In this document: in pieces, positions 1 through 64,000 of the stretch
How the letters are laid out: each line of letters starts with the position of its first letter
Position numbering within the stretch: the first letter of the stretch is position 1
Source of the DNA: Ignavibacteriota bacterium
GTDB lineage: Bacteria; Bacteroidota; Ignavibacteria; UBA10030; UBA6906
Direction: 5' to 3'
DNA: 64,000 nucleotides
Assembly (NCBI GenBank): GCA_963748405.1
Contig: CAVVIT010000010.1
Span: forward strand, 819-64,818
Notes under the pieces: generated by a model
The model's database searches: none
Told to the model about the DNA's origin: nothing
What the model saw: only the letters and a program-made list of their open reading frames with translations
Program-made: the position numbers and the translations under genes

Positions 1-2
1 GC

Positions 3-239
3 GCGACGGTCGGGGACAGGATCGCGTTCTTCAACATTCCCGGACAGTGCAAGATCCGCATCTATACGGAGACGGGGGAGCTGATCAGGGAGATCCTGCA
101 CACGAACGGGAGCGGCGACGAGTACTGGAACTCGAACACGTCGTCGGGACAGGTCATCGTGAGCGGCGTCTACATCGTTATCTTTGAAAACATGAAGACC
201 GGCGAGCGAACGATCAAGAAACTTGCCGTCATACGCTAA
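3..239 (+). CDS. C-terminal fragment of a secreted protein ending in a T9SS CTD-like (type B-like) sorting domain; 5' end is outside the window
   Basis: Not in the ORF track. The frame from base 3 reads ATVGDRIAFFNIPGQCKIRIYTETGELIREILHTNGSGDEYWNSNTSSGQVIVSGVYIVIF...KKLAVIR, with TAA at 237-239. The IRIY-x3-G-x-L...W...SGVY...K pattern is typical of CTDs. Confidence 0.75.
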   Translation, partial: ATVGDRIAFFNIPGQCKIRIYTETGELIREILHTNGSGDEYWNSNTSSGQVIVSGVYIVIFENMKTGERTIKKLAVIR

Positions 240-258
240 AACTGAACCGGGGTATTCA

Positions 259-1275
259 ATGAGAACGACACAACTCAGACTGCTCCTCCTTTTGTGTGCC
301 CTCTGCGCCTGGAACGCCTCCGGCCAGCAGAAACTCGCACAGACCGGCATGAAGTTTCTTACCGTCGGGACGGATGCACGGGCCGTGGGTCTCGGCGAGG
401 CTCTGACCTCCGTGGAAGGGGATGCGTCTGCGATGTTCTTCAATCCGGCGACCATGTCCCGACTCTCGAGCCCGGTGAGCATTGCGTTGAGCGACGCGAA
501 ATACATCGCGGACATCAACCACTACGGCGGAGCGGTCGCCATCGCGCCTTCGGGCGGCGACTGGGGGGTCTTCGGCCTCGCCCTCCATTACGTCGACTAC
601 GGGACGTTCGACGGCACGATCGTCGATCCCTCGAGCTCCGAGGGATATCAGGAAACGGGTCCGTTCCGTCCCTCCGGCCTCTCTCTCGGCCTGAGCTACG
701 CGCGCGCGCTGAACGACAAGTTCTCCGTCGGCGGGACCGCGAAGTACGTCCGCCAGTCGCTGGGGATCGCGGTGACGGCCATCGATCCCGGGACCGGCGC
801 CCGGACGCAGTCGAGCAACAGCGTCGACGTGATGGCGTTTGATTTCGGCATCCTGTACAGGACGGGGTTCAAGAGCCTGAACTTCGGAATGGTGGTCCAG
901 AATTTCTCACGCGAAGTGGAGTACGAGAAGGAGCCGTTCCAGCTTCCGTTGACGTTCAAACTCGGCATCTCGATGAACGTCTTTGACCTGTCGCACATGG
1001 AGCATTCGGACCACGCCCTTCTCGTGTCGCTCGACGCAGAGCATCCCCGCGACTTTGCTGAAATGGTCCGCCTCGGCCTCGAGTACCGGTTCCAGGACAT
1101 GATCGCGCTCCGCGTGGGCTACGTCTCCCCGCAGGACGAGACGAAATGGTCGTACGGCATCGGTCTTCACAAGGCCAACGTGATGGGAACGCTCGGATTC
1201 GGGCTCGATTATGCATACACGCCGTTCGGGTTGTTCGGCAGCGTGCACCGCTTCTCCGTCCAGTTTGCAATGTAG
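259..1275 (+). CDS. PorV/PorQ (UPF0164/FadL-like) outer-membrane beta-barrel
   Basis: Signal peptide from ATG 259. Motifs FLTVGTDARAVGLGEA and AMFFNPA, alternating beta-strands and an aromatic near-terminal residue (VHRFSVQFAM). Confidence 0.85.
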   Translation: MRTTQLRLLLLLCALCAWNASGQQKLAQTGMKFLTVGTDARAVGLGEALTSVEGDASAMFFNPATMSRLSSPVSIALSDAKYIADINHYGGAVAIAPSGGDWGVFGLALHYVDYGTFDGTIVDPSSSEGYQETGPFRPSGLSLGLSYARALNDKFSVGGTAKYVRQSLGIAVTAIDPGTGARTQSSNSVDVMAFDFGILYRTGFKSLNFGMVVQNFSREVEYEKEPFQLPLTFKLGISMNVFDLSHMEHSDHALLVSLDAEHPRDFAEMVRLGLEYRFQDMIALRVGYVSPQDETKWSYGIGLHKANVMGTLGFGLDYAYTPFGLFGSVHRFSVQFAM

Positions 1276-1316
1276 GTGCAATCTTTCGTGACCAGTATAA
1301 TGGAAACGGCACACTC

Positions 1317-2546
1317 ATGAAACATTCCTTACTCATCCTTGCGCTCGGCCTGGCGGTCACCGTCGGTACGTTCTCCGGCTGCACGAAGAAGCCCGACCCG
1401 AGCCTCTTCGATCCCAACTGGCAGAGCCTGCCGGCACCGACAATCGCGTCCCTGGCGCCTCCGGGATCCGCGCTGGCGGGAGTGACGGTGGTGACGGTCA
1501 CGGGGACGAACTTCTCGTCGACGCTCACGAACAACATCGTCTACTTCGGCTCGGCCCCCGGGACGGTCCTCACCGCCTCGGCGACGTCGCTCACCGTCAG
1601 GGCCCCCCTCGTGGTCAGCGATTCGGTCCAGGTTTCCGTCGCCGTCCTTGGCTCTCAGTATCTCAGCAACTATGTTGCCTACAGCCTCAAGTCGGCGGTC
1701 TCCCGTCTGAGCGTTCCGTCGAAGGGGGAGGACCCCAACGGCATCACGTGCGACGCCTCCGGGAACGTGTACGTGTCCCTCGTGGATTCCGCGTCGGGGA
1801 GCGGTCTCGGCCTCTGGAAGCTCACTCCGGAACAGATCGGCGTGAAACGCGATACGGCGAACGCCCACCTGTACTCGACGACTGCGGGCGTGACGAAATG
1901 GACCGGGTTGAAGATGGGGCCGGCCGGCGTGCTCTATGCCGCGAGAAACCTGCAGGCGCTTTACCGGATCCCGGCGGGCGGCGGTGCGGGAGCGGTATGG
2001 GTGCTCTTCCCGGGCGGCGTCAAGATCTATGACTTCGACTTCGACGCCAACCATAACGTCTGGGCCGGCGGTGCCAACAGCAACATCTACAGGATCACTC
2101 CCGCGGGCGCGATCAAGGCATTCCCGTTCGTCGGGACATGCCGTGCGTTCCGGGTCTACAACGGCAGTCTCTACGTCGGCGCGAAGACCGATTCGCTTGA
2201 AAGTGTCTGGCAGTTCCCGATCGTTTCCTCCGACAGTCTGGGGACGCCCACGAAGTACGTCGACTTCTCTGCAAAGTATGTTCCGAACGGTCCGGGCGTT
2301 CAGTGCATCACGTTCTCGTCCGACGGCGATCTGTACATCGGGACGGATGCGCCGGAGGGGATCATCGTCGTCCACCAGGGCGGATCGAGCGAGCCGCTCT
2401 ATCCCGGCATCATATTCCCGGAGCCGGTGGCGTGCACGTGGGGACTCGGTCCGAACCTCATCGTTTCGCGGCTGGGGACGATTCCTCACTCAATGCTCGT
2501 GATCAACACGCTCAAGACCAGCGCGCCCTATTACGGCATTCAGTAA
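1317..2546 (+). CDS. Lipoprotein with IPT/TIG domain and NHL/SGL-like beta-propeller
   Basis: Lipobox-like TFSG-C. IPT pattern PTIASLAP...G..VTVTGTNF. Repeated blades (GITCDASGNVYV, FDFDANHNVWA, ITFSSDGDLYI). Start moved to ATG 1317. Confidence 0.75.
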   Translation: MKHSLLILALGLAVTVGTFSGCTKKPDPSLFDPNWQSLPAPTIASLAPPGSALAGVTVVTVTGTNFSSTLTNNIVYFGSAPGTVLTASATSLTVRAPLVVSDSVQVSVAVLGSQYLSNYVAYSLKSAVSRLSVPSKGEDPNGITCDASGNVYVSLVDSASGSGLGLWKLTPEQIGVKRDTANAHLYSTTAGVTKWTGLKMGPAGVLYAARNLQALYRIPAGGGAGAVWVLFPGGVKIYDFDFDANHNVWAGGANSNIYRITPAGAIKAFPFVGTCRAFRVYNGSLYVGAKTDSLESVWQFPIVSSDSLGTPTKYVDFSAKYVPNGPGVQCITFSSDGDLYIGTDAPEGIIVVHQGGSSEPLYPGIIFPEPVACTWGLGPNLIVSRLGTIPHSMLVINTLKTSAPYYGIQ

Positions 2547-2624
2547 TCTCGGTTTTTGTTCGATGTTCCACGCACCATCATGGTAAGCTGTTAACACAAT
2601 CAACCACCAACACAGGAGTGCGTC

Positions 2625-4091
2625 ATGAAGAAAACCGTTACTGCAGTGATTCTGCTCTCCATTCTCGCCGCTGTCACGGCCTTCGGGCAGTGGCAGGACA
2701 TGGGGGTATTTCCCAAGGCGGGTCTGGTTGCGGGGGACACGATTCACTACGGCATCCACGGGATCGCCACGGATCCCGACGGCAAGATCTGGGTTCTGAG
2801 CTATTATGCGTACCCGGAAGACACGATCCTCGTGCCGAACTACGGCGCGCGCATCGGGAACCAGACGCACACGATCACCGACAGCATCATCTCGAAGCAG
2901 GTCGCGGTGCGCGTCATCCGGGTCTACAATCCGAACGGAACGCAGGTATCGTTCTCTCCGATCAAATTCCTCACCGTCAATGCCCACCAGGACACGATCG
3001 GCGGCGCGTCTCTTCAGGCGTACACTGGCGCACCCTGGATCTGGGATCCGACGAACAGCCCGAACACCGGCCGCGGTCTCCGCGCCGACCAGAACGGCAA
3101 CATCATCGCTTCGATGTTCAACATCTTCTACCGGATCAACTACAAGACCGGCGCGGGGATGGCGAAGGGTATCGAGAACTCCGCGGGTGCCTCGACTGTT
3201 TCCCCGGGTATCGACGCCAACGGGTACATCTATTCGACGAAGGTCGCCTCCGGTGCAGCTCCTCTGGCGATATTCAACCCCGATCTCACGTTCCTGCAGA
3301 ATGCGGTCGACACGCTCGACCCGAACTCGTTCTGCCGCGCGGTCGAAGTCTCCAAGGACGGCAACGACATCTACTTCCCGGGCTACACGGACCGGGCAAT
3401 TTACCGCTATCGCTCCCCCGCCAGCGTGCTGGGTTCGTTCTACACGCGCATCGACACCGTCCTGAAGGGTTTCCACTGCGAATCGATCGGCTGGAACACC
3501 AAGAAGAGCGGCACGAATGCGTACCTCTGGGCGAGCTGCGGTTCGTTCAACGACGTGCCGAACGACTGGCCGGGTCTGACGACGAGCTACACCCCGGGAA
3601 CCTGGTATGCGATCGATACGACAGGCAACTGCACGGTGAAAGACAGCATCAAGTGGACATTCTTCATCGCGGCAGATGCGAACGAGCGTCCGCGCTCGAT
3701 CGCCTTCAGCAAGAGCGGTGATACGGCGTATGTCGGCGTGTTCGGTCTCACGGGACACGGCAACCCGTCAATGCGCTCCTACAAGCGGACGGTGACGAGC
3801 ATCGGCGTTGTGACGAACAACGTTCCGGACGGTTACGCGCTGTCGCAGAACTATCCGAATCCTTTCAACCCCTCGACCGAAATCGAGTTCAAGGTTGCGA
3901 AGGCCGGTATGACGACGCTCGTGGTGTATGACATCCTCGGTCGGGAAGTCTCCACGCTCGTCAATCAGAACATGAACCCCGGGACGTTCAAGGTGAAGTT
4001 CGACGGTACGCGCCTTGCCTCCGGGACGTACATCTACACGTTTACTTCGGGCAACGCCCGCATCACGAAGAAACTGATGCTGCTGAAGTAA
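2625..4091 (+). CDS. T9SS type A sorting domain protein with beta-propeller body, function unknown
   Basis: AGGAG RBS and signal peptide. Blade motifs (GIATDPDGKIWV, GIDANGYIY, IAFSKSGDTAYV). [18 protein letters not shown]...LASGTYIY...KKLMLLK. Confidence 0.8.
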   Translation: MKKTVTAVILLSILAAVTAFGQWQDMGVFPKAGLVAGDTIHYGIHGIATDPDGKIWVLSYYAYPEDTILVPNYGARIGNQTHTITDSIISKQVAVRVIRVYNPNGTQVSFSPIKFLTVNAHQDTIGGASLQAYTGAPWIWDPTNSPNTGRGLRADQNGNIIASMFNIFYRINYKTGAGMAKGIENSAGASTVSPGIDANGYIYSTKVASGAAPLAIFNPDLTFLQNAVDTLDPNSFCRAVEVSKDGNDIYFPGYTDRAIYRYRSPASVLGSFYTRIDTVLKGFHCESIGWNTKKSGTNAYLWASCGSFNDVPNDWPGLTTSYTPGTWYAIDTTGNCTVKDSIKWTFFIAADANERPRSIAFSKSGDTAYVGVFGLTGHGNPSMRSYKRTVTSIGVVTNNVPDGYALSQNYPNPFNPSTEIEFKVAKAGMTTLVVYDILGREVSTLVNQNMNPGTFKVKFDGTRLASGTYIYTFTSGNARITKKLMLLK

Positions 4092-4123
4092 ATCGGCTCC
4101 TCCGGCCGGGAAATCCGGTTCGG

Positions 4124-4162
4124 AAAGGCACCACGCCGTATCAGGCGTGGTGCCTTTTTTTT
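4124..4162 (+). terminator. Intrinsic terminator
   Basis: Perfect 14-bp stem AAAGGCACCACGCC / GGCGTGGTGCCTTT with a 6-nt loop, running into a T8 tract, about 30 nt after stop 4091. Confidence 0.9.
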
Positions 4163-4208
4163 GTTGGGAAAATCAGTACATTTGAACTCACCAGTCTTTC
4201 CCCATTCC

Positions 4209-6581
4209 ATGAAAAAAACCCGTTTCGCAATCGCCATAGCGGTCCTACTCCTCGCCGCCTCCGCGGCGCTTTCCCAGGTGTCACCCAAGAACGAGTTCCG
4301 CGGCGTCTGGCTCACGACGGTAGGGGCGACCGACTGGCCGCCAGCGCTGGGCGGTCCCGTCCAGCGGCAGAAGGACTCGCTCGTGGCGATCCTCGACAAA
4401 CTGCGGGGCGCCGGGTTCAACGCGGTGATATTCCAGATCCGCCCCGAATGCGACGCGCTCTACCAGTCCTCGATCGAGCCCTGGTCCTACTGGCTCACCG
4501 GCTCGCAGGGGACTCCTCCGCAGTCGCCGTTCGACCCGCTCCAGTTTGCCATCGACGAAGCCCACAAGCGGGGGATGGAGCTTCACGCGTGGTTCAACCC
4601 GTACAGGGCAGTCAATTCGATCGGGTCGTACCTGATCAGCCCGATGCACGTCTCCGTCCAGCACCCGGGGTGGATACTCACGATCGGGAACCTCAAGATG
4701 CTGGATCCGGGACTGCCTGACGTCCGGGCCTACGTCACGAGCGTCATCCTCGATGTGACCCGCCGGTATGATGTCGACGGGATACATATGGACGATTACT
4801 TCTACGCCGAGGGTATCACGGCCCACCAGGACGATTCTTCGTACGGTCTCAACTGGCGGGGAATCTCCGACAGGGGTGACTGGCGCCGCGACAATGTGAA
4901 CATCCTGCTCCGGGGGATCTACGACAGCATCATGGTCGTGAAGCCGTGGGTCAAGTTCGGGATGAGCCCCGCGGGGATCTGGAGGGACGGCTACCCTCCG
5001 GGAACGTCCGGGAATGACAATTACAGCGTGATCTACGGCGATCCGATGGCCTGGCTCGACGGCCAGTATGTCGATTACCTCGCCCAGCAGCTCTACTGGA
5101 AATTCGGCGGCCCGCAGGACTATGCAAAGCTCGAGCCCTGGTGGTCCGACTCCATCGCCGTGCACGGGCGGCATTCGTATCCCGGGCTCGCCACGTACAG
5201 GATAGGTACGTCGTCGTTCGGCGACGCTTCCCAGATCGCCCAGCAGATACAGTTCTCCCGGGGAGACGCGAACACACAGGGGAACATACAGTTCACGGCG
5301 AACTACATCACGTCGGGAAACACCGGGGGTATCACCGATACGCTCAGGAATGATATCTATCATTACCCGGCGCTTATAACGCCGATGCCCTGGAAGGACA
5401 TGACGGTCCCCTCGATGCCGCGCGGCATCCGCTATGCGCCGCTCGCCGGCGTGGCCCCCGCGGCGATCCAGTGGGACCTCCCGATCGTGTCGCTGAACGG
5501 CGATACGGCGTACCGCTACGTGGTGTACAGATTCGATCACCGGCCCGCCGCCTCGGAGCTTGCCCTCTCGCAGAACATCCTCTCGGTCGAGGGGAGGAGG
5601 TATTTCGTTCCTCCGGCCCCGCCGTCCGGCGGTCCGTGGTACTACGTCGTCACCTCTCTCAGCCGCAATTACGTCGAGAGCGACACGAGCAACATCATCA
5701 TACTCTCCGCGCCTCCGGCTCCGTTCCTTTCGGCTCCTCTCGCCGGTGCGTCCGATGTGCCCGAGAGCCTGAGCGTATCGTGGCATGCTTCGACGCTGGC
5801 CTCCGGTTACCAGTTGCAGGTCGGCACCGACTCGGCGTTCGCCGGCGGATTGATATGGAACGAATCGGCGATCACGGACACGTTCCGGCTTGTGAAGGGA
5901 TTCCAGGGGCAGACCGTCTACTACTGGCGCGTGCGCGCCTCGGGCGGCGGGGGAGTGAGCGCGTGGGCCACCGCGTCGAATTTCAGGACCGGGTTCCCTG
6001 CTTCGCCGGCGCTTTCGTATCCGCCCAACATGCAGGCGGACCTGCCCGTCTTCCTTGCTCTCCGCTGGTCGCCGGCTGCGTCGCTCAAGCCCGTGACCTA
6101 CCGGGTGCAGATCGGCAAAAGCGCAGATCTTGCCTCTCCCGTGATGGACTCGACCGGCGTCGTCGACACGACTCTCGGCGTGACTCCGCTCCAGTATTTC
6201 ACGATCTACTTCTGGCGCGTGAGGGCCGTGAATTCCGTCGGGACCGGCACGTGGTCCCCGGTGTACCGGTTCCGGACCGTACAGGTCTCGGGCGTGGACC
6301 CCGTACCCGACGTTCCCTCGACGTTCGGTCTCGATCAGAACTACCCGAATCCTTTCAATCCCGCGACGATGATCGGCTATCAGGTCCCCGTTGCAGGCAG
6401 GGTGTCGATCATCGTGTATGACGTCCTCGGCCAGGAGGTCTCGCGTCTTGTCGACGGGGTTGAATCTCCCGGAAGGCACGCGGTTCCCTGGAACGGATCG
6501 AACAGGGCGAGCGGCGTGTACATTGTCCGCATGACCGCGGGCTCGTTCGTCGCCACAAAACGCATGCTCCTCATCAAATGA
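4209..6581 (+). CDS. GHL10/DUF187 (YddW/DigH-like) glycoside hydrolase with FN3-like repeats and T9SS CTD
   Basis: EFRGVWLTTV..DWP, LHAWFNPYR and DGIHMDDYFY. Two YYWRVRA/YFWRVRA FN3-like modules. [12 protein letters not shown]. Signal peptide from ATG 4209. Confidence 0.88.
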   Translation: MKKTRFAIAIAVLLLAASAALSQVSPKNEFRGVWLTTVGATDWPPALGGPVQRQKDSLVAILDKLRGAGFNAVIFQIRPECDALYQSSIEPWSYWLTGSQGTPPQSPFDPLQFAIDEAHKRGMELHAWFNPYRAVNSIGSYLISPMHVSVQHPGWILTIGNLKMLDPGLPDVRAYVTSVILDVTRRYDVDGIHMDDYFYAEGITAHQDDSSYGLNWRGISDRGDWRRDNVNILLRGIYDSIMVVKPWVKFGMSPAGIWRDGYPPGTSGNDNYSVIYGDPMAWLDGQYVDYLAQQLYWKFGGPQDYAKLEPWWSDSIAVHGRHSYPGLATYRIGTSSFGDASQIAQQIQFSRGDANTQGNIQFTANYITSGNTGGITDTLRNDIYHYPALITPMPWKDMTVPSMPRGIRYAPLAGVAPAAIQWDLPIVSLNGDTAYRYVVYRFDHRPAASELALSQNILSVEGRRYFVPPAPPSGGPWYYVVTSLSRNYVESDTSNIIILSAPPAPFLSAPLAGASDVPESLSVSWHASTLASGYQLQVGTDSAFAGGLIWNESAITDTFRLVKGFQGQTVYYWRVRASGGGGVSAWATASNFRTGFPASPALSYPPNMQADLPVFLALRWSPAASLKPVTYRVQIGKSADLASPVMDSTGVVDTTLGVTPLQYFTIYFWRVRAVNSVGTGTWSPVYRFRTVQVSGVDPVPDVPSTFGLDQNYPNPFNPATMIGYQVPVAGRVSIIVYDVLGQEVSRLVDGVESPGRHAVPWNGSNRASGVYIVRMTAGSFVATKRMLLIK

Positions 6582-7837
6582 GACTCCTGTCATTGCGAGC
6601 GAAGCGAAGCGCGCTCTTTGCGTCCCGCCGCAGGCGGGGCAATCTGGCAAGATTCTTTCTCACCGCGGCGTGCCTGTCCCTGCTCGCCGGGTGCACCCGA
6701 ACAACGGAACCACCGATGGTGAACGCTCTTCTTGATGAAGCCGGAAAGAAATTGGCCCCCGATCACCGCACGTCGGTGTTTGACGTTCAGGGGACGGTCT
6801 CCGGCAACACGCTCACGCTGACGGGGGATGTGCAGGACTCCGTCATGAAGGATCAGCTCCTCCGGTTCGTCCGGGAAAAAGGGAGCTATACCGTCGTCGA
6901 CAGCATCGCTATTCTTCCCGGCGCATCGGTCGGAGAGAAGACGTTCGGCGTCGTCAACGTGAGCGTTGCCAACCTGCGCACGAAACCCGAGCACCCTGCG
7001 GAGATGGCTTCGCAGGCGATCCTGGGCACCCCGGTGAAGATCCTGAAGAAGAAGGGGGGATGGTACCTTGTCCAGACCCCTGACGAGTACCTGGGATGGA
7101 CCGACGACAGGATCGTCCGCATGACGAAAGAAGCTTACGGTACATGGGCTCAGGCCCCCAAGCTTATCGTAACGGCGGAAGTGACCCGCGTCCGGACGGG
7201 GAAAGACAGGACATCCCAGCCGGTGAGCGACGTGGTGGCTGGATCTCTCCTTGCCCTGAAGGGCTCCTCCGGCGGGTACTACGAAGCCGGGTATCCGGAC
7301 GGCCGTACCGGGTTCATCGCGAAAGACGAAGCGCAGCCGTTCGAAACCTGGCTCGCCGGGGCGCAGGATACGCCCGAGCGGATCGTGGCGACGGCGAAAC
7401 GGTTCTTCGGCGTTCCGTATCTCTGGGGAGGGACATCGGCCAAGGGGATGGACTGTTCCGGATTCACGAAGACGGTCTACTACCTGAACGGCGTCCTCCT
7501 GCCGCGCGACGCCGATCAGCAGGCGGCCGTGGGCGATCCGGTGGATGTTCCCGCGGGGAAGATGGACCTGAAGCCCGGAGACCTGCTCTTCTTCGGATCG
7601 CACGCGACGGCGGAGAAGCCGGAGAGGATTACGCACGTCGCCATTTCTCTCGGCGGGCGCCGCTTCATACACTCGTCCGCCGATGTGCACTACAACAGTC
7701 TCGATCCCGCCGACTCCGATTACAGCGACTTCCGCTCGGCGAGTTTCATCAAAGCGCGCCGGATCATCGGGGCCGGCGAAACCTCCGGCGTCCGCCGGCT
7801 TTCACACATCCCATATTACCGGGGCGATGAACACTGA
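6578..7837 (+). CDS. SH3b + NlpC/P60 (C40) lipoprotein, YkfC/dipeptidyl-peptidase VI-like gamma-D-Glu-diamino acid endopeptidase
   Basis: Lipobox LLAG-C. VSVANLR..P...EMASQAILG (SH3b). PYLWGGTS.KGMDCSGF, LPRDADQQ, THVAI and FIHS. ATGA overlap with the upstream stop. Confidence 0.9.
   Translation: MRLLSLRAKRSALFASRRRRGNLARFFLTAACLSLLAGCTRTTEPPMVNALLDEAGKKLAPDHRTSVFDVQGTVSGNTLTLTGDVQDSVMKDQLLRFVREKGSYTVVDSIAILPGASVGEKTFGVVNVSVANLRTKPEHPAEMASQAILGTPVKILKKKGGWYLVQTPDEYLGWTDDRIVRMTKEAYGTWAQAPKLIVTAEVTRVRTGKDRTSQPVSDVVAGSLLALKGSSGGYYEAGYPDGRTGFIAKDEAQPFETWLAGAQDTPERIVATAKRFFGVPYLWGGTSAKGMDCSGFTKTVYYLNGVLLPRDADQQAAVGDPVDVPAGKMDLKPGDLLFFGSHATAEKPERITHVAISLGGRRFIHSSADVHYNSLDPADSDYSDFRSASFIKARRIIGAGETSGVRRLSHIPYYRGDEH
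6588..6645 (+). repeat. TGTC-tagged palindromic (REP/RPE-like) repeat, copy 1, inside a coding sequence
   Basis: TGTCATTGCGAGCGAAGCGAAGCGCGCTCTTTGCGTCCCGCCGCAGGCGGGGCAATCT. Its 3' half is near-identical to 47047-47088 and its 5' half is identical to 57008-57030. Confidence 0.85.
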
Positions 7838-8966
7838 CAGACGGACATTCCTCAAACGTTCGGCCCTCGCGGGGGCTTCACTCGCGATTGGCCGCGGCAG
7901 CCTCCTGTCATTCGGCAGACCGGAGGGCACGACACACACATCGGGAAATCCCATGAAAATCAGATTCTATCCCTACACGCTTGAGCTGAAACACGTGTTC
8001 ACCGTCGCCACGTTCTCGCGGAGCACGACTCCCGTCATGATGGTCGAGCTGGAACAGGACGGGATCACCGGGTACGGCGAGGCCTCGATGCCGCCCTACC
8101 TCGGCGAGAGCCACGCGACGGCGACGGCGTTCCTCTCGAACGTGGACATGTCCAGGTACCCCGACCCCTTCCGCATGGAGGACATCCTCCGGGACATCGA
8201 CGCGATCGCCCCGGGGAACATGGCGGCGAAAGCCGCGGTCGATATCGCGCTCCACGACTGGGTCGGGAAGAAAATGGGGTACCCCTGGTACAAGATCTGG
8301 GGGCTCGACCCGTCGAAGGCTCCCGTGACCACGTTCACGATCGGCATCGACAAGCCGGACGTGGTGAGACAGAAAGTCAAGGAAGCGGAAATCTACAAGG
8401 TCCTCAAGGTCAAGATGGGGCTTGCCAACGACAAGGAGATGATCGAGACCATCCGCGAGGTCACCGACAAGCCGATCCGCGTGGACGTGAACCAGGGGTG
8501 GAAGGACCGCGAAGCGGCCCTGAAGATGATCGAGTGGCTCGCGACGAAAGGGGTGGAGTTCGTGGAGCAGCCCATGCCGAAAGAGCAGGTGGACGATATC
8601 GCGTGGCTTCGCTCAAAGAGCCCCCTTCCCCTCATCGGGGACGAAAGCGTCGTCCGGATGTCGGACATTAAGAAGGCCATCGGCGTCTTTGACGGGATCA
8701 ACATCAAGCTGATGAAATCCACCGGGATGCACGAAGCGTACAAGATGATCGCGACCGCCCGGGCGCTCGGCATGAAGGTCATGATCGGGTGCATGACGGA
8801 GACGTCCTGCGCCATCTCGGCCGCCGCCCAGCTTTCCCCCCTGGCGGACTATGCGGATCTCGACGGCGCCCTCCTGATAAGCAACGACCTGTTCAGGGGC
8901 GCCACGATCGTGGACGGCAAAGTGACGCTGACCGACGGCCCCGGCATCGGCGTCACCAAGATATAA
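7827..8966 (+). CDS. L-Ala-D/L-Glu dipeptide epimerase (enolase superfamily) with Tat signal peptide
   Basis: MNTDRRTFLK twin-arginine motif. LKVK, DVNQGW, EQP, GDES, INIKLMK and the DLDG epimerase motif. Adjacent to the YkfC-like peptidase, as in ykfB-ykfC. Confidence 0.92.
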   Translation: MNTDRRTFLKRSALAGASLAIGRGSLLSFGRPEGTTHTSGNPMKIRFYPYTLELKHVFTVATFSRSTTPVMMVELEQDGITGYGEASMPPYLGESHATATAFLSNVDMSRYPDPFRMEDILRDIDAIAPGNMAAKAAVDIALHDWVGKKMGYPWYKIWGLDPSKAPVTTFTIGIDKPDVVRQKVKEAEIYKVLKVKMGLANDKEMIETIREVTDKPIRVDVNQGWKDREAALKMIEWLATKGVEFVEQPMPKEQVDDIAWLRSKSPLPLIGDESVVRMSDIKKAIGVFDGINIKLMKSTGMHEAYKMIATARALGMKVMIGCMTETSCAISAAAQLSPLADYADLDGALLISNDLFRGATIVDGKVTLTDGPGIGVTKI

Positions 8967-9016
8967 CGTCATTGTGCGCTTTTTTGCATGGCGCCGCAGG
9001 CGCCACGAAGCAAGCT
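8967..9016 (+). repeat. CGTC-tagged palindromic repeat, copy 2 (degenerate)
   Basis: CGTCATTG...TGGCGCC-GCA-GGCGCCA-CGAAGCAAGCT, starting immediately after stop 8966. Confidence 0.7.
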
Positions 9017-9048
9017 AAGCCCCTATTCACACTGAAAACCATGACCCC

Positions 9049-10197
9049 ATGACCACACCCGATTCCTCATCCCGCCTCGGCTCACTCGACGCCTTTCGCG
9101 GCGCGACGATCGCCGGCATGATACTCGTCAACAACCCCGGTTCCTGGAACGCCATCTACCCGCAGCTCGAGCACGCGCGGTGGAACGGGTGGACGTTCAC
9201 CGACTGGATATTTCCGTTCTTTCTCTGGATCGTCGGCGTCGCCATGACGCTCTCCTTCCAGAAGAGGAAGGACCGGGGGGAGGACAGCGGCAAGCTCCTC
9301 CTCCACGTCCTCCGCAGGGCCGTGATCATATTCGCGCTGGGGATGTTCCTGAACGGTTTTCCGTTCGGCCTGATCGTCGGGAATTTCTCTCTTGCGACAA
9401 TGCGCATCCCCGGCGTCCTTCAGAGGATTGCCGTCTGCTATCTCATCGCGAGCACGATATTCCTGTATACCGGTATCCGGGCCCAGATCTGGTGGGTGGT
9501 GGGGCTTCTCGCCTCCTACTGGGCCGCCATGATGCTGATCCCCGTCCCGGGATTTGGCGCGGGCGTGCTGGAGCCGACCGGGTGTCTCCCGTGGTACGTC
9601 GATTCTCACCTCCTCGCCGGCCACACCTGGAGCGGCGCACCTGCCCCGGGGTTTGATCCGGAGGGAATCCTGAGCACCATTCCGGCGATCGCGACGACGC
9701 TTCTCGGCATACTCGCTGGCCACTGGCTCCGCACGGGCTATTCCCGGGAAGAGAAGACCGCGTGGATGTTCGTCGTCGGCAACGTCTTCCTCCTTGCAGG
9801 CGCGATCATGGACATCTGGTTTCCGATCAACAAGAACCTCTGGTCCAGCTCGTACGTGGTGTTTATGGCCGGCTGGGCGCTCGTCTGCTTCTCGATGTTC
9901 TACTGGCTGATGGACGTGAAGGGCCACACGAAATGGGCCCGCCCGTTCGTCATCTACGGGATGAACGCGATTGCGGTGTTCGTCCTTTCGGGGATCGTCG
10001 GGCGGCTCCTGACGCTCATTAAATTCACGGGCGCCGACGGCAACCCGGTGACGCTCAAAGGCGTCATCTACAACAATCTGTTCGTCCCCTTCTTCAGCCC
10101 GGTGAACGCGTCGACGCTGTTCGCGATCGCGTTCATCCTGGTGATGTACCTGGTCGTCTGGGCGATGTGGAAGAGAAAGTGGTTCATCAAAGTGTGA
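9049..10197 (+). CDS. HGSNAT/NagX-like (DUF5009/DUF1624) multi-pass membrane N-acetyltransferase
   Basis: RLGSLDAFRG, MILVNNPG, LEHARWNG.TFTD.IFPFFL, GVLQRIA, DPEGILS and PINKNLWSSS. Many hydrophobic helices. Confidence 0.88.
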   Translation: MTTPDSSSRLGSLDAFRGATIAGMILVNNPGSWNAIYPQLEHARWNGWTFTDWIFPFFLWIVGVAMTLSFQKRKDRGEDSGKLLLHVLRRAVIIFALGMFLNGFPFGLIVGNFSLATMRIPGVLQRIAVCYLIASTIFLYTGIRAQIWWVVGLLASYWAAMMLIPVPGFGAGVLEPTGCLPWYVDSHLLAGHTWSGAPAPGFDPEGILSTIPAIATTLLGILAGHWLRTGYSREEKTAWMFVVGNVFLLAGAIMDIWFPINKNLWSSSYVVFMAGWALVCFSMFYWLMDVKGHTKWARPFVIYGMNAIAVFVLSGIVGRLLTLIKFTGADGNPVTLKGVIYNNLFVPFFSPVNASTLFAIAFILVMYLVVWAMWKRKWFIKV

Positions 10198-10215
10198 ACG
10201 ACCGGAGAAATCCCG

Positions 10216-11970
10216 ATGACAATGTCGATTAACCGCTGCGGGCGCGTTGCGGCCGGCACACGGACGCTTGCGCTCATGTGTGTCCTGGCGCTCGCGGGAA
10301 CATTCCCCGCCCGTGCTGATGTCATGGCCGAGCTGCGCGCGCTCAACGCGCGGTTCGGCGGGCACCTGGGACTGATGGCGAAGAACCTGTCCACGGGGGA
10401 AACGATTGCGTACAACGCTGCGGACCGCTTTCCCACCGCGAGCACGATCAAGCTCCCGGTGATGACGGCGTATTTCGACATGGTGAGGAAGAAGGAGATC
10501 GATCCCGCGATGCGGATCACGCTCCGCGCGGAGGACAAGAAGCCCGGGTCGGGCGTTCTGCAGTTCCTGGACGACGGTGCGGTCATCACGCTCCGGGACG
10601 CCGTGACGCTCATGATCACCATGAGCGACAACACCGGCACGAATCTCGTCCTTGACCGCCTCGCCCCGACGCACCAGGCTCGGCTCGCGAAGGTCAACGA
10701 CTTCATCGCCTCGCAGGGACTGAAGAACACACGCATACTCAACCGCCTGTTCACGCTCGAGACGAAACAGGAGACCCCGGAGGCGATGCGCTTCGGGATC
10801 GGTGTGGCGACCCCGGAAGACATGGCCCTCCTGATGGAGAAGCTGTACGACGGGTCCCTGTGCGATTCCGCGTCCTGTGCGTCGATGATAGGGATCCTGG
10901 AGAACCAGTTCTACTCCGACATGGTCCCGCGCCTCCTCCCGCAGGGGGAGTGCAGGACGTTTGCGGTTGCCCACAAGACCGGGAGCATCACCGAAACCAA
11001 AGCCGACGTCGCCCTTGTTCTTACTGACAGGGTGAAGTTCGCCATCGCGGTGTATGTCGACAAGTCGCCCGACCACCAGGACGACAACGCGGATGCCGCG
11101 ACGCTGCTCGGCGCCTATGCCGCCCGGGCGGTCTGGAACCAGTTCACGGGGATGACGGGATACGACAGGGGAACGGTCAACACCTCCGATGTCGATTGGA
11201 CGACGTTCAAGGGGGGAAAGTGGGGGATTTACCGCTCCGCAGCCGCCCCGTTCCCGCATCCCGCGCGCATGGAGGGATATAAGGGAAGCGACGGGACGGT
11301 GTACCCGTATTTCCCGAATTACGCCGACAGCAGCATCGTCGTCTTCGTCCCTGAGGGGTTCCACGAGACCGACGGCGGCGCGAACGTGATCGTGCATTTT
11401 CACGGCCACATGAACGACGACGTGGACGTCCTGGAGCAGTATGGCCTCCCCCAGTCGATGATCGCGCAGAAGACGAACGCGCTCCTGGTGATCCCCCAGG
11501 GGCCGTACAGGGCAAGGGACTCGTTCGGGGGCAAGATGGAGGACGAGGGGGGGTTCCGCAGGCTGGTGGAAGACGTGATGGCGACGATGAAGAAAGAGAA
11601 GGTCGTGACCTCCACGGACGTCGCACGCGTGATCGTCACCGCCCACAGCGGCGGCTACCGTCCTGCCGGGTTCGTGCTGGACCGGGGAGGGATGTCGGAC
11701 CTGATCACGCACGTGTTCCTCTTCGACGCTCTGTACGGACAGCACGAGTATTTCCGCGACTGGCTTCTGAAGGGGAAAGGGATCATCAGGGCCGCCTACA
11801 CGGACCATCTTGCGAAGGAACACGCCGATGTCGCGGCAAGCGTCGCCGCGGCGGGCTCGCGCTGGTCGATGACCCCCGCGGGGGTCGAGCACGATAGGGT
11901 GCCGAATGTCTTTTTTGCCCGGTGGCTCTCGGAGCTTCCGGCAGTATGGAAAATCACAACGAAGGAGTGA
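10216..11970 (+). CDS. Secreted class A beta-lactamase-fold serine hydrolase (PBP-like) fused to a C-terminal alpha/beta hydrolase
   Basis: SxxK (STIK), SDN and KTG in the N-terminal half. VHFHGH, AHSGG nucleophile elbow, LFDALYG and a late His in the C-terminal half. Confidence 0.8.
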   Translation: MTMSINRCGRVAAGTRTLALMCVLALAGTFPARADVMAELRALNARFGGHLGLMAKNLSTGETIAYNAADRFPTASTIKLPVMTAYFDMVRKKEIDPAMRITLRAEDKKPGSGVLQFLDDGAVITLRDAVTLMITMSDNTGTNLVLDRLAPTHQARLAKVNDFIASQGLKNTRILNRLFTLETKQETPEAMRFGIGVATPEDMALLMEKLYDGSLCDSASCASMIGILENQFYSDMVPRLLPQGECRTFAVAHKTGSITETKADVALVLTDRVKFAIAVYVDKSPDHQDDNADAATLLGAYAARAVWNQFTGMTGYDRGTVNTSDVDWTTFKGGKWGIYRSAAAPFPHPARMEGYKGSDGTVYPYFPNYADSSIVVFVPEGFHETDGGANVIVHFHGHMNDDVDVLEQYGLPQSMIAQKTNALLVIPQGPYRARDSFGGKMEDEGGFRRLVEDVMATMKKEKVVTSTDVARVIVTAHSGGYRPAGFVLDRGGMSDLITHVFLFDALYGQHEYFRDWLLKGKGIIRAAYTDHLAKEHADVAASVAAAGSRWSMTPAGVEHDRVPNVFFARWLSELPAVWKITTKE

Positions 11971-11983
11971 CACGACAGACTCT

Positions 11984-14344
11984 ATGGCGAACCTCAGGCA
12001 GTATGACGGGACATCCCGTATAGAAGAGATGGAGCTCCAGCGGAGCGGACGCAAAGCGATGTATGCACCCACGGAGAAGATCGGCATCGTGGAAGTGGCG
12101 AACTTCCCCCAGCTCGGGAAACTCACCGCGCTCCGGTTCATCGAATGGGTGACGAAAAACCCCGGGGGGGTGATATCGCTCCCCACGGGAAAAACGCCCG
12201 AGCATTTCATCAAATGGGTTACGCGCATCCTGGAGCGGTGGGAGACGAAGGACATCCAGACCATTCTTGCGGCCGCGGAGATCGACGGGTCGAAGCCGCC
12301 GGACATGAGGTCGCTCAGTTTCGTCCAGATCGACGAATTCTACCCGATCAACGCCGCGCAGCACAACAGCTTCCACTGGTACGTCAACGAATTTTACATC
12401 AAGGGGTTCGGACTCACCCCGTCGAAGGCCCTCCTCATCAACGCCACGTCCCTGGGGCTCCCCCCGGGCAAGACGATGGAGGAGGTGTTCCCCAACAGCG
12501 TCGTCGATCTCTCGCTCCGCGTCAGGCAGTGCCGCTCGGAGCTCGAGCTCCTGCAGAAGGACGTCATCAACCGCGTGGACGAATTCTGCATGGAATACGA
12601 GACGAAAATCCGCGACATGGGGGGGATCGGATTCTTCCTGGGCGGGATCGGGCCCGACGGGCACATCGCGTTCAACGTGCGCGGCTCGAGCGTCTATTCG
12701 GTGACGCGCCTGACGGGGACCAACTACGAGACGCAGGCGGCCGCCGCCACCGACCTGGGGGGAATCGAGATCTCCCGGACACGCCTCGTGATCACGATCG
12801 GGCTGTCGACGATCACTTACAATCCCGGGGCCGTCGCGATCATCATTGCGGCCGGGGACGCGAAGGCGGCGATCGTCCGTCTCGCGGTCGAGAATGACAA
12901 GGGGCCCCAGTACCCCGCCTCCGTGCTCCAGGATCTTCCCAACGCGCGGTTCTACCTCACGCGGGGGGCCGCAAGCCTGCTGACCGAGCGGCAGTTCGAG
13001 GACTTCTGCAGGGAGACCACGCTCACGCCTGAGCGCTCCGAGGATGTCGTGACGACGCTTGCCATCACGTCGGGAAAGCAGCTCGTCCAGCTCACGAAGG
13101 AGGATTTTGAGGGGGACCGCTTCGCCTCCGAGCTCCTGCGCAAGAGCGGGAAGAAGCCCGTCGAGCTCGCCACGGAAGCCCGCAACAGGATCATCGGAAA
13201 GATCGAAAAGGGGCTCGAGCACGTCTCGGATACGACGTTCCTGCACACCGAGCCGCACCACGACGACATCATGCTCGGGTATCTCGCGCATATCTACCAC
13301 CTGGTGCGCGATCCGAGCAACAAACACTTCTTCGCCAACCTGACATCCGGCTTCACGTCGGTCTCGAACCCGTATTTTCTCTCGATCCTCGTCAAGCTCG
13401 AGAGCCACCTGGAAACCGGCAACCTCTTCGCGCTTCTTTCACGGGGGTACTTTGATTCGCACGAGAACGCCGCCCGGATGGAGGACGTCTACCTCTACCT
13501 TGACGGGGCCGCGGCGAACAGCCAGGAAATGAAGGACGAGGCGGAAGCGCGCCGCCTGCTCCGCAATCTCGTCGGACTGTACCAGACGCACGACCTCCAC
13601 ACGCTGCGCAACCGGGTCCAGGAGCTCATCAGCTACTGCCGCTCGCAGTACAGCGGCGCCAAGGATCCCCAGCAGGTGCAGCTCCTCAAGGGGATGACCC
13701 GCGAATGGGAAGTCGAGCTTCTCTGGGCGTATTTCGGCATCGAGTCGTACGCGATCCATCCGCTCAGGCTCGGGTTCTACACGGGAGACATATTCTCGCC
13801 CGAGCCCGAGGTCCACAGGGACGTCGTGCCGATATTCGAGCTGATCAGCAAGGTCCGGCCGAACGTGGTCTCCGTCGCGTTCGATCCGGAAGGGAGCGGG
13901 CCCGACACGCACTACAAGGCCCTTCAGGCCGTGGCCGAGGCGCTCAAGCTCTACGAGAAAGAGAGCGGCGATTCCAACCTGCGGGTGTGGGGATACAGGA
14001 ACGTCTGGTACAGGTACCGCCCGGCGGAAGCCAACCTGTTCGTCCCGGTGTCGATTAATTCGATCACGATGCTCCACACGGCGTTCATGAACTGCTTCGG
14101 CTCGCAGAGCGCGGCATCGTTCCCGAGCTACGAGCACGACGGGCCGTTTTCCGAGCTCGCGCAGAAGATCCAGGTCGGACAGTACGGGATGATCAAGACG
14201 ATCCTCGGGAAGGACTTCTTCTTGAAGAACGGGCATCCGAGGATGCGCGCCGCGCGCGGGATGATATTCCTCAGGGAGATGGCTCTCGCCGAGTTCTATG
14301 AAATGGTCAGGGAGCTCAAGAAAGTCACCGAGGACCGTGGCTGA
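11984..14344 (+). CDS. nagB: Glucosamine-6-phosphate deaminase (long form) fused to a PIG-L/LmbE-like deacetylase domain
   Basis: ISLPTGKTP, VQIDEFYP and FLGGIGPDGHIAFN (NagB). HTEPHHDD and DPEGSGPDTH (PIG-L-like). Start set at ATG 11984, after AAGGAG. Confidence 0.82.
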   Translation: MANLRQYDGTSRIEEMELQRSGRKAMYAPTEKIGIVEVANFPQLGKLTALRFIEWVTKNPGGVISLPTGKTPEHFIKWVTRILERWETKDIQTILAAAEIDGSKPPDMRSLSFVQIDEFYPINAAQHNSFHWYVNEFYIKGFGLTPSKALLINATSLGLPPGKTMEEVFPNSVVDLSLRVRQCRSELELLQKDVINRVDEFCMEYETKIRDMGGIGFFLGGIGPDGHIAFNVRGSSVYSVTRLTGTNYETQAAAATDLGGIEISRTRLVITIGLSTITYNPGAVAIIIAAGDAKAAIVRLAVENDKGPQYPASVLQDLPNARFYLTRGAASLLTERQFEDFCRETTLTPERSEDVVTTLAITSGKQLVQLTKEDFEGDRFASELLRKSGKKPVELATEARNRIIGKIEKGLEHVSDTTFLHTEPHHDDIMLGYLAHIYHLVRDPSNKHFFANLTSGFTSVSNPYFLSILVKLESHLETGNLFALLSRGYFDSHENAARMEDVYLYLDGAAANSQEMKDEAEARRLLRNLVGLYQTHDLHTLRNRVQELISYCRSQYSGAKDPQQVQLLKGMTREWEVELLWAYFGIESYAIHPLRLGFYTGDIFSPEPEVHRDVVPIFELISKVRPNVVSVAFDPEGSGPDTHYKALQAVAEALKLYEKESGDSNLRVWGYRNVWYRYRPAEANLFVPVSINSITMLHTAFMNCFGSQSAASFPSYEHDGPFSELAQKIQVGQYGMIKTILGKDFFLKNGHPRMRAARGMIFLREMALAEFYEMVRELKKVTEDRG

Positions 14345-14350
14345 ACCGTC

Positions 14351-14395
14351 TGTCGTTGCGAGTGGTGGCGCCGCAGGCGCCACCCGAAGCAACGT
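14351..14395 (+). repeat. TGTC-tagged palindromic repeat, copy 3
   Basis: TGTCGTTGCGAGT-GGTGGCGCC-GCA-GGCGCCACC-CGAAGCAACGT, 6 nt after stop 14344. Confidence 0.8.
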
Positions 14396-14416
14396 GTTTT
14401 TTCCAGGAGAGTAGGT

Positions 14417-15334
14417 ATGCGCAGCATCATAGCACTGCTCCTCATCGTCTGTTCTCTCCCGCTGGAGGCCCAGATCAGCGTGGTGAGCGTCAGGACGCTC
14501 CCCGTCGGGAGCGACCATGCCTGGTCCGCGCCCCGATGGTCGCCCGACGGAAAGACGGTCTACTATACAACCCCGGATTTTGACGGCATATGGGCTTGTC
14601 CGGCTTCCGGAGGGACACCCGTTCAGATAACATCCGACAGAGGAGCGGGGTACGGCTTTGCGATATCGGCCGACGGTTCCCGGATCGCCTGGCGCAGGAC
14701 GCTTCCGGGTGTCCTGCCGGGTGAGCGGCTGCAGGAAGTCGTCGCCAGGGATCTTGCCGGCGGCACCCCGTCTGTTCTTGCCTCGGGAAAATCCCTCTCT
14801 GTCCCTTCATTCGTCAGCGCGGGCGTCGTGTTCACGCTCGGCGGCGATGTTCAGGGCGTGAAGGCGGGCGTGCAGCCTTCGGGCGTCGTGTCGGTCCTCG
14901 GCGTTGAGGACACGAAGATCGCGCTGCTGCGCGACGGTGCAAAGCTCCTCGTCGATCCGCTCGGTAACGGGAGCTACATCTGGCCCTCGCTCTCTCCCGA
15001 CGGCTCGAAGCTCGCAGCGTACGAGATGGACAGGGGGACATTCATCGCCGACGCCGACGGGAGCCATCCTCTGAAGATAGGCCGCCGGGATGCGCCGGCC
15101 TGGACGCGCGACGGAAAGTGGCTCATCTATATGGCGGACAAGGACGACGGCCACGCCGTCAAGTCTTCGGGAATAGCGTTCGTGTCCCCCGACGGAAAGA
15201 CGGAAGGTGACCTCACGTCTGCTTCTCACATCAACGGGATGTTCCCCCAGTGTTCCCCGGTGAGCGACGAGATCGTGTGCAGCACGCTTGAAGGGGCAAT
15301 CCTCGTGATATCGTACGCCGAAACTCCCCGATGA
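14417..15334 (+). CDS. Secreted TolB-like (PD40/WD40-like) beta-propeller protein
   Basis: AGGAG RBS and signal peptide. PRWSPDGK, ISADGSRIAW, PSLSPDGSKLA and PAWTRDGKWL repeats. Confidence 0.82.
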   Translation: MRSIIALLLIVCSLPLEAQISVVSVRTLPVGSDHAWSAPRWSPDGKTVYYTTPDFDGIWACPASGGTPVQITSDRGAGYGFAISADGSRIAWRRTLPGVLPGERLQEVVARDLAGGTPSVLASGKSLSVPSFVSAGVVFTLGGDVQGVKAGVQPSGVVSVLGVEDTKIALLRDGAKLLVDPLGNGSYIWPSLSPDGSKLAAYEMDRGTFIADADGSHPLKIGRRDAPAWTRDGKWLIYMADKDDGHAVKSSGIAFVSPDGKTEGDLTSASHINGMFPQCSPVSDEIVCSTLEGAILVISYAETPR

Positions 15335-17865
15335 CCAGGCGCATCGCCCTGATATGCTGTATCGCCTTCTTCGCGGGCGCAGCGCTCGCGCAGCGGGCCG
15401 ATCTGTCCGGATTGAAATTCTGCATCGACCCGGGACACGGCGGTTACTCGAGCGACGACAGGAATGTCCAGCCCGATCCCGGCGTCAATTTCTGGGAGTC
15501 GGAAAGCAACTTCGAGAAGGCGCTTCTCCTCAGGGCCCTCCTCTGGCAGCAGGGGGCGACGGTCATACTGACGCGGACGTCGAACGACACCACGTATCCC
15601 GACGGAAACGACGAGCCGAGCCTCACCGCGCGATGGACGCTCGCCAACGCCAACAACGTCGACTGGTTCCATTCGATACACTCCAATGCGAGCGGCCTGG
15701 CGAACAACACGAGCATCAACTACACGCTGATGCTCGTGAAGGAGAACATCCCGACGCGCACGGCCGCGTTTCCGCAGGACGTGACGATGTCGAACCTGAT
15801 CGGGCCGGCCATACAGGGGATGCTCAGGACGAGCACCACGAGCACGTGGCTGGACTACACGTTTTACGGCGGCCCGGCGGGGGGGTACAATCTCGGCGTC
15901 CTGAGCGGCCTGCTGATGCCCGGGGAGCTCTCGGAGGGCTCGTTCCACGACTTCTACCCGGAGTGCAGGCGCCTCCTGAACAACGACTACCACAAGATGG
16001 AAGCATACGCCATCCGGAACGGCTTCATGCAGTACTTCGGCGTCCCCGCCGATCCCCGAAGCATCATCGCGGGAATCCAGACCGATGCCGCCGGCGGGGC
16101 TCCCGTGAACTACACCCGCGTGAGGCTCCTTCCTTCGAACCGGGTATACAGGGGCGATCAGTTTAAGAATGGTTTCTACATGTTCGACAGCCTCGCCGCG
16201 GGATCCTATACCGTCAGGTTCGAGACTCCCGGGTACAGGGTGGATTCCGCCGCGGTCCTCGTGGGGACCGGTGCAACGGTCTTCCTTGACCGCACGCTGC
16301 AATCGACCGGGCTCCCGATCGTGCAGTCAACGAATCTGGCAAACGGCGATACGGCCGTCAACCCGAAAACGGTGATCTGGATCAGTTTCTCCGCGCCTAT
16401 GGACACGGCGTCCGTCCGGGCGGCATTTTCGATTACCCCCTCCGTGACGGGAACTCTCTCGTGGGACCCGACAAATTCGGCACTGACGTTCGCGCCGGTC
16501 GCTCCACTCCCGTTCCTTGTCAATTTTACGGTAAAGATCGATTCGAATGCCCGCAGCGCATCCGGCCAGCCGATTGACGGGACAGGCGCAGGGATTCCCG
16601 GGACGCCGTTCATTCTCGGCTTCCGGACGAAAGTCGTGCGGTTGGCTCCGCCGGCAATCGTCTCGCGGTACCCGGATTCCGCGATGACGGTCCCGACCCA
16701 GTACAACACGGTCAACATCACGTTTGATGAGGAGCTGGACGGGTCGACGGTCACGACGGCAAATTTCAGGATCGGCAAGATCGGCGGTCTCCCCTCGCTC
16801 GCCCGGACCATCTCCTACTTCCCGACACTCACCCGGAGCGGTGTCAACATATTTGTCACGGGGGGACTGGAGCCCGGCGCATCGTACACGGTGAGCGTGA
16901 GCGGCGTGAAGGATATGACGGGGAATGTCATCCCGATAACCTCGCCGGTCATCTGGTCATTTTCCGTCCAGCCTTCGTCGCGGGTCGTCGCGACGATTGA
17001 TTCGTTCGAAACGCCCCCCGTGGAGTGGAAACAGCCGATGACGGCATCCTACACGACGGGCGTCGACACGGCGTCGTTCGACTACATCTCGGGCCCGGCG
17101 CTGCCTGCCATGCCGGGCCAGCCCGAGGCCGGATTCCTCAGGTACGCGTGGGACACGACGGCATCGTCCTGGCTCCTGCGCGTGCCGCTCGATACTCTGG
17201 CGCCGCAGCGTTCGGTCCTCTTCCAGAAGCTGGGGACTGTGCTCGAAGCGTTCCTGTTCTGCGACGGCGGCCAGAGCCAGTTCCGGTTCGGCGTCGAGGA
17301 CAGCGTCGATATCTATCCCGAGGGGAGACCCCGGAACCATAAAGTGAGCCGGTGGTACCCGATCAACTGGGTGGGGTGGCGGCTCGTGGAATGGGATCTT
17401 GCGAACGATACCGTCGGCTCCTGGCTGGGCGGTCCGTCACTGGGCGGTCAAATCCGATTTGACGCGCTCCAGCTCCGCTATGTCCCCGGTGTGAGCGCGC
17501 AATCGGGTTGGGTCCTTTTCGATCAGCTCCAGGTTGCCCGGGCCGTGATCGTCTCCGTTCCCCCGGCGGGCCCCGCGATTCCCGCGGCGTACGCACTCAG
17601 CCAGAACTACCCGAACCCGTTCAATCCGTCGACGGTCATCGCCTACCGGGTCCCGGCCGAGGCTCGCGTCTCCCTGAAAGTGTACGACCTGCTCGGGCAG
17701 AAGGTCGCGACGCTCGTGGACGGGCCGGTTGCGGCCGGTGCGCATTCGGCGGTGTGGAACGCGTCGTCATTCGGAAGCGGCGTCTACTTCGTCCGGATGA
17801 TCGCCTCAGATGCCCGGGGCGGGATCCGTTTTGCAGGGACAACCAAAGTCGAACTTCTGAAGTAA
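15331..17865 (+). CDS. N-acetylmuramoyl-L-alanine amidase (Amidase_3) with Ig-like domains and T9SS CTD
   Basis: CIDPGHGG, ESESN, LTRT, SIHSNA and ELSEGSF zinc-amidase motifs. Big_5-like FSAPMD and FDEELD domains. [16 protein letters not shown] overlap. Confidence 0.88.
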   Translation: MTRRIALICCIAFFAGAALAQRADLSGLKFCIDPGHGGYSSDDRNVQPDPGVNFWESESNFEKALLLRALLWQQGATVILTRTSNDTTYPDGNDEPSLTARWTLANANNVDWFHSIHSNASGLANNTSINYTLMLVKENIPTRTAAFPQDVTMSNLIGPAIQGMLRTSTTSTWLDYTFYGGPAGGYNLGVLSGLLMPGELSEGSFHDFYPECRRLLNNDYHKMEAYAIRNGFMQYFGVPADPRSIIAGIQTDAAGGAPVNYTRVRLLPSNRVYRGDQFKNGFYMFDSLAAGSYTVRFETPGYRVDSAAVLVGTGATVFLDRTLQSTGLPIVQSTNLANGDTAVNPKTVIWISFSAPMDTASVRAAFSITPSVTGTLSWDPTNSALTFAPVAPLPFLVNFTVKIDSNARSASGQPIDGTGAGIPGTPFILGFRTKVVRLAPPAIVSRYPDSAMTVPTQYNTVNITFDEELDGSTVTTANFRIGKIGGLPSLARTISYFPTLTRSGVNIFVTGGLEPGASYTVSVSGVKDMTGNVIPITSPVIWSFSVQPSSRVVATIDSFETPPVEWKQPMTASYTTGVDTASFDYISGPALPAMPGQPEAGFLRYAWDTTASSWLLRVPLDTLAPQRSVLFQKLGTVLEAFLFCDGGQSQFRFGVEDSVDIYPEGRPRNHKVSRWYPINWVGWRLVEWDLANDTVGSWLGGPSLGGQIRFDALQLRYVPGVSAQSGWVLFDQLQVARAVIVSVPPAGPAIPAAYALSQNYPNPFNPSTVIAYRVPAEARVSLKVYDLLGQKVATLVDGPVAAGAHSAVWNASSFGSGVYFVRMIASDARGGIRFAGTTKVELLK

Positions 17866-17870
17866 TCGCA

Positions 17871-18809
17871 TTGGCACACCATTCTCTTGTGCTCGGGGTT
17901 GACGGCGGCGGCACCAAGACTCAGGGCCTCCTTGCCGACGGCGCCGGCACGGTCCTCGCGCGCGGCAGGGGAAACGGTTCGAATCAGAACGTGATCGGCA
18001 TCGACAACGCCGCGCTCAATCTCGCCGAGCTCATCGTCAGTCTCGCGAAAACCGCCGCCCGTCCCGTTTCCGACATCGGTTCCGCCGTGCTGGGACTCGC
18101 AGGCGCGGGATCCGCCAGGGATCGCCAGGTTCTCACGGAGGCCGTCCACGCGAGGCTTCGCGCGATGGACCTGCCCGCTGTTCCCATTACCATACAGACC
18201 GACGGTCGCGTCGCGCTTGAAGGAGCGTTCAACGGTGGTCCCGGGGTCGTCGCCGTCGCAGGGACCGGCTCCGTCGTCATGGGGAAATCTCCCGGCGGCG
18301 AGACGCTTTCGATCGGCGGCTGGGGGAGAGTGATCGGAGACGAAGGGAGCGGGTATTTCATCGGCCTGGAGGCCATCAAGGCCGTTTCAAGGGAGATCGA
18401 CGGCAGGGGGGAGGCCGGCCGGCTCCGTGTTGCCCTCTCTTCCCGGTTCGGACTCGAGACCCGCGAGCGTTTCATCGCCGCCGTCTACAGGGAGAAGTTC
18501 GATATCCCCTCGATCGCCCCTGCGGTTCTCGAAGCCGCTGAAGCCGGGGATGCGGTGGCCCTGGGCATACTTTCCCGCGCCTCCGGCGCGCTTGCTCTCC
18601 AGGTCGTTGCCGCCATCGACCGGCTCGGCATGCGGGGCGGGGCCGGCGTCGTGATGATCGGCGGCCTGATCGACCACGAGTCGATATATTCGCTCATGCT
18701 CGCGGCGGAGATCAGGAAATCCGTCCCCGCGGCAAACTTCCACGCACCGATGAACGGACCGGCGCACGGCGCCCTCCTGCTGGCGATTGCCGGCCTGAAG
18801 GGGGATTGA
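17871..18809 (+). CDS. BadF/BadG/BcrA/BcrD-type sugar kinase (MurK / GlcNAc-MurNAc kinase-like)
   Basis: LGVDGGGTKT, GLAGA, VAGTGS and GGWGRVIGDEGSGYFIG. TTG start inferred 5 nt after the upstream stop. Confidence 0.85.
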   Translation: MAHHSLVLGVDGGGTKTQGLLADGAGTVLARGRGNGSNQNVIGIDNAALNLAELIVSLAKTAARPVSDIGSAVLGLAGAGSARDRQVLTEAVHARLRAMDLPAVPITIQTDGRVALEGAFNGGPGVVAVAGTGSVVMGKSPGGETLSIGGWGRVIGDEGSGYFIGLEAIKAVSREIDGRGEAGRLRVALSSRFGLETRERFIAAVYREKFDIPSIAPAVLEAAEAGDAVALGILSRASGALALQVVAAIDRLGMRGGAGVVMIGGLIDHESIYSLMLAAEIRKSVPAANFHAPMNGPAHGALLLAIAGLKGD

Positions 18810-18812
18810 CGG

Positions 18813-21749
18813 GTGAACAGACTCCTCCTCGTGTCCGCCGTCGTTCTCCCGGCGTTCTTTTCTTCCTGCACTCCTCCGCCGGGGACGCTCCCCGCCCAGC
18901 CGTCGAAACGCGCTGCTGCGCCGCCTGCCGCCGTCCTGGCTGAGTGGGGGACCCCGGGCGCTCTCGATACGCTCCTCTCCTCGATGTCCCTCGAGGAAAA
19001 GGTTTCACAGATGGTCATGGTGCGCGCGTTCGGTCATTACTACAGCACCGACAGCGAACTCTTCGAGCGCCTCGAGCGGCTTGTCACGGTCCGGAAGGTC
19101 GGCGGGATCATCATGGCACAGGGGGACGTCTATTCCGAGGCGGTCCTTCTCAACCGGCTCCAGTCCCTCTCCCGTATTCCGCTCCTTGTCGCGTCCGATT
19201 TTGAGCGGGGGATCGCCATGCGCGTCAGGCGCGGGACGCGGTTTCCCGACGCGATGGCCCTCGGGGCGACGCGGAACTCCGAATACGCCTACCGGATGGG
19301 GAAGGCCGTGGCCGTGGAGGCCCGCACGATCGGGATACAGCAGAATTACGCTCCCGTCGCCGACGTCAACGACAATCCCCTCAACCCCGTCATCAACACC
19401 CGCTCGTTCGGCGACGACCCGATGCTCGTGCGGACGATGGTGGGAGCGTTCATCCGGGGGACGATCGACGGGGGCTGTCTTGCCACCGCGAAACATTTTC
19501 CGGGGCACGGGGACACGGGGACGGACTCGCACCTCGACCTGCCGGTCCTGGACCTCACGCGTGCGCGGCTCGACACCGTGGAGCTCGCCGCATTCCGCGC
19601 GGCCGTCGACGCCGGCGTTCAATCGGTGATGATCGGCCACCTCGCGGTCCCGTCGCTCGACTCCCTGGGGCTCCCCGCGTCCCTGTCCGCCCCGATGGTC
19701 AATGACCTTCTCCGGAAACAGATTGGGTTCAAGGGACTGATCGTCACCGACGGGCTGGAAATGCGCGCGCTCACGCGGGGCTACACTCCGGACAGCGTGG
19801 CCGTTCTGGCGGTGCGCGCGGGCGCGGACATACTCCTCGTCCCGCCGGATCCCGACGTCGCCGTCAGCGCCGTCGTGAACGCGGTGAAGCGCGGCGAGAT
19901 CACCGTGGCGCGCGTGAACGAATCGGTCCGCCGCATACTCGCCGTGAAGCACGGGCTCGGGCTCGACAGGAAACGGACCGTGGATATCGACGCGATCGCC
20001 TCGCGCATCGGGACGAGGCCGAACCGGCATCTCGCGCGGGAGATTGCGCGCGACGCCGTCACGCTCCTCAGGAACAAGAACAACCTCCTCCCGCTCTCCC
20101 CCGACGGTCCCGTCCGTATCGTCGCGGTGCTCGCCGGTGACGCGGAAGACGACCGGACGGATGTCGACAGGCCGGGAAGCCCGGCCACGAGCGAGCCCGC
20201 CGGGACCTACTTTGCGCAGCTTCTCCGCCGCCGCTCCGCCGGGGCCGAGATCATCCGACTGTCCCCCGAGAGCGACGCGCGCGATCTGAGCGACGCGGTG
20301 ACGCGCATACGACGGGCGGACGTCGCCCTCCTCTGCCTGCTTGTCAAAGTCCGGACCGCTTCGGGGAAGATCGATCTCCCCGACTACCTGCGGACATTTG
20401 CCTTGAAGGCGGCCGAGACCAACACCCCCCTCGTTGTTCTGGCATTCGGCAATCCGTACATTGCCGGGAACGTTCCCGATGCCGAATCGGTCATGTGCCT
20501 CTACGGCGACGACGAGACTGTGAGCGAGGCGGCGGCGGAGGCGCTTTTCGGCGAGATACCGGTGCACGGCCGTCTCCCGGTCTCCATTCCGGGAAAGTAT
20601 CCGTTTGGGACGGGGCTGGATCTCCCCCAGACGCAGCTCAGGCGGGACGATCCCGCGGTGGCGGGGTTTGATCCCGAGGATCTCCAGCGCGTGGACGCCA
20701 TCGTGACGGCCGCGATCGCCGACTCCGCGTTTCCCGGGGCGCAGGTTGCCGTCATCAAGGACGGCCTTCTTGTGTACGACAGGTCGTTCGGTCATCTGAC
20801 GTACGACCCGGCCTCCCCTCCCGTGGACGAGGGGACGATGTACGATCTGGCATCCGTGACGAAGGTGATTGCGACGACGTCCGCCGTCATGAAGCTCGTC
20901 GACAGCGGAAAGATCGGTCTGGATGACCCGGTTGCGAGGTACATCCCTGCATTCGGCGTGGGTGAGAAGGCCGCAATTACGATCCGCCATCTTCTCCTTC
21001 ACAGGGGGGGATTTCCCCCGTTCCGGCGCCTCTGGCTTGAATGTCCGGGTCCCGGGGGGGTGATCGATACGATCGCCGCCACTCCCCTTGTCGCGGTCCC
21101 GGGCGATTCGACGGTGTACAGCGACCTGGGGTTCATCACGCTCGGGAAGATCGTCGAGAAGGTCTCCGGCGTCCCGCTCGACGCGTTTGTGAAGAGAGAA
21201 TTCTTCGTCCCGCTCCGGATGAGGAATACGATGTACGTCCCGGCGGAATCGCTCCGGTCACGGTGCGCGCCGACGGAGCTTGATTCGGTCTGGCGGAAGA
21301 CGGTCGTGCAGGGGACCGTGCACGACGAGAACGCCGCCTTTCTGGGGGGCGTGTCGGGGAACGCCGGGCTCTTTTCCAGTGCGAGCGATCTTGCGCTCTA
21401 CATGCAGATGCTCTTTAACAACGGGCAGTACGCCGGGAAACGATATATCGGCGAGAAGACCGTCTCGGAGTTCATCGAGAAACGTGCTCCCGGCCAGGAG
21501 CGGTGGCTCGGGTGGGACATGAAATCCCCGCACGGCTCGTCGGCGGGGTCGCTCTTTTCCCCCGAATCATTCGGTCATACCGGGTTCACGGGGACATGCA
21601 TCTGGGCCGATCCGTCGCGTGGGCTTGCCGTGGTATTCCTGACCAACCGCGTGTATCCGACCCGGGCAAATCTCAAGATCGCAAGGGTCCGTCCAGCGGT
21701 GAATGATGCCGTGATGCGGGCTCTCGGCGTCACGGCCGCAGGGGACTGA
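18813..21749 (+). CDS. Lipoprotein GH3 beta-N-acetylglucosaminidase (NagZ-type) fused to a class C beta-lactamase-fold (AmiE-like) serine hydrolase
   Basis: FFSS-C lipobox. KHFPGHGDTGTDSH NagZ signature and VTDGLEM nucleophile. C-terminal LASVTK, YSD, GTVHDENA and GHTGFTG. Confidence 0.92.
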   Translation: MNRLLLVSAVVLPAFFSSCTPPPGTLPAQPSKRAAAPPAAVLAEWGTPGALDTLLSSMSLEEKVSQMVMVRAFGHYYSTDSELFERLERLVTVRKVGGIIMAQGDVYSEAVLLNRLQSLSRIPLLVASDFERGIAMRVRRGTRFPDAMALGATRNSEYAYRMGKAVAVEARTIGIQQNYAPVADVNDNPLNPVINTRSFGDDPMLVRTMVGAFIRGTIDGGCLATAKHFPGHGDTGTDSHLDLPVLDLTRARLDTVELAAFRAAVDAGVQSVMIGHLAVPSLDSLGLPASLSAPMVNDLLRKQIGFKGLIVTDGLEMRALTRGYTPDSVAVLAVRAGADILLVPPDPDVAVSAVVNAVKRGEITVARVNESVRRILAVKHGLGLDRKRTVDIDAIASRIGTRPNRHLAREIARDAVTLLRNKNNLLPLSPDGPVRIVAVLAGDAEDDRTDVDRPGSPATSEPAGTYFAQLLRRRSAGAEIIRLSPESDARDLSDAVTRIRRADVALLCLLVKVRTASGKIDLPDYLRTFALKAAETNTPLVVLAFGNPYIAGNVPDAESVMCLYGDDETVSEAAAEALFGEIPVHGRLPVSIPGKYPFGTGLDLPQTQLRRDDPAVAGFDPEDLQRVDAIVTAAIADSAFPGAQVAVIKDGLLVYDRSFGHLTYDPASPPVDEGTMYDLASVTKVIATTSAVMKLVDSGKIGLDDPVARYIPAFGVGEKAAITIRHLLLHRGGFPPFRRLWLECPGPGGVIDTIAATPLVAVPGDSTVYSDLGFITLGKIVEKVSGVPLDAFVKREFFVPLRMRNTMYVPAESLRSRCAPTELDSVWRKTVVQGTVHDENAAFLGGVSGNAGLFSSASDLALYMQMLFNNGQYAGKRYIGEKTVSEFIEKRAPGQERWLGWDMKSPHGSSAGSLFSPESFGHTGFTGTCIWADPSRGLAVVFLTNRVYPTRANLKIARVRPAVNDAVMRALGVTAAGD

Positions 21750-21750
21750 C

Positions 21751-23100
21751 GTGAAATCTGAACCTGCCATAAGCGTGGGGATACTCACGGCCCCGGCCGT
21801 TGAGTTCGAGGGGGAGTTCGACGCTCCCGGCGCGCAGGGGGGACTCCACGGCCCTGCACGCGCTTCCGTCTCGGGCGGATCCGTGCTGATCGAGTGCGGC
21901 CCCCGGCGGGATGTGCTTGCTTCCGGAGTCCTCCTCACCCCCACCGGCGCTTCAGGGCGCTCGTTCGTCATCCGCGGGGTGACGATAGGGATCAAGTTCC
22001 ACTGGGAGCGGAAAGAGGACCAGCGGTTTACGGGAGCACTCCGGCTTGTGGTGAAAGGGGGGGATGTCGTCGCCGTCAATGTCGTCGCGGTCGAGGACTA
22101 CCTGGCGAGCGTCATCTCGTCGGAGATGAGCGCGGGAAGTTCGCTGAACCTTCTGAAGGCTCACGCGATCACCTCCCGGAGCTGGCTCCTGGCGCAGCTC
22201 GAGCGCTCCGGCGAGCTGAAAGAATGGGTGAAAAAATACAGGTCCACGCTGCGCGAGCCCGGGAAACTCGTCAGGTGGTACGACAGGGAGGAACACGCGC
22301 TCTTCGACGTCTGTGCGGACGACCACTGCCAGAGGTATCAGGGGATCACCAAGTCGACGACTCCCTCGGTCAGCGATGCCGTCGATCAGACCCGGGGACA
22401 GGTGGTGATGCACGATGGCAGGATCTGCGACGCCAGGTTTTCGAAATCCTGCGGGGGGATCACCGAGCCGTTTTCAAAAGTCTGGCAGCCGGTGGATGTT
22501 CCGTACCTGGTGAACGTCGCGGACATTCCTCCTTCCGACCGGCTCCCGGGATATTTGCCCGGGGCCGATGTCAGCAGGGAGGAACACGCGGACAGGTGGA
22601 TCAGGAGCTCGCCTCCGGCGTTCTGTAACACGACCGATGCGCGCATACTCTCGCAGGTCCTCCTCAAATACGACCAGGAGACGACCGATTTCTACCGGTG
22701 GACGGTCGAATACACGCAGGAGTACGTCTCGGCTCTCATAGGGGAGAAAAGCGGCGTCGATTTCGGCGCGATACTCGATATCGCGCCGGTCGAGCGCGGG
22801 CCCTCCGGCCGGCTGACGCTCCTGCGGATCGTCGGTGAGAAGACGACGTTAACCATCGGGAAAGAGCTCGAGATCCGGCGGACGCTTTCACCGTCCCATC
22901 TGTACAGTTCGGCGTTTGTCGTGGAAAAGCACGATGTTGTCGGGCTCATCCCAGGGAAATTTGTGCTCAAAGGGGCCGGCTGGGGTCACGGTGTCGGACT
23001 CTGCCAGATCGGCGCGGCGGTGATGGGTGACCTCGGGTACGCCCCGGAGGCGATACTCGCTCACTACTTCCCCGGCACCTCGGTCACAAAGCTGTACTAG
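21751..23100 (+). CDS. SpoIID/LytB-family lytic transglycosylase, no evident signal peptide
   Basis: VEDYLASVISSEM (catalytic Glu), LKAHAITSRS, DVCADDHCQRYQG, KSCGG and GWGHGVGLCQIGA. Confidence 0.9.
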   Translation: MKSEPAISVGILTAPAVEFEGEFDAPGAQGGLHGPARASVSGGSVLIECGPRRDVLASGVLLTPTGASGRSFVIRGVTIGIKFHWERKEDQRFTGALRLVVKGGDVVAVNVVAVEDYLASVISSEMSAGSSLNLLKAHAITSRSWLLAQLERSGELKEWVKKYRSTLREPGKLVRWYDREEHALFDVCADDHCQRYQGITKSTTPSVSDAVDQTRGQVVMHDGRICDARFSKSCGGITEPFSKVWQPVDVPYLVNVADIPPSDRLPGYLPGADVSREEHADRWIRSSPPAFCNTTDARILSQVLLKYDQETTDFYRWTVEYTQEYVSALIGEKSGVDFGAILDIAPVERGPSGRLTLLRIVGEKTTLTIGKELEIRRTLSPSHLYSSAFVVEKHDVVGLIPGKFVLKGAGWGHGVGLCQIGAAVMGDLGYAPEAILAHYFPGTSVTKLY

Positions 23101-23104
23101 TCCG

Positions 23105-23132
23105 GTCATTGCGATTTTTCAGAAGTCCATTC
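23105..23132 (+). repeat. Possible decayed copy of the TGTC/CGTC repeat
   Basis: GTCATTGCGA...GAAG, 4 nt after stop 23100. The internal hairpin is absent. Confidence 0.35.
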
Positions 23133-23160
23133 TCCACAGATCAGAGGTAGCATACATCGT

Positions 23161-24954
23161 ATGAATAACATTCGTGTCAGCACCCACGTTGCGCCGATCC
23201 TCCTGGCGCTCGTCCTTTCTCTGGTAGTGACTTCCTCCGCCGTTTCCCAGCCGGCCCCGGCCGCGCGCCCCAATTTCGTCCGGCTCGTCGTTCCCGAGGC
23301 CGACACGGTCCAGGCCTCTTCGCTCACGTACCGGCTTTCGGCGGGGACGCTCCCCGGGAACAAACTCACGATCAACGGAACTCCGCTGAAGGTGTACCCT
23401 TCGGGAGCGACCGCAGGGCTCCTGATGCTGAACGTCGGCGAGAATCGCTTCACGCTGACCGCGACGACCCCCAGGGGGGACTCCGTGTCGAAGTCGTTCC
23501 TCGTCGTGCGGGAGAAGCCGGCGGAAACGACGCCTGATTCCTCTCTGGCCATCGATACGACCATGAGCGAGCCGTCGGAAGACCTCTGGCTGAACGAAGA
23601 TGACCGGCTCGAAGTGCAGTTCAAAGGGACCCCGGGACGCATCCCGTCGAATGACCTGGGCATCCCGATGACGGAAGTGAAGCCCGCCTACGCGCACGGC
23701 CTCGGAGGGATCTACCGCGGCGTCTACACGGTGCGCGACGACGACACCCTCTCGGCACACCCGGTCAGGTTCCGGCTGCAGGACTCCACGGGGGCATACG
23801 TGGAGTGCACCTCGAAGGGAGCCGTCACGATGCGGCCCGGGGACTTCCCGTACATCGGCATCACGAAGGGTGAGCGTCCGGCCCTTGCGTACGGGCTGGG
23901 CGATGACCGGCTCGGAGGAGCCAAAATGTCGTTCATCAACTCCGGGATCCGCCTCGCCATTACGGGGAAGCACGGCAGCATGTACCGGGTCGGTCTGGCT
24001 CCGGGGCACGAAGCCTGGATCGCCGCCGCAAACGTCGATCTCATCCCCAGGGGGGCGCGCCTTCCCTCCGCGCTGACGGAAAACTGGAACGTGTATGGCG
24101 ACGAGAAGTTCGACTATGTGAGCGTGGGGATCCCCCTGCGGCTTCCGTATTCTTCGACGACCGAATCCGATCCGTCGCGCATCAATGTCGACGTCTACGG
24201 TGCGACGTCCAACACGAACTGGATCATACAGCAGCTCACGACCCGCGAGATCAAGAACGTGTACTACACCGAGCCCTCCGCGGGCGTCTTCCGGATCACG
24301 ATCGAGCTGAAGCACAAACAGATCTGGGGCTACGAAATCGCCTATAACCCGGCCGGGCTCGTCATCAAAGTCCGCCGCCAGCCGGAGAAGCTCAAGATCA
24401 AGGCGCTCACGTTCGCCCTCGACGCGGGTCACGGGGGGGAAAACCTGGGTGCGCTCGGCTCCACCGGCGCCCTCGAGAAGGAGATCAACCTCGCGGTGGT
24501 GAAGGACCTGAAGGCGATACTCGAGGACAGGGGCGCCAGGGTCATCCTGACCAGGGACAGCGACGCCGACGTCACGATGGCCGACCGGGTCAGGAAGGTG
24601 GTGACCTCGAGTGCCGACATTCTGATCAGCGTGCACTCCAATTCCATCGGGCTGACAACAAACCCGGAATTGACCCGGGGGACCGCGACGTTCTACAAGC
24701 ACATCTGCTATCGTCCGCTCGCGCTGGCGATCGTCAGGCAGATGCTCAAAACGGGACTTCCCCTGTTCGGAAACGTGGGGAGCTTCAACTTCTCCCTGAA
24801 CGCCCCGACGGAGCTTCCCAACGTTCTTGTCGAGATGGCGTTCGTTTCGAACCCCTCCGACGAAATGAACCTGATCGACCCGGAGTTCCGTCACACAATC
24901 GCCGAACACATCGTCGACGGCGTTGACGATTTCCTCGATGCGTGCGATGAGTAA
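23161..24954 (+). CDS. Periplasmic N-acetylmuramoyl-L-alanine amidase (C-terminal Amidase_3)
   Basis: Signal peptide. ALDAGHGG, EKEINL, LTRD, ISVHSNS and VLVEMAFVSN. No CTD. Confidence 0.9.
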   Translation: MNNIRVSTHVAPILLALVLSLVVTSSAVSQPAPAARPNFVRLVVPEADTVQASSLTYRLSAGTLPGNKLTINGTPLKVYPSGATAGLLMLNVGENRFTLTATTPRGDSVSKSFLVVREKPAETTPDSSLAIDTTMSEPSEDLWLNEDDRLEVQFKGTPGRIPSNDLGIPMTEVKPAYAHGLGGIYRGVYTVRDDDTLSAHPVRFRLQDSTGAYVECTSKGAVTMRPGDFPYIGITKGERPALAYGLGDDRLGGAKMSFINSGIRLAITGKHGSMYRVGLAPGHEAWIAAANVDLIPRGARLPSALTENWNVYGDEKFDYVSVGIPLRLPYSSTTESDPSRINVDVYGATSNTNWIIQQLTTREIKNVYYTEPSAGVFRITIELKHKQIWGYEIAYNPAGLVIKVRRQPEKLKIKALTFALDAGHGGENLGALGSTGALEKEINLAVVKDLKAILEDRGARVILTRDSDADVTMADRVRKVVTSSADILISVHSNSIGLTTNPELTRGTATFYKHICYRPLALAIVRQMLKTGLPLFGNVGSFNFSLNAPTELPNVLVEMAFVSNPSDEMNLIDPEFRHTIAEHIVDGVDDFLDACDE

Positions 24955-25540
24955 AGTTCCGCCTCCGGGCGTCCGCGCGTCGATCCGGCCCTGGACGATC
25001 GGAGATCTCCCCGACGTCCGCCGCATCGGGTGGGAGACGTGGAAAGCGACGTACGGCAGGTTCATCCCCGAGGAGGACCTGCGGGCGTATCACGACGAGC
25101 ATTATTCGGCCGGGGCGCTCGAGCGCAACTTCCGGAGGCCCTCCACCCGCGGGTATGTGGCGCTCCTTGACGGAAAGACGGTCGGCTATATGATCATGTC
25201 GTTCGACCGGGAGTCGGGGCGATGCCACGTGGCGTCAATCTACGTGCTCCCGGGCAGCCAGGGACACGGCCTCGGATCGATGCTCATGAGGGAGGCGTTC
25301 AGCGCGGCCCGCCAGTCGGAGTACGACCGCGTCTGGCTCGGCGTCATGTCCGAAAACGCACCGACGCTCGCCTGGTATAAAGCTCTCGGTTTCGCATTTG
25401 TCGAAGAGGCCCCCTTTACGATGGGAAACACCACCGTCAATCACCTGATCGGATACAGGCTGCTCGTTCCGCCGGTTCCGCCGCCTGGTCCTCCACCTGC
25501 TCCCGCTGACGGAAAGAGACCGGCGCATGAATCGACCTGA
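24947..25540 (+). CDS. GNAT family N-acetyltransferase
   Basis: ETWKATY, IYVLPGSQGHGLGSML (acetyl-CoA motif) and N...LAWYKALGF. Confidence 0.85.
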   Translation: MSKVPPPGVRASIRPWTIGDLPDVRRIGWETWKATYGRFIPEEDLRAYHDEHYSAGALERNFRRPSTRGYVALLDGKTVGYMIMSFDRESGRCHVASIYVLPGSQGHGLGSMLMREAFSAARQSEYDRVWLGVMSENAPTLAWYKALGFAFVEEAPFTMGNTTVNHLIGYRLLVPPVPPPGPPPAPADGKRPAHEST

Positions 25541-26804
25541 ACGGCGCAATCCCTGGGTCTGGATTCCCTCCCTCTACTTTGCCGAAGGGCTGCCGTACGT
25601 TGTCGCCCTGAACGTTTCGGTGATCATGTACAAGCGGATGGGCATATCGAACACGGATATCGCCCTCTACACGAGCCTGCTCTACCTTCCGTGGGTGATC
25701 AAGCCGCTCTGGGGACCGGTCGTGGACCTTGTCCGCACGAAGCGGCTCTGGATCGTCACGCTTCAGCTCATCCTGGGCATCGCGCTCGCCGCGGTCGCGC
25801 TCACGATCCCCGTGCCGGGGTTCTTCCGCGCCACGCTCGTCCTGTTCTGGCTCATGGCGTTTGCCTCCGCCACGCACGACATCGCGGCGGACGGCTTCTA
25901 CATGCTCGGGCTGAAGGAGCACGAGCAGGCGGCGTTCGTGGGGGTGAGGTCGACGTTCTACAGGATCGCGATGGTCACCGGGCAGGGGGCTCTCGTGTTC
26001 TTTGCGGGGACGGTCGAGACGCGCTCCGGGGGGAATACGGCGCTGGCCTGGTCGATGACCTTCGGCATACTCGCCGCAATGTTCATCGCCTTCTTTCTCT
26101 ATCACCGGTTCATGCTTCCGTACCCCGCCGCCGACGTCCAGGTGCGGGGCGGCGGAGGGACACCCCCGCTGGCGGATTTCTTCAAGGTCTTCCGGGCGTT
26201 CTTTACCAAACCCGGGATACTTTCGATCCTGGCATTCCTTCTCCTCTACAGGTTCGCCGAATCGCAGCTCATCAAGCTCGTCTCCCCGTTCCTTCTCGAC
26301 CCCCGGACGAAGGGAGGGCTGGGGCTCACCACGAGCGAGGTGGGGATCGTCTACGGGACGGTCGGGATCGCCGCGCTGACGGCCGGCGGGCTCGTCGGGG
26401 GGTTCGTCATTCCGCGCAGGGGACTGAAGTTCTGGCTCTGGCCGATGGTCATCGTGATGCATCTGCCGGACCTGATGTTCGTCTATCTCTCGCAGGCGCA
26501 GCCGGGGAGTTTTCTGCTCATCAACGTGGCCGTGGCCTTCGAGCAGTTCGGGTACGGTTTCGGCTTTACCGCGTACATGCTCTACATGATCATGGTCTCC
26601 GAGGGGGAGCACAAGACCGCGCATTACGCCATCTGCACGGGGATCATGGCTCTCGGGATGATGGTCCCCGGGATGTTCAGCGGCGCCCTCCAGGAATGGC
26701 TCGGTTATCCGAATTTTTACCTCTGGGTGATGCTCTCCACGATCCCCGGATTCGTCGTCACAGCGCTCATCACCATCGATAAAGACTTCGGCAAGAAAAC
26801 CTGA
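25527..26804 (+). CDS. ampG: AmpG-family muropeptide MFS permease
   Basis: [37 protein letters not shown] and LLLYRFAES. About 12 transmembrane segments. Confidence 0.8.
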
Positions 26805-26814
26805 GGGAATCCTG

Positions 26815-28308
26815 ATGAAACGTTCTTCGAAGAACCCCGCTGCAGGGGAGAAACCTCTCTTTACCGCGTTCGTTCCCTACGGCGGAAACGAGGCGACGGA
26901 ATACACGGTCGCACAGCTTGTCGGATCGCCCATCGTGGGAAAAGTCTACGTTCTCACGCCGGGGGACGCTCCTGTCCCGTTCAGGGGGGCCGTGCCTCTC
27001 CGCGTCAATGCGCTGAAATCCGCCTCGACGATGAAGAAGATTGCGGCGAAGACCGCGACTCCCTGCGCGCTGCTCATTCTGCACGACGTCGCGCTCCAGT
27101 TCGGGCAGTTCGCCCTGGAGCGGATGGCCTCGGTCGCGGACTCGACGGGGGAGGGGATGGTCTACAGCGATTTCATCGAAGTGAAGGGTCCCTCGCCGGC
27201 TCCCCATCCCCTGATCGACTACCAGGAAGGGAGCGTGCGCGACGATTTTGACTTCGGCTCCGTCGTCGTCCTGGAGGCGTCCGCGCTGAAAGCGGCGGCC
27301 AGGGAGATCGGCAGCTCGCGGCACGCGGGCTTTTATGCGCTCCGGCTGGCCATCGCCAGGAAGAAGGGAGTGTTCAGGATCGCCGAGACGCTCTACACGA
27401 AAACCGAGCTCGACACGCGGAAGGAAGGGGCGAAGCTCTTCGATTACGTCGATCCGAAGAACCGCGTCGTGCAAGTCGAAATGGAGAAAGCCGTCACGCA
27501 GCACCTGAAGAAGGCCGGTGCCTGGCTGAAGCCCGTCAGGGAAACGGTCGACCTGGACGAGGGAAAGTTTGCCGTCACCGCGTCGATCATCATCCCCGTG
27601 CGCAACCGGGCGAATACGATCGGCGATGCCGTGGCTTCGGCGCTGCACCAGCAGGCGTCGTTCGCGTTCAACGTGATCGTCGTGGACAACCACTCGACCG
27701 ACGGAACCTCCGAGATTCTCAAGACATTCGCCGCGCGGGACCGGAGGCTCGTCCACCTCGTCCCGTCGCGGACGGACCTCGGGATCGGCGGGTGCTGGAA
27801 CGAGGCCGTGCATCATCCCGCCTGCGGCCGGTTCGCCGCCCAGCTCGACAGCGACGACCTGTACGCCGACGAATCGACGCTCAACAAGATCGTGGACCGT
27901 TTCCGGAAGGACAGGTGCGCGATGGTCGTCGGCACGTACCGGATGACCGATTTCAAGCTCCAGGAGATCCCGCCGGGTGTGATCGATCACAGGGAATGGA
28001 CGCCGGACAACGGCCCCAATAACGCGCTCCGGGTCAACGGGTTCGGCGCCCCCCGGGCGTTCTTCACGCCGGTTCTCCGGCGGGTGAACATTCCGAACGT
28101 CAGCTACGGCGAGGACTACGCGGTGGGGCTGGCGGTGTCGCGCCGGTACCGCATCGGCCGGATCTACGAGCCGATTTATCTCTGCCGCCGGTGGGAAGGA
28201 AACTCCGACGCGGACCCCGGGATCGCGAAAATGAACCTGAACAACTGGTACAAGGACAAAGTCCGGACGATCGAGATCCGGGCGCGTCGGCTCAGGCGTC
28301 CGCTCTGA
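26815..28308 (+). CDS. Glycosyltransferase family 2 with an extra N-terminal GT-A-like domain
   Basis: [28 protein letters not shown] (DxD) and YGEDY. The N-terminal part contains MVYSDF and DFDFGS. Confidence 0.88.
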
Positions 28309-28334
28309 TCACCACAAACCGTTCATCGCGAACC

Positions 28335-29357
28335 ATGGAACCCTCGATCCAGCGCGTGCTGATCTCGGACCGCGAGCTTGACCTCCGCGGCGGAAGCGAC
28401 CTTGCTTCGCGTGCGCACTTTCTCCTGCGGCAGCAGAAGGAGACGTGGCCCCTCCTCCGTGCCGGCTACGAGGGGCTCTCGGGCGTCCGGACCCGCACGA
28501 TCGACCTCGATGACGGCTTCGGCGTCCGTCTCCAGTGGAACCCCGCCCGGATCGTCTCCTCCTCGGCAAACGTCGACCCGGAGGCGATACGCCGCCGGAA
28601 ATGCTTCCTCTGCCCCGACAATCTCCCCCCCGAACAGCGGGGAATCCTCTTCGGGGGAAGCTACCTGGTTCTCTGCAACCCGTTCCCGATATTCCAGGAG
28701 CATTTCACGATCCCGCACACCTCCCACACCCCCCAGCGGATCGGCACCTCGATCGGGACGATGCTCGACCTGGCGCAGGCGATGCACAAACGGTATACCC
28801 TCATCTACAACGGTCCCCGGAGCGGCGCCTCGGCGCCGGACCATCTGCATTTTCAGGCGGGGGAGAAGGGGTTCCTTCCCCTCGAGGCGGACATCGACCG
28901 TCTCATCGGGGAGGGGGAGATTCTCGTCGACGAGAAGATGCTCCACGCCGTTGCGGTGGATGCCCAGCTCCGGCGGTACATCGCCCTGAGGTCCCACGAC
29001 AGGGAGTCGCTCATCGTCGCGTTCCGGGCCGTGGAATCGTCGTTTGCCGGAGCCGCGGAAGCCGTCGAGGAGCCGATGATGAACGTCCTGGCGTGGTTTG
29101 ATCAGGGGGCGTGGACTGTCCTGGCCTTCCCCCGTGCGAAGCACAGGCCCTCGATGTATTTCGCCCAGGGGGAGGCGAAGATCCTGATAAGTCCCGCCGC
29201 GGTCGACTGCGGCGGAGTGCTCATCACGCCGCTGGAGAAGGATTTCCAGTGCCTTACCGCGGATCACATCAGGGAGATGTTCGATGAGATTTTTCTCCCT
29301 CCCCCGGCGTTCAAGGAGGTCCGGGCGCGTCTCGCCGGGAATCTCACGCCGCGCTGA
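28335..29357 (+). CDS. DUF4922 HIT-fold protein (Ap4A phosphorylase / GDP-hexose phosphorylase-like)
   Basis: QWNPARIVSS, CFLC, LCNPFPIF..HFTI, YNGP..GASAPDHLHFQ (HxHxQ) and FPRAKHRP. Confidence 0.82.
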   Translation: MEPSIQRVLISDRELDLRGGSDLASRAHFLLRQQKETWPLLRAGYEGLSGVRTRTIDLDDGFGVRLQWNPARIVSSSANVDPEAIRRRKCFLCPDNLPPEQRGILFGGSYLVLCNPFPIFQEHFTIPHTSHTPQRIGTSIGTMLDLAQAMHKRYTLIYNGPRSGASAPDHLHFQAGEKGFLPLEADIDRLIGEGEILVDEKMLHAVAVDAQLRRYIALRSHDRESLIVAFRAVESSFAGAAEAVEEPMMNVLAWFDQGAWTVLAFPRAKHRPSMYFAQGEAKILISPAAVDCGGVLITPLEKDFQCLTADHIREMFDEIFLPPPAFKEVRARLAGNLTPR

Positions 29358-29402
29358 GAAGCGGCCCGACAGGCCGGTCATCAATCATCCCTCGGGTATC
29401 CC

Positions 29403-30095
29403 ATGAAGAAGATCGGACTTGTGGGCGGCATCGGCCCCGAATCGACGCTCGATTACTACAGGAACATCACCGGCGCATTCCGGGATTCGTACGAAACGAC
29501 CGGGTTCCCCGAGATCGTCATCGAGAGCATCGACCTGAAGAATTTCAACGCCCTCGTCGAAGCGGGGAAGTGGGAGTCCGTGATCCAGCTCGTGTCGTTC
29601 AAGTGCGGGCTGCTCAGGCGGTGCGGAGCTGAAATCGGCGCGATGGCCTCCAATACCCCCCACGCCGTCTTTGACGCGATACAGGCGAAGACCGACCTCC
29701 CCCTCATCAGCATCGTGGCGGTCACGGTCGACTATGCCCGGACGCTCAACGTCCGGTCGCTCTGCCTCCTGGGCACGAAGTTCACGATGACGTCCGATTA
29801 CTATCAGGACGAATTCGACAAGTACAATATCCGGCTCACCACCCCTGAGCCGGAGGAGATCGACCGCATCCAGCACATACTCTTCAAAGAAGTCGAGCTC
29901 GGCGTCATCAGGGAAAAGTCGCGCGCCGAGCTTGTCGCGATCATCAACAGGATCAGGAAAACGGCGGGGGTCGAAGGGGTGATACTCGGGTGCACCGAGC
30001 TTCCGCTTATCCTCTCGCAGAAGGACCTGGCGCTCCACTGCATCAATCCGTCCCGGATTCACGTCGACGCGCTTGTGAAGGAGAGCATCTCGTGA
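29403..30095 (+). CDS. Aspartate/glutamate racemase family protein (RacX/YgeA-like)
   Basis: IGLVGGIGPESTLDYY, ASNTPH, LLGTKFTM and ILGCTELP. Confidence 0.9.
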   Translation: MKKIGLVGGIGPESTLDYYRNITGAFRDSYETTGFPEIVIESIDLKNFNALVEAGKWESVIQLVSFKCGLLRRCGAEIGAMASNTPHAVFDAIQAKTDLPLISIVAVTVDYARTLNVRSLCLLGTKFTMTSDYYQDEFDKYNIRLTTPEPEEIDRIQHILFKEVELGVIREKSRAELVAIINRIRKTAGVEGVILGCTELPLILSQKDLALHCINPSRIHVDALVKESIS

Positions 30096-30120
30096 CGACG
30101 ACCGGGTTCCCCTGACCGGA

Positions 30121-31383
30121 TCACCGGTCGGCGGAAGCCCTGCGCCTGAACGCCAGGTGCACGCCCGTCGCCCCCAGCAGGCAGAAGACCCCGCCGGCCT
30201 GGAGCGCAAACCCCGACGACGTGTGGGAGGCGACGAGTCCCATCCAGAAGCTGCCGATCGGCATTCCCCCGCCGAAGACGAGCGCCCATATCCCCATCAG
30301 CCGCCCCCGGAGGTGATCGGGCGAATGCGTCTGTATGATGCTGTTCCCGATCGAGGCAAACAGGATGATGCCGAACCCGGCGAAGACGATGAAGAATCCC
30401 GCCCCGACGATGCCGTGCATGAAGCCGAAGAGGAATATGAATGCGCCGAATATACCCGCCCCGGCATACATCGATCTGACCTGAACGAGCCGTTGCCCCT
30501 GCGCGGCCACGGTGAATGCGGCCGTACACGCCCCAAGCCCGTTCAGGGCCAGCACCCAGCCGTAGCCCCGCGCGTCCGCGTTGAGTTGCGTGACGACGAA
30601 CGCCGAAAGCTGGGATTGGTACGCCCAGCCCCCCACCCCGATGAAGAACAGCAGTGCGACGGCCGTGGCCAGCTCCGGGTTTGTCCCGAGGTAGCGCAGC
30701 CCCTCGAGCGTGTACCTCAAGTCGGCCCGCGCCTTGTTCGGCGCGTAGTGGGATGCCGGGAGCTGAATCCTGTGAATCGCGTAGAGAACCGCCGAATAGC
30801 TTGCGGCGTCCAGCAGAAAGCACCAGGCCGATCCGAACGAGGCCAGGAGGATGCCGGCGAGGGCCGGGCCGATGACCCGGGTGGAATTCACCATGGCGCT
30901 GTTGAGCGCGATGGCATTCACAAGATCCTTCTTGCCGACGAGCTCGACCATGAGCGTCTGCCGCGAGGGCATCTCAAATGTCGTCGAGAGTCCCCAGAGG
31001 AACGAGAAGGTCATGAGATACGCGATGTGCACGGGACCGCGGAAGAGCATGACGGCGAGTGTGAGCGACGAGAGCATCGAAAACCAGCTCGTCCAGGTGA
31101 ATATCCGGATTTTGGGAATGCGGTCGGCAAGCGCACCCGCAAACAGGGCGAAGATGAACATGGGAAGCGTGTTGAGCATGAACACGATCCCCAGCAGGAG
31201 CTCGGAATGGGTGAACTGGAATGAAACCCACCCGAGCGCGGCGGTGCGGATCCACGTGCCGATCAGCGAAACGGTCTGCCCGGAGTAGAAATACCGGTAG
31301 TTGGGATTGCGGAGTGCGGAGAAGATTCTCTTCCAGCCTTCGGGCCGGGCCGGGTCTGCGCTTGAAGCGGGAACAGGGATCAC
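30121..31383 (-). CDS. MFS transporter (EntS/DUF894-like efflux type)
   Basis: FSALRNPNYR, GQTVSLIGTW, AGALADR, NAIALNS and RGRLMG. 12 transmembrane segments. Confidence 0.88.
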   Translation of the reverse strand: MIPVPASSADPARPEGWKRIFSALRNPNYRYFYSGQTVSLIGTWIRTAALGWVSFQFTHSELLLGIVFMLNTLPMFIFALFAGALADRIPKIRIFTWTSWFSMLSSLTLAVMLFRGPVHIAYLMTFSFLWGLSTTFEMPSRQTLMVELVGKKDLVNAIALNSAMVNSTRVIGPALAGILLASFGSAWCFLLDAASYSAVLYAIHRIQLPASHYAPNKARADLRYTLEGLRYLGTNPELATAVALLFFIGVGGWAYQSQLSAFVVTQLNADARGYGWVLALNGLGACTAAFTVAAQGQRLVQVRSMYAGAGIFGAFIFLFGFMHGIVGAGFFIVFAGFGIILFASIGNSIIQTHSPDHLRGRLMGIWALVFGGGMPIGSFWMGLVASHTSSGFALQAGGVFCLLGATGVHLAFRRRASADR

Positions 31384-31396
31384 TCGGAGGTGTTTC

Positions 31397-32191
31397 CTAT
31401 CGAAGAATGATGAGGCGTTTTGTCCCGGCGTAGCTTCCCGCCACCAGCCTGTAGAAGTAGACGCCTGTTGCGAGCTTCGCGCCGTCGAGTCTCACCAGGT
31501 GATACCCTGCGTCCTCTTCGCCGTCCACCAGTGTGGCGACCTTCCGGCCTGTCAGGTCGAACAGCGTCAACGTGACGTGTGACTTCCGGGGGATGCCGTA
31601 CCGGATCGTCGTCGAGGGGTTGAACGGGTTGGGGAAATTCTGGTCAACCTGCACGCTCTGGGGCACTCCCCCCGGAATGGCATCGAGCGACGTCACGACC
31701 GTGGTAAAATCGATGCCGACCCCCCATTCCTCAAGTATCCCCATCCTGTCCACTGAATGATTCGTAATCCTGAGAATCCACAGTCCCGTGGCGTCAGTCC
31801 CGGTGAACTGTGCGAGCGACCTTGCCGGCTGAAACGTTCCCGTGAACGGAGGCGCACCCTGTGACACCGGCACGGCCGCCGTGTCGTCAAACATCGTGTG
31901 CGTGAAATCTGCGCCGCTGAATCCGAGCCCGTGAACAAGCGAGTCGTTCACCCCGGCGTGGATAAGGGAGATGTCCAGCGCCTCGTCCTGGGGGAAGTCG
32001 ATGCTGTCGATCCTGACCGAGACGCTTTGAACGATTCTCCTGAGCCCCGGATCAGGGGGGAAGAACCCGAGCGTATCGGACGTGGTCTTTCCCGGGGAGA
32101 TCACCCGTTGAAGTCCGGTTCTGAGCAATTGCGCGGCTGCGGAAGCTTCCGCGACGAACAGCCCGATGAGTAAGAACATGACAACACGCAT
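31397..32191 (-). CDS. Small T9SS cargo with proprotein-convertase P-domain-like fold and CTD
   Basis: Signal peptide. LDISLIH, FDD.A, LAQFTGTDATGLWILRI and GILEEW (P-domain). QNFPNPFNPST CTD. Confidence 0.78.
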   Translation of the reverse strand: MRVVMFLLIGLFVAEASAAAQLLRTGLQRVISPGKTTSDTLGFFPPDPGLRRIVQSVSVRIDSIDFPQDEALDISLIHAGVNDSLVHGLGFSGADFTHTMFDDTAAVPVSQGAPPFTGTFQPARSLAQFTGTDATGLWILRITNHSVDRMGILEEWGVGIDFTTVVTSLDAIPGGVPQSVQVDQNFPNPFNPSTTIRYGIPRKSHVTLTLFDLTGRKVATLVDGEEDAGYHLVRLDGAKLATGVYFYRLVAGSYAGTKRLIILR

Positions 32192-32374
32192 ACACGCTCT
32201 CCCTGCAATCACTCCTGCGGCGGCGCCGGACCGTCCTGTCCCTCCCCTGACCCGGTTTGTCCCTCTGCGTTTGGAAGTGTGCCTCTCATATTCTACACTT
32301 CCGGGGCCACATAATCAAAGGACCCGAGGGTCCATGACTCTGCCCCCCGCCGACGGGGCGACGACCCGGACGTT

Positions 32375-32427
32375 TTGCAATTTGGCCCGAAAGTATGTAT
32401 AATCATATATATGAGTATATGTATAAT
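32375..32427 (+). promoter_or_regulatory. Sigma70-type promoter and probable operator of the TA operon
   Basis: TTGCAA (32375-80), 17 bp, TATAAT (32398-403). Perfect palindrome TCATATATATGA (32403-14). TATGTATAAT repeated at 32394 and 32418. AT-rich island in GC-rich DNA. Confidence 0.75.
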
Positions 32428-32461
32428 TCGCACTTGAATCGACCGGTTTCCTGGAGGACGA

Positions 32462-32716
32462 TTGGAAAAATCACATGCCCCGGGTAGTAAACAGAGAGTG
32501 AACTTTCTGTTTCCCAACGACCTCCTTCGGGAAGCGAGACGTGCCGCCGGAGAACTCGATTGTACGCTCACCGATTTCATCCGGGCAGCAGTGTCCAGCT
32601 TCCTGAGGGATCACGACAAGGCGAAAATGGTGAAGGAACTTGAAGAGGGCTACAGGGCCAACTATGAGTACTACGCACGCTTGAACAGGGAATGGGAACT
32701 TGCAGATTCCGAGTAA
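32462..32716 (+). CDS. Ribbon-helix-helix antitoxin (MazE/NdoAI-like)
   Basis: GGAGG RBS and TTG start. RVNFLFP..LL...TDFIRAAV (RHH). Acidic tail LEEGY...EWELADSE. Overlaps the toxin gene. Confidence 0.75.
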   Translation: MEKSHAPGSKQRVNFLFPNDLLREARRAAGELDCTLTDFIRAAVSSFLRDHDKAKMVKELEEGYRANYEYYARLNREWELADSE

Positions 32717-33083
32717 CCCATCGGGCCTCGTCGAGCCTCTTCTCAGGGGCGATGTCTATGAGATAAGCCTCGACCCGACTGTCGGCGGCGGGATCAGGAA
32801 AAGCCGTCCCGCGCTCGTCATACAGAACAACACGGGGAACAAGTTCAGCCCCGTAACAATTGTTGTTCCGATATCCTCCACAAAGGAAATCACGCGCCCG
32901 CTCCCGATCATGGTCTTTCTTCGCGACGGAGAAGGAGGGCTGAAGGGGGATGGGTACGTCGACTGCGGTCAGATCCGGACCGTCGACAAACACCTGAGGC
33001 TTGTGCATAAATGGGGGCGCCTGTCTTCGAAGCGAATGGCGGAAATTGACAGGGTCCTCCGCATATCTCTCGACCTCGGTTGA
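32700..33083 (+). CDS. mazF: PemK/MazF-family endoribonuclease toxin
   Basis: RGDVYEISLDP.VG...KSRPALVIQN, VVPISS, QIRTVDK.RL and G.L. The exact start is uncertain. Confidence 0.88.
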   Translation: MQIPSNPSGLVEPLLRGDVYEISLDPTVGGGIRKSRPALVIQNNTGNKFSPVTIVVPISSTKEITRPLPIMVFLRDGEGGLKGDGYVDCGQIRTVDKHLRLVHKWGRLSSKRMAEIDRVLRISLDLG

Positions 33084-33124
33084 CTCTCTCCTGAATTAGC
33101 GGTTCATTTTACAGCAGCTCTTTG

Positions 33125-33168
33125 ACGCCCCCCTTGCCCCGGTACACATCAAGGGGGGTGTTCTGTTT
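33125..33168 (+). terminator. Possible terminator hairpin after the TA operon
   Basis: 12-bp stem ACGCCCCCCTTG / CAAGGGGGGTGT (one G-U pair) with a 13-nt loop. The T tract is weak. Confidence 0.4.
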
Positions 33169-33197
33169 CCATCCCATCGACAAATCCCGAAATCGCA

Positions 33198-34313
33198 GTG
33201 AATGCGGCATTCATCATTCTTCTTCTCCTGCACGGCCTCATCCACCTCATGGGTTTCGTGAAGGGATTCTGGCCCGCCCGGGTCAGCCGGCTGACGAACC
33301 CGGTTTCAAAGGCCTCCGGAGCGTTCTGGCTTGCGGCAACCGTGCTTTTTCTCGCCGCAGGCATCCTGCTCGCATTGGACAGCGGCTCCTGGTGGATTGC
33401 CGCGCTCCCCGCCCTCCTGATCTCGCAGGCACTCATCGTGCAATCCTGGAGCGACGCGAAGTTCGGCACGATTGCCAACGTGATCATACTTCTCCCCCTT
33501 GTCGTGGCGATCCTCGGGGCCCTTCCTTCCAGTTTTCCCAACCGGTTCAGAAGTGAAGCGACGGAAATGCTCGCCCGTCAGCCCCAACCCTCTCTCCTGA
33601 CGATGGAGGACATACGGCATCTCCCGGTTCCCGTTCAAAAGTACCTGCTCTACGCGGGCGCCGTCGGTAAGTCGAAGGTCGTCAACGTCAGGGCGGTATT
33701 TCGCGGCTCGATGAAGAGATCCGTGGGGAGCGATTGGATGGACATTACGTCCGACCAGTATGACTGGTTCGGTGACCCGGCGCGGCTCTTCTACATCAGA
33801 TCGTCGATATTCGGAATCCCCTTCGACGGGCTTCATATGTACGTGGGGAACAGCGCGACGATGCAGATCAATGTGGCATCGGTCTTCCAGGTGGCGGACG
33901 CGAAAGGGGAGAAGATGACGCACGGCGAAACGGTCACACTGTTCAACGACATGTGCTTCATCGCTCCTCCGGCGCTGATCGACAGCTCCATCGCATGGAG
34001 AACGATCGATTCCCTCAACGTCGAGGCGACATTCACCAACAAAGGGAACACGATCACGGCGGTCCTCTCGTTCAATGAAAATGGAGAGTTGACGAACTTC
34101 ACCTCGAACGACAGGTACCTCTCCGCCGACGGGAAGACGTACGAAAGCTATCCCTGGTCGACACCGGTGGGGAGCTACAGGGAGTACGGAGGGAGAAAGG
34201 TCGCCTCATACGGAGAGGCGGTCTGGCGTATGCCCGCGGGTGATTTCACGTACGCCCGGTTCAACCTCAAGGCGATCGAATACAACTGCGCGGGATTCGG
34301 AGAAATCCGCTGA
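33198..34313 (+). CDS. Membrane-anchored DUF6544-like protein
   Basis: Four N-terminal transmembrane segments (HGLIHLMGF...WSDAKFGTIAN), then LPVPVQKYL, ETVTLFNDM and WSTP motifs. Confidence 0.7.
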   Translation: MNAAFIILLLLHGLIHLMGFVKGFWPARVSRLTNPVSKASGAFWLAATVLFLAAGILLALDSGSWWIAALPALLISQALIVQSWSDAKFGTIANVIILLPLVVAILGALPSSFPNRFRSEATEMLARQPQPSLLTMEDIRHLPVPVQKYLLYAGAVGKSKVVNVRAVFRGSMKRSVGSDWMDITSDQYDWFGDPARLFYIRSSIFGIPFDGLHMYVGNSATMQINVASVFQVADAKGEKMTHGETVTLFNDMCFIAPPALIDSSIAWRTIDSLNVEATFTNKGNTITAVLSFNENGELTNFTSNDRYLSADGKTYESYPWSTPVGSYREYGGRKVASYGEAVWRMPAGDFTYARFNLKAIEYNCAGFGEIR

Positions 34314-34363
34314 CCCCGCTTCGTTTCGTTCGTGGATGTGCTGAACGCTTTCGATTGCCCGGC

Positions 34364-35521
34364 CTAAAGAGGCGGAAGATCAAGGAGGAGTCGCGAGAGG
34401 GGGACAGCTACCACTTTGCGATGGAGCTGAAAAGTGTCTTCCCCCGCGTGAATAACAAAAAGGCGGCGCAGACGGAGATCTGTGAGAACATGGCGCATGG
34501 ACGGGGTCAATCGGGGCGAAGAAGTCCGTTTGATCTCGATGCCGATGCGTTGATTCCCCCTTACCACGAGGAGGTCCAGCTCTGCCCCACCGTGCGTGGC
34601 CCAGAAGAAGCACTCATCCGCCCTTGCGCCGAGCCGGCGGACGACCTGGCCGATGACGAAGCCTTCCCAGGAAGCGCCGACTTTAGGATGGCCCTCCAGA
34701 TCTGCCATATTCTGCAGACCCAGAAGTGTATGCAGGAGTCCGCTGTCCGCAATGAAAACTTTTGGGGCCTTGACCTGTCGCTTCCCGAGGTTTTCAAACC
34801 ACGGCGGGATCTGACGCACAACAAGAGCGCTTGTAAGAAGATCAAGATACCTGTGTACCGTCGTGTCGGATAAGCCGAAGGAGCGCGCCAGCTCCGAGGA
34901 ATTCCAGGTCTGGCCGTGGTAGTGGGCGAGCATCATCCAGAACCGCCGCAGAGTGGTGGAAGAGATGGTGATGCCGAGCTGGGGAAGATCCCGCTCGAGG
35001 AACGTGCTGATGAACCCCCGTCTCCACTCGGAACTGGCGGAGTTGCTGGAAGCAAGGAACGATCTGGGAAACCCGCCACGAAGCCATAGGCGGTCGGCAT
35101 GCGCGACACCGACTTCGTCGATTCCGAAACCCTGAAGTTCGTGATAGTAAATGCGTCCGGCAAGAGTTTCAGACCCTTCCCGTATGAGCACGGGAGAAGC
35201 ACCGCCGAGTATCAGGAACCGTGTCCTCAGCGGTCGTCTGTCGGCGAGGACCCTGAGTACCTGGAGGAGTTCGGGCATGCGCTGCACTTCGTCGATGATG
35301 ACGAGCCCCTTGATGCCCTTGAGCGCGAGCATCGGGTCTGACAGGCGGGACCGGTGCTCGGGATTCTCAAGATCGAAATAGGCGGGAACGGACCGCGATC
35401 TCCCGCGAATGTGCTTCGCGAGCGTGGTTTTCCCGACCTGTCGGGCGCCGATAATGCCCACCACCGGATAGCGGGTGAGCAACTGTGACAGGGTTGTCCG
35501 TTCCCGTGCGCGTTGAATCAT
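34364..35521 (-). CDS. AAA_14 ATPase with DUF4143 domain
   Basis: Walker A GARQVGKTT, Walker B IIDEVQ, SETLAGR, RGGFP, KAPKVFIADSGL and C-terminal ELDL...IEIK nuclease-like motif. Confidence 0.9.
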   Translation of the reverse strand: MIQRARERTTLSQLLTRYPVVGIIGARQVGKTTLAKHIRGRSRSVPAYFDLENPEHRSRLSDPMLALKGIKGLVIIDEVQRMPELLQVLRVLADRRPLRTRFLILGGASPVLIREGSETLAGRIYYHELQGFGIDEVGVAHADRLWLRGGFPRSFLASSNSASSEWRRGFISTFLERDLPQLGITISSTTLRRFWMMLAHYHGQTWNSSELARSFGLSDTTVHRYLDLLTSALVVRQIPPWFENLGKRQVKAPKVFIADSGLLHTLLGLQNMADLEGHPKVGASWEGFVIGQVVRRLGARADECFFWATHGGAELDLLVVRGNQRIGIEIKRTSSPRLTPSMRHVLTDLRLRRLFVIHAGEDTFQLHRKVVAVPLSRLLLDLPPL

Positions 35522-35528
35522 GGCAGAT

Positions 35529-35557
35529 AATCTACCTTGAAATCTCTGCATTGTCAA
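35529..35557 (-). promoter_or_regulatory. Sigma70-type promoter for the AAA-DUF4143 gene (probably leaderless)
   Basis: On the minus strand: TTGACA (35557-52), 17 bp, TAGATT (35534-29), 7 nt, then ATG at 35521. Confidence 0.6.
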
Positions 35558-35628
35558 CCGAATTTTCAATGTGCCATTTTGCGCCCGGTGTGAGGATGTT
35601 TCCGGGGCTGCTCATGGAGGAGACCTCA

Positions 35629-38211
35629 ATGAACTCTCGATGCAGAACGATCATCCTGCTTGCCGGCGCGATCATATTCCTTTGGCTTGATGCGGTCGCA
35701 GGCCCGACATCGACGATCTACGTTGTCCCGAACGGGACGGGGAAAATCCGGCTTGCGGCAAAGGAGGTCCGGAGGTATTTCTACCTCGTGACCGGCACAC
35801 TCCCCGAAATCGCCCACTGGAAGGCCGGCACCACTCCGCCCGGCATTTCCTTCTTCCTCCTTACGTCAACGGGGAACCTCCCGCACCTCCCTCCCGGCGT
35901 GGTCATCCCCGATGCCGCCAGGCACCTCGGTGCGGAGAGCTACTGGGTCAGGACATTCAGGCATGCCGGGAAGACCGTTCACGTCATCGCCGGCGGCGGC
36001 GAGATGGGCGTTCTTTACGGGGCGTTCGCGTTCGCCGAAGGGCTCGGTGTGAGGTTCTACCTGGACGGTGACGTCATACCCGAACCCGCCGTGTCTCCGG
36101 AGAGCATCTCCGTAACAGAGAAAACCGGCACGCCTCTCTTTTCCATCCGGGGCATACAGCCGTTTCACGATTTTCCCGAGGGGCCCGACTGGTGGACGCG
36201 CGACGACTACAAGGCGGTCCTCTCCCAGCTCCTCCGGCTTAAGATGAATTTCATCGGGCTTCATGCGTACCCCGAAGGGGGTGTCGGGCCCGAACCGCTC
36301 GTCTGGATCGGTCCGAAGGAAGACATCGCTCCCTCCGGCGGCGTGAGCGCATCCTATCCCGCGCGGCACTTCACAAACCTGAACGGGACGTGGGGTTACG
36401 CTTCCCGGCCCACGTCAGCGTATTCGAACCGGCTGGGGGATCTCTTCGACGACGACGCCTACGGCACATCGTACATGAAAGGGATCGACAAATGGCCCCC
36501 GGGCCCCGTACAGGAGAACGCCCTCTTTGATACCGTCGCGAATTTCTACTCCGACGTCTTTACGTTCGCGCACGAGTTGGGCGTCAGGACGTGCATCGGG
36601 ACGGAGACCCCTCTCGTGGTCCCTGCGCGCGTCAGGGAGCGTCTCGCCTCGAGGGGAATCGCGCCGGCGGATTCCTCCTCCACGCAGCTCCTCTATGAGG
36701 GGATGTTTGAGTGGGTGAAGAAACACTATCCCGTTGACTACTACTGGCTCTGGACTCCGGAGGACTGGACGTGGAGGGAGAACACGCCGGAGGAGCTCCG
36801 GAAGACCGCATTCGACCTGGAATCGGCGAAGCGGGCCGCGAAGAGCGTGAACGCCCCGTTCACGCTGGCCACGTGCGGGTGGGTGCTGGGGCCGGCAACC
36901 GATCGTTCGTACTTTGACAGGATCCTCCCGAAGACCTGGCCGATGAGCTGCATCAACCGGTATGTCGGTTTCGAGCCCATCGAAGAAGGGTTCACCCGGT
37001 CCGCGGGGCGGCCGCTCTGGGCGATCCCCTGGTTGGAGGATGATCCAGGTCTCTCCCAGCCGCAGCTCTGGGCAGGGCGCGTGAGGCGCGACGCCGTGGA
37101 TGCCGCGGCGTACGGGTGCACGGGGCTGATCGGCATACACTGGAGGACCCGCATACTCGGGCCCAACGTCTCCGCGCTCGCATCGGCGGCGTGGGAACAG
37201 CCCTGGAATCCGGACCTCGGCCTCAGGTCCACCCCCGCGGCGGCGGCGGAGCGGAAGAAGACGATGAACCTGGATTTCCCCGTCGAGGATTTCTACAGGG
37301 ACTGGGCGAAGCACAGTTTCGGGGGGGATTCGTCGGAGGCCATCGCCCGGATATTCTCCCGGCTCGACGGCGGCCCGGCATTCAAGCCCTCAGGCGGACT
37401 CCGCACCTGGATGCCGAGGCCTGCCGACTGGATGGACGGACCGGGGGGGATCAAAGCAGACACGCTCTTGTGGGAACAGCGGAGCGCGACCTACAGGTTC
37501 GTCGACACGCTCGAGTCTCTCGGCAGGAGCGTCACCACGCCGGGCGCGCGTGAACGATTCGCCTACTGGCTCAACATGTTCAGGTATCTCCGTTCGGTCG
37601 GCAAGTTCTCCTGCACGCTGGGTGAGATTCAGAGGCTGGCCGATGCGCTGGCGAAGGATTCGACGGGGGACCGCCCGGCATACCGGGAGAAGTTTGTGTT
37701 GCTCCGGAGGCGACAGATCGCCGAACTCGAGGAGGTTCTCACGCATCTTGTCGAGACGGTCAGCACGAAGGGAGAATTTGGCACAATAGCGAACTGGCAG
37801 CAGCATATCCGTGATCTGTCGCTCGATAAGCAGGCCGCGCGGATCGAGTCTCTCACGGGAATGAAGCTTCCCGATGACTGCCGTCCGGAGACCCGGCTTC
37901 TCGACGTCAGGCGGATGATCATCCCCACGGTCAGGAATACGCTCCGGAAGGGTGAATCCCTCAACCTCGAGGCTCATTTTTACGGGCCTGCGCCCGGGAC
38001 CGTCGCCGTGCGCTGGCGAGTGCTCGGGGGGCGGGATTTCCAGACACGGGCATTTGTCCGCGTCGCAAGGAACGTGTATGCGGTATCCGTCCCCCCGGAG
38101 CGTATCCCGAACGACTTCGAGTATGTCGTCGAGGCGACAGGGAGGGATTCGGGGAAGTTCACGTTCCCCGCGTCGGCGCCGGGCCAGCTCCAGACCGTCG
38201 TGGTTTTTTGA
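35629..38211 (+). CDS. Secreted putative glycoside hydrolase (GH67/GH20-like N-terminal domain plus probable TIM barrel), family unassigned
   Basis: GGAGG RBS and signal peptide. LAAKEVRRY...ESY...IAGG...GVLYG....E.LGVRF N-domain, then RGIQPFHDF, KMNFIGLH, YYWLWTPE and WAIPWLEDD. Confidence 0.6.
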   Translation: MNSRCRTIILLAGAIIFLWLDAVAGPTSTIYVVPNGTGKIRLAAKEVRRYFYLVTGTLPEIAHWKAGTTPPGISFFLLTSTGNLPHLPPGVVIPDAARHLGAESYWVRTFRHAGKTVHVIAGGGEMGVLYGAFAFAEGLGVRFYLDGDVIPEPAVSPESISVTEKTGTPLFSIRGIQPFHDFPEGPDWWTRDDYKAVLSQLLRLKMNFIGLHAYPEGGVGPEPLVWIGPKEDIAPSGGVSASYPARHFTNLNGTWGYASRPTSAYSNRLGDLFDDDAYGTSYMKGIDKWPPGPVQENALFDTVANFYSDVFTFAHELGVRTCIGTETPLVVPARVRERLASRGIAPADSSSTQLLYEGMFEWVKKHYPVDYYWLWTPEDWTWRENTPEELRKTAFDLESAKRAAKSVNAPFTLATCGWVLGPATDRSYFDRILPKTWPMSCINRYVGFEPIEEGFTRSAGRPLWAIPWLEDDPGLSQPQLWAGRVRRDAVDAAAYGCTGLIGIHWRTRILGPNVSALASAAWEQPWNPDLGLRSTPAAAAERKKTMNLDFPVEDFYRDWAKHSFGGDSSEAIARIFSRLDGGPAFKPSGGLRTWMPRPADWMDGPGGIKADTLLWEQRSATYRFVDTLESLGRSVTTPGARERFAYWLNMFRYLRSVGKFSCTLGEIQRLADALAKDSTGDRPAYREKFVLLRRRQIAELEEVLTHLVETVSTKGEFGTIANWQQHIRDLSLDKQAARIESLTGMKLPDDCRPETRLLDVRRMIIPTVRNTLRKGESLNLEAHFYGPAPGTVAVRWRVLGGRDFQTRAFVRVARNVYAVSVPPERIPNDFEYVVEATGRDSGKFTFPASAPGQLQTVVVF

Positions 38212-38286
38212 ATATCGCTCCGGAATGGTCCATCGCGGCGCGGAAATTACTTTGATTCCGGCTCAGATTATTGTTCATTCTGTACC

Positions 38287-38763
38287 ATGGGTGCGGCCAT
38301 ATCCACGCTCGCTGCGATTCTCTTCTGGGGATTTCTCGGGGGAGGCTCCGGTCTCGGCATACTGTCATCGATGAACGTCCGGTTCATCGTCGTTGATCCC
38401 CTGGGAAGGCGGACGGGAGTTGATCCGGATGCCCGCGCGGAGTACGCGGAAATCCCCTCGTCCACGTACGGGGAGAAATTTGCCGGCCCGGGGGAAGGGA
38501 GGGAGGGGGACAGCGCGCGCAGCCTTGTGGCGGCGTTCGCCACTCCTGACCGTCTTATCGACGGCCCCTACACGGTCCGCGTATACGGGGACCGTTCAGG
38601 TTCCTTCTGGCTTAGCCTGAGCGTATACCGCGAGCCCGTCTCTGAGGATTTCACGATCAGGGGCTTCATCCGTCCCGGGACCATGAAGGTCTACCGCCTC
38701 AACTACGCGCACGATCAGTCGATCCCGATCACGATCGACACGCTGAGCTCGATCGGTCGCTGA
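38287..38763 (+). CDS. Hypothetical exported protein
   Basis: Hydrophobic N-terminus. VVDPLGRRTG and DGPYTVRVYG beta-rich body. Fits between co-oriented neighbours. Confidence 0.6.
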   Translation: MGAAISTLAAILFWGFLGGGSGLGILSSMNVRFIVVDPLGRRTGVDPDARAEYAEIPSSTYGEKFAGPGEGREGDSARSLVAAFATPDRLIDGPYTVRVYGDRSGSFWLSLSVYREPVSEDFTIRGFIRPGTMKVYRLNYAHDQSIPITIDTLSSIGR

Positions 38764-38816
38764 CGAGCGCCCGGGGGCCGCGTTCTTCTCTCACACTACT
38801 TTGCAGGACTCGCACC

Positions 38817-39914
38817 ATGAAGAAGAGCATCGTCTTTCTCATCCTGGCCTCTGTTCTCGTCATTTCCTGCAGGCGGGGACACCAGGGAACCGCCGGGGAA
38901 AACTCGCCGTTTCTCTTCAAAAAGTATGCTGACGGGCGGCCGAACGCGTCAAAGAGGATGCAGGCGCGCGATGCGGGGGTCGTCCTGAGGCACGGTGACG
39001 GGCCCGACAGCTGCGACGTGTACGGAGCCAGGGAGGCGATAGCGTTCGAGTACGACGGGGCGTATTACATGCACTACGACGGGGCCGGTCCGGTGGGATG
39101 GCTGGCGTGCATGGCGGTGAGCAATGACCTCACGCACTGGGACAAACGGGGCCCCGCTCTCCGCCTGGGGGCGCCGGACAAGCCCGATTCGAAAAGCGCC
39201 TCCGCCCCCTGGGTGTACAGGGACGGGGACACGTGGCATATGTTCTACATGGGAACACCGCATACGTCCCCGCCTCCGGAGAGGGTTCCTTCGTTTCCCT
39301 ATCTGACGCTGAAAGCGCGCTCGTCTTCCCCGCTCGGGCCGTGGGAGAAGCAATACGACGTCGTGCCGTTCACGCCGAAGGAGGGGACGTATTATACGAT
39401 CACCGCGAGTCCGGGATTTATCGTGAAGTCCGGGAGCGAGTTCCTCCAGTTCTTCAGCGCGTCGATATTCGACGAGCGCCACGACACGAAAAGGACGCTC
39501 GGCATCGCCCGGACGACGGACCTGAACGCGTCATGGACGCTGGACCCGAAGCCGATCGTCCCCCTCTCGGAGCAGGTCGAGAATTCCTCGCTCTACTTCG
39601 AGCCGAAGAACAGCACGTGGTTCCTCTTCACGAATCACATCGGCCTTGACGACAAAGGGGGCGAATACACGGACGCCGTCTGGGTCTACTGGTCGAAGGA
39701 TCTCAACGCGTGGGATGTGCAGAACAAGGCGATCGTTCTCGATCCGCAGAACTGCTCGTGGGCGAAGGGAACGATAGGGATGCCCTGCGTCATTCCCGTC
39801 GGCCCCCGGCTTGCCCTCCTCTACGACGGGAGGGAAGGGGAGAGCACGTCGCACATGGGACGCGATATCGGTCTTGCCTGGATTGATCTTCCACTGGAAA
39901 TTCCACAGGAGTGA
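38817..39914 (+). CDS. Lipoprotein, five-bladed beta-propeller glycosidase-like (GH43/GH117/GH130-type fold)
   Basis: LVIS-C lipobox. Blades YYMHYDG..SNDLTHW, WHMFYMG, GIARTTDL..W, WSKDLNAW and LLYDG. Confidence 0.7.
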   Translation: MKKSIVFLILASVLVISCRRGHQGTAGENSPFLFKKYADGRPNASKRMQARDAGVVLRHGDGPDSCDVYGAREAIAFEYDGAYYMHYDGAGPVGWLACMAVSNDLTHWDKRGPALRLGAPDKPDSKSASAPWVYRDGDTWHMFYMGTPHTSPPPERVPSFPYLTLKARSSSPLGPWEKQYDVVPFTPKEGTYYTITASPGFIVKSGSEFLQFFSASIFDERHDTKRTLGIARTTDLNASWTLDPKPIVPLSEQVENSSLYFEPKNSTWFLFTNHIGLDDKGGEYTDAVWVYWSKDLNAWDVQNKAIVLDPQNCSWAKGTIGMPCVIPVGPRLALLYDGREGESTSHMGRDIGLAWIDLPLEIPQE

Positions 39915-39963
39915 GGCGAATGAAAAAGTACCACCTGGTCGGATTTCTCCGGCGGCCGGATCA

Positions 39964-40632
39964 ATGTCTCTTCGCGTGAAACCGTCCGGGAGTGCCCGGC
40001 TTCAGCAGCCCCGTCTGCCGCAGGATCTCGTCCCGTCCGGCCTCGCAGCGCTTGAACCTGAAGCGGAATACACGTCGCTCCTCATCGCCGACTGTGACCT
40101 CTCCGGAAAGGCCGCGGCCGGCGTCGTGTTCGACCAGGTGGTCTTCCGCCATGCACTCCTTCCCCGGACGCGGCTGCCGAACATGAGGATGTCGGATGCC
40201 CGTCTCGAGGCCTCCGATCTTTCCGGGGCGGTGCTCCTGAAGGCCCGGTGGCACAGGGTCGAGTTCGTCGGCTGCAGGCTCACCGGGATGCAGCTTGCCC
40301 AGTGCAGCGGGGGAGACGTGCTCTTCAGGGATTGCGTCATGGAAAGTGCGCTCTTCACGTCGGGACAGTTCAGGTCAGTCCGGTTCGAGAAGTGCATCAT
40401 GCGGAAGATGGTCCTGGAGAAGATGGACCTTTCAGGGGCGGTCTTTCTCGGGTGCGAAATGAACGGGACCGACTTCGCGGGGAGCAAGCTCAAGGGCGTC
40501 GACTTCCGCGGCTCGGACCTCTTCGGCCTGCACGTGGAGGAACGGCAGCTCGAGGGTACGATCATCGATCAGTATCAGGCCGCCCAGGTTGCCGCCCTCA
40601 TGGGTATCATCGTGAAGGACTCGCTGGATTAG
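39964..40632 (+). CDS. Pentapeptide repeat protein
   Basis: Runs of A/C-D/R-L/F-S-G pentads (CDLSG, SDLSG, CRLTG, MDLSG, TDFAG, VDFRG, SDLFG). The start is uncertain. Confidence 0.85.
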   Translation: MSLRVKPSGSARLQQPRLPQDLVPSGLAALEPEAEYTSLLIADCDLSGKAAAGVVFDQVVFRHALLPRTRLPNMRMSDARLEASDLSGAVLLKARWHRVEFVGCRLTGMQLAQCSGGDVLFRDCVMESALFTSGQFRSVRFEKCIMRKMVLEKMDLSGAVFLGCEMNGTDFAGSKLKGVDFRGSDLFGLHVEERQLEGTIIDQYQAAQVAALMGIIVKDSLD

Positions 40633-41633
40633 CCCTTCCGCCGTTCGCTGTCAAGCGAAGCCATGGAGTGCGCGGGATACCGCTCACCCGCCGCTGCCCC
40701 GATCGGAACCGCTTTCTCGATCCGCGTGAGCTCATCCGGGCTCAGTCTCACCTTGAGCGCCCCTTCTGCTTCCTTGAGTCGTTCCCGCCGCGTTGTTCCG
40801 ATCAGTGGTACGATATCCGTCCCCCGGGAAAGCACCCAGGCGATCGCGATCTGTGCGACGGTAACGCCCTTCGCGTCGGCGATTGTCCGGAGTGCCTGGA
40901 CGAGCGCAAGGTTCGTATCGAGGTTCTCTCCTGTGAACCGGGGACTCGTCTTCCGGAAATCTCCCGCTGCAACGGGCCGGTCCTTCGACCAGGTGCCGCC
41001 GAGGAGCCCGCGGGAGAGTACCCCGTACGCCGTTATCCCGATGCCCAGCTCTCGGCACGCGGGAAGTATCTCCGGTTCGATCCCGCGCGAGAAGAGTGAA
41101 TACTCGATCTGGAGATCCGCGATCGGATGGACGCGCTGCGCCCGCCGCAGTGTGTCAACGCCGACCTCCGAGAGTCCGATGTACCGGACGTACCCCGCCT
41201 TGATCATCTCCGCGATGCCGCCGATCGTCTCCTCGATCGGGACCGTCGGGTCCAGTCGGCCCGGCCTGTAGATGTCAATGTAGTCGGTCTTGAGCCGGCG
41301 CAGCGTGTAGGCAAGAAAGTTCTTTGCCGAAGACGGCCGCCCGTCCATCCCGACCCAGTTTCCGGCGGGATCCCGCAGCGCTCCGAATTTTACGCTCAAA
41401 TGTACGTCCGCCCGCTTTCTTCCCTCGAGAGCCCTCCCGATCAGCATTTCGTTGTGACCCATCCCGTAGTAGTCGCCGGTATCCAGCAGGATGATGCCGG
41501 AATCCAGTGCGGCGTGAATCGTGGCGATGCTTTCTGTCTCGTCAGCGGGACCGTATGATCCCGACATCCCCATGCAGCCAAGGCCTATGTCGGATACCGT
41601 CGGGCCGTTTTTGCCGAGTTTTCTCATATTCAT
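40629..41633 (-). CDS. Aldo/keto reductase
   Basis: IGLGCMGMS, LDTGDYYG..HNE, SVKFG, IGLSE, QIEYSL and AQIAIAW. Confidence 0.93.
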   Translation of the reverse strand: MNMRKLGKNGPTVSDIGLGCMGMSGSYGPADETESIATIHAALDSGIILLDTGDYYGMGHNEMLIGRALEGRKRADVHLSVKFGALRDPAGNWVGMDGRPSSAKNFLAYTLRRLKTDYIDIYRPGRLDPTVPIEETIGGIAEMIKAGYVRYIGLSEVGVDTLRRAQRVHPIADLQIEYSLFSRGIEPEILPACRELGIGITAYGVLSRGLLGGTWSKDRPVAAGDFRKTSPRFTGENLDTNLALVQALRTIADAKGVTVAQIAIAWVLSRGTDIVPLIGTTRRERLKEAEGALKVRLSPDELTRIEKAVPIGAAAGERYPAHSMASLDSERRKG

Positions 41634-41695
41634 CTCCCTCGAGTTTGTATGTCCAATATACGAAGAGAAATCTCCTCTCGGAACCCTTGCTATTC

Positions 41696-42283
41696 ATGAA
41701 GAACGCCGTAACTTGAATGACAGTTCTTCGAAAGTCGGCGCTTTGATCTTTTCAGGGCGCCGGCACATACAGGAACGTCCAGGTTATAGATACGACGGGT
41801 ACGCGGATCACGTTCCTCGTATTCAAGAACGGGTTCCAGGATACGCTCCGTTCGAGCAAGGACTACGTTGATGGGATTGTCTATTCCCCGATATCGGGAG
41901 ACTCCAAATACCGGGACCAGTACTGGGAAAAGGTGCCTGATTGGGCGGTAGAGGGCCCCGGACAGCCCGAACACAAGGATGCCGTCGTTGTCAGAAGGAT
42001 GGGGAAGACGATGCCCCTCTTCCTGAACGCGACCCCGCTCTATGAAACGACGACTCGTCCTAATCTGGCCCTCGGTTTGCCTCTTGCGCTATTGTCGATT
42101 TCGAGCGCCGTGGGGGCATTTTCGGAGGCCGACAAATTGGCCGCGGATGCAAGGGGAACGATGACGATCACGGGGCTGGCAAGCTCCCTTCTTGCGGTCT
42201 ATTTCCTGGCGGTGTCGTTCCACGAGGAGCACTGGATCGTCTATTCGAACGGGATGGAAGTCAGGGTCGACTACACCTTCTGA
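41696..42283 (+). pseudogene. Probable pseudogene of a hypothetical membrane protein (two early in-frame TGA)
   Basis: One frame reads MKNAVT*MTVLRKSAL*SFQGAGTYRNVQ..., then stays open from 41747 to 42283 with two hydrophobic helices near the C-terminus. Confidence 0.4.
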
Positions 42284-42337
42284 CCGGCCTCCCTCTTTCA
42301 TTCTTGTTTAAATGTCTGTAGATGGATATCTTCATAT

Positions 42338-42547
42338 ATGCGCAAGCCTCCGATAGTCATCCTCGATTTGAAAGAAAGCCGGGAGAACGATCCGGGCAAT
42401 TCCTACTGGCGCGGCAGATCAGGGAAAGACAGGCTCAGCGCCGTCGAGGTGCTTCGTCGGCAATTCGGAAAACTTCCAAATGGAACAAGATATCGAAGCA
42501 GCGACAGAATGCGGAAGGTTCTTCAGATCGTTCAACAAAAACAATGA
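42338..42547 (+). CDS. Small hypothetical protein of the type found upstream of stand-alone nucleotidyltransferases
   Basis: YW..RS..DRL.AVE.LR...RM.KV pattern, 69 aa, after an AT-rich promoter-like tract. Family recalled from memory, not searched. Confidence 0.55.
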   Translation: MRKPPIVILDLKESRENDPGNSYWRGRSGKDRLSAVEVLRRQFGKLPNGTRYRSSDRMRKVLQIVQQKQ

Positions 42548-42620
42548 CTTCCTGTCGGAGCGTGAGAGTACGGGCCCCGGCTCCCGGGCGACAATTGCGT
42601 CTCTGACTCATATTCCGTAG
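42480..42620 (+). pseudogene. Possible truncated N-terminus of a nucleotidyltransferase partner
   Basis: Overlapping frame MEQDIEAATECGRFFRSFNKNN, then unrelated residues to TAG 42620. No GG.A..DxD motif follows. Confidence 0.3.
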
Positions 42621-42646
42621 ATTTATACTGGAAGTACGGTTCTTTG

Positions 42647-42686
42647 AAGGGTCTCTCGTCCTTGCGGATCGGAGACCCTTTTTTTT
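42647..42686 (+). terminator. Intrinsic terminator
   Basis: Stem AAGGGTCTC / GAGACCCTT running into a T8 tract. Confidence 0.75.
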
Positions 42687-42856
42687 GCTTTCTGGTGATA
42701 AAGAAAAGCCGGAGGCCGGCTGATCTTCGTCTGACTCCGGTTTCAGGAGGATATGCGATGATACGTTCGGAGCGTATACGGGTTCGCATGATTCTTGTCT
42801 TCATATGGACGATACTGTCCATGATTCCGGCGTAAACGCCGGCAAAGCGAGGAATT

Positions 42857-43915
42857 GTGGTATTCAACCCCTGGAAACGCCGCGGGATTTCCGCGGCGTT
42901 TGCTGCCGTATCGTTTCTTCTCTCTTCCTGCGGATCCAGGATGAACGATCCCCATCAAAAGGGGGGAGCGCCGGCGGAGCCGATGTCGGTGAGCGGCGTC
43001 GTTGTCAGAGCCGCCCCCCTGGAGAATATTGTCCGCTCCTCGGGAACCGTGATGGCATCGGAGTCCGTCGACCTCGTCGCGGAGTCCGCGGGACGCGTTG
43101 AGAAGATCGCATTCCGCGAGGGAGGGCACGTCCGGAAAGACGAACTCCTGGTGAAGATCAACGACGACGATCTTCAGGCGCAGTTCAGGAAGACGGTTCT
43201 CCAGATACAGCTCGCCTCCGACCAGGAGGAGCGCCAGCGGCAGCTGTTTGAGAAGAACGCCGTCAGCCGCGAGCAGTACGACATCGCCCTCAACCAGGTG
43301 AACACGCTCAAGGCGGACAGGGACAACCTGGCCTCGTCGATCCGCAAGAGGGAAATCCGCGCCCCGTTCGACGGCGTGGCCGGGCTCCGCTACGTGAGCG
43401 AGGGAGGGTATGTCACGCAGTCCACGCGCATCGCCTCGCTTCAGAAACTGAATCCCCTGAAAGTCGATTTTGCGATCCCGGAGAAATACGCCGGCCAGGT
43501 CGCCGTGGGCGACCGGGTCGAGTTCACCAGCGACGAATCCAACCTCCGTTTCTCCGGAACGCTCTACGCCATCGAGCCGAAGATCGACCCCCTGATGGGG
43601 ACGCTTCAGCTCCGCGCGATGTGCGACAACCGGGGCGGGAAGATATTTCCGGGGGCATTCGTCCGGATCGATCTCCGCCTCCGGACGATCGAGGACGCTC
43701 TCGTTGTCCCCACGCAGGCGGTCATTCCGGTGTTCAAGGGGCAGACCATCCTGCTGCGACGCGGGGGACTCGTCGTCTCCGTTCCGGTGAAGACCGGGAT
43801 TCGCACCCCCGCGGGGGTCCAGATCACCGACGGAATCTCCGCGGGCGACACGGTGATTACGACCGGCATACTCCAGCTCCGCGCGGGGATGCCCGTCCAG
43901 GTCACTGTCCAGTGA
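42857..43915 (+). CDS. RND efflux periplasmic adaptor (MFP) lipoprotein
   Basis: GAGG RBS, GTG start and LLSS-C lipobox. FREGGHVRK..LLVKI, IRAPFDG, DFAIPE and PGAF. Confidence 0.92.
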   Translation: MVFNPWKRRGISAAFAAVSFLLSSCGSRMNDPHQKGGAPAEPMSVSGVVVRAAPLENIVRSSGTVMASESVDLVAESAGRVEKIAFREGGHVRKDELLVKINDDDLQAQFRKTVLQIQLASDQEERQRQLFEKNAVSREQYDIALNQVNTLKADRDNLASSIRKREIRAPFDGVAGLRYVSEGGYVTQSTRIASLQKLNPLKVDFAIPEKYAGQVAVGDRVEFTSDESNLRFSGTLYAIEPKIDPLMGTLQLRAMCDNRGGKIFPGAFVRIDLRLRTIEDALVVPTQAVIPVFKGQTILLRRGGLVVSVPVKTGIRTPAGVQITDGISAGDTVITTGILQLRAGMPVQVTVQ

Positions 43916-43964
43916 ACTGTAACCCCTCCGTACCCCGACCCACTGCACGGAAACGCACCCCCGC

Positions 43965-46900
43965 ATGAGCCTTGCCTCGGTCAGCATCAAGCGCCCCGTG
44001 CTCGCGATCGTCATGTCGCTGGTGATCGTCCTGTTCGGCGTCATCAGCTTCAAGTTCCTCGGAGTCAGGGAATACCCGGCGATCGACCCTCCCATCATCA
44101 GCGTGCGGACGAATTACGCCGGCGCCAACGCCGAGGTGGTCGAGTCCCAGATCACGGAGCCGCTCGAGAAGGCCCTGAACGGCATCCCCGGGATCCGGAA
44201 CATCTCCTCGGCGAGCAGCCAGGGCTCAAGCAGCATTACCGTCGAATTCAACCTCGATGCCGACCTTGAGGCGGCGGCCAACGACGTCCGCGACAAGGTC
44301 GCGGGCGCGGTCCGCTCCCTCCCCCAGGATATCGACGCCCCGCCGGTGGTGACGAAGGCGGACGCCAACGCCGACGCCATCATCTCCCTTACCGTGCAGA
44401 GCGACACGAAGAACGCGATGGAGGTGAGCGACTACGCGGAGAACGTCGTCGCACAGAACCTCCAGACGATCCCCGGCGTGAGCGCCACGCAGATCCAGGG
44501 GCAGAAACGCTTCTCGATGCGGCTCTGGATGAACCCGGCGAAGCTCACCGCCTACCGGCTCACGCCGCTCGACGTCAGGGACGCGCTCGACAGGGAAAAC
44601 GTCGATCTTCCCTCGGGGAAGATCTCGGGGAACCAGACCGAGCTGATCGTGAACACGAAGGGGAGGATGCGCACGCCGGAAGAGTTCAACAGCATGATCA
44701 TCAAGGCAGAGGGAACGAGCGTCGTCCGGTTCAGCGACGTCGGGTTCGCGGCGCTGGGCCCCGAATACGAGGAGTCGATGCTCAAGCAGTCGGGCATCCC
44801 GATGATCGGTGTCTGGGTCGTTCCCCAGCCCGGGAGCAACTACGTCGACATCGCCGACGAGTTCTACCGCCGGTTCGAGCAGATCAAGAAGGACCTTCCT
44901 CCCGGCTACAGGATCGACGTTGCGGTGGACAACACCCGGTTTATCCGGCAGTCGGTGAAGGAAGTGGAGGAGACCATATTCATCGCGCTGCTCCTCGTCA
45001 TCCTGATCATCTACCTCTTCTTCCGGGAGTGGATCATCGCCTTCCGTCCGCTCATCGACATCCCCGTCTCCCTTGTCGGCGCGTTCTTCATCATGTACGT
45101 GATGGGGTTCTCGATCAACATCCTGACCCTCCTGGCGATCGTCCTGGCCACGGGGCTTGTGGTCGACGACGGGATCGTGGTCACGGAGAACATATTCAAG
45201 AAGGTGGAGCAGGGGCTCACCCCCGTCGAGGCGGCCTTCGCGGGCTCGAAGGAGATCTTCTTCGCCGTCATTTCCACGTCGATCACGCTTGCCGCGGTCT
45301 TCCTCCCGATCATATTCCTGCAGGGTTTCGTGGGCCGGCTCTTCCGCGAGTTCGGCGTGATCATCGCCGGTGCGGTCCTGATCTCGGCGTTCGTCTCCCT
45401 GTCCCTCACGCCGATGCTCAATGCCCGGTTGATCAGGAAGTCGAGCAAGCACAGCCGTTTCTATGAAGTGACGGAGCCGTATTTTGTGAAGATGAACGCT
45501 CTGTATGAGGGCCTCCTCGCCAGGTTCATGCGCCACCGGGTGTGGGCGGGGGTAATCATCACCGCGGCGCTCCTTCTCATCGGCCTGACGGGCCGCTCGC
45601 TCCAGTCCGAGCTTGCTCCGCTCGATGACCGGAGCTACCTCCGCCTGAACGTCACGGCCCCGGAGGGGGCGTCGTTCGAATACACCGACGCGTTCATGGA
45701 CCGGCTCTCCACCTTCGTCGGCGATTCTGTTCCGGAGAAACGCGTCTGCCTGAGCGTCTCCGGGGCTGGCTCGACGGTGAACGCCGGTGGAATACGGCTG
45801 CTCCTCGCGGAGCCCGGGGAGCGGCGCCGGTCCCAGCAGGAGGTGGCGGACTACCTCGTCGCCCGGACGCGGACGATGACCGAGGCACGCGTGTTCGTGA
45901 GCCAGGAGCAGACCATATCGGCGAGCGGGGGAGGGGCGCGCAGCGGCCTCCCGGTTCAGTACGTCCTCCAGAACCAGAGCTTCGAGAAGATCCGGGAGTC
46001 GCTTCCCCGGTTCATGGAACAGGTCAACAGGAGCCCCGTCTTCCAGACCCCCGACGTCAACCTGAAGTTCAACAAGCCGCAGATCGACCTCGCGATCGAC
46101 AGGGACCGGGCCAGGAGTCTCGGCGTTTCCGTCATCGACATCGCCCAGACGCTCCAGCTCGCGCTGAGCGGCGGGAGGTTCTCCTACTTCGAAATGAACG
46201 GGTTCCAGTACCAGGTGATCGGGCAGGTGAACCGGGAAGACAGGGACGAGCCCCTGGATCTCAAATCCCTCTCCGTCCGGAATTCGAGGGGCCAGCTTGT
46301 CCAGCTCGACAATCTCGTGTCGATGAAGGAGACGAGCGCCCCTCCCCAGCTCTATCACTTCAACCGGTTCAAGGCGGCCACGATTGCCGCGGGGCTTGCC
46401 CCCGGGCGCACCGTGGGGGACGGGATCGCGGAAATGGACCGGATCGCAAAGCAGGTCCTCGACGAGTCATTTGCCACGACGCTGGCCGGCGCCTCACGCG
46501 ACTACGCCGAGAGCTCGTCGAACATCGTGTTCGCCTTCCTCCTTGCGCTCGTCCTCATCTACCTGGTTCTTGCCGCCCAGTTCGAGAGCTTCCGCGATCC
46601 GTTCACGATCATGCTCACGGTCCCCCTCGCCCTGGCCGGTGCGCTTCTCTCCCTGTGGCTTCTGGGGAAGACGCTGAACATATTCAGCGAGATAGGGATC
46701 ATCATGTTGATCGGGCTCGTCACGAAAAACGGGATACTCATCGTCGAGTTCGCCAACCAGCAGAAGGAAAAGGGTGCGACCCTTTTCGAGGCGGTCCGGC
46801 ACGCGGCCGCGGCCCGGTTCCGTCCCATCCTGATGACGAGCCTGGCCACGATCCTGGGCGCCCTCCCGATTGCCCTGGCGCTCGGCGGGAGCGCCCGGAG

Positions 46901-47009
46901 CCGCGTCTCGATGGGTGTCGTCGTGATCGGCGGCCTCTTCTTCTCCCTCGTCCTGACCCTTTTCGTCATCCCCGCCATGTACACGTTCATCTCCAAATCC
47001 AAGGCGTAA
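43965..47009 (+). CDS. RND efflux permease (AcrB/AcrD/AcrF family)
   Basis: SIKRPV, GLVVDDGIVVTEN, GLVTKNGILIVEFA and RFRPILMTSLAT. 1014 aa. Confidence 0.95.
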   Translation: MSLASVSIKRPVLAIVMSLVIVLFGVISFKFLGVREYPAIDPPIISVRTNYAGANAEVVESQITEPLEKALNGIPGIRNISSASSQGSSSITVEFNLDADLEAAANDVRDKVAGAVRSLPQDIDAPPVVTKADANADAIISLTVQSDTKNAMEVSDYAENVVAQNLQTIPGVSATQIQGQKRFSMRLWMNPAKLTAYRLTPLDVRDALDRENVDLPSGKISGNQTELIVNTKGRMRTPEEFNSMIIKAEGTSVVRFSDVGFAALGPEYEESMLKQSGIPMIGVWVVPQPGSNYVDIADEFYRRFEQIKKDLPPGYRIDVAVDNTRFIRQSVKEVEETIFIALLLVILIIYLFFREWIIAFRPLIDIPVSLVGAFFIMYVMGFSINILTLLAIVLATGLVVDDGIVVTENIFKKVEQGLTPVEAAFAGSKEIFFAVISTSITLAAVFLPIIFLQGFVGRLFREFGVIIAGAVLISAFVSLSLTPMLNARLIRKSSKHSRFYEVTEPYFVKMNALYEGLLARFMRHRVWAGVIITAALLLIGLTGRSLQSELAPLDDRSYLRLNVTAPEGASFEYTDAFMDRLSTFVGDSVPEKRVCLSVSGAGSTVNAGGIRLLLAEPGERRRSQQEVADYLVARTRTMTEARVFVSQEQTISASGGGARSGLPVQYVLQNQSFEKIRESLPRFMEQVNRSPVFQTPDVNLKFNKPQIDLAIDRDRARSLGVSVIDIAQTLQLALSGGRFSYFEMNGFQYQVIGQVNREDRDEPLDLKSLSVRNSRGQLVQLDNLVSMKETSAPPQLYHFNRFKAATIAAGLAPGRTVGDGIAEMDRIAKQVLDESFATTLAGASRDYAESSSNIVFAFLLALVLIYLVLAAQFESFRDPFTIMLTVPLALAGALLSLWLLGKTLNIFSEIGIIMLIGLVTKNGILIVEFANQQKEKGATLFEAVRHAAAARFRPILMTSLATILGALPIALALGGSARSRVSMGVVVIGGLFFSLVLTLFVIPAMYTFISKSKA

Positions 47010-47015
47010 ACCCGT

Positions 47016-47088
47016 TGTCATTGCGAGGAGTAGCGCCGCAGGCGCCACGAAGCGCGCTCTTTGCGCCCCGCCGCAGGCGGGGCAACCT
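47016..47088 (+). repeat. TGTC-tagged palindromic repeat, copy 4 (longest, two GCA-loop hairpins)
   Basis: TGTCATTGCGAGGAGTA-GCGCC-GCA-GGCGC-CACGAAGCGCGCTCTTTGC-GCCCCGCC-GCA-GGCGGGGC-AACCT, 6 nt after stop 47009. Confidence 0.88.
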
Positions 47089-47146
47089 GACTTGCACTCA
47101 TCCCTTCTGATATCTATCTTTCATCCGCACACCGTTAACCATCCGA

Positions 47147-49480
47147 ATGCCCGACGAAGGAAAGAAGGAAGAGGAGGGAGGAAGGGAGAGGTCGAAATAC
47201 ACTCCGGAGGAGATGGAGAGGTATTTCAATGATCCTCTCTACAGGCGCCTGAAGAGCCGCCTGCGGGCGCGTTTCACGCGGAGGGTTCAGATCGTCACCG
47301 CCGTCCTCCTCGTCCTGTTCGTCCTCTGCTGTGTCTACTTCGGGTACCTTGTCTCCGGTCTTCCCTCGCTCGCCCGGATCGAAAATCCGCGCGCGGAGCT
47401 CGCCACGAAAGTCATCTCCGCCGACGGCGAAGTGCTTGGGGAGTTTTACGTCAAGAACAGGACCCACCTCGCATACTCCGAGATCCCTCCCACGGTGATC
47501 AATGCCCTCATTGCGACGGAGGACAAGGACTTCTACAGCCACTGGGGGGTCGACCTGGTCCGGTTCGCCAAAGCGATGGTGAAGAACGTCTTTGCCCTCC
47601 GCCTGAAGGAGGGGGCGAGCACGATCACGCAGCAGCTCGCACGCAACCTGTACCTGGGCCGCAACGACAGGAACGTCTTCGACACGATCACGCGCAAGCT
47701 CCGGGAGTTCCTCACGTCGATCGAGCTGGAGCGGACGTTCACGAAAGAAGAGATCCTCGAGTTCTACCTGAACGTGGTGTATTTCGGGAGGGGGTCGTAC
47801 GGCATCGCCTCGGCGTCGGAGTTGTATTTCGGCAAGACCCCGGCGGACCTGACACTCGGCCAGACCGCCACGCTTGTCGCGATGCTGAAGGGGCCGGGGT
47901 ACTATGATCCGACGGGGAAGCATCCGGAACGGGTCGTGCTCCGCCGGAACATCGTCATCGCCCAGATGCTGAAGTACAACTACATCACCCCGGACCTTGC
48001 GAAGCAGGCCGTAGAAGAGAAGCTGGATGTCCGCGCGGCGGACGAGGCCGGCGTGACGGGGATCGCGCCGCACTTCGTCGAGTACATCCGGCAGGTCATG
48101 ACGAAAAAGGCGGAAAAGTACGGGCTCGACCTCTACAGGGACGGGCTGGCAGTCTACACGACGGTCGACAGCCGCATGCAGCGCTACGCGAACCGGGCGG
48201 TCGAGGAACATCTTGCCGAATACCAGAAGCTCTTCGACAAACAGTGGGACTGGGCGAAGCAGCACGACGCCGCCGTCCGCGTGATCGATCAGGCGATAAG
48301 CTCTTCCCAGCAGTTCAGGACTGCCGTGACCCTCCGCGAACGGGACGCCGTCAGGCGCGAGCTTCTCAGGAACAGGGCCTTCCAGGATTCCGTCCGGCGT
48401 GTCGCCTCGTCCATCGAGACCGGGTTTGTCGCGCTCGACGTGAAGACCGGCGGGGTCCTGGCGATGGTGGGGGGCGCGAATTTCAGGACGTTCCGATACG
48501 GGCTCAACCACGTCACGCAGATCCGCCGGCAGGTCGGTTCGGCGTTCAAGCCGTTCGTGTATACCGTGGCGATCGACAACGGGTATTCTCCCGTCTACCA
48601 GCTCCTCAACCAGCCCGTGACGATCATGATGCCCGACGGGAAGCGCTGGACGCCTTCCAATTTCGACGGCTCGTTCGGGGGAAAAAGCACGATACGGGAG
48701 GCGATCAAACACTCGATCAACCTCGTTGCCGTCCGTGCGATCCTCGAGATCGCCCCGGTCGACCAGGTGATCGCCTATGCGAAAAGGATGGGCATCTCCT
48801 CCCCGCTCCCCGCGGTCTCCTCCCTGGCCCTCGGCGTCGGCGACGTGTCGCCGCTGGAGATGGCCTCGGCATTCAGCGTCTTCGCGGATAAAGGTGTCCG
48901 CGCGGAACCGTATGCGATCGAGCGGATCGAGGACAAAGACGGGAACGTCCTTGAGGAAAACCCTCCCACGCGCCGCGAGATCCTGAGCGACGCGACGGCG
49001 TTCATCATGACCTCGATGCTCGAGGGGGTCGTCAACGGCGGCACCGGAACCCGCGTCCGCGATTACTTCCAGCTTCCGGCCGCGGGGAAGACGGGAACGA
49101 CGACGGACTTTGCCGACGCGTGGTTCGTGGGGTACACGCCCCGGATCGCCGCGGCGGTCTGGGTGGGGTTCGACGAGCCGAGCGTGCATTTCACGACGTG
49201 GGACGGGCAGGGGGGGAGGGCGGCCGCCCCAATCTGGGGAAAGTTCATGCGCTCGGTCTACGACGATCCGGCGATTGCGATGCCGCTGGAGTATTTCGAG
49301 CGTCCGGCGGACGTGTACGCGGATTCGATCTGCACGGAGACCAAGAAGCTCGCGACGCCGTACTGCCCCGAGAAGGTGGTCGAGTACTTCACGGACAAGA
49401 CCCGCCCAGGGCCCTGCGACGTTCACACGTCGGCCGACTGGAAGAAAGAGCAGCACGGGACCGGGAGGGTGAGTTTCTGA
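47147..49480 (+). CDS. Class A penicillin-binding protein (PBP1A family)
   Basis: N-terminal transmembrane segment. Transglycosylase ATEDKDF.H.G, GASTITQQLARN and RKLRE. Transpeptidase SAFK, SIN and KTGT. Confidence 0.95.
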   Translation: MPDEGKKEEEGGRERSKYTPEEMERYFNDPLYRRLKSRLRARFTRRVQIVTAVLLVLFVLCCVYFGYLVSGLPSLARIENPRAELATKVISADGEVLGEFYVKNRTHLAYSEIPPTVINALIATEDKDFYSHWGVDLVRFAKAMVKNVFALRLKEGASTITQQLARNLYLGRNDRNVFDTITRKLREFLTSIELERTFTKEEILEFYLNVVYFGRGSYGIASASELYFGKTPADLTLGQTATLVAMLKGPGYYDPTGKHPERVVLRRNIVIAQMLKYNYITPDLAKQAVEEKLDVRAADEAGVTGIAPHFVEYIRQVMTKKAEKYGLDLYRDGLAVYTTVDSRMQRYANRAVEEHLAEYQKLFDKQWDWAKQHDAAVRVIDQAISSSQQFRTAVTLRERDAVRRELLRNRAFQDSVRRVASSIETGFVALDVKTGGVLAMVGGANFRTFRYGLNHVTQIRRQVGSAFKPFVYTVAIDNGYSPVYQLLNQPVTIMMPDGKRWTPSNFDGSFGGKSTIREAIKHSINLVAVRAILEIAPVDQVIAYAKRMGISSPLPAVSSLALGVGDVSPLEMASAFSVFADKGVRAEPYAIERIEDKDGNVLEENPPTRREILSDATAFIMTSMLEGVVNGGTGTRVRDYFQLPAAGKTGTTTDFADAWFVGYTPRIAAAVWVGFDEPSVHFTTWDGQGGRAAAPIWGKFMRSVYDDPAIAMPLEYFERPADVYADSICTETKKLATPYCPEKVVEYFTDKTRPGPCDVHTSADWKKEQHGTGRVSF

Positions 49481-49541
49481 AGAGTATGAATCATTTCCCC
49501 CGCGGACACGTATAACGGAGGACTATGCAGAAGGGGTGTGC

Positions 49542-50540
49542 ATGAGGTACTTCGTTACCGGGGGGACGGGGTTCATCGGGAGCAGGCTCGTGAAGCAGCT
49601 TCTCGATGCCCGCCACGAGGTTGTGGCGATCGTCCGCGATCCGGCGAAAGCGGTCGCGCTCCGAGTGCAGGGCGTTGACCTCTGGGCCGGGGACGTGACC
49701 GACAGGGAGAGCATGCGTGGTCCGATGAAAGGGGTGGACGGCGTGTTCCACCTCGCCGGTTGGTACAAGGTGGGGGTCAGGGATAAGTCGCAGGCATATT
49801 CCGTCAACGTCGATGGAACCCGCAACGTCCTCACGCTGATGAAGGAGCTCGAAATCCCCCGGGGAGTGTACACCAGCACGCTCGCGGTGTTTTCGGACAC
49901 GCACGGACGGCTGGCCGACGAAACCTACCGGTTCTCCGGCGAGCATCTGAGCGTCTACGACAGAACGAAATCGATCGCCCACTACCAGGTCGCCGAGCCG
50001 ATGGTGCGGAGCGGCCTCCCGCTCGTCATCGTGCAACCGGGACTCGTCTACGGTCCAGGGGATACGAGCGCTGTGGGCGAGACGCTCGTGAAGTTTTTTC
50101 ATCACCGGCTTCCGATGCTCCCGGCCGGTACGGAATTCACGTGGGCCCACGTGGACGACGTCGCCCGCGCGCACGTGCTCGCGATGGAGAAAGGGAGGCC
50201 CGGCGAAACGTACATCATCGCCGGTCCCCGCCACACGATCATCGAGGCCATGGAGATCGTCTCGAAGCTCAGCGGTAGGCCGGCCCCCCGGATTCACGTC
50301 CCTCCCGTCGTGATGAAGGCGTTCGCCGGGACAATGGGCGTGCTGGAGAGGGTTCTCCCCGTCTCCGGGGAGTTCTCCGAGGAGTATTTGAGGATCAACG
50401 CAGGCGTCACGTACATCGGCGACAACGCGAAGGCGCGACGCGAGCTCGGCTACAACCCCCGCCCGCTGGCGGAAGGCATGAAGGAGACATTAAAAAGCGA
50501 AATGTCGCTCCTCGGCCTCCGGCAGATTCCTGAAGTTTGA
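49542..50540 (+). CDS. NAD-dependent epimerase/dehydratase (extended SDR)
   Basis: TGGTGFIG, FHLAG, YDRTK (YxxxK), VYGPGD and HVDDVA. Confidence 0.92.
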   Translation: MRYFVTGGTGFIGSRLVKQLLDARHEVVAIVRDPAKAVALRVQGVDLWAGDVTDRESMRGPMKGVDGVFHLAGWYKVGVRDKSQAYSVNVDGTRNVLTLMKELEIPRGVYTSTLAVFSDTHGRLADETYRFSGEHLSVYDRTKSIAHYQVAEPMVRSGLPLVIVQPGLVYGPGDTSAVGETLVKFFHHRLPMLPAGTEFTWAHVDDVARAHVLAMEKGRPGETYIIAGPRHTIIEAMEIVSKLSGRPAPRIHVPPVVMKAFAGTMGVLERVLPVSGEFSEEYLRINAGVTYIGDNAKARRELGYNPRPLAEGMKETLKSEMSLLGLRQIPEV

Positions 50541-50580
50541 CCCCCGGCTCCCCGCCGGAGGCATCGCATCGGTGATCGAA

Positions 50581-51666
50581 ATGCAGTCCTCCGCACGCCG
50601 CGCCGCAGTCTCGTTTGCCGCCCTTTTCGCACTCGCCTGCTCATCCCCGAAATCTCCGGAACTTCACGCTCCTCCCGCGGGGGATGGCGTGAGGGACTCC
50701 GCCGCGCAGGCGCCAAAACGCGAGACCCGACTTCAGGCGGTCCTGGAGCTGCGTGACGGCTCCCGGATCGTCGGCACGCCCCTTGCGTCGGGGTTCACGC
50801 TGAAATCCGCGTATGGGGCCATCGACTTCACGCTCGACCGGGTCGGCCTCGTGACATTCTCGGACAGCGCCGGGGGAGTGACGATCGAGTTTCGGAACGG
50901 GGACATTGTTCGGGGGACGCTCACGGCGCAGTCCATTGCCGTGGAGTTTGCCGCCGGGAAACTGGTGCTTCCTGTCGCGTCGATACTCCGCATATCGCCG
51001 GCATCGGCGGATGGAGATGTCTTGCAGGGGCTGGTCGCGCACTACCCGCTTCACGGGAACGCGTCGGACGCTACCGGCCACGGGTACGACGGCGTGAATT
51101 ACGGCGCCGTCCCGGCTCCGGATCGATTCGGTGTGGCCGGCAATGCGTGTGCGTTTGACGGAAAGGATGCCCGCATCCATCTCCCCGAGGGGATCATCGA
51201 TCCTGACTGCGCCGGGTGTACGGTATCGATGTGGGTGATGACCAACTCCTCCAGGCCCCCCCGTGAAGCCTTCTACATCGGCGCGGCGACCGCCGAGTTC
51301 AGCATCTGGAATGTCGGCGGCGAGTTCAGGGTGGGGCCGGGGCTGATCGACGGCAGGATGCACGAAGTCTTCGCACCGGCCCCGGAGAACGTGTTCGTTC
51401 ATCTTACCGCCGTGTACCTGCGTGGCAAATGGGCCCGCCTCTATATCAACGGTGAGCTCAAGTCCGAAATCTCCCTCCCCGACATTCCCCTTCGTTCCGG
51501 GCTTTCTGAGTACTCGTCGGGTATCGGGACGTACGCGCCCCAGCATCCCGAACACGGACGGCGGTTTGGAAGGCTGAACTGGTCCGGCAGGATCAGCGAC
51601 GTCCGGATCTACAATCGCGCGCTGAACGACGGGGAGATCATCGTGCTTGCCCGGCCGGGCTCCTAG
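50581..51666 (+). CDS. Lipoprotein with C-terminal LamG/concanavalin-like domain
   Basis: FALA-C lipobox. Two L/F-R-D/N-G...G repeats. GLVAHYPL.GNA.D, DRFG...A..FDG, LYING and G.ISDVRIYNRAL. Confidence 0.8.
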   Translation: MQSSARRAAVSFAALFALACSSPKSPELHAPPAGDGVRDSAAQAPKRETRLQAVLELRDGSRIVGTPLASGFTLKSAYGAIDFTLDRVGLVTFSDSAGGVTIEFRNGDIVRGTLTAQSIAVEFAAGKLVLPVASILRISPASADGDVLQGLVAHYPLHGNASDATGHGYDGVNYGAVPAPDRFGVAGNACAFDGKDARIHLPEGIIDPDCAGCTVSMWVMTNSSRPPREAFYIGAATAEFSIWNVGGEFRVGPGLIDGRMHEVFAPAPENVFVHLTAVYLRGKWARLYINGELKSEISLPDIPLRSGLSEYSSGIGTYAPQHPEHGRRFGRLNWSGRISDVRIYNRALNDGEIIVLARPGS

Positions 51667-54359
51667 CCGGCGGATTCCCCGCTCGAATCAATATGCCCAC
51701 CCGGGCAGACGAGCGTTTCGGCAAGCACCTTGAGAAGCGTCTCGGCTGTATAGGGCTTTGTCAGGAGCGTGTGGACGCCGGACACGGCCTGGGGTATCGA
51801 CTTACCCTGTGTCATCAACCCGCTGGCGGCGATGATCCTGACCCCGGGGTCGATCTTCTGGAGCGCGAGGATCGTCGCCGCACCGTCCATCACGGGCATC
51901 ATGATGTCGGTGATGACGACCCTGACATTCTCCCTGTGTTCGACGTACAGCGCGACTCCTTCGGCGCCGTCTCCGGCCATTATCGTGGTGTAGCCGTACG
52001 ACTCGAGTGTCAGGCGGGTGATCTCCCTGATGGCCGATTCGTCGTCGATGACGAGTATGAGTTCGCCGTTTCCCCTCGGGAGTTCCGGTTCCCTGTCCCC
52101 CGTCCCGGTGTCCGGCCCCCTGCCGGTTGCCGGCAGGTGAATCCTGAACGTCGCTCCCCTTCCCTGCTCGGACTCCAGCGTGATGAACCCTTCGTGGCTC
52201 TTGACGATCGCGAGCGTCGTCGAGAGCCCGAGCCCGGTTCCCATCCCGGCTTCTTTCGTCGTGAAGAACGGGTCGAATATCCTGTCCCTGATCGATGCGG
52301 GGATTCCCGTACCGGTGTCAGCGATTGTCAGGCAGACATACGGCCCCGGTTTCGCCCCGGGCTGCATCCGCGCGTAGTTCTCGTCGATCGTCTGGTTTTC
52401 CGCTGAAACGGAGAGCGTCCCCCCCCTGGGCATCGCGTCGCGCGCGTTGACGAAGACGTTCAGGAGTACCTGGTGCATTTGTGTCGGGTCGGCCGAGACA
52501 GTCCAGAGGTCGTGGGGGATATCCGTCTCGATTTCGATGGATTTCGGGAATGTCCCCTCCGCGATCTTGACGACTTCGTTGACGACGTGGCGGATCTGGA
52601 CGTCGATCCGGTCTCCGGGGAGTCCCTTGCCGAACGCCAGGACCTGCCGGATAATGTCCGATCCGCGCTTCGCGGAAGTCTCGATCGTGTTCAGGACCTT
52701 CTGCCCGCGGGGGTCTGAGACCTTTGATCGGAGGACGTCGATCGCCATCAGTATCGGGGAAAGGACGTTGTTGAGGTCGTGCGCGATCCCTGCCGCGAGC
52801 GTCCCGATGCTCTCCATGCGCTGGGCTCTGAGAAACTCCGCCGCCTGCCGTTTCATATCGGTAACGTCCCTCGAAACGATGACCCCCTTCGTGACGGCGC
52901 CGTTTTCGTCCTTGATCATCCCCCCGCGCGATTCGAAATCCCGGACCGAACCGTCTTTCGCGATGAGACGGTACTCGATCGGCGTCGGGACGCCCCTCTC
53001 GACGTTCCTCCGGAAGGTTTCCGCGACCTTCTCCCTGTCCCCGGGATGAACATCGCGGAAAAGGGATGTGCCTTTCAGGGACCCGGGGTCGCCCAGGAGC
53101 GGGCCGTATGAGGGACTGCTGTACAGTCTCGTCCCTTCCGGGGTGACGACGGAGATCATGTCGGTGACGTTTTCCGCGATCAGTCGGAACTGCTGTTCGT
53201 TCTCCCTGAGCTGCTCCTCCCCGAGTTTGCGTTCCGTGACGTCCCGCCCGACCACGGAGGCGGCCACAACGTTTCGCTGGATGTCGTGTATCGGTGAGAC
53301 AGTCAGCGACACGAATATGTCCCGCCCGTCCTTCCGGCGTCGGAGCGTTTCAAAGTGATCGACGTGCCCTCCCGCAGAAATCTTCTCCAGTATCTCTGCA
53401 AGCTCGTCGGAACGTCCCGGCGGAATGAGCATCGAAATGCTCTTCCCGAGGACTTCCGATTCCCGGTATCCGTATATCCGTTCCGCCCCCCTGTTCCAGC
53501 TCGTGATGATCCCTTCGAGCGATTTGCCGATGATCGCGTCGTCGGACGACTGGACGATGGCAGCGAGCTCCCGTGACTTCTCTTCGCTTCGTTTGCGTTC
53601 GGTGATGTCGTTGTAGATGACCGCGAAATAGCCCCTCTGGATGCTGTACACGGAGAGGGACCCCCACTTGTCGAGGGGAGGGACGTAGATCTCGAACCGT
53701 TCCGGTCTGCCTGTACGGGCGACCTTCCCGTAGATCTCGAACAGTTCGGGGTTTGTCTCCTTCAGACCCGGGATGAGATCGGTTGCCCTTTTCCCGATCA
53801 CCTCGGTAAGTTCGGAAATCGACAGGAATGCCTTGTTGACCTCAAGGTACTCAAAATCGACCGGCCGGTTCTTTTCGAGGATGATCCGGCAATAGGCGAA
53901 CCCTTCCAGCATGTTGTCGACAAGCGACCGGAGCAGCTCGCCGCTTTCCCGGAGCTGCGGTTCTGCGTCTTTCCCACGCGTAACGTCATGCACGATGACA
54001 AGCCGTGCCCCGCTTCCCCGAAAGGTGATCAGGTGGGAGTTGATCTCGACGTCGATGACCTTGCCGCTTTTTGTCTTGTGGCGCCGCCCACTTGAAGATT
54101 GCAGCCCCGCTCTTTTTTCGGCCGTGTCGGCGAAGAGCCGGGGAACGTCTTCCGCGGGGCGGATATCCGCAATGGTCTTTGCGAGAAATTCGTCGCGCGA
54201 GTATTCGTACTTTGCGACGGCCGCCTCGTTCACGTCAAGGAACGAGAGCGTACCGGGGTCGTATACCCACATGGGAAGCGGATAATTCTGGAAGAGGAGG
54301 CCGAACGCTTCATCGCTTCCTCCCGGTTGCCATTGCTCCGGCTGCGTCTTTTCGTGCAT
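51663..54359 (-). CDS. Hybrid sensor histidine kinase/response regulator with four PAS domains
   Basis: Four PAS/PAC units ending DVT/DIT. H-box GIAHDLNN, NARDAM, DTGTGI, FFTTK and GTGLGL. Receiver VIDDE...DIMMP...KP. Confidence 0.95.
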   Translation of the reverse strand: MHEKTQPEQWQPGGSDEAFGLLFQNYPLPMWVYDPGTLSFLDVNEAAVAKYEYSRDEFLAKTIADIRPAEDVPRLFADTAEKRAGLQSSSGRRHKTKSGKVIDVEINSHLITFRGSGARLVIVHDVTRGKDAEPQLRESGELLRSLVDNMLEGFAYCRIILEKNRPVDFEYLEVNKAFLSISELTEVIGKRATDLIPGLKETNPELFEIYGKVARTGRPERFEIYVPPLDKWGSLSVYSIQRGYFAVIYNDITERKRSEEKSRELAAIVQSSDDAIIGKSLEGIITSWNRGAERIYGYRESEVLGKSISMLIPPGRSDELAEILEKISAGGHVDHFETLRRRKDGRDIFVSLTVSPIHDIQRNVVAASVVGRDVTERKLGEEQLRENEQQFRLIAENVTDMISVVTPEGTRLYSSPSYGPLLGDPGSLKGTSLFRDVHPGDREKVAETFRRNVERGVPTPIEYRLIAKDGSVRDFESRGGMIKDENGAVTKGVIVSRDVTDMKRQAAEFLRAQRMESIGTLAAGIAHDLNNVLSPILMAIDVLRSKVSDPRGQKVLNTIETSAKRGSDIIRQVLAFGKGLPGDRIDVQIRHVVNEVVKIAEGTFPKSIEIETDIPHDLWTVSADPTQMHQVLLNVFVNARDAMPRGGTLSVSAENQTIDENYARMQPGAKPGPYVCLTIADTGTGIPASIRDRIFDPFFTTKEAGMGTGLGLSTTLAIVKSHEGFITLESEQGRGATFRIHLPATGRGPDTGTGDREPELPRGNGELILVIDDESAIREITRLTLESYGYTTIMAGDGAEGVALYVEHRENVRVVITDIMMPVMDGAATILALQKIDPGVRIIAASGLMTQGKSIPQAVSGVHTLLTKPYTAETLLKVLAETLVCPGGHIDSSGESAG

Positions 54360-54760
54360 GTCGATCCCCGCTGTGTAACCCGTCTGCGTTCATTGGTGAA
54401 GCATCTGCGCGAAGAGAGATCCCGGTGGTGCGCACCTCCTGAGTTGGTCAGGACACTCTCAATGGACAATTCCCGTGCCCGTCGCAGAACCGCCGAATCT
54501 GTGGGTTCGGGGCCCGAAACGAGGTCGCGTATCTCCGTGCATTCCGAATATGACAATGGCGGTCACCTGGTGGATAGTGGCCACCTTCAGTGTCCAGGTG
54601 TCATCGCTATACAGAGTAATCAATCGAAAAATGCTGGCATGCAGTTTGCGACAATGGGTGACAACTAACACGTCGCCACACTCCTCTCTCGACTCACGAG
54701 GCGGCCCGACTGCCCGGCTTGGCAAGCGATGTCGTCCATCCTGTCGAAAGGTAGAAGACC

Positions 54761-56494
54761 ATGAAATGGTTCTATGATCTCAAAATCGGAACGAAGCTGA
54801 TCTCGAGTTTCATCGTCGTTTCCTGCATCGCCGCTGCCATCGGGTATATCGGCATTTCGGGCCTGAATACTATGACTGCGCAGAGCGACCAGATGTACGC
54901 GAATGTGACCGTGCCCATAGACCAGCTCGGAAACATCACCGAAGCATTTCAGCGGGTTCGGGTCAACACCCGGGACATGCTGGTAGCACAGACCCGGGAG
55001 GAGATGGAGCAGAAGATCACCAGGATAGCCGAACTGAGATCGGAAGTTTCAAAGAACGCGTCCTTGTTTGAAAAGACTCTGAATTCTCCGGAATCAAAAG
55101 ACGATTTCAAGGCCTTTTTGGACTCTCGTGTGGCGTACGGCACGAACCTTGACTTGCTTGTCAAATTGGCCCGGGAGAACAAGAAGAATGAGGCCTGGGG
55201 GGTCATGCGCGGGGATGGATTGAAAACGGCTACAATTGAACAGGCTGCGATCAATACCATGCGGGAGCACAAGTTGAAGGAGGCGCAGGCCCGGAACGTG
55301 GAGAACGCCGCTGACGCGAAGTCGGCCACGACACTGATGCTCGGAAGCCTCGCCCTCGGCGTTCTGATCGCAATCTCCCTGGGCGTATTCATCGCCCGTA
55401 TTACGAGCAGTCCGGTGAAAGACGTCGTCCGGAGCATCGACAACGCGGACCTGAACATGCAGTTCCATTCCGACAGAAAGGACGAGGTGGGTGACCTGCA
55501 GAGGTCGTTCGATAAATTTGTCCTTTCGATCAAGGACACGCTCCTTCAGGTCGCGGAGGCTTCCTCGGCGGTCGCCAGCGCCTCGAGCGAGATCAGCTCG
55601 AGCACCGAGCAGATGGCGGCCGGGAGCCAGGAACAGACCTCCCAGGCGGGTGAAGTGGCCAGCGCGGTCGAAGAGATGACAAAGACGATTGTGGAAAACT
55701 CCAAGAATGCAGGGAACACCGCCGACACGGCGAAGACCGCGAAAGCGGCCGCCGAGCAGGGGGGACAGGTGGTGGACGAGACGGTCGCCGGGATGAAGCG
55801 GATCGCCGAGGTGGTGCGGAAGTCCGCGGAGACGGTGCAGGCGCTGGGGAAATCGAGCGACCAGATCGGCGAGATCATCGGCGTGATCGACGACATTGCC
55901 GACCAGACGAATCTTCTGGCCCTGAATGCGGCGATCGAAGCGGCGCGCGCCGGGGAACAGGGACGGGGTTTCGCCGTGGTGGCCGATGAGGTGCGGAAGC
56001 TGGCGGAGCGGACGACGAAGGCGACGAAGGAAATCGCCTCGATGATCAAGACGATACAGACGGACACGGCGGGAGCGGTCACCTCGATGGGCGAAGGGAC
56101 GAAGCAGGTGGACGAGGGGATCAAGCTGGCGGACAAGGCGGGGGAATCGCTGAAGGAGATCGTGGAAATCAGCCAGAAGGTGACGGACATGGTGGCGCAG
56201 ATCGCGGCGGCGAGCGAGCAGCAGTCGAGCGCGAGCGAGCAGATCAGCAAGAACGTGGAGGCGATCAGCACGGTGACGGGAGAGACGGCCCAGGGGACGC
56301 AGCAGATCGCGCGGGCCGCGGAAGACCTGAACCGGCTCACCGAGAACCTCCAGCAGTACATCGACAGGTTCAAGTTGTCGAAGGACTCGTCGTCGGAAAC
56401 CGGGCACGCCGCGCGGAAGCAGCCCTCGAAATCGAAGCTTGAGAAATCCAACGTCGCCGTGAAGGAAAACGGCAGCCTTGTCGCGCACGAATAA
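54761..56494 (+). CDS. Methyl-accepting chemotaxis protein (4HB sensor, HAMP, signalling domain)
   Basis: Two transmembrane segments around the sensor. [51 protein letters not shown]. Confidence 0.96.
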
Positions 56495-56505
56495 AGGACA
56501 GAACA

Positions 56506-57003
56506 ATGGAAGAGACCAAGGACATCAAGAACGCGACACAGGGGAAGTCGGAGGAGCTGCTTCAGCTCGTGAGCTTCAACATCGGCGGAGAGGAATTCGG
56601 GGTCGATATCCTGAAGGTGCAGGAGATCAACAGGATGCTTGAAGTGACCCGTGTGCCGAACGCACCGGAGTACGTGGATGGGGTGATCAATCTGCGCGGC
56701 AAGGTCATCCCGATCATCGACCTTCGCAGGCGGTTCGACATGGAGCGGAAGGAGCACGACAAGAACACGCGGATCGTCGTCGTGGAGCTCCAGGGGAAAG
56801 TTGTCGGGTTCGTGGTGGACGCGGTGAGCGAAGTCTTGCGCATTCCGAAGAGCGTGACCGAAGCGCCGCCGCCGATCGTCGCGGGGATCAACGCGGATTA
56901 CATCACGGCAGTTGGCAAGCTCGAGGATCGACTCCTTATCCTTCTCGATCTCGAAGGCGTTCTGTCCGAAGGTGACAAGGGAGACGTCCGCCGCGTCGCG
57001 TAA
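56506..57003 (+). CDS. cheW: Chemotaxis coupling protein CheW
   Basis: EEFGVDILKVQEI, TRVPNAP.YV.GVINLRGKVIPIIDLR and GFVVDAVSEV. Confidence 0.96.
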   Translation: MEETKDIKNATQGKSEELLQLVSFNIGGEEFGVDILKVQEINRMLEVTRVPNAPEYVDGVINLRGKVIPIIDLRRRFDMERKEHDKNTRIVVVELQGKVVGFVVDAVSEVLRIPKSVTEAPPPIVAGINADYITAVGKLEDRLLILLDLEGVLSEGDKGDVRRVA

Positions 57004-57007
57004 GTAG

Positions 57008-57035
57008 TGTCATTGCGAGCGAAGCGAAGCAAACT
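57008..57035 (+). repeat. TGTC-tagged palindromic repeat, copy 5 (minimal form)
   Basis: TGTCATTGCGAGCGAAGCGAAGCAAACT, 4 nt after the cheW stop. The first 23 nt are identical to copy 1. Confidence 0.8.
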
Positions 57036-57098
57036 GGTCATGGCCGAAGCAAGAAGAATGGTCTTCCGCCGGTGGTCGGCCATACATTTCCCCTCCCA

Positions 57099-57854
57099 TC
57101 AGATCGTGTACTGAAATCCCAGGTACCCGGAAACTACATTCTCCCCTTCAAATGTGCGGCCGAGAGACAGGAGGATGTGGTTGTTCTCGCTCAGGTTGAT
57201 GATGCCGCCGAGGTCGAATCCCGTCCCCGGCCTTCCCCCATTGGTGTCCGCCGTGTGGTAGAAGATCTCTCCCCCCAGCGTCACGGTGCTCGAAAGATCA
57301 TACTGGGCTTCCCACCCGGCAAAAACCCAGTTCTTGTTCCCCGTCCCCGGGTTGATCCAGTACCCCGCACCTCCGTACGTCGTAAAATCCCCCCAGCTCT
57401 TCTGGATCCATATGGGGAGGTACGCCTGGGCGCTTCCGGCTCCGAGCTGCTTCGAGGAATTTCCCGTCGGCAGCTCAAGGAGCGGAAACATTCCGATCTG
57501 AGGGGCATTGTCCGATTCGTCAAGGAACCGGTATTTGACGCCGAGCTCGGTGTCGGAATAGCCGTATGCCTTTCCGTCCCCGCTGCGGACAAATCCCATG
57601 GGTGCGACGACGTGGAGCTGGACGTTCTGGAAAGCGCCGAAGTTGACTTCGATGTGGGGGAGAGTGGCGTCCGTCTGTTGCCTTGTGAACGACTGTTCGG
57701 ATGCCAGGTAGAATTCCCAGTGGTGGAAATCCACCGGCTGGGGGTCGTCCGTCTTGAACGGAGGTCCGGCCACGCAGGATTCAGAGACGAGTCCGGAGAT
57801 CAGGAAGAGGATGAACGTACGCAATGTGAGACCCGATCGTCTTGCTGGGTTCAT
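57099..57854 (-). CDS. Putative small outer-membrane beta-barrel (SphA/Phenol_MetA_deg-like)
   Basis: Signal peptide, then AGPPF.TDDP, SDTELGVKYRF and LPTG...LGAG. Amphipathic strands ending YLGFQYTI. Start at 57854 overlaps the upstream stop (ATGA). Confidence 0.7.
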   Translation of the reverse strand: MNPARRSGLTLRTFILFLISGLVSESCVAGPPFKTDDPQPVDFHHWEFYLASEQSFTRQQTDATLPHIEVNFGAFQNVQLHVVAPMGFVRSGDGKAYGYSDTELGVKYRFLDESDNAPQIGMFPLLELPTGNSSKQLGAGSAQAYLPIWIQKSWGDFTTYGGAGYWINPGTGNKNWVFAGWEAQYDLSSTVTLGGEIFYHTADTNGGRPGTGFDLGGIINLSENNHILLSLGRTFEGENVVSGYLGFQYTI

Positions 57855-58192
57855 ACACAGGGAAGACAATCGACGATGTCGATGATCGCGACGCCGCCGG
57901 GCGTGACGTTGACGTCGTAGTCGATGCTGAGTGCGACGGGGCCACCTCTGTTGATCCCGTACGCGCGTACGACATAGTGACCGCCGGGCACAGAATACAC
58001 CGCGAGCCCGTTCGATCCGGTCTGGAGCGAATCCCCCGTCTGGACCAGCACGACGGGAATCCCCGCGATCCCGCTGTTCTGCCAGTGCACGCTGACGACG
58101 ATGATTCCCGGGGTTGAAGGAGGTTCGGTGGGGCGGATATCGCTGCATCCGAAGAGCAGAAGTGTGGTCAATATCAGGATGGACTTGTTCAC
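57851..58192 (-). CDS. Small lipoprotein with carboxypeptidase-regulatory/transthyretin-like fold and C-terminal CxxC
   Basis: GTG start after GGGAG. LLFG-C lipobox. G..V.L...TG.NG..Y.VP.G.Y.V pattern. Ends DIVDCLPCV. Confidence 0.75.
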   Translation of the reverse strand: MNKSILILTTLLLFGCSDIRPTEPPSTPGIIVVSVHWQNSGIAGIPVVLVQTGDSLQTGSNGLAVYSVPGGHYVVRAYGINRGGPVALSIDYDVNVTPGGVAIIDIVDCLPCV

Positions 58193-58564
58193 GCTTCTCC
58201 CTTCTTCGCGGATCCGGGCGGGGACGATTGAGCCGCACGCTTATAACATAAGAAGAGTGCCGAAGACCTGCAACAACACGCAGGCGCGGCCGCAATCCTG
58301 TGTCGTGTCACTCATATTCGGAAAGTATCCGCGCAATCTTGCGACGTGAGTAAACCCTCTGCGGGGTATACGTGTCTAAGTGCTGGAATCATAGGATCCC
58401 CGCACGCGGCACATTTAATGATCGCGACGGCGAACGGGGAAACATGTGCATTCTATGAGACAAATGACCAACCGCGCTCCTCTGTTCTGCCCCGGCTGTT
58501 CTGGCATCGAGATTGCAGATATGGGAGTCGAGTACGACGGAGGTCCCACATTCTCACCACTTTC

Positions 58565-60406
58565 GTGAGAAGTCACTTTCCCCCATGGCGCTTCCGCGCC
58601 ATAGTGTGTCTGTTCGGTCTGTTCACTGCATCCTGGCCGGCCGGCGTTTTGCACGCGCAGTCCGGACGACTCGAAGTCGTGTACATCTCTCCTCTCCCTG
58701 CCTCTGCGTTTAACCGGCCGGGTACCAATATCATCCTGCGAACAAAAGCGAAGGTCAGCTCAGGTGAGGCCGCGCGCTTCATTACCGGATTGACCGGAAC
58801 CGGGAGCGGGGCGCACGAGTTTACGGTCGGGGTCTCCGACGACGGCCGCACGGTCATTTGCCGGCCGCTCACGCCGTTTCTTCAGGGCGAACAGGTAACG
58901 GTCGGAGTTGATACGGATCTCGTCAACGACCCGGCCTCGCCCGGAATCCTCGTTTCCTGGAGGTTCACCACCGGATCCCCCGCCCCCTACATCCCTGACG
59001 TCGGGGAGTCGATGATGGGGTCGGGGATTCCGGCTTCGGCGGCCCGCCACGTCGCCTCCTCCTCCCCGCGCACGGCGGTAACGGATTCGCTCCCCGGTGT
59101 GCACGTCCTGTTTTCGAGTGATCCCTCTCCCGGGTACATCTACCTTTCGAACCTGTACTGGGATGTGGAAACGACCCCCTACCTTCTCGTCCTTGGCAAT
59201 GACGGCAGGGCGGTAATGACGAGGAAAACAGGCATAAACTGCTATGATTTCAAGCTGCAGCCGAACGGCTCGCTGACCTATTACTACGGGGATGACGGGT
59301 ACGGGTTCTTCCAGGAGGCGGACAGGGCCTTCACGGTTGTTGACAGCTTCAAGTGCGGGAACGGCTATGCCACCGACCCTCACGAGCTCATCCTTCTGCC
59401 GAACGGGCATGCGTTGCTCATGGGATCGGATCCCGAGTTCATCGACATGTCAAAGCTGGTCCCCGGGGGATACAATCCGGCGGAGGTGGTCGGCCTCATC
59501 ATCCAGGAGCTCGACCAGGAGAAAAACGTCGTCTTCCAGTGGAGGAGCTGGGATCATTTCAACATTACCGACGCCTGGCACCTGAGCTTCGCTTCGTCGT
59601 ACATAGACTACGTCCACGGCAACTCGCTTGATGTTGATACCGACGGCAACATCATCCTCTCGAGCAGGCATCTCAACGAGATTACCAAGATCGACAGGGA
59701 GACGGGAAATATCATCTGGCGCCTCGGCGGGACGAACAATCAGTTCACGTTCGTCAATGACCCTCTCGGGTTCTCCTACCAGCACGACGTACGCCGCATT
59801 GCCAACGGGCATCTCACCGTCTTCGATAACGGCGACTTTCACGTCCCGGCGTTTTCCCGTGCGCTGGAATACGCGCTTGACGAGACGAACATGACGGCGA
59901 CGCTTGTGTGGCAGTACCGGGATACCCCCGATGTCTTCGGTTTTGCCATGGGGAACGTGCAGCGCCTGAAGAACGGGAATACGTTTATCGGCTGGGGCGC
60001 CACGAATCCGACGGTCACCGAGGTGGACAGCGGCGGAAACAAGGTATACGAAATGTCGCTTGACGAGGGGCTCTACAGCTACCGGGCGTACCGGTCGGAC
60101 GAGGAAGCCCAGGTGACGGGCGTGGAGCGAAACGTCGTTCCCCCAGCATTCGGCCTGGCCCAGAACTACCCCAACCCGTTCAACCCCACAACGACCATCC
60201 AGTACTCGATCCCGTCTGAGGCGCGCGTCACGCTCGATGTCGTTGACATTCTCGGCCGGGAGGTGGCGCGGCTTGTCAACAGGGAAGAACCGGCGGGCAC
60301 CTATTCCGAGAAATTCGACGGCACCAACATGGCGTCCGGCGTGTATTTCTACCGGCTTCAGGCCGGAGAATTCGTTTCAACAAAAAAGCTTCTCCTGGTC
60401 CATTAA
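58565..60406 (+). CDS. Aryl-sulfate sulfotransferase (ASST) family protein with T9SS CTD, paralog 1
   Basis: PHEL, YVHGNS, SSRH, QHDVR, FDNG and [17 protein letters not shown]. Start uncertain; GTG 58565 gives a plausible signal peptide. Confidence 0.82.
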   Translation: MRSHFPPWRFRAIVCLFGLFTASWPAGVLHAQSGRLEVVYISPLPASAFNRPGTNIILRTKAKVSSGEAARFITGLTGTGSGAHEFTVGVSDDGRTVICRPLTPFLQGEQVTVGVDTDLVNDPASPGILVSWRFTTGSPAPYIPDVGESMMGSGIPASAARHVASSSPRTAVTDSLPGVHVLFSSDPSPGYIYLSNLYWDVETTPYLLVLGNDGRAVMTRKTGINCYDFKLQPNGSLTYYYGDDGYGFFQEADRAFTVVDSFKCGNGYATDPHELILLPNGHALLMGSDPEFIDMSKLVPGGYNPAEVVGLIIQELDQEKNVVFQWRSWDHFNITDAWHLSFASSYIDYVHGNSLDVDTDGNIILSSRHLNEITKIDRETGNIIWRLGGTNNQFTFVNDPLGFSYQHDVRRIANGHLTVFDNGDFHVPAFSRALEYALDETNMTATLVWQYRDTPDVFGFAMGNVQRLKNGNTFIGWGATNPTVTEVDSGGNKVYEMSLDEGLYSYRAYRSDEEAQVTGVERNVVPPAFGLAQNYPNPFNPTTTIQYSIPSEARVTLDVVDILGREVARLVNREEPAGTYSEKFDGTNMASGVYFYRLQAGEFVSTKKLLLVH

Positions 60407-60450
60407 CATGGCTCACGTGAAGACTCTCTCTGACAACTTCCGGCTCACCT

Positions 60451-63348
60451 GTGAAAACCCGTTGCATTGGACTGTCCATCCTGATATGCATATGCGCCGG
60501 GGGCTTTGCCCGGGTACTCCCCTCGGAATTCAGTTACGTGTCCCCGCTCCCCGGTTCGAATCTGGTGTCGTGCGCCACGAACATTATCGTTCGTACGCGC
60601 ACACCCGCCGACGGATTTAATCAGGCCGATCTTTCCCTCGCGACGATCACCGGATCCCTGAGCGGTCCGCACGCCGCCCGGTGCGTCCTCTCGGGAAACG
60701 GGCTGACGGCCCTCTGGACCCCTTCTGAGCCGTTCACGCCCGGTGAGACTGTGACCGTCGCCCTTCCCGGCCGGTTCCACGGCGAGCCTCCGGCTTCCCC
60801 CGGCTCATTTTCCTGGTCATTCACGGTTTCGCGGATGGCATCCGCCCTCACGGCAGTTCCCCGATCGCCTGTGGAGGGGTGGACGGCCGGCTCCGTTTCG
60901 ATCGCGCTCGCGCCGGCATCGCGGATCCTCCCGGATTCCGTTCCATCGACTCTTCCTGTCCTCAAAGTAGACACCTCCGACAACCCGTCTCCCGGTGCCC
61001 TCTTCCTGGGGACGTCGAACAATGTCGCCGGTACGGGGCTCTTCGCGATGATCGTCGGCAACGACGGCAGCCCGCTGGCATATAAGAACACCGCACCTCT
61101 TTCCTGCAATGATTTCAAAGTCCAGCCGAACGGGTACCTCTCGTACGGCCTCGTGGAGTGGATCTCCGTGTCCGCGGGTGTCGCAAAAACGCTCCACTAC
61201 GTTCTTGACAGCACGCTCGCCGTCGTGGACTCGTTTCAGTGCGGGAACGGGTACACCGCCGACCTCCACGAATTCCGCCTCCTTCCCAACGGCCACGCGA
61301 TCATGCTGGCGTACGATCCCGAGATTGTCGACATGAGTCAAATCGTCCCCGGCGGAAATCCCAACGCCATCGTGTACGGATCGATCATCCAGGAGCTCGA
61401 CGAGGGAAAGAACGTCGTGTTCCAGTGGCGGAGCTGGGACTACATCCCGATCACCGATTGTTACGACGACCTCACCGCCCCGGCCCTCGACTACATACAC
61501 GTGAACTCCATCGACGTGGACGCGGACGGCAATCTCCTGGTCTCCTGCCGCGAAACCTCGACCGTCCTGAAGATCGACCGCCTCACGGGAGACGTCATCT
61601 GGCGCATGGGGGGAAAACACAACGAGTTCGCGTTCGCGGGTGAGCACGCCGGGAACGCCCCGGAGTATTTTTCGTTCCAGCACGACGTCCGCCGCATTGG
61701 GAACGGGGACGTGACGCTGATGGACAACGGAAACCAGCACCTCCCCCCGTATTCCCGGGCCGTGGAATATTCGATCGATGAGAATGCAAAGACCGCGACG
61801 CTCGTGTGGGAATATCGCCACACGCCCGATGTCTTCGATCCCGCCGCGGGCTCCGTCCAGCGGCTCTCCAACGGGAACACGCTCATCGGGTGGGGGAACG
61901 CCAACCTCCTCGGCACAGGCAATGTCGCCCTCACCGAAGTCCGACCGGACAAGGGAACGGCTCTCGAAATGTCGCTTCCGAACGGTGTTTTCAGTTACCG
62001 CGCGCTCCGGTTCCCCTGGAAAAGCGCTCTCCCGTCGGCAACCGTTTCGATTCTTGACATGCATTTTGGCGTCACCTACCCGTTCGCGTCGGCAGGACAG
62101 TATACGGGTGTGTCGATCAATCTTGCCACGGGCGACGCGATGTACAGCCGGACGACGGTGACGAAGTACCCGTTCTCCCCGTTTGACCCCCTGTTCAACG
62201 GAACGGCCCCGGATCTCGCTCCGGTCAGGACCTCGATTTCTCAGGTGGGTTTCAACTCGTTCAGCGCCGGCATCACGTTTGACAGCTCCTACGTGGCGCT
62301 CCTGCCGTTTCCCGGCCGCGCCACCGTGTACTGGAGACCCGCCGAAGGGACAGGCACGTTTCTCCCCCTGGCGACGGCGTTCGACTCCGTCAACCGCACG
62401 CTTACCGTGAATGCGACGGCATACGGCGAGTACGCATTCGGCTGGAACACCGGCAGCGCCCTCCCGGCCTCTCCCGTCATTGTCTCTCCCCCTGTTCGCG
62501 GATTTGTGAACCAACTTGCTCCCGTCAGTTTTTCCTGGAGCGCCCGGGGACGGGCTTCGGCATTCAGGATCCGCGTATCGAACGACTCTCTTTTTTCTTC
62601 GCTCAGCGTTGACGACTCGACTGTTTCAGCGTCATACCTCATCGCTTCGCCCCTCCACGATACCGTGTATTACTGGAAAGTCAGGGCGGTGGGGGATTCC
62701 GGCCTGAGCGGCTGGTCGGCGACCGGTGTATTCACGACCCGCGCCCCATTCATCGGGATCACGTATCCCGCCGGGGGGGAGACGCTGTACTGGGACTCGA
62801 CGTACGTGATTCGCTGGCAGACGAACGAAGGAGGGGCCGTGCGCGTGACCCTGTCGAACGGAACCGGAGCCGTCGTCAGGATCGCGGATTCCGTGGAGAA
62901 CACGGGGGCGCTCCTCTGGTATGTGCCTCAGTCGCTTGCTCCCGGGGGAGCGTACAGGTTCGCCATCAGGAGTCTTGCCGACACGTCCATCGGCGCGGCG
63001 GGCCTCGTGCCGTTCTCGATACGCAGCACCGTCACATCGGTTTCGTCTGCGGGAAACCTTCCCGGGTCCTTCTCGCTCAGTCAGAACTACCCGAATCCTT
63101 TCAACCCGGCGACGGTGATCCGCTACGCTCTGCCTGAAGGGTCCACGGTTCTCCTTGCCGTGTACAACGCTCTCGGCCAGCGGGTTGCCGTGCTCGTCAA
63201 CGAGACCCAGGAGGCCGGGTATCACGAAGTACGATTCGATGGATCGAACCTTGCATCGGGAGTCTACTTTTACAGGTTGATCGCGCAGGCCGCGGTCGGG
63301 GTGTTGGGAGGCTATACGGCGACGCGCAAACTGCTGTTGATTCGTTGA
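60451..63348 (+). CDS. Aryl-sulfate sulfotransferase (ASST) family protein with extra FN3/Ig domains and T9SS CTD, paralog 2
   Basis: LHEF, YIHVNS, SCRE, QHDVR, MDNG and YRALR. YYWKVRA FN3 and YPAGGETL Ig-like domains. [12 protein letters not shown]. Confidence 0.85.
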
Positions 63349-63399
63349 GCGCCGGTGAGGATAACCGGCCGAATACAGACAAATCAGAGAAGGGGGAAC

Positions 63400-64000
63400 A
63401 TGAGAAGATTCGGAATGTGCCTGGTGATGTTATGTTCGGCGGCGATGTTTGGTCAGCGGGCGATCGCCCAGATCACGGTTACCGCCTCCGACGTGAGCGC
63501 GGAGTTTGCTGTGGGAAACATTACGACCAATCAGTATGACTCGACGACGACGTCGTTCAATATCGGCGCCCCGGGGTCAAGCTCGTGGGACTTTTCCGGT
63601 CTTGTGAGGAGCAGCGGCGTCACGCTCACGAGCGTAGCGGCCGGTGGAACACCGTACACGTCCCGGTTCCCGGGGGCGACGTACGCGCTTCAGACGGCGG
63701 TCCTGTATCAGGGGATTCCGGCGATCGCCTACATCTATTTCCAGCTTGGGACCAATCTCGCCAACCTGGGTCAGGCGGCGGCGGTACAGAGCGGGGCGGC
63801 GACGATTGTCGCGACGAACACCCCCGCGCAGCTCCTGTACGCTCTCCCCTCGACGCTCGGGACATCGTGGACGACCTCGTATCTCGACACCACGATCATC
63901 TCGCTCGACGGCGTGCCGATGACGGGGTCGGGAGTGCATCATAACGCCTCGTTCGTCGTCGACGCGTACGGTCCGATGACCATCCCCGGCGGGACGGTCC
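63400..64000 (+). CDS. N-terminal part of a secreted protein, probable T9SS cargo; runs off the window
   Basis: Not in the ORF track. GGGGG RBS and ATG 63400. Reads MRRFGMCLVMLCSAAMFGQRAIA|QITVTASD...IGAPG..SWDFSGL...TPY...FPGA...VDAYG.MTIPGG, open to the window end. Confidence 0.75.
   Translation, partial: MRRFGMCLVMLCSAAMFGQRAIAQITVTASDVSAEFAVGNITTNQYDSTTTSFNIGAPGSSSWDFSGLVRSSGVTLTSVAAGGTPYTSRFPGATYALQTAVLYQGIPAIAYIYFQLGTNLANLGQAAAVQSGAATIVATNTPAQLLYALPSTLGTSWTTSYLDTTIISLDGVPMTGSGVHHNASFVVDAYGPMTIPGGTV

Follow-up and report, generated by a model that had tools for sequence, protein, structure and literature searches.

The question raised by this locus is whether 17 adjacent genes of an Ignavibacterial genome, with peptidoglycan-related families among them, provide the cell with the walls of other bacteria or serve the upkeep of its own. 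A sequence-only reading had described them as a PUL-like system for consuming foreign walls. Here, the window denotes the whole stretch of DNA analysed (64,000 nucleotides), to which all positions refer unless a contig is named.

Organization of the gene cluster

The 17 open reading frames, their starts corrected from the N-termini, are co-oriented on the plus strand between positions 4209 and 30095 and are separated by no more than 82 nt, as the sequence-only reading had it. The largest gaps lie between g3 and g4 (82 nt), g6 and g7 (72 nt), g11 and g12 (60 nt) and g16 and g17 (45 nt), while g1/g2, g2/g3, g7/g8 and g13/g14 overlap. The long frame of g1 opens at 4161, and its start was called at 4209. 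From the spacing of the genes, and solely from it, we infer a putative single operon. Both of the boundaries previously proposed, a strong terminator and a convergent gene, were found (Table 1). The terminator hairpin is retained, with compensatory changes, in three relatives (G006, G024 and G011), and no homologue of the convergent MFS_3 gene was seen beside the relatives' clusters. The TACATTTG box is located 25 nt upstream of the g1 start and is the candidate match to TAnnTTTG, which we take to be the Bacteroidota-type -7 consensus; a CAGTACATT-like stretch was seen in G006 and G004 as well. Immediately 5' of the cluster, u3 ends at the terminator. It also directly precedes g1 in G006, G004, G024 and G011, and its Atlas neighbours are CTD proteins, part of them with NHL repeats; we regard it as a syntenic neighbour of unproven membership.

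Table 1. Positions, assignments and underlying matches of the features at the locus
Feature	Position	Strand	Assignment	Basis
u3	2625..4091	+	488-aa T9SS cargo, NHL/propeller-like	Por_Secre_tail, 42.5 bits
Terminator	4122..4159	+	Intrinsic terminator, closes upstream unit	16-pair stem (9 G-C pairs) and T-run
TACATTTG box	4177..4184	+	Putative Bacteroidota-type -7 promoter element	Read from sequence
g1	4209..6581	+	Signal peptide, GHL10 (DigH/YddW family) glycosidase, Ig, fn3, T9SS CTD	GHL10, 215.9 bits
g2	6578..7837	+	Lipoprotein, SH3 domains and NlpC/P60, YkfC/DPP VI-type gamma-D-Glu-diamino acid endopeptidase	
g3	7827..8966	+	TAT-signal MR/MLE enzyme, dipeptide-epimerase group	MR_MLE_C and MR_MLE_N
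g4	9049..10197	+	Polytopic NagX/TfMurT-family membrane protein	NF046061, 196 bits (cut-off 480)
g5	10216..11970	+	Exported class-A-like penicillin-binding-type peptidase, 300-aa C-terminal extension	Beta-lactamase2, 193.8 bits
g6	11906..14344	+	Cytoplasmic, 812 aa, NagB-like deaminase part and divergent PIG-L-like deacetylase part	PRK02122, 193.9 bits
g7	14417..15334	+	Exported PD40 (TolB-like) beta-propeller	PD40, 59.7 bits; signal peptide
g8	15331..17865	+	Signal peptide, Amidase_3, CarboxypepD_reg, two Big_5, T9SS CTD	Profile matches
g9	17871..18809	+	Cytoplasmic BadF-type sugar kinase, MurK/NagK-like	BcrAD_BadFG, 136.9 bits
g10	18813..21749	+	Lipoprotein, GH3 NagZ-type N-acetylglucosaminidase and serine beta-lactamase/PBP4B-like (AmiE-like) domain	
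g11	21751..23100	+	SpoIID/LytB-family protein without signal peptide	TIGR02669, 159.7 bits against 83.3
g12	23161..24954	+	Exported Amidase_3, AMIN within N-terminal region	Amidase_3, 120.1 bits; signal peptide
g13	24923..25540	+	Cytoplasmic GNAT acetyltransferase	Acetyltransf_1, 73.3 bits
g14	25527..26804	+	AmpG-family MFS permease	TIGR00901, 173.5 bits (below cut-off 350)
g15	26815..28308	+	Cytoplasmic, two tandem GT-A domains	Glycos_transf_2, 80 bits
g16	28335..29357	+	DUF4922, GalT-branch HIT-type nucleotidyl-transferase or NDP-sugar phosphorylase-like	DUF4922, 187.6 bits
g17	29403..30095	+	Cytoplasmic Asp/Glu-type amino-acid racemase	TIGR00035, 158.3 bits (cut-off 93.1)
MFS_3 gene	30121..31383	-	Convergent transporter, bounds cluster, non-member	MFS_3, 191.9 bits

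All of the families named earlier (amidases, GHL10, SpoIID, NagZ, YkfC-like, epimerase, PBP-like, racemase, AmpG, kinase and NagB) were recovered by profile or PDB matches, many of the NCBIfam matches lying under their equivalog cut-offs. Five genes had gone unmentioned: the NagX/MurT-like g4, the PD40 protein g7, the GNAT protein g13, the two-domain GT2 protein g15 and the DUF4922 HIT-type protein g16.

Conservation in related genomes

In the loci around g6 homologues, at least 14 of the 17 genes are kept in five of eight relatives (G006, all 17; G004, 16; G024, 15; G023 and G011, 14 each); G017 keeps seven, and G015 and G028 keep g6 alone, with g6 and g15 of G015 on separate contigs. The partial loci L001, L108 and L110 are consistent with this synteny. 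Scattering of the genes in relatives had been named as an outcome that would speak against the proposal; as the cluster is syntenic there, this objection fails. Because its functions are coherent and its gene order is conserved across genera, the cluster is more than a chance assembly. Within the family the distribution is patchy (g8 in 14 of 24 genomes, g15 in 18 of 24), which fits an accessory trait. Conservation does not extend to the g10 homologues of other lineages: of 80 such loci, 79 have three or fewer of the 17 genes. A core of AmpG, SpoIID-like, GT2, DUF4922 and NagX-like genes is widely recurrent in Bacteroidota; at 80 loci with a g15 homologue, DUF4922 was present in 52, a SpoIID-like gene in 39, AmpG in 38 and a NagX-like gene in 21.

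Two hydrolases with T9SS sorting domains

A protein was accepted as type-A T9SS cargo if it had an N-terminal signal peptide and a C-terminal TIGR04183 or PF18962 match over the cut-off. As the sequence-only reading had suggested, two enzymes of the cluster qualify: g1 and g8 both have signal peptides, and their TIGR04183 (type-A T9SS CTD) scores of 35.8 and 33.5 bits exceed the NCBIfam cut-off of 23. The Pfam CTD score of g8 is 27.6, and that of g1 (25.5) is slightly below the cut-off of 27. The N-terminus of g1 is MKKTRFAIAIAVLLLAASAALSQ, and g8 carries a DPGHGG motif. Type-A CTD cargo is delivered beyond the outer membrane, where there is no wall of the cell's own. The genome encodes T9SS machinery (SprA_N, 188.5 bits, in a 2407-aa frame), a PorV/PorP-like protein at 223-1275 of the window, and well over 100 CTD matches. 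We predict g8 to be an extracellular MurNAc-L-Ala amidase and g1 an extracellular cleaver of denuded glycan. The sorting domains of both are retained in orthologues. In G035, a genome of another family, the orthologues of g8 and g1 adjoin each other.

Processing, import and catabolism of fragments

The best PDB match of g2 was 3npf (Bacteroides DPP VI/YkfC-type, 280 bits), with 3pvq at 268 bits. The adjacent g3 starts with MNTDRRTFLK and has a TAT signal (TIGR01409, 21.4 bits; cut-off 16.7), and it remains below the equivalog cut-offs (DgcA, 209.9 against 400; AEE models, 149.6 against 343 and 135 against 500); its pairing with the YkfC-type g2 supports, by context, a function like that of an L-Ala-D/L-Glu epimerase. 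The motifs STIK76, SDN137 and KTG254 are present in g5, whose PDB matches were led by 4ewf, followed by PBP-A Tll2115. In class A beta-lactamases the ExxxN of the omega-loop provides the general base; as ExxxN occurs nowhere in g5, assignment to that class was rejected, and the NF033103 score was 113 bits (cut-off 200). The AMIN domain of g12 scored 20.9 bits (cut-off 20.5). KHFPGHG and SVTK motifs and the lipobox FFSSC were found in g10, the architecture of which is identical to that of the characterised RmNag3 (PMC6987092).

Of the two proteins assigned to the inner membrane, g14 is 52-92% identical to AmpG of the relatives' clusters, and g4 is 35% identical to a Proteiniphilum protein encoded between NamZ and MurQ. 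The NagX family has been linked to TfMurT (PMC9007349), and g4 may import MurNAc or else act as a trans-membrane N-acetyltransferase. In the cytoplasm, g9 best matched the MurNAc/GlcNAc kinase 8zo3 (113.7 bits); NagB structures were among the PDB matches of g6, which also has a PIG-L match (E=0.026), an HHDD motif, and Atlas neighbours combining Glucosamine_iso with PIG-L.

No export signals were found on g11, g15 or g16. SpoIID lytic transglycosylases are, by the textbook, periplasmic, and g11 had been counted among the enzymes cleaving murein glycan. Its SEM and GHGVG motifs do align with the SpoIID structure 4rwr, the Glu of SEM being presumably catalytic. A scan of 12-residue Kyte-Doolittle means reached a maximum of 1.6, and a hydrophobic N-terminus was found neither in g11 nor in any of the 38 homologues, out of 39, that had a readable start. 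Since it has no signal peptide, g11 probably does not cleave glycan in the periplasm. The second domain of g15 is a GT2 domain with an invariant DSDD in the alignment, and the structure model of g15 (pLDDT 79.7) is closest in fold to the K4CP chondroitin polymerase. The single copy of g16 in the genome has an HLHFQ motif and a weak PDB match to Ap4A phosphorylase. In Planctomycetota, Verrucomicrobiota and other Ignavibacteria the g15-g16 pair also stands by itself, in contexts unrelated to this one, and its tie to peptidoglycan is therefore one of association only.

Further genes of the proposed pathway lie outside the cluster: MurQ at position 238065 of contig C2 and NamZ at 77041 of C10 and 198056 of C4. 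A third Amidase_3 gene is also encoded outside it. In G023, G024 and G017, NamZ is located within the cluster. Both MurA and MurQ are present, and as it has MurA the organism is not a MurNAc auxotroph. In this 99.2%-complete genome there was no match to AnmK or Amidase_2/AmpD, and nothing above the cut-offs for Mpl or NagA. The sole other AmpG-like gene is part of a chitin locus (GH18, GH94, TonB-dependent receptor), and g14 thus probably serves self-recycling too.

Comparison with known systems

The closest parallel is the Tannerella forsythia operon Tanf_08345-08385, listed in the available text of PMC5388701 as xanthan-lyase-like, gtf, gtf, lytB, ampG, namZ1, murT, murK and murQ. The accessible parts of that source and of PMC7670621 describe a single transcript, an AmpG importing both disaccharides, and cells growing on intact peptidoglycan; the same parts of PMC7670621 tie the operon experimentally to growth on exogenous peptidoglycan, and together with those of PMC5388701 and of bioRxiv 10.1101/2021.12.02.470905 they portray a life on the peptidoglycan of other bacteria. 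The correspondence is drawn from gene order and family names, content being matched via a Proteiniphilum locus that shares this layout. Common to both are AmpG beside SpoIID/LytB-family and glycosyltransferase genes (here g14, g11 and g15), a NagX/MurT-family membrane protein (g4) and a MurNAc-type kinase (g9). In contrast to T. forsythia, the Ignavibacterial genome has MurA, its NamZ and MurQ are unlinked, and g9 is nearer to the 8zo3 type, with no T. forsythia MurK structure matched. Its additions are two T9SS hydrolases, the NagZ-AmiE-like fusion, the PBP-like peptidase, the YkfC and epimerase pair, the NagB/PIG-L-like protein, GNAT and racemase.

Among Bacteroidales, the Proteiniphilum sp. 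X52 locus (L177) opens with SusC-SusD-DUF4623-GHL10 and continues with the core, NamZ and MurQ; no publication on a locus of this type was found in our literature searches. It shares with the present cluster a cell-surface GHL10 enzyme, GT2, SpoIID-like, AmpG and NagX-like genes, but its GHL10 is a surface lipoprotein (C-K-D-D after the Cys), with SusC/D and lipoprotein export in place of T9SS sorting domains, and no amidase, YkfC, epimerase or NagZ-fusion gene is encoded within the 21 kb read. The label "PUL-like" applies only loosely. Surface and periplasmic enzymes are co-localised with an inner-membrane importer (g1, g8, g10, g12, g14 and g4), whereas the adjacent SusC-like and SusD-like genes of a strict Bacteroidota PUL, present in Proteiniphilum, are missing: TonB_dep_Rec, Plug and SusD matched neither any of the 17 genes nor the flanks within the window, and no SusC/D or TonB-dependent receptor is among the genes that the G023, G024 and G017 clusters have in addition. 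The Ignavibacterial form is one in which SusC/D is replaced by two enzymes predicted to be exported by the T9SS and a periplasmic peptide-processing set is added. The consolidated form is less unprecedented than first thought because its core is a widespread Tannerella-type module.

The ykfABCD peptide genes of Bacillus subtilis pair a YkfC-type endopeptidase with an L-Ala-D/L-Glu epimerase, a pairing that is shared here. Also shared is extracytoplasmic breakdown by an exo-glucosaminidase and a beta-lactamase-fold amidase, as in the Bacillus rescue pathway (secreted NagZ and AmiE, NamZ/YbbC and MurQ; compared in PMC6987092). In contrast to Bacillus, the two activities are fused in one lipoprotein (g10), the carriers are of the MFS type and not PTS, the epimerase g3 has a TAT signal, and the system belongs to a diderm cell equipped with a T9SS. 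With Escherichia coli, which recycles in the cytoplasm by AmpG, NagZ, AmpD, LdcA, AnmK and Mpl and has a septal DigH, the cluster has an AmpG-family permease and a GHL10/DigH-family enzyme in common; here, however, NagZ is exported (lipoprotein signal of g10) and the DigH relative g1 is predicted to be sent beyond the outer membrane. Cytoplasmic recycling of the E. coli type was rejected, g10 having a lipoprotein signal, AnmK and Amidase_2 being unmatched in the 99.2%-complete genome, and nothing exceeding the Mpl cut-off.

Alternative explanations

One possible explanation is that the cluster purely maintains the cell, which would remodel or recycle its own wall and use the exported enzymes for cell separation or on its own shed fragments. 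We consider this unlikely. It would agree with g14 being, apart from the gene in the chitin locus, the one AmpG of the genome, with the AMIN domain of g12, as found in septal amidases, and with the action of SpoIID-type enzymes on the cell's own wall in Bacillus; DigH likewise acts on the cell's own wall in E. coli, according to the available text of PMC12288456. Against it stand the predicted destination of the two CTD proteins, outside the reach of the cell's own wall, the third Amidase_3 gene outside the operon, the many genomes of the same family in which the cluster was not found, the failure to find in the genome either AnmK or the enzymes that re-use peptides (Mpl, AmpD), and the SusC/D genes of homologous loci.

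A second scenario, which we judge quite unlikely, is that of a weapon: g8 and g1, delivered by the T9SS, would kill neighbours, and the uptake and catabolic genes would harvest the spoils. In line with it, the cluster has two wall hydrolases that are predicted to be secreted and carry domains of binding type (Big_5, fn3, Ig), another conserved T9SS cargo (u3) lies beside the cluster, and in G035 the orthologues of g8 and g1 are neighbours. Yet the wall of intact diderm cells is out of reach of an amidase and a denuded-glycan hydrolase, no immunity gene is evident among the 17 genes, and 15 of these are for trimming, import and catabolism; moreover, this scenario overlaps foreign-wall consumption without excluding it.

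That the substrate is another GlcNAc polymer (chitin, chitosan or a glycosaminoglycan-like exopolymer) and the wall-related names a family-level coincidence is highly improbable, for although chitin operons often carry NagX-family genes (PMC9007349), RmNag3, with the architecture of g10, was assayed on chito-oligosaccharides (PMC6987092) and few studies deal with GHL10 members, the cluster has three amidase-type domains, a YkfC-type endopeptidase, a dipeptide epimerase, SpoIID and a MurK-like kinase, sister clusters include NamZ, and chitin has its separate locus.

Proposed function of the cluster

Our preferred reading, a likely one in our view, is that the cluster serves peptidoglycan acquisition and catabolism, acting mainly on the wall of other cells and also on the cell's own shed wall. 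Each step is deduced from the families to which the proteins belong and from their targeting signals (Sec, lipoprotein, TAT, CTD). Outside the cell, the T9SS-exported amidase g8 would strip stem peptides off insoluble murein, after which the exported GHL10 enzyme g1, a DigH relative, would cut the bared glycan. The available text of PMC12288456 gives DigH as specific for denuded glycan, and amidase action followed by denuded-glycan cleavage as a known order. In the periplasm, the amidase g12 and the lipoprotein g10 would trim the fragments from their ends, assisted by NamZ (encoded elsewhere in this genome and in-cluster in sister genera), and dismantling of the peptides would fall to g5 (PBP-like), g2 (YkfC-type) and the epimerase g3 with its TAT signal. 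At the inner membrane, AmpG (g14) would import GlcNAc-(anh)MurNAc disaccharides, and the NagX/MurT-like g4 would import MurNAc or re-acetylate de-N-acetylated sugars. In the cytoplasm, the sugars would be converted to fructose-6-P by the kinase g9, by MurQ from its separate locus and by g6 as a deacetylase/deaminase-like protein, the racemase g17 would handle D-amino acids, and the conserved trio g11, g15 and g16 may process the imported disaccharide by a putative chemistry.

The first proposal, consumption of others' walls beyond self-recycling, is supported in its first half by the T9SS CTDs, by the SusC/SusD genes and surface-lipoprotein GHL10 of homologous Bacteroidales loci and by the related T. 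forsythia operon; its second half is not, since the cluster, with the one AmpG that the genome has besides that of the chitin locus, is inseparable from self-recycling. Turnover of the cell's own wall is probably handled by the cluster as well. A dedicated system capable of attacking extracellular wall material is partly supported, and uptake of foreign wall would be a function well supported by inference. In this form, the cluster extends a smaller system known from the oral bacterium Tannerella.

Layout and Gene Content of the Cluster

The 17 genes of the cluster (g1 to g17) constitute a real, conserved feature. All of them were called as ORFs on the forward strand. After start correction from the N-terminal sequences, several neighbouring genes overlap and the widest intergenic gaps measure 82, 72, 60, and 45 nt. 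A hairpin with a 16-pair stem and a T-run terminates the upstream gene, and is also present, with compensatory changes, in three related genomes (G006, G024, and G011). The layout proposed in the sequence-only reading, namely 17 co-oriented genes with gaps of at most 82 bp between a terminator and a convergent gene, was thus borne out by the ORFs, the hairpin, and the MFS_3 gene that bounds the cluster downstream. The main family names given in that reading were also correct by Pfam and NCBIfam; g4, g7, g13, g15, and g16 were absent from its list. Base composition is even (G+C approximately 62%). No Rfam family, riboswitch or other, reached its gathering score in the whole window, and a sigma-70 promoter scan returned matches no more numerous than those in shuffled sequences.

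Features of the window and their assignments
Feature	Position	Strand	Assignment	Basis or remark
PorV/PorP-SprF-like outer-membrane protein gene, then TIG-domain protein	223-2546	+		just upstream of u3
u3	2625-4091	+	488-aa T9SS cargo, no catalytic Pfam domain	NHL/propeller-like by Atlas look-alikes
Hairpin	4122-4159			terminator of upstream gene
Cluster	4209-30095	+	g1 to g17	ORF calls
g1		+	GHL10, Ig, fn3, T9SS CTD	Pfam, NCBIfam
g2		+	SH3 domains, NlpC/P60	Pfam, NCBIfam
g3		+	MR/MLE, dipeptide-epimerase-like	Pfam, NCBIfam
g4		+	NagX-like membrane protein	Pfam, NCBIfam
g5		+	class-A-like serine peptidase	Pfam, NCBIfam
g6		+	812-aa protein with NagB-like region	Pfam, NCBIfam
g7		+	PD40 propeller	Pfam, NCBIfam
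g8		+	Amidase_3, CarboxypepD_reg, 2x Big_5, T9SS CTD	Pfam, NCBIfam
g9		+	BadF-type kinase	Pfam, NCBIfam
g10		+	GH3, beta-lactamase-fold domain	Pfam, NCBIfam
g11		+	SpoIID/LytB	Pfam, NCBIfam
g12		+	Amidase_3	Pfam, NCBIfam
g13		+	GNAT	Pfam, NCBIfam
g14		+	AmpG family	Pfam, NCBIfam
g15		+	GT2	Pfam, NCBIfam
g16		+	DUF4922	Pfam, NCBIfam
g17		+	Asp/Glu-type racemase	Pfam, NCBIfam
MFS_3 gene	30121-31383	-		convergent
908-aa protein	35485-38211	+	weak GH67 N-terminal domain	sole match
RND pump	43965-47009
Class-A PBP	47147-49480	+	transglycosylase, transpeptidase
Hybrid histidine kinase	51663-54359	-
MCP chemoreceptor	54761-56494
Two adjoining proteins	58346-63348	+	arylsulfotransferase (ASST) family	T9SS sorting domain on each

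The profile-based assignments were refined by comparison with solved structures. g2 scored 280 bits against Bacteroides YkfC-type "DPP VI" structures, and the best structural match of g9 was the MurNAc/GlcNAc kinase 8zo3. In g5 the SxxK, SDN, and KTG motifs are present and ExxxN is absent, and the PBP-A protein Tll2115 is among its top structural matches; judged by its sequence, g5 is more likely a DD-peptidase than a true beta-lactamase. g10 contains the NagZ motif KHFPGHG and has the same domain architecture as RmNag3 of Rhodothermus marinus, a characterised N-acetylglucosaminidase with a signal peptide (PMC6987092). g6 combines its NagB-like part with a weakly matching PIG-L-like part bearing an HHDD motif, and the AMIN domain of g12 scored just above the cut-off. 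D-glutamate catabolism of the DgcN/DgcA style by g13 and g3 was considered and set aside, as g3 bears a TAT signal and a GNAT requires cytoplasmic acetyl-CoA; DgcN is not known to be a GNAT.

Conservation in Related Genomes

A synteny check, as proposed in the sequence-only reading, was run on eight relatives by scoring the region around their g6 homologues, in which up to 17 of the 17 genes were found grouped. All 17 occur in identical order in G006, of the same genus, and 16 in G004; among other genera, G024 has 15 and G023 and G011 have 14 each. The g9-g10 pair is relocated to the cluster end in G023 and G024, whose clusters also lack SpoIID; in the part of the G011 locus that was read, the pair gave no match. 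The orientation of AmpG is inverted in some of these clusters. G017 retains a seven-gene core (g3, g4, g6, g11, g14, g15, and g16), and only g6 was found in G015 and G028, the locus of the latter ending at a contig edge. A gene for the exo-N-acetylmuramidase NamZ lies within the clusters of G023, G024, and G017; the window's genome has two, both outside the cluster.

Among 41 genomes, the g8 body was detected in 19, including 14 of the family's 24 and all 8 of the genus; g15 was detected in 22 (18 of the family's 24) and g6 in 25. Loci of g10 homologues from other lineages contained at most 3 of the 17 cluster genes in 79 of 80 cases. The lineage conserves the cluster as a unit, yet its presence is patchy, and this patchiness across the family resembles that of an accessory trait. 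Orthologues of g8 and then g1 are adjacent in a genome that belongs to a different family within the order (G035:C56:11-4698).

Export Signals and Proposed Pathway

Both g1 and g8 have a Sec signal peptide and a type-A T9SS C-terminal sorting domain (CTD) above the NCBIfam cut-off. Lipoprotein signals were found on g2 and g10 and Sec signals on g5, g7, and g12; g3, with the N-terminus MNTDRRTFLK, passed the TAT-signal model, and g4 and g14 are polytopic membrane proteins. The N-termini of g6, g9, g13, g15, g16, and g17 contain no export signal. The genome encodes SprA and has well over 100 CTD matches, and a PorV/PorP-like protein is encoded within the window. PorP-like genes often go with specific cargo. 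The cargo gene u3 is located directly upstream of g1 also in G006, G004, G024, and G011, with a conserved terminator in between, and an Atlas search with it returned NHL/CTD look-alikes only; its product may be an 18th functional partner, for example a binding or lytic protein.

Judged from these families and signals, g8 would strip stem peptides outside the cell, after which g1 may cleave the denuded glycan, by analogy with its E. coli relative DigH, which cuts denuded glycan at the septum (PMC12288456). E. coli, used as a control genome, is also matched by the GHL10 profile. The fragments would be reduced to mono- and disaccharides by g12, g10, and NamZ in the periplasm, where g5, g2, and g3 would take the peptides apart; AmpG (g14) and the NagX/MurT-like g4 would bring the sugars across the inner membrane, and cytoplasmic g9, MurQ, and g6 would convert them to fructose-6-P. 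MurQ is encoded outside the cluster (C2:238065). No NagA above the cut-off was found elsewhere in the genome, which fits a deacetylase role of g6. A search of this genome (4.9 Mb, 99.2% complete) for recycling genes found neither AnmK nor AmpD, and no Mpl above the cut-off; its route is not the re-use pathway of the E. coli type. MurNAc auxotrophy as in Tannerella forsythia is ruled out by the presence of MurA (538.7 bits).

Relationship to Known Scavenging Modules

Homologues of g15 with 52-77% identity over the full length occur in Ignavibacteria, Bacteroidales, Marinilabiliales, Balneolales, Verrucomicrobiota, and Planctomycetota. The best 80 loci have as neighbours DUF4922 (52 loci), SpoIID-like (39), AmpG (38), MurQ (29), NamZ (26), and NagX-like proteins (21), with SusC and SusD at 7 each. 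One of these loci, L177 of Proteiniphilum sp. X52 (1-20572), begins with SusC, SusD, DUF4623, GHL10, and a 1022-aa Golvesin_C protein, followed by GT2, SpoIID-like, AmpG, NamZ, NagX-like, an ORF without a Pfam family, and MurQ. Its GHL10, DUF4623, and SusD proteins start with a lipoprotein signal and then acidic residues, a combination that in Bacteroidota is a surface-export signal. In Bacteroidales, L177 is a candidate for a PUL acting on peptidoglycan.

According to two reports (PMC5388701, PMC7670621), T. forsythia Tanf_08345-08385 (xanthan-lyase-like, gtf, gtf, lytB, ampG, ybbC/namZ1, murT, murK, and murQ) is a single transcript controlled by GppX, AmpG takes up GlcNAc-MurNAc and GlcNAc-anhMurNAc, and intact foreign peptidoglycan supports growth. 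A preprint still gives both gtf genes as of unknown function (bioRxiv 10.1101/2021.12.02.470905), and TfMurT is described as a distant relative of NagX proteins (PMC9007349). The core shared by the g15 neighbourhoods, this operon, and L177 indicates, from gene order and family names, that the Ignavibacterial cluster is an enlarged relative of the Tannerella-type scavenging module, with T9SS sorting domains where L177 has SusC/D and surface lipoproteins. The sequence-only reading knew of no description of the consolidated form; its core was already known in part, and no description of a T9SS-based peptidoglycan cluster was found in the open-access literature. The same literature contained no description of a SusC/D-GHL10-core locus of Bacteroidales, and only generic mentions of Ignavibacteria together with peptidoglycan degradation.

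Foreign or Own Cell Wall

We consider, with moderate confidence, that the substrate is mainly exogenous wall and that self-recycling is a side role. In favour of this are two enzymes with a predicted destination outside the outer membrane, homologous systems that are either SusC/D loci or the scavenging operon of Tannerella, the third Amidase_3 gene located outside the cluster, the patchy distribution within the family, and a polymer-degrading genome with a parallel chitin locus. This last (L188, G000:C5:662000-681999) is built as a sister version of the peptidoglycan cluster: it encodes GH18, a CTD protein, a TonB-dependent receptor, two ROK proteins, an AmpG-like MFS carrier 49% identical to g14, a further GH18, a GH94 phosphorylase, and an HGSNAT-like protein. 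The distinction between foreign and own material is blurred by the septal-type AMIN domain of g12, by the lack of an outer-membrane importer within the cluster, and by g14 being the sole AmpG outside the chitin locus. The alternative that the cluster serves self-maintenance only is unlikely. Of the earlier foreign-wall proposal, the CTD evidence stands and is joined by the homologous scavenging loci; a separation from self-recycling does not. A role primarily as a lytic weapon appears quite improbable.

Three Conserved Proteins without Export Signals

Many Bacteroidota have conserved g11, g15, and g16 as a trio alongside AmpG. g11 retains the SpoIID motifs SEM and GHGVG, yet has no export signal, as is also the case in 38 of 38 readable starts among 39 homologues adjoining g15 elsewhere. 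The g15 model (pLDDT 79.7) consists of two tandem GT-A domains, with the chondroitin polymerase K4CP as the best fold match, and an alignment of homologues (excluding L176, which has a stop codon) shows an invariant DSDD in the second. The HLHFQ motif of g16 corresponds to the HxHxQ of GalT-branch HIT enzymes, and its domain reportedly also occurs in GDP-L-galactose and GDP-D-glucose phosphorylases. A g15-g16-like pair with 56-61% identity forms a stand-alone two-gene unit in Planctomycetota (L113), Verrucomicrobiota (L111), and an Ignavibacteriae MAG (L121), where the neighbours are not wall-related and the contexts give no functional clue; the link to peptidoglycan hence rests on the association in Bacteroidota.

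A linked proposal, which we regard as speculative and rather doubtful, joins a SusC/D-free Ignavibacterial murein utilisation operon with an undescribed trio route for the AmpG-imported disaccharide. T9SS would deliver the amidase and then the denuded-glycan hydrolase, the cell feeding on other bacteria's walls; the SpoIID-type protein, the K4CP-like double glycosyltransferase, and the GDP-hexose-phosphorylase-like HIT enzyme would process GlcNAc-MurNAc, conceivably by a nucleotide-dependent, phosphorolysis-like split that spares ATP. The chitin locus would offer a parallel to such a split in the GH94 chitobiose phosphorylase encoded next to its AmpG-like carrier.

Significance

Soils and sediments hold much organic carbon and nitrogen as peptidoglycan, yet few dedicated uptake systems for it are known besides those of Tannerella and Bacillus. 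The main points of note are the predicted secreted enzyme pair and the uncharacterised trio. The cluster offers a compact, testable wall-harvesting gene set for free-living, T9SS-bearing bacteria, predicts the order of action of two putatively secreted enzymes, ties the Ignavibacterial form to the SusC/D form in Bacteroidales, and points to three conserved signal-less proteins beside AmpG, the chemistry of which, if solved, would close a gap in the use of imported wall disaccharides.

Follow-up and report, generated by a model that had tools for sequence, protein, structure and literature searches.

What would a glycosyltransferase and a HIT-fold protein, neither of which carries a signal peptide, be doing directly after a muropeptide permease in a degradative operon? 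The arrangement lies in the 64,000-nucleotide stretch of Ignavibacteriota bacterium DNA analysed here (the window), and a first-pass annotation had proposed from it a route from muropeptide sugars to nucleotide sugars. Gene identities were assigned by Pfam and NCBIfam scans of the window (Table 1). The scans confirmed the order at the 3' end, namely AmpG, then a tandem-GT-A GT2, then a DUF4922 protein with an HLHFQ motif, and the GT2 and DUF4922 proteins lack membrane segments as well as signal peptides. The gene cluster originally placed at 21751..29357 is real, but it is the larger part of a tightly spaced nine-gene peptidoglycan operon (window 15331-29357, + strand) whose 5' part adds a T9SS amidase, a BadF-type sugar kinase and a predicted NagZ-PBP4B lipoprotein. 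Genes 5' of 15331 are carried on the opposite strand, and the DUF4922 gene is convergent with 29385-30209 (-).

Table 1. Genes of the peptidoglycan operon, in window coordinates.
Feature	Coordinates	Strand	Evidence
Secreted N-acetylmuramoyl-L-alanine amidase (Amidase_3 + Big_5 + T9SS C-terminal sorting domain)	15331..17865	+	Pfam, NCBIfam; N-terminal signal-like hydrophobic stretch
BadF/BcrAD-type sugar kinase, MurNAc/GlcNAc-kinase-like	17871..18809 (start 17871 TTG or 17889 GTG)	+	PF01869 136.9 bits
GH3 NagZ-like beta-N-acetylglucosaminidase fused to PBP4B/AmpH-like beta-lactamase-fold domain	18813..21749	+	PF00933 291 bits, PF00144 226 bits
SpoIID/LytB-like lytic-transglycosylase-fold protein, predicted cytoplasmic	21751..23100	+	PF08486 78 bits; TIGR02669 159.7 bits (cut-off 83.3)
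Periplasmic AmiC-like amidase (AMIN + Amidase_3) with signal peptide	23161..24954	+	PF01520 120 bits; hydrophobic N-terminus
GNAT N-acetyltransferase	24938..25540 (start 24938 or 24947 ATG)	+	PF00583 73 bits
AmpG-like MFS muropeptide permease	25527..26804	+	TIGR00901 173.5 bits (best family, under curated 350)
Soluble two-domain GT2 (N-terminal GT-A-like + C-terminal GT2 domain)	26815..28308	+	PF00535 80 bits, residues 257-387
DUF4922/GDPGP1-like HIT-fold protein, HLHFQ, last gene	28335..29357	+	PF16269 E 1.5e-55

For comparison, we collected 80 related loci from records of Bacteroidota, Acidobacteriota, Verrucomicrobiota and Planctomycetota. The AmpG-like permease shares 40-77% identity with its AmpG-like counterparts in the related loci, and 49-58% with the full-length matches from named Bacteroides records. 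The GNAT gene adjoins AmpG in L006 too, and lies between GT2 and DUF4922 in L066. The NagZ-PBP4B protein, which matches NF002968 and NF003740 under their cut-offs, has a lipoprotein-like N-terminus (...LLLVSAVVLPAFFSSC) and is predicted to be a lipoprotein, and therefore extracytoplasmic.

The DUF4922 protein had been read from 28191, which is only the start of the longest ORF; the ATG at 28335 yields a 340-aa protein matching a database entry (P0001), and its description as a HIT protein with HLHFQ stands. H170, H172 and Q174 of this motif are invariant in 18/18 aligned homologues. The DUF4922 profile matches yeast Apa2 (E 5e-5) with the HxHxQ residues aligned, and an AF2 model (pLDDT 86.9, pTM 0.90) retrieves Apa2 first (E 3e-10) and GalT and ADP-glucose phosphorylase next, at just 10-17% sequence identity to these solved structures. 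Precomputed domain lists for DUF4922 proteins also include PF26216 (GDPGP1_C), and in the available excerpt of its source GDPGP1 is defined by the same Pfam domain as the window's DUF4922. These matches bear out the earlier placement in the nucleotidyl-transferring HIT branch: the protein belongs with the GDPGP1/VTC2/Apa2 enzymes, handlers of NDP-sugars and phosphate. Some JGI records label homologues 'ATP adenylyltransferase / Ap4A phosphorylase II'.

Structure prediction likewise agreed with a two-domain GT2, giving tandem GT-A-like domains (AF2 pLDDT 73.2) whose top Foldseek matches are the tandem GT-A enzymes K4CP and heparosan synthase 2. Across 18 sequences, the N-terminal GT-A-like domain (residues ~1-250, with no Pfam match) has invariant D119 and R142-D143-D144-F145, and the C-terminal catalytic domain has an invariant DxD (D345-S-D-D348) and Y431-G-E-D-Y435. 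Structure comparison of the C-terminal domain gave Z scores of up to 18 against WrtF, RmlT, TarP/TarS and SpsA.

The SpoIID-like protein admits no earlier start and has no signal peptide. Its E125 aligns with C. difficile SpoIID E101, given as the catalytic Glu in the available part of PMC6221140, and is kept in 170/172 alignment rows; a C188/H192/C193 motif is also present. DUF4922 is matched by 7982 proteins of at least 596 aa, and 104 of the best 120 of these are 1200-1399 aa long. By Pfam, the order GT-A'/GT2 - DUF4922 - SpoIID was found in all four long fusions checked, while shorter fusions were DUF4922-SpoIID (3/3) or GT2-DUF4922 (2/2). None of nine fusions examined has a membrane segment, and all 104 long forms keep the GT2 DxD and YGEDY, the HIT HxHxQ and the SpoIID SSEM. 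Clusters of 70-331 such fusions are also found in the ESM Atlas. Judged by their sequences, natural single-chain fusions of GT2, DUF4922 and SpoIID thus run to thousands, apparently without signal peptides, and are new here. Because these fusions, which bear neither signal peptide nor membrane segment, join it to GT2 and DUF4922, the operon's 'lytic transglycosylase' is predicted to work in the cytoplasm as a component of one machine with them. SpoIID therefore appears to be more than the neighbour that it was first taken for, which strengthens the earlier claim.

The pairing of GT2 with DUF4922 is widespread. A GT2 gene lies at most 400 nt upstream of DUF4922 on the same strand in 70 of the 80 loci, and in 67 of the 74 whose flanks are long enough to tell; in the ORF lists the GT2 stop and DUF4922 start often overlap or are a few bases apart. 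Five loci had no GT2 in their flank, and all five genomes encode one elsewhere. Among 301 sampled genomes of the phylum, each at least 90% complete, DUF4922 was found in 50, GT2 in those 50 and two more, and neither in 249. The SpoIID subtype was found in all 50, in the two GT2-only genomes and, partially, in one other; the two GT2-only genomes have a shorter SpoIID-like form, which in one of them (G079) adjoins GT2. AmpG-like proteins at E<=1e-30 were detected in 40/50 genomes with the module against 56/251 others, leaving ten module genomes with no AmpG at this threshold. Where 5 kb was available on both sides (56 loci), SpoIID was nearby in 42, AmpG in 34, either in 44 and neither in 12. 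Outside the phylum, just two of five genomes tested had a close SpoIID-subtype orthologue. The linkage to GT2, SpoIID and AmpG is conserved, so the lack of linkage that the first-pass annotation had named as a refutation is not borne out. The Bacteroides neighbourhood that it mentioned is real as well, with GT2-DUF4922-SpoIID-AmpG in named Bacteroides records including L022, L032, L037, L041, L060, L071 and L075.

GT2, DUF4922 and SpoIID hence co-occur, are usually adjacent, are fused in many genomes, lack export signals and keep their catalytic motifs. They could nevertheless be mere neighbours with separate ordinary jobs, as an envelope lytic transglycosylase, a GT2 of polysaccharide or protein glycosylation and an Ap4A-type nucleotide phosphorylase. 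Default annotations and the JGI names above agree with this, as does the description of the corresponding T. forsythia operon as 'glycosylation related' in the available text of PMC5388701. We regard it as already disfavoured and very improbable, given that GT2 and the SpoIID subtype accompany DUF4922 in all 50 genomes, that GT2 occurs without DUF4922 in 2/301, that single-chain fusions are widespread with no export signal on them or on the SpoIID-like protein, and that GT2 retains 50-60% identity across phyla, unlike surface-glycan transferases.

Set against known recycling genes, the earlier idea of a salvage shortcut fared unevenly: in the source genome (99.2% complete) MurQ is present and AnmK gave no match, but AnmK coexists with the module in 22/50 genomes and was not found in the other 28, so that the module is not a simple AnmK substitute. 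The source genome further encodes MurA and a GlmU-type uridylyltransferase domain, and a search of it for an AmgK-type APH gave nothing convincing (best 26.8 bits, inside 800-900 aa ORFs). Of the 251 genomes that lack the module, 70 likewise gave no AnmK, and 63 of these 70 are members of one family with neither gene. A B. thetaiotaomicron control genome matched DUF4922, SpoIID and AmpG and gave no AnmK match. These AnmK gaps would fit an AnmK-independent opening of 1,6-anhydroMurNAc, whereby the SpoIID-like enzyme would run transglycosylation in reverse to pass MurNAc to a GlcNAc-type acceptor, and the N-terminal GT-A domain would release NDP-MurNAc, or MurNAc-1-P after DUF4922. A predicted cytoplasmic transglycosylase domain with intact catalytic residues would suit this, and two GT-A domains would fit the glycan's two linkages. 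We consider it distinctly doubtful, as AnmK is retained beside the module in the 22 genomes, both AnmK and the module are missing from two genomes of the source order, kinship among the surveyed genomes means that these counts overstate the signal, and catalysis by the N-terminal domain is putative. We also know of no lytic transglycosylase that runs transglycosylation backwards in cells, which counts against it.

The genes near these loci include NamZ, a MurQ-like SIS protein, amidases, NlpC/P60, a D-lactate-dehydrogenase-like oxidase and RlpA-like DPBB genes. In L024 and L001, DUF4922 is closely followed by a short GH3 NagZ that lacks a signal peptide, and L001 has in addition a NamZ lacking one, so the module and hydrolytic cleavage occur side by side in the cytoplasm; in L023 and L036 a NagZ-like gene is directly downstream. 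In low-GC genomes and Ignavibacteria-labelled loci the surroundings are different: a GT4 adjoins the SpoIID-like gene (L010, L019, L105, L107), and GT2-DUF4922 adjoins a sigma-54 two-component system and an RlpA-like gene.

Taken together, the GT2, DUF4922 and SpoIID-like enzymes probably form an undescribed route for the re-use of cell-wall sugars. For its chemistry and direction, which we infer, our best explanation, at a probability of roughly 0.4, is that imported GlcNAc-(anh)MurNAc is broken down phosphorolytically via a nucleotide sugar. GT2, DUF4922 and the SpoIID-like gene four genes upstream would constitute a cytoplasmic three-enzyme module acting on peptide-free GlcNAc-MurNAc and GlcNAc-1,6-anhydroMurNAc imported by the adjacent AmpG, with a nucleotide-sugar intermediate common to GT2 and DUF4922. 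GT2 would work against its usual direction (glycoside + NDP -> NDP-sugar + aglycone), and the HIT enzyme would swap NMP for phosphate (NDP-sugar + Pi -> sugar-1-phosphate + NDP). For a Leloir glycosyltransferase to run in reverse on an ordinary beta-glycoside is thermodynamically unfavourable, so the phosphorolysis step would be needed as a pull. NDP would cycle as a cofactor, for a net ATP-free phosphorolysis of the beta-1,4 muropeptide linkage that would yield GlcNAc-1-P, and perhaps MurNAc-1-P, as a direct substrate for GlmU/MurU-type uridylyltransferases. The SpoIID-like enzyme would supply or consume the 1,6-anhydroMurNAc end, either by cutting imported oligomers to disaccharides or by opening or transferring the anhydro sugar. 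The amidases and the NagZ-PBP4B lipoprotein may prepare substrate outside the cytoplasm, and the BadF kinase may phosphorylate free sugars inside, followed by MurQ, which is encoded elsewhere in the genome. We would like to note three reasons for caution, namely the cytoplasmic-type NagZ neighbours, the GT4 partner in Ignavibacteria-type loci and the frequency with which AnmK and the module coexist. The HIT branch, the conserved linkage and the SpoIID fusion speak for the muropeptide-sugar route first proposed, while its substrate, nucleotide, GT2 direction and nucleotide-sugar end product are still what we infer.

The same enzymes might instead work anabolically, with DUF4922 making an NDP-sugar from sugar-1-phosphate (by running phosphorolysis backwards with NDP, or by exchange with another NDP-sugar as in GalT), the GT-A domains, plus GT4 in some lineages, building or re-glycosylating a cytoplasmic oligosaccharide or muropeptide derivative, and the SpoIID-like enzyme trimming it. 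We hold this to be on the unlikely side. Forward is the normal direction of Leloir glycosyltransferases, the fold relative GalT is a transferase rather than a phosphorylase, GT4 recurs beside the SpoIID-like gene, and GT2 resembles bifunctional copolymer synthases. T. forsythia, moreover, is described as being without glmS, glmU, murA and murB in the available text of PMC5790795, and its missing way to UDP-GlcNAc could then be this one. However, no acceptor, lipid carrier, flippase or export gene was seen beside the module in the loci read, uptake and degradation genes occur in most contexts, the closest sequence families of DUF4922 (GDPGP1/VTC2 and Apa2) are phosphorylases, and with MurA and a GlmU-type domain the source genome has no gap to fill.

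One of the closest counterparts of the proposed salvage module is found in T. forsythia, which grows on GlcNAc-anhMurNAc via AmpG, importing it and GlcNAc-MurNAc (PMC7670621, available text). Its operon Tanf_08345-08385 reads xanthan-lyase-like, gtf, gtf, lytB, ampG, namZ1, murT, murK, murQ, and the gtf-gtf-lytB-ampG-namZ order equals the GT2-DUF4922-SpoIID-AmpG-NamZ of Bacteroides loci L022 and L071; by gene order alone, Tanf_08350/08355 would be the GT2/DUF4922 counterparts. In the portions available, PMC5388701 and bioRxiv 10.1101/2021.12.02.470905 list the two 'gtf' genes beside lytB and ampG with function 'unknown' and call LytB 'a putative lytic transglycosylase', and the T. forsythia papers report no fusion, cytoplasmic location or HIT assignment for gtf/LytB; none of the papers searched assigns a function to the module. 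A paralogous BadF-type MurNAc kinase adjoins the T. forsythia muropeptide cluster (PMC10465942, available text). The window differs in gene order and in having two extra amidases, NagZ-PBP4B and GNAT.

E. coli-type AmpG-NagZ-AnmK-MurQ recycling shares with the window the importer type, the cargo class and, in the source genome, MurQ. In contrast, the window's NagZ is a predicted lipoprotein fused to a PBP4B-like domain, AnmK was not found, and no GT, HIT or cytoplasmic SpoIID enzyme is part of the known E. coli-type pathway. AmgK/MurU salvage (Pseudomonas, T. forsythia) likewise takes a recycled amino sugar through a sugar-1-phosphate to a UDP-sugar, at a cost of ATP and UTP, but uses an APH-type kinase and an NTP-transferase where the window has GT-A and HIT folds; the early remark that the two are unrelated holds at the family level, DUF4922 being neither an NTP-transferase nor an APH.

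VTC2/VTC5 (GDP-L-galactose phosphorylase), GDPGP1 (GDP-D-glucose phosphorylase), Apa2 (Ap4A phosphorylase) and GalT have the fold, HxHxQ and DUF4922 and GDPGP1_C domains in common with the window protein, whereas the bacterial DUF4922 subfamily is always paired or fused with GT2. Two GT-A-like domains on one soluble chain also occur in the bifunctional polymerases E. coli K4 chondroitin polymerase and Pasteurella heparosan synthase 2 and in LH3 and COLGALT1, where one domain is accessory, and these proteins are the top Foldseek matches of the window GT2; compared with them, the window GT2 is much shorter (497 aa), and its N-terminal domain has no Pfam match and may be catalytic or accessory. 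Lastly, SpoIID of Bacillus and Clostridioides and the chlamydial homologue belong to TIGR02669, which the window protein matches above cut-off, and the window protein retains both the catalytic Glu and, of the C. difficile zinc site, the HC part. SpoIID proteins known so far work on the sacculus and have a membrane anchor, whereas the window subtype is unanchored, has an additional conserved region of ~100 aa at its N-terminus and is elsewhere fused to predicted cytoplasmic enzymes.

In the window, nine + strand genes run from 15331 to 29357, each overlapping the next or separated from it by no more than about 60 nt, per ORF listing and family scans, and the genes flanking this operon (before 15331 and after 29357) are carried by the opposite strand. 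By the same evidence, the first-pass annotation had described the locus correctly except in two respects: the operon begins about 6.4 kb further upstream, and the start of DUF4922 is the ATG at 28335, which yields a 340 aa product, the database protein P0001.

Genes of the operon and side features of the window around it
Feature	Coordinates	Strand	Basis or remark
GHL10 (glycosyl hydrolase-like 10) protein with Ig/fn3 domains	4161-6581	+	upstream of operon
Mandelate-racemase/muconate-lactonizing family enzyme	7683-8966	+	upstream of operon
T9SS-sorted Amidase_3 protein	15331-17865	+	family scans
BadF-type sugar kinase	~17871-18809	+	best solved relative MurNAc/GlcNAc kinase 8zo3, E 1e-31
GH3 NagZ fused to PBP4B-like domain	18813-21749	+	lipoprotein-type N-terminus
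SpoIID/LytB	21751-23100	+	family scans
AMIN-Amidase_3 with signal peptide	23161-24954	+	family scans
GNAT	~24938-25540	+	family scans
AmpG-like MFS	25527-26804	+	family scans
GT2, 497 aa	26815-28308	+	family scans
DUF4922	28335-29357	+	family scans
MFS_3/EntS-like exporter	30121-31383	-	downstream; no evident tie to operon
Small T9SS-sorted protein, P_proprotein-like domain	31397-32212	-	downstream; no evident tie to operon

The mandelate-racemase/muconate-lactonizing family also includes the L-Ala-D/L-Glu epimerases of murein-peptide recycling, and a GHL10 gene is found after AmpG in a Marinilabilia locus as well (L072:17195-18712). The MFS gene is filed here as "AmpG-like" because TIGR00901 is its best-scoring family, yet its 173.5 bits fall below the curated cut-off of 350. 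That cut-off is reached by AmpG-like genes in none of the 301 genomes, each at least 90% complete, that make up our co-occurrence sample of the window's phylum, all Bacteroidota matches falling short. Functional proof of AmpG belongs to the Tannerella forsythia protein, and the window gene is placed by family score. In related loci of other genomes, the AmpG-like genes beside the module (GT2, DUF4922, and the SpoIID-like protein) often encode 613-634 aa rather than the usual ~425, with an insert of ~190 aa that splits the two MFS halves and lowers the TIGR00901 score (for example L067:12334-14193, L053:12364-14205, L066:4869-6770, L024:6484-8388, and L072:15144-17006).

The DUF4922 protein, encoded by a single-copy gene in the window's genome (99.2% complete), matched PF16269 at 187.6 bits (E 1.5e-55, cut-off 23.6) in a Pfam scan, and precomputed domain lists also place PF26216, named GDPGP1_C in the ESM Atlas, on it. 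Its HLHFQ lies within SAPDHLHFQAG, with H170, H172, and Q174 invariant in 18 of 18 aligned sequences; HxHxQ is the mark of the nucleotidyl-transferring HIT branch. A profile of the 18 sequences retrieved the yeast Ap4A phosphorylase Apa2 (4i5t, E 5.2e-5) with HxHxQ aligned to DHKHLQ. The AlphaFold model (pLDDT 86.9, pTM 0.90) has a two-lobed HIT-like fold, for which Foldseek ranked Apa2 first (E 3.2e-10, TM 0.54-0.65), followed by a DUF4931 structure and then by GalT and Arabidopsis ADP-glucose phosphorylase (E ~1e-4), with small HIT proteins weaker. The Apa2 and GalT matches agree with the branch assignment made from HxHxQ, and the earlier placement of DUF4922 among the nucleotidyl-transferring HIT proteins is thus borne out by family, motif, fold, and matches alike; by sequence and modelled fold DUF4922 is a member of the GalT/Apa/GDPGP1 branch of the HIT superfamily, and it is predicted to carry out nucleotidyl transfer with NDP-sugar and Pi (or sugar-1-P). 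A portion of PMC7041677 describes orthologues of the GDP-D-glucose phosphorylase GDPGP1 as consisting of a DUF4922 domain, and the term also occurs in two plant papers on GDP-L-galactose phosphorylase.

For GT2, PF00535 covers residues 257-387 (80 bits against a Pfam cut-off of 23.3). Structural alignment of the C-domain (VIA-align) retrieved WrtF (Z 18.7, rmsd 3.2 over 208 residues) and TarP, TarS, SpsA, and RmlT (Z 16-18), and every one of the 18 aligned sequences keeps D345-S-D-D348 and E433-D434, with Y431-G-E-D-Y435 also among the invariant C-domain columns. The C-domain is accordingly predicted to be an inverting GT-A glycosyltransferase of family 2. For the whole-chain model (pLDDT 73.2), the tandem GT-A enzymes K4CP and heparosan synthase 2 are the nearest matches, and LH3 and COLGALT1 come next. 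The N-domain (residues ~1-250) folds with confidence in the model, no canonical DxD has been established in it, and fold searches are dominated by the C-domain; the structural alignment effectively covered residues 251-497, so any likeness of the N-domain comes from the K4CP-type whole-chain matches only. Invariant columns of the N-domain and linker across the 18 sequences are D119, R142-D-D-F145, and F209-D-Y-V-D-P214. Homologues are full-length and unusually conserved, with ~60% identity among the matches listed and, across phyla (tblastn), 48-60% over the full length and up to 73% over part of it. A search of the N-domain (residues 1-250) against 1.84 billion representatives gave 773 clusters at E<=1e-3; among the best 150 of these it lies at or near the N-terminus, the lengths fit GT2, double or triple fusions, or fragments, and no other architecture is evident, as judged by length alone.

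Proteins of at least 596 aa that match DUF4922 at E<=1e-3 number 7982, and among the best 120 of them 104 are 1200-1399 aa long, 14 are 700-899 aa, and two are 600-699 aa. Pfam was run on nine long forms: four consist of the N-domain and GT2 (~252-390) followed by DUF4922 (~503-650) and SpoIID (~917-1040), three are DUF4922-SpoIID, and two are GT2-DUF4922, with the domains in the same order as the genes in Bacteroides. A membrane segment (19-residue window, Kyte-Doolittle mean >=1.9) or signal-like N-terminus was found in none of these nine. All 104 of the 1200-1399 aa forms keep the GT2 DxD (LD[ST]DD), YGEDY ([YF]GED[YF]), the N-domain RDDF, the HIT HxHxQ, and the SpoIID SSEM, and 102 of them keep DDHCQ. 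Independently, the ESM Atlas holds triple-fusion clusters of 70-331 members and double-fusion clusters of 56-233, with recorded taxa in Bacteroidota. The fusions show that the two "gtf"-type genes and "LytB" specify what is by prediction one cytoplasmic unit, joined in thousands of proteins.

The SpoIID-like protein of the window matches TIGR02669 at 159.7 bits (cut-off 83.3). Its E125 aligns with the catalytic E101 of Clostridioides difficile SpoIID, and H192-C193 pair with H145-C146. Of 172 aligned rows, which include two fusions that have no SpoIID domain, 170 retain E125 and at least 169 retain C188, H192, and C193. No export signal was found in the window protein, as a start earlier than 21751 is impossible and there is no hydrophobic N-terminus, and the N-terminal stretch (…EPAISVGIL…) is a conserved strand that recurs in the fusions, where it lies inside the chain. 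Because an export signal is lacking, the N-terminal strand is internal in fusions, and the catalytic residues are kept, the protein is predicted to be an intact cytoplasmic partner of GT2 and DUF4922, not an envelope autolysin.

A scan of one genome per species gave 575 confirmed loci, of which we used the best 80, these being the most similar and not independent. Their titles come from Bacteroidota (Bacteroides, Dysgonomonas, Draconibacterium, Marinilabilia, Ignavibacteria, Balneolales, and Chitinophagales), Acidobacteriota, Verrucomicrobiota, and Planctomycetota. In tblastn searches with the window proteins, GT2 lies on the same strand and at most 400 nt upstream of DUF4922 in 70 of these best 80 loci; when the count is confined to the 74 loci whose upstream flank is 1600 nt or longer, 67 have this arrangement. 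Of the remaining seven, five are Ignavibacteria-type loci, one has its GT2 at a distance of 8.5 kb, and one carries a GNAT gene between the two; in the two Ignavibacteria-type exceptions that were examined (L010 and L019) a GT4 stands in GT2's place. Where GT2 is missing from the DUF4922 flank, a full-length GT2 is present elsewhere in the genome in five of five cases. Among the best 80, 56 loci have at least 5 kb on each side, and in these SpoIID is nearby in 42 and AmpG in 34, with 32 loci having both and 12 having neither. The linkage of GT2, DUF4922, SpoIID, and AmpG is conserved across the loci compared.

Within the 301-genome sample, DUF4922 occurs in 50 genomes. All 50 also carry GT2, as do two others belonging to one genus, and all 50 have the SpoIID subtype (once split at contig ends), which is present in those two in a shorter form and in one further genome as a partial match. 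The two extra genomes, of 2.0-2.3 Mb (G079 and G123), carry GT2 and a shorter SpoIID-like protein without the N-terminal region, adjacent in the first (G079:C22:51501-53911) and ~275 kb apart on one contig in the second (G123:C1); DUF4922 was not found in either at E<=1e-20, making them a naturally occurring variant that lacks the HIT enzyme. With a cut-off of E<=1e-30, an AmpG-like gene is present in 40 of the 50 module genomes versus 56 of the 251 others, a threshold at which long insert-bearing AmpG may be missed. Of five genomes tested outside the phylum, two have a close orthologue of the SpoIID subtype, one a divergent one, and two a distant one or none. That the three proteins are unrelated neighbours is very improbable: the fusions and the shared distribution stand against it. 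These comparisons show the three proteins to be a conserved unit, predicted to work in the cytoplasm.

In Bacteroides, the order is a Golvesin_C protein (~1015-1023 aa), a Metallophos/beta-propeller protein, GT2, DUF4922, SpoIID, AmpG, NamZ, an FAD/Fe-S oxidase (D-lactate dehydrogenase type), and an HGSNAT-like membrane protein. In two such loci the genes preceding the module are the ~1015-1023 aa Golvesin_C protein and a 621-aa metallophosphoesterase/PQQ-like beta-propeller protein (L022:3579-8498 and L071:3466-8496); the former may be the counterpart of what is called "xanthan lyase" in the operon of T. forsythia. Further genes in a Cyclonatronaceae locus encode a MurQ-like SIS protein, an amidase, NlpC/P60, a 354-aa NagZ that has no signal peptide, and two NamZ, of which one likewise has none. 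A NagZ-like gene directly follows DUF4922 in three loci (L023, L024, and L036), that of L024, the one checked, having no signal peptide. In most Bacteroidia-type genomes the module sits with an importer and degradative enzymes for denuded glycan. In Acidobacteriota and Melioribacteraceae loci, an RlpA-like DPBB gene lies divergently upstream.

In three low-GC genomes of the sample, the neighbours of GT2-DUF4922 are a PAS histidine kinase and two response regulators, one of the sigma-54 and one of the PP2C type, and one of the three (L110) also has an RlpA-like DPBB gene there; their SpoIID-like gene is elsewhere and is followed by a GT4 in two of the three. A recurrent neighbourhood flanks the GT2-DUF4922 pair in L108, L109, L110, L002, and L012: all five have a PAS histidine kinase and a sigma-54-dependent response regulator, and all but L002, where it was not seen, have a response-regulator-PP2C (SpoIIE-type) phosphatase. 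The RlpA-like DPBB gene is on the opposite side of the pair in L002, L012, and L110. This neighbourhood suggests regulated expression outside the AmpG operon type. A GT4 (Glycos_transf_1) directly follows the SpoIID-like gene in two Ignavibacteria-labelled loci (L010:8759-9937 and L019:8814-9947) and two low-GC loci (L105:7298-8413 and L107:7347-8462), twice lying between SpoIID and DUF4922; it has no specific NCBIfam family. With neither a specific NCBIfam family nor a match better than 28% identity in the window's genome, GT4 was rejected as a fourth universal partner. An anabolic direction of the module is a less likely reading in our judgment, with the recurrent GT4 speaking for it and the importer and degradative enzymes of most contexts against it.

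The window's genome has MurQ above cut-off and no match for AnmK (PF03702). AmgK is not evident, the genome's APH-family matches reaching at most 26.8 bits (a single stretch) and falling mostly in ORFs of 600-940 aa. MurA is present, as is a GlmU-type uridylyltransferase domain (240 bits, N-terminal half only), and the module here is therefore an accessory salvage system and not the sole route to precursors. Across the 301 genomes, 22 have the module and AnmK, 28 the module without AnmK, 181 AnmK without the module, and 70 neither (63 of them from one family). AnmK absence is much commoner with the module (56% versus 7 of 188 outside that one family), a tendency that is not exclusive and is drawn from genomes that are kin; a strict either/or between AnmK and the module was rejected, as 22 of 50 have both. 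The Bacteroides thetaiotaomicron control genome has matches for DUF4922, SpoIID/LytB, and AmpG and none for AnmK. A separate reading, that the module is an AnmK-independent opener of the anhydro sugar, is improbable; such a role would suit the commoner absence of AnmK, and the genomes with both speak against it. In one family of the sample (f7), where all 17 genomes have the module, all seven AnmK genomes are among the eight without an AmpG-like gene (E<=1e-30), and the nine with AmpG are all without AnmK, which hints that the same module may be combined with either of two uptake and processing arrangements.

We consider it probable (roughly 0.75) that the module is a cytoplasmic muropeptide-sugar processing unit working via NDP-sugar and sugar-1-phosphate chemistry. 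NDP-sugar would be the sole chemistry common to a Leloir-type glycosyltransferase and a GDPGP1-type HIT enzyme, and it may be a channelled intermediate between the two, with NDP as a recycled cofactor; pairing or fusion with a glycosyltransferase makes sense because an unpaired NDP-sugar phosphorylase would waste UDP-sugars. A phosphorolytic direction, in which an imported beta-1,4 disaccharide yields GlcNAc-1-P via an NDP-sugar, is one we hold tentatively, at somewhat less than even odds. The net result would be a disaccharide phosphorylase reaction giving GlcNAc-1-P and saving the ATP of the NagK route, and the SpoIID-like domain would cut imported oligomers to GlcNAc-anhMurNAc units or deal with the anhydro end. 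Counted against this explanation are cytoplasmic NagZ and NamZ adjoining the module in some lineages, AnmK alongside the module in 22 of 50 genomes, the GT4 partner and regulatory neighbours in low-GC and Ignavibacteria-type contexts, the absence of AmpG at E<=1e-30 in 10 of 50, and 12 of 56 well-flanked loci (among the best 80 of 575) with neither AmpG nor SpoIID nearby. Thermodynamics counts against it too, since a Leloir transferase acting in reverse on an ordinary beta-glycoside works uphill and would need the phosphorolysis to draw the reaction forward.

A long shot is that the GT-A'/GT2-HIT-SpoIID fusion works as an entire cell-wall glycan synthase in reverse, converting imported GlcNAc-anhMurNAc, UDP, and Pi directly to UDP-MurNAc (or MurNAc-1-P) and GlcNAc-1-P with no ATP. 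The energy would come from the 1,6-anhydro ring, stored by lytic transglycosylases, and from the beta-1,4 linkage, with one GT-A domain acting on each of the two linkages and the SpoIID domain running backwards. If this is true, the anhydro end would have a physiological purpose, and it would become clear how the cell walls of neighbours can feed MurNAc-auxotrophic, glmU-less Tannerella and AnmK-less Bacteroides.

The textbook picture of peptidoglycan recycling was built on Proteobacteria, and for Bacteroidota, a phylum with dominant gut commensals and the periodontal pathogen T. forsythia among its members, it is not settled what becomes of AmpG cargo in the cytoplasm. From a loosely described neighbourhood, the present work arrives at a defined enzyme system that can be cloned, with a small set of reactions open to testing. 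Should the phosphorolytic or nucleotide-sugar route hold, the module would be the first glycoside phosphorylase to combine a Leloir transferase with a HIT phosphorylase, its SpoIID-type enzyme would be the first with a cytoplasmic role, and there would be a new step to reckon with in cell-wall-debris cross-feeding, muropeptide signalling to the host, and the fosfomycin or beta-lactam responses of Bacteroidota. We place the module within peptidoglycan-fragment salvage; its reverse-transfer chemistry, if true, could be categorically new biochemistry.

Among known systems, the neighbourhood itself is already in print for Tannerella. Part of PMC5388701 describes the T. forsythia operon Tanf_08345-08385 as one transcript with two "gtf", lytB, ampG, ybbC (now namZ1), and then murTKQ, and these two genes of the best-studied operon have been labelled "glycosyltransferases of unknown function" since 2017. 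Passages of a 2021 preprint (10.1101/2021.12.02.470905) call the functions of Tanf_08350 and Tanf_08355 unknown and Tanf_08360 a putative lytic transglycosylase. According to excerpts of PMC7670621, T. forsythia AmpG imports both peptide-free disaccharides and the organism grows on GlcNAc-anhMurNAc, and extracts of PMC5790795 describe it as without glmS, glmU, murA, and murB. From gene order only, we infer that the two "gtf" are GT2 and DUF4922. The literature searched, which takes in few subscription journals, assigns no function to bacterial DUF4922, this GT2, or a cytoplasmic SpoIID; relative to it, what appears to be new is the family to which the second "gtf" is assigned, the strict co-occurrence of all three proteins, and the existence of fusions placing SpoIID in the cytoplasm.

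The components can also be compared with their closest known counterparts. The GT2 described here may be akin to K4CP-type synthases, which have two competent GT-A domains, each with a DxD; its own DxD lies in the C-domain, and its N-domain has the invariant D119 and R142-D-D-F145, with no canonical DxD established. SpoIID/LytB lytic transglycosylases are extracytoplasmic and reach the sacculus by an anchor or signal peptide, whereas the SpoIID-like protein of the module has neither. Lastly, AmgK/MurU salvage uses an APH-fold anomeric kinase and an NTP-transferase-fold uridylyltransferase, whereas the module's DUF4922 is of predicted HIT fold, which, with the weak APH matches of the genome, upholds, at the level of protein family, the first-pass view that the proposed route is unrelated to AmgK/MurU.
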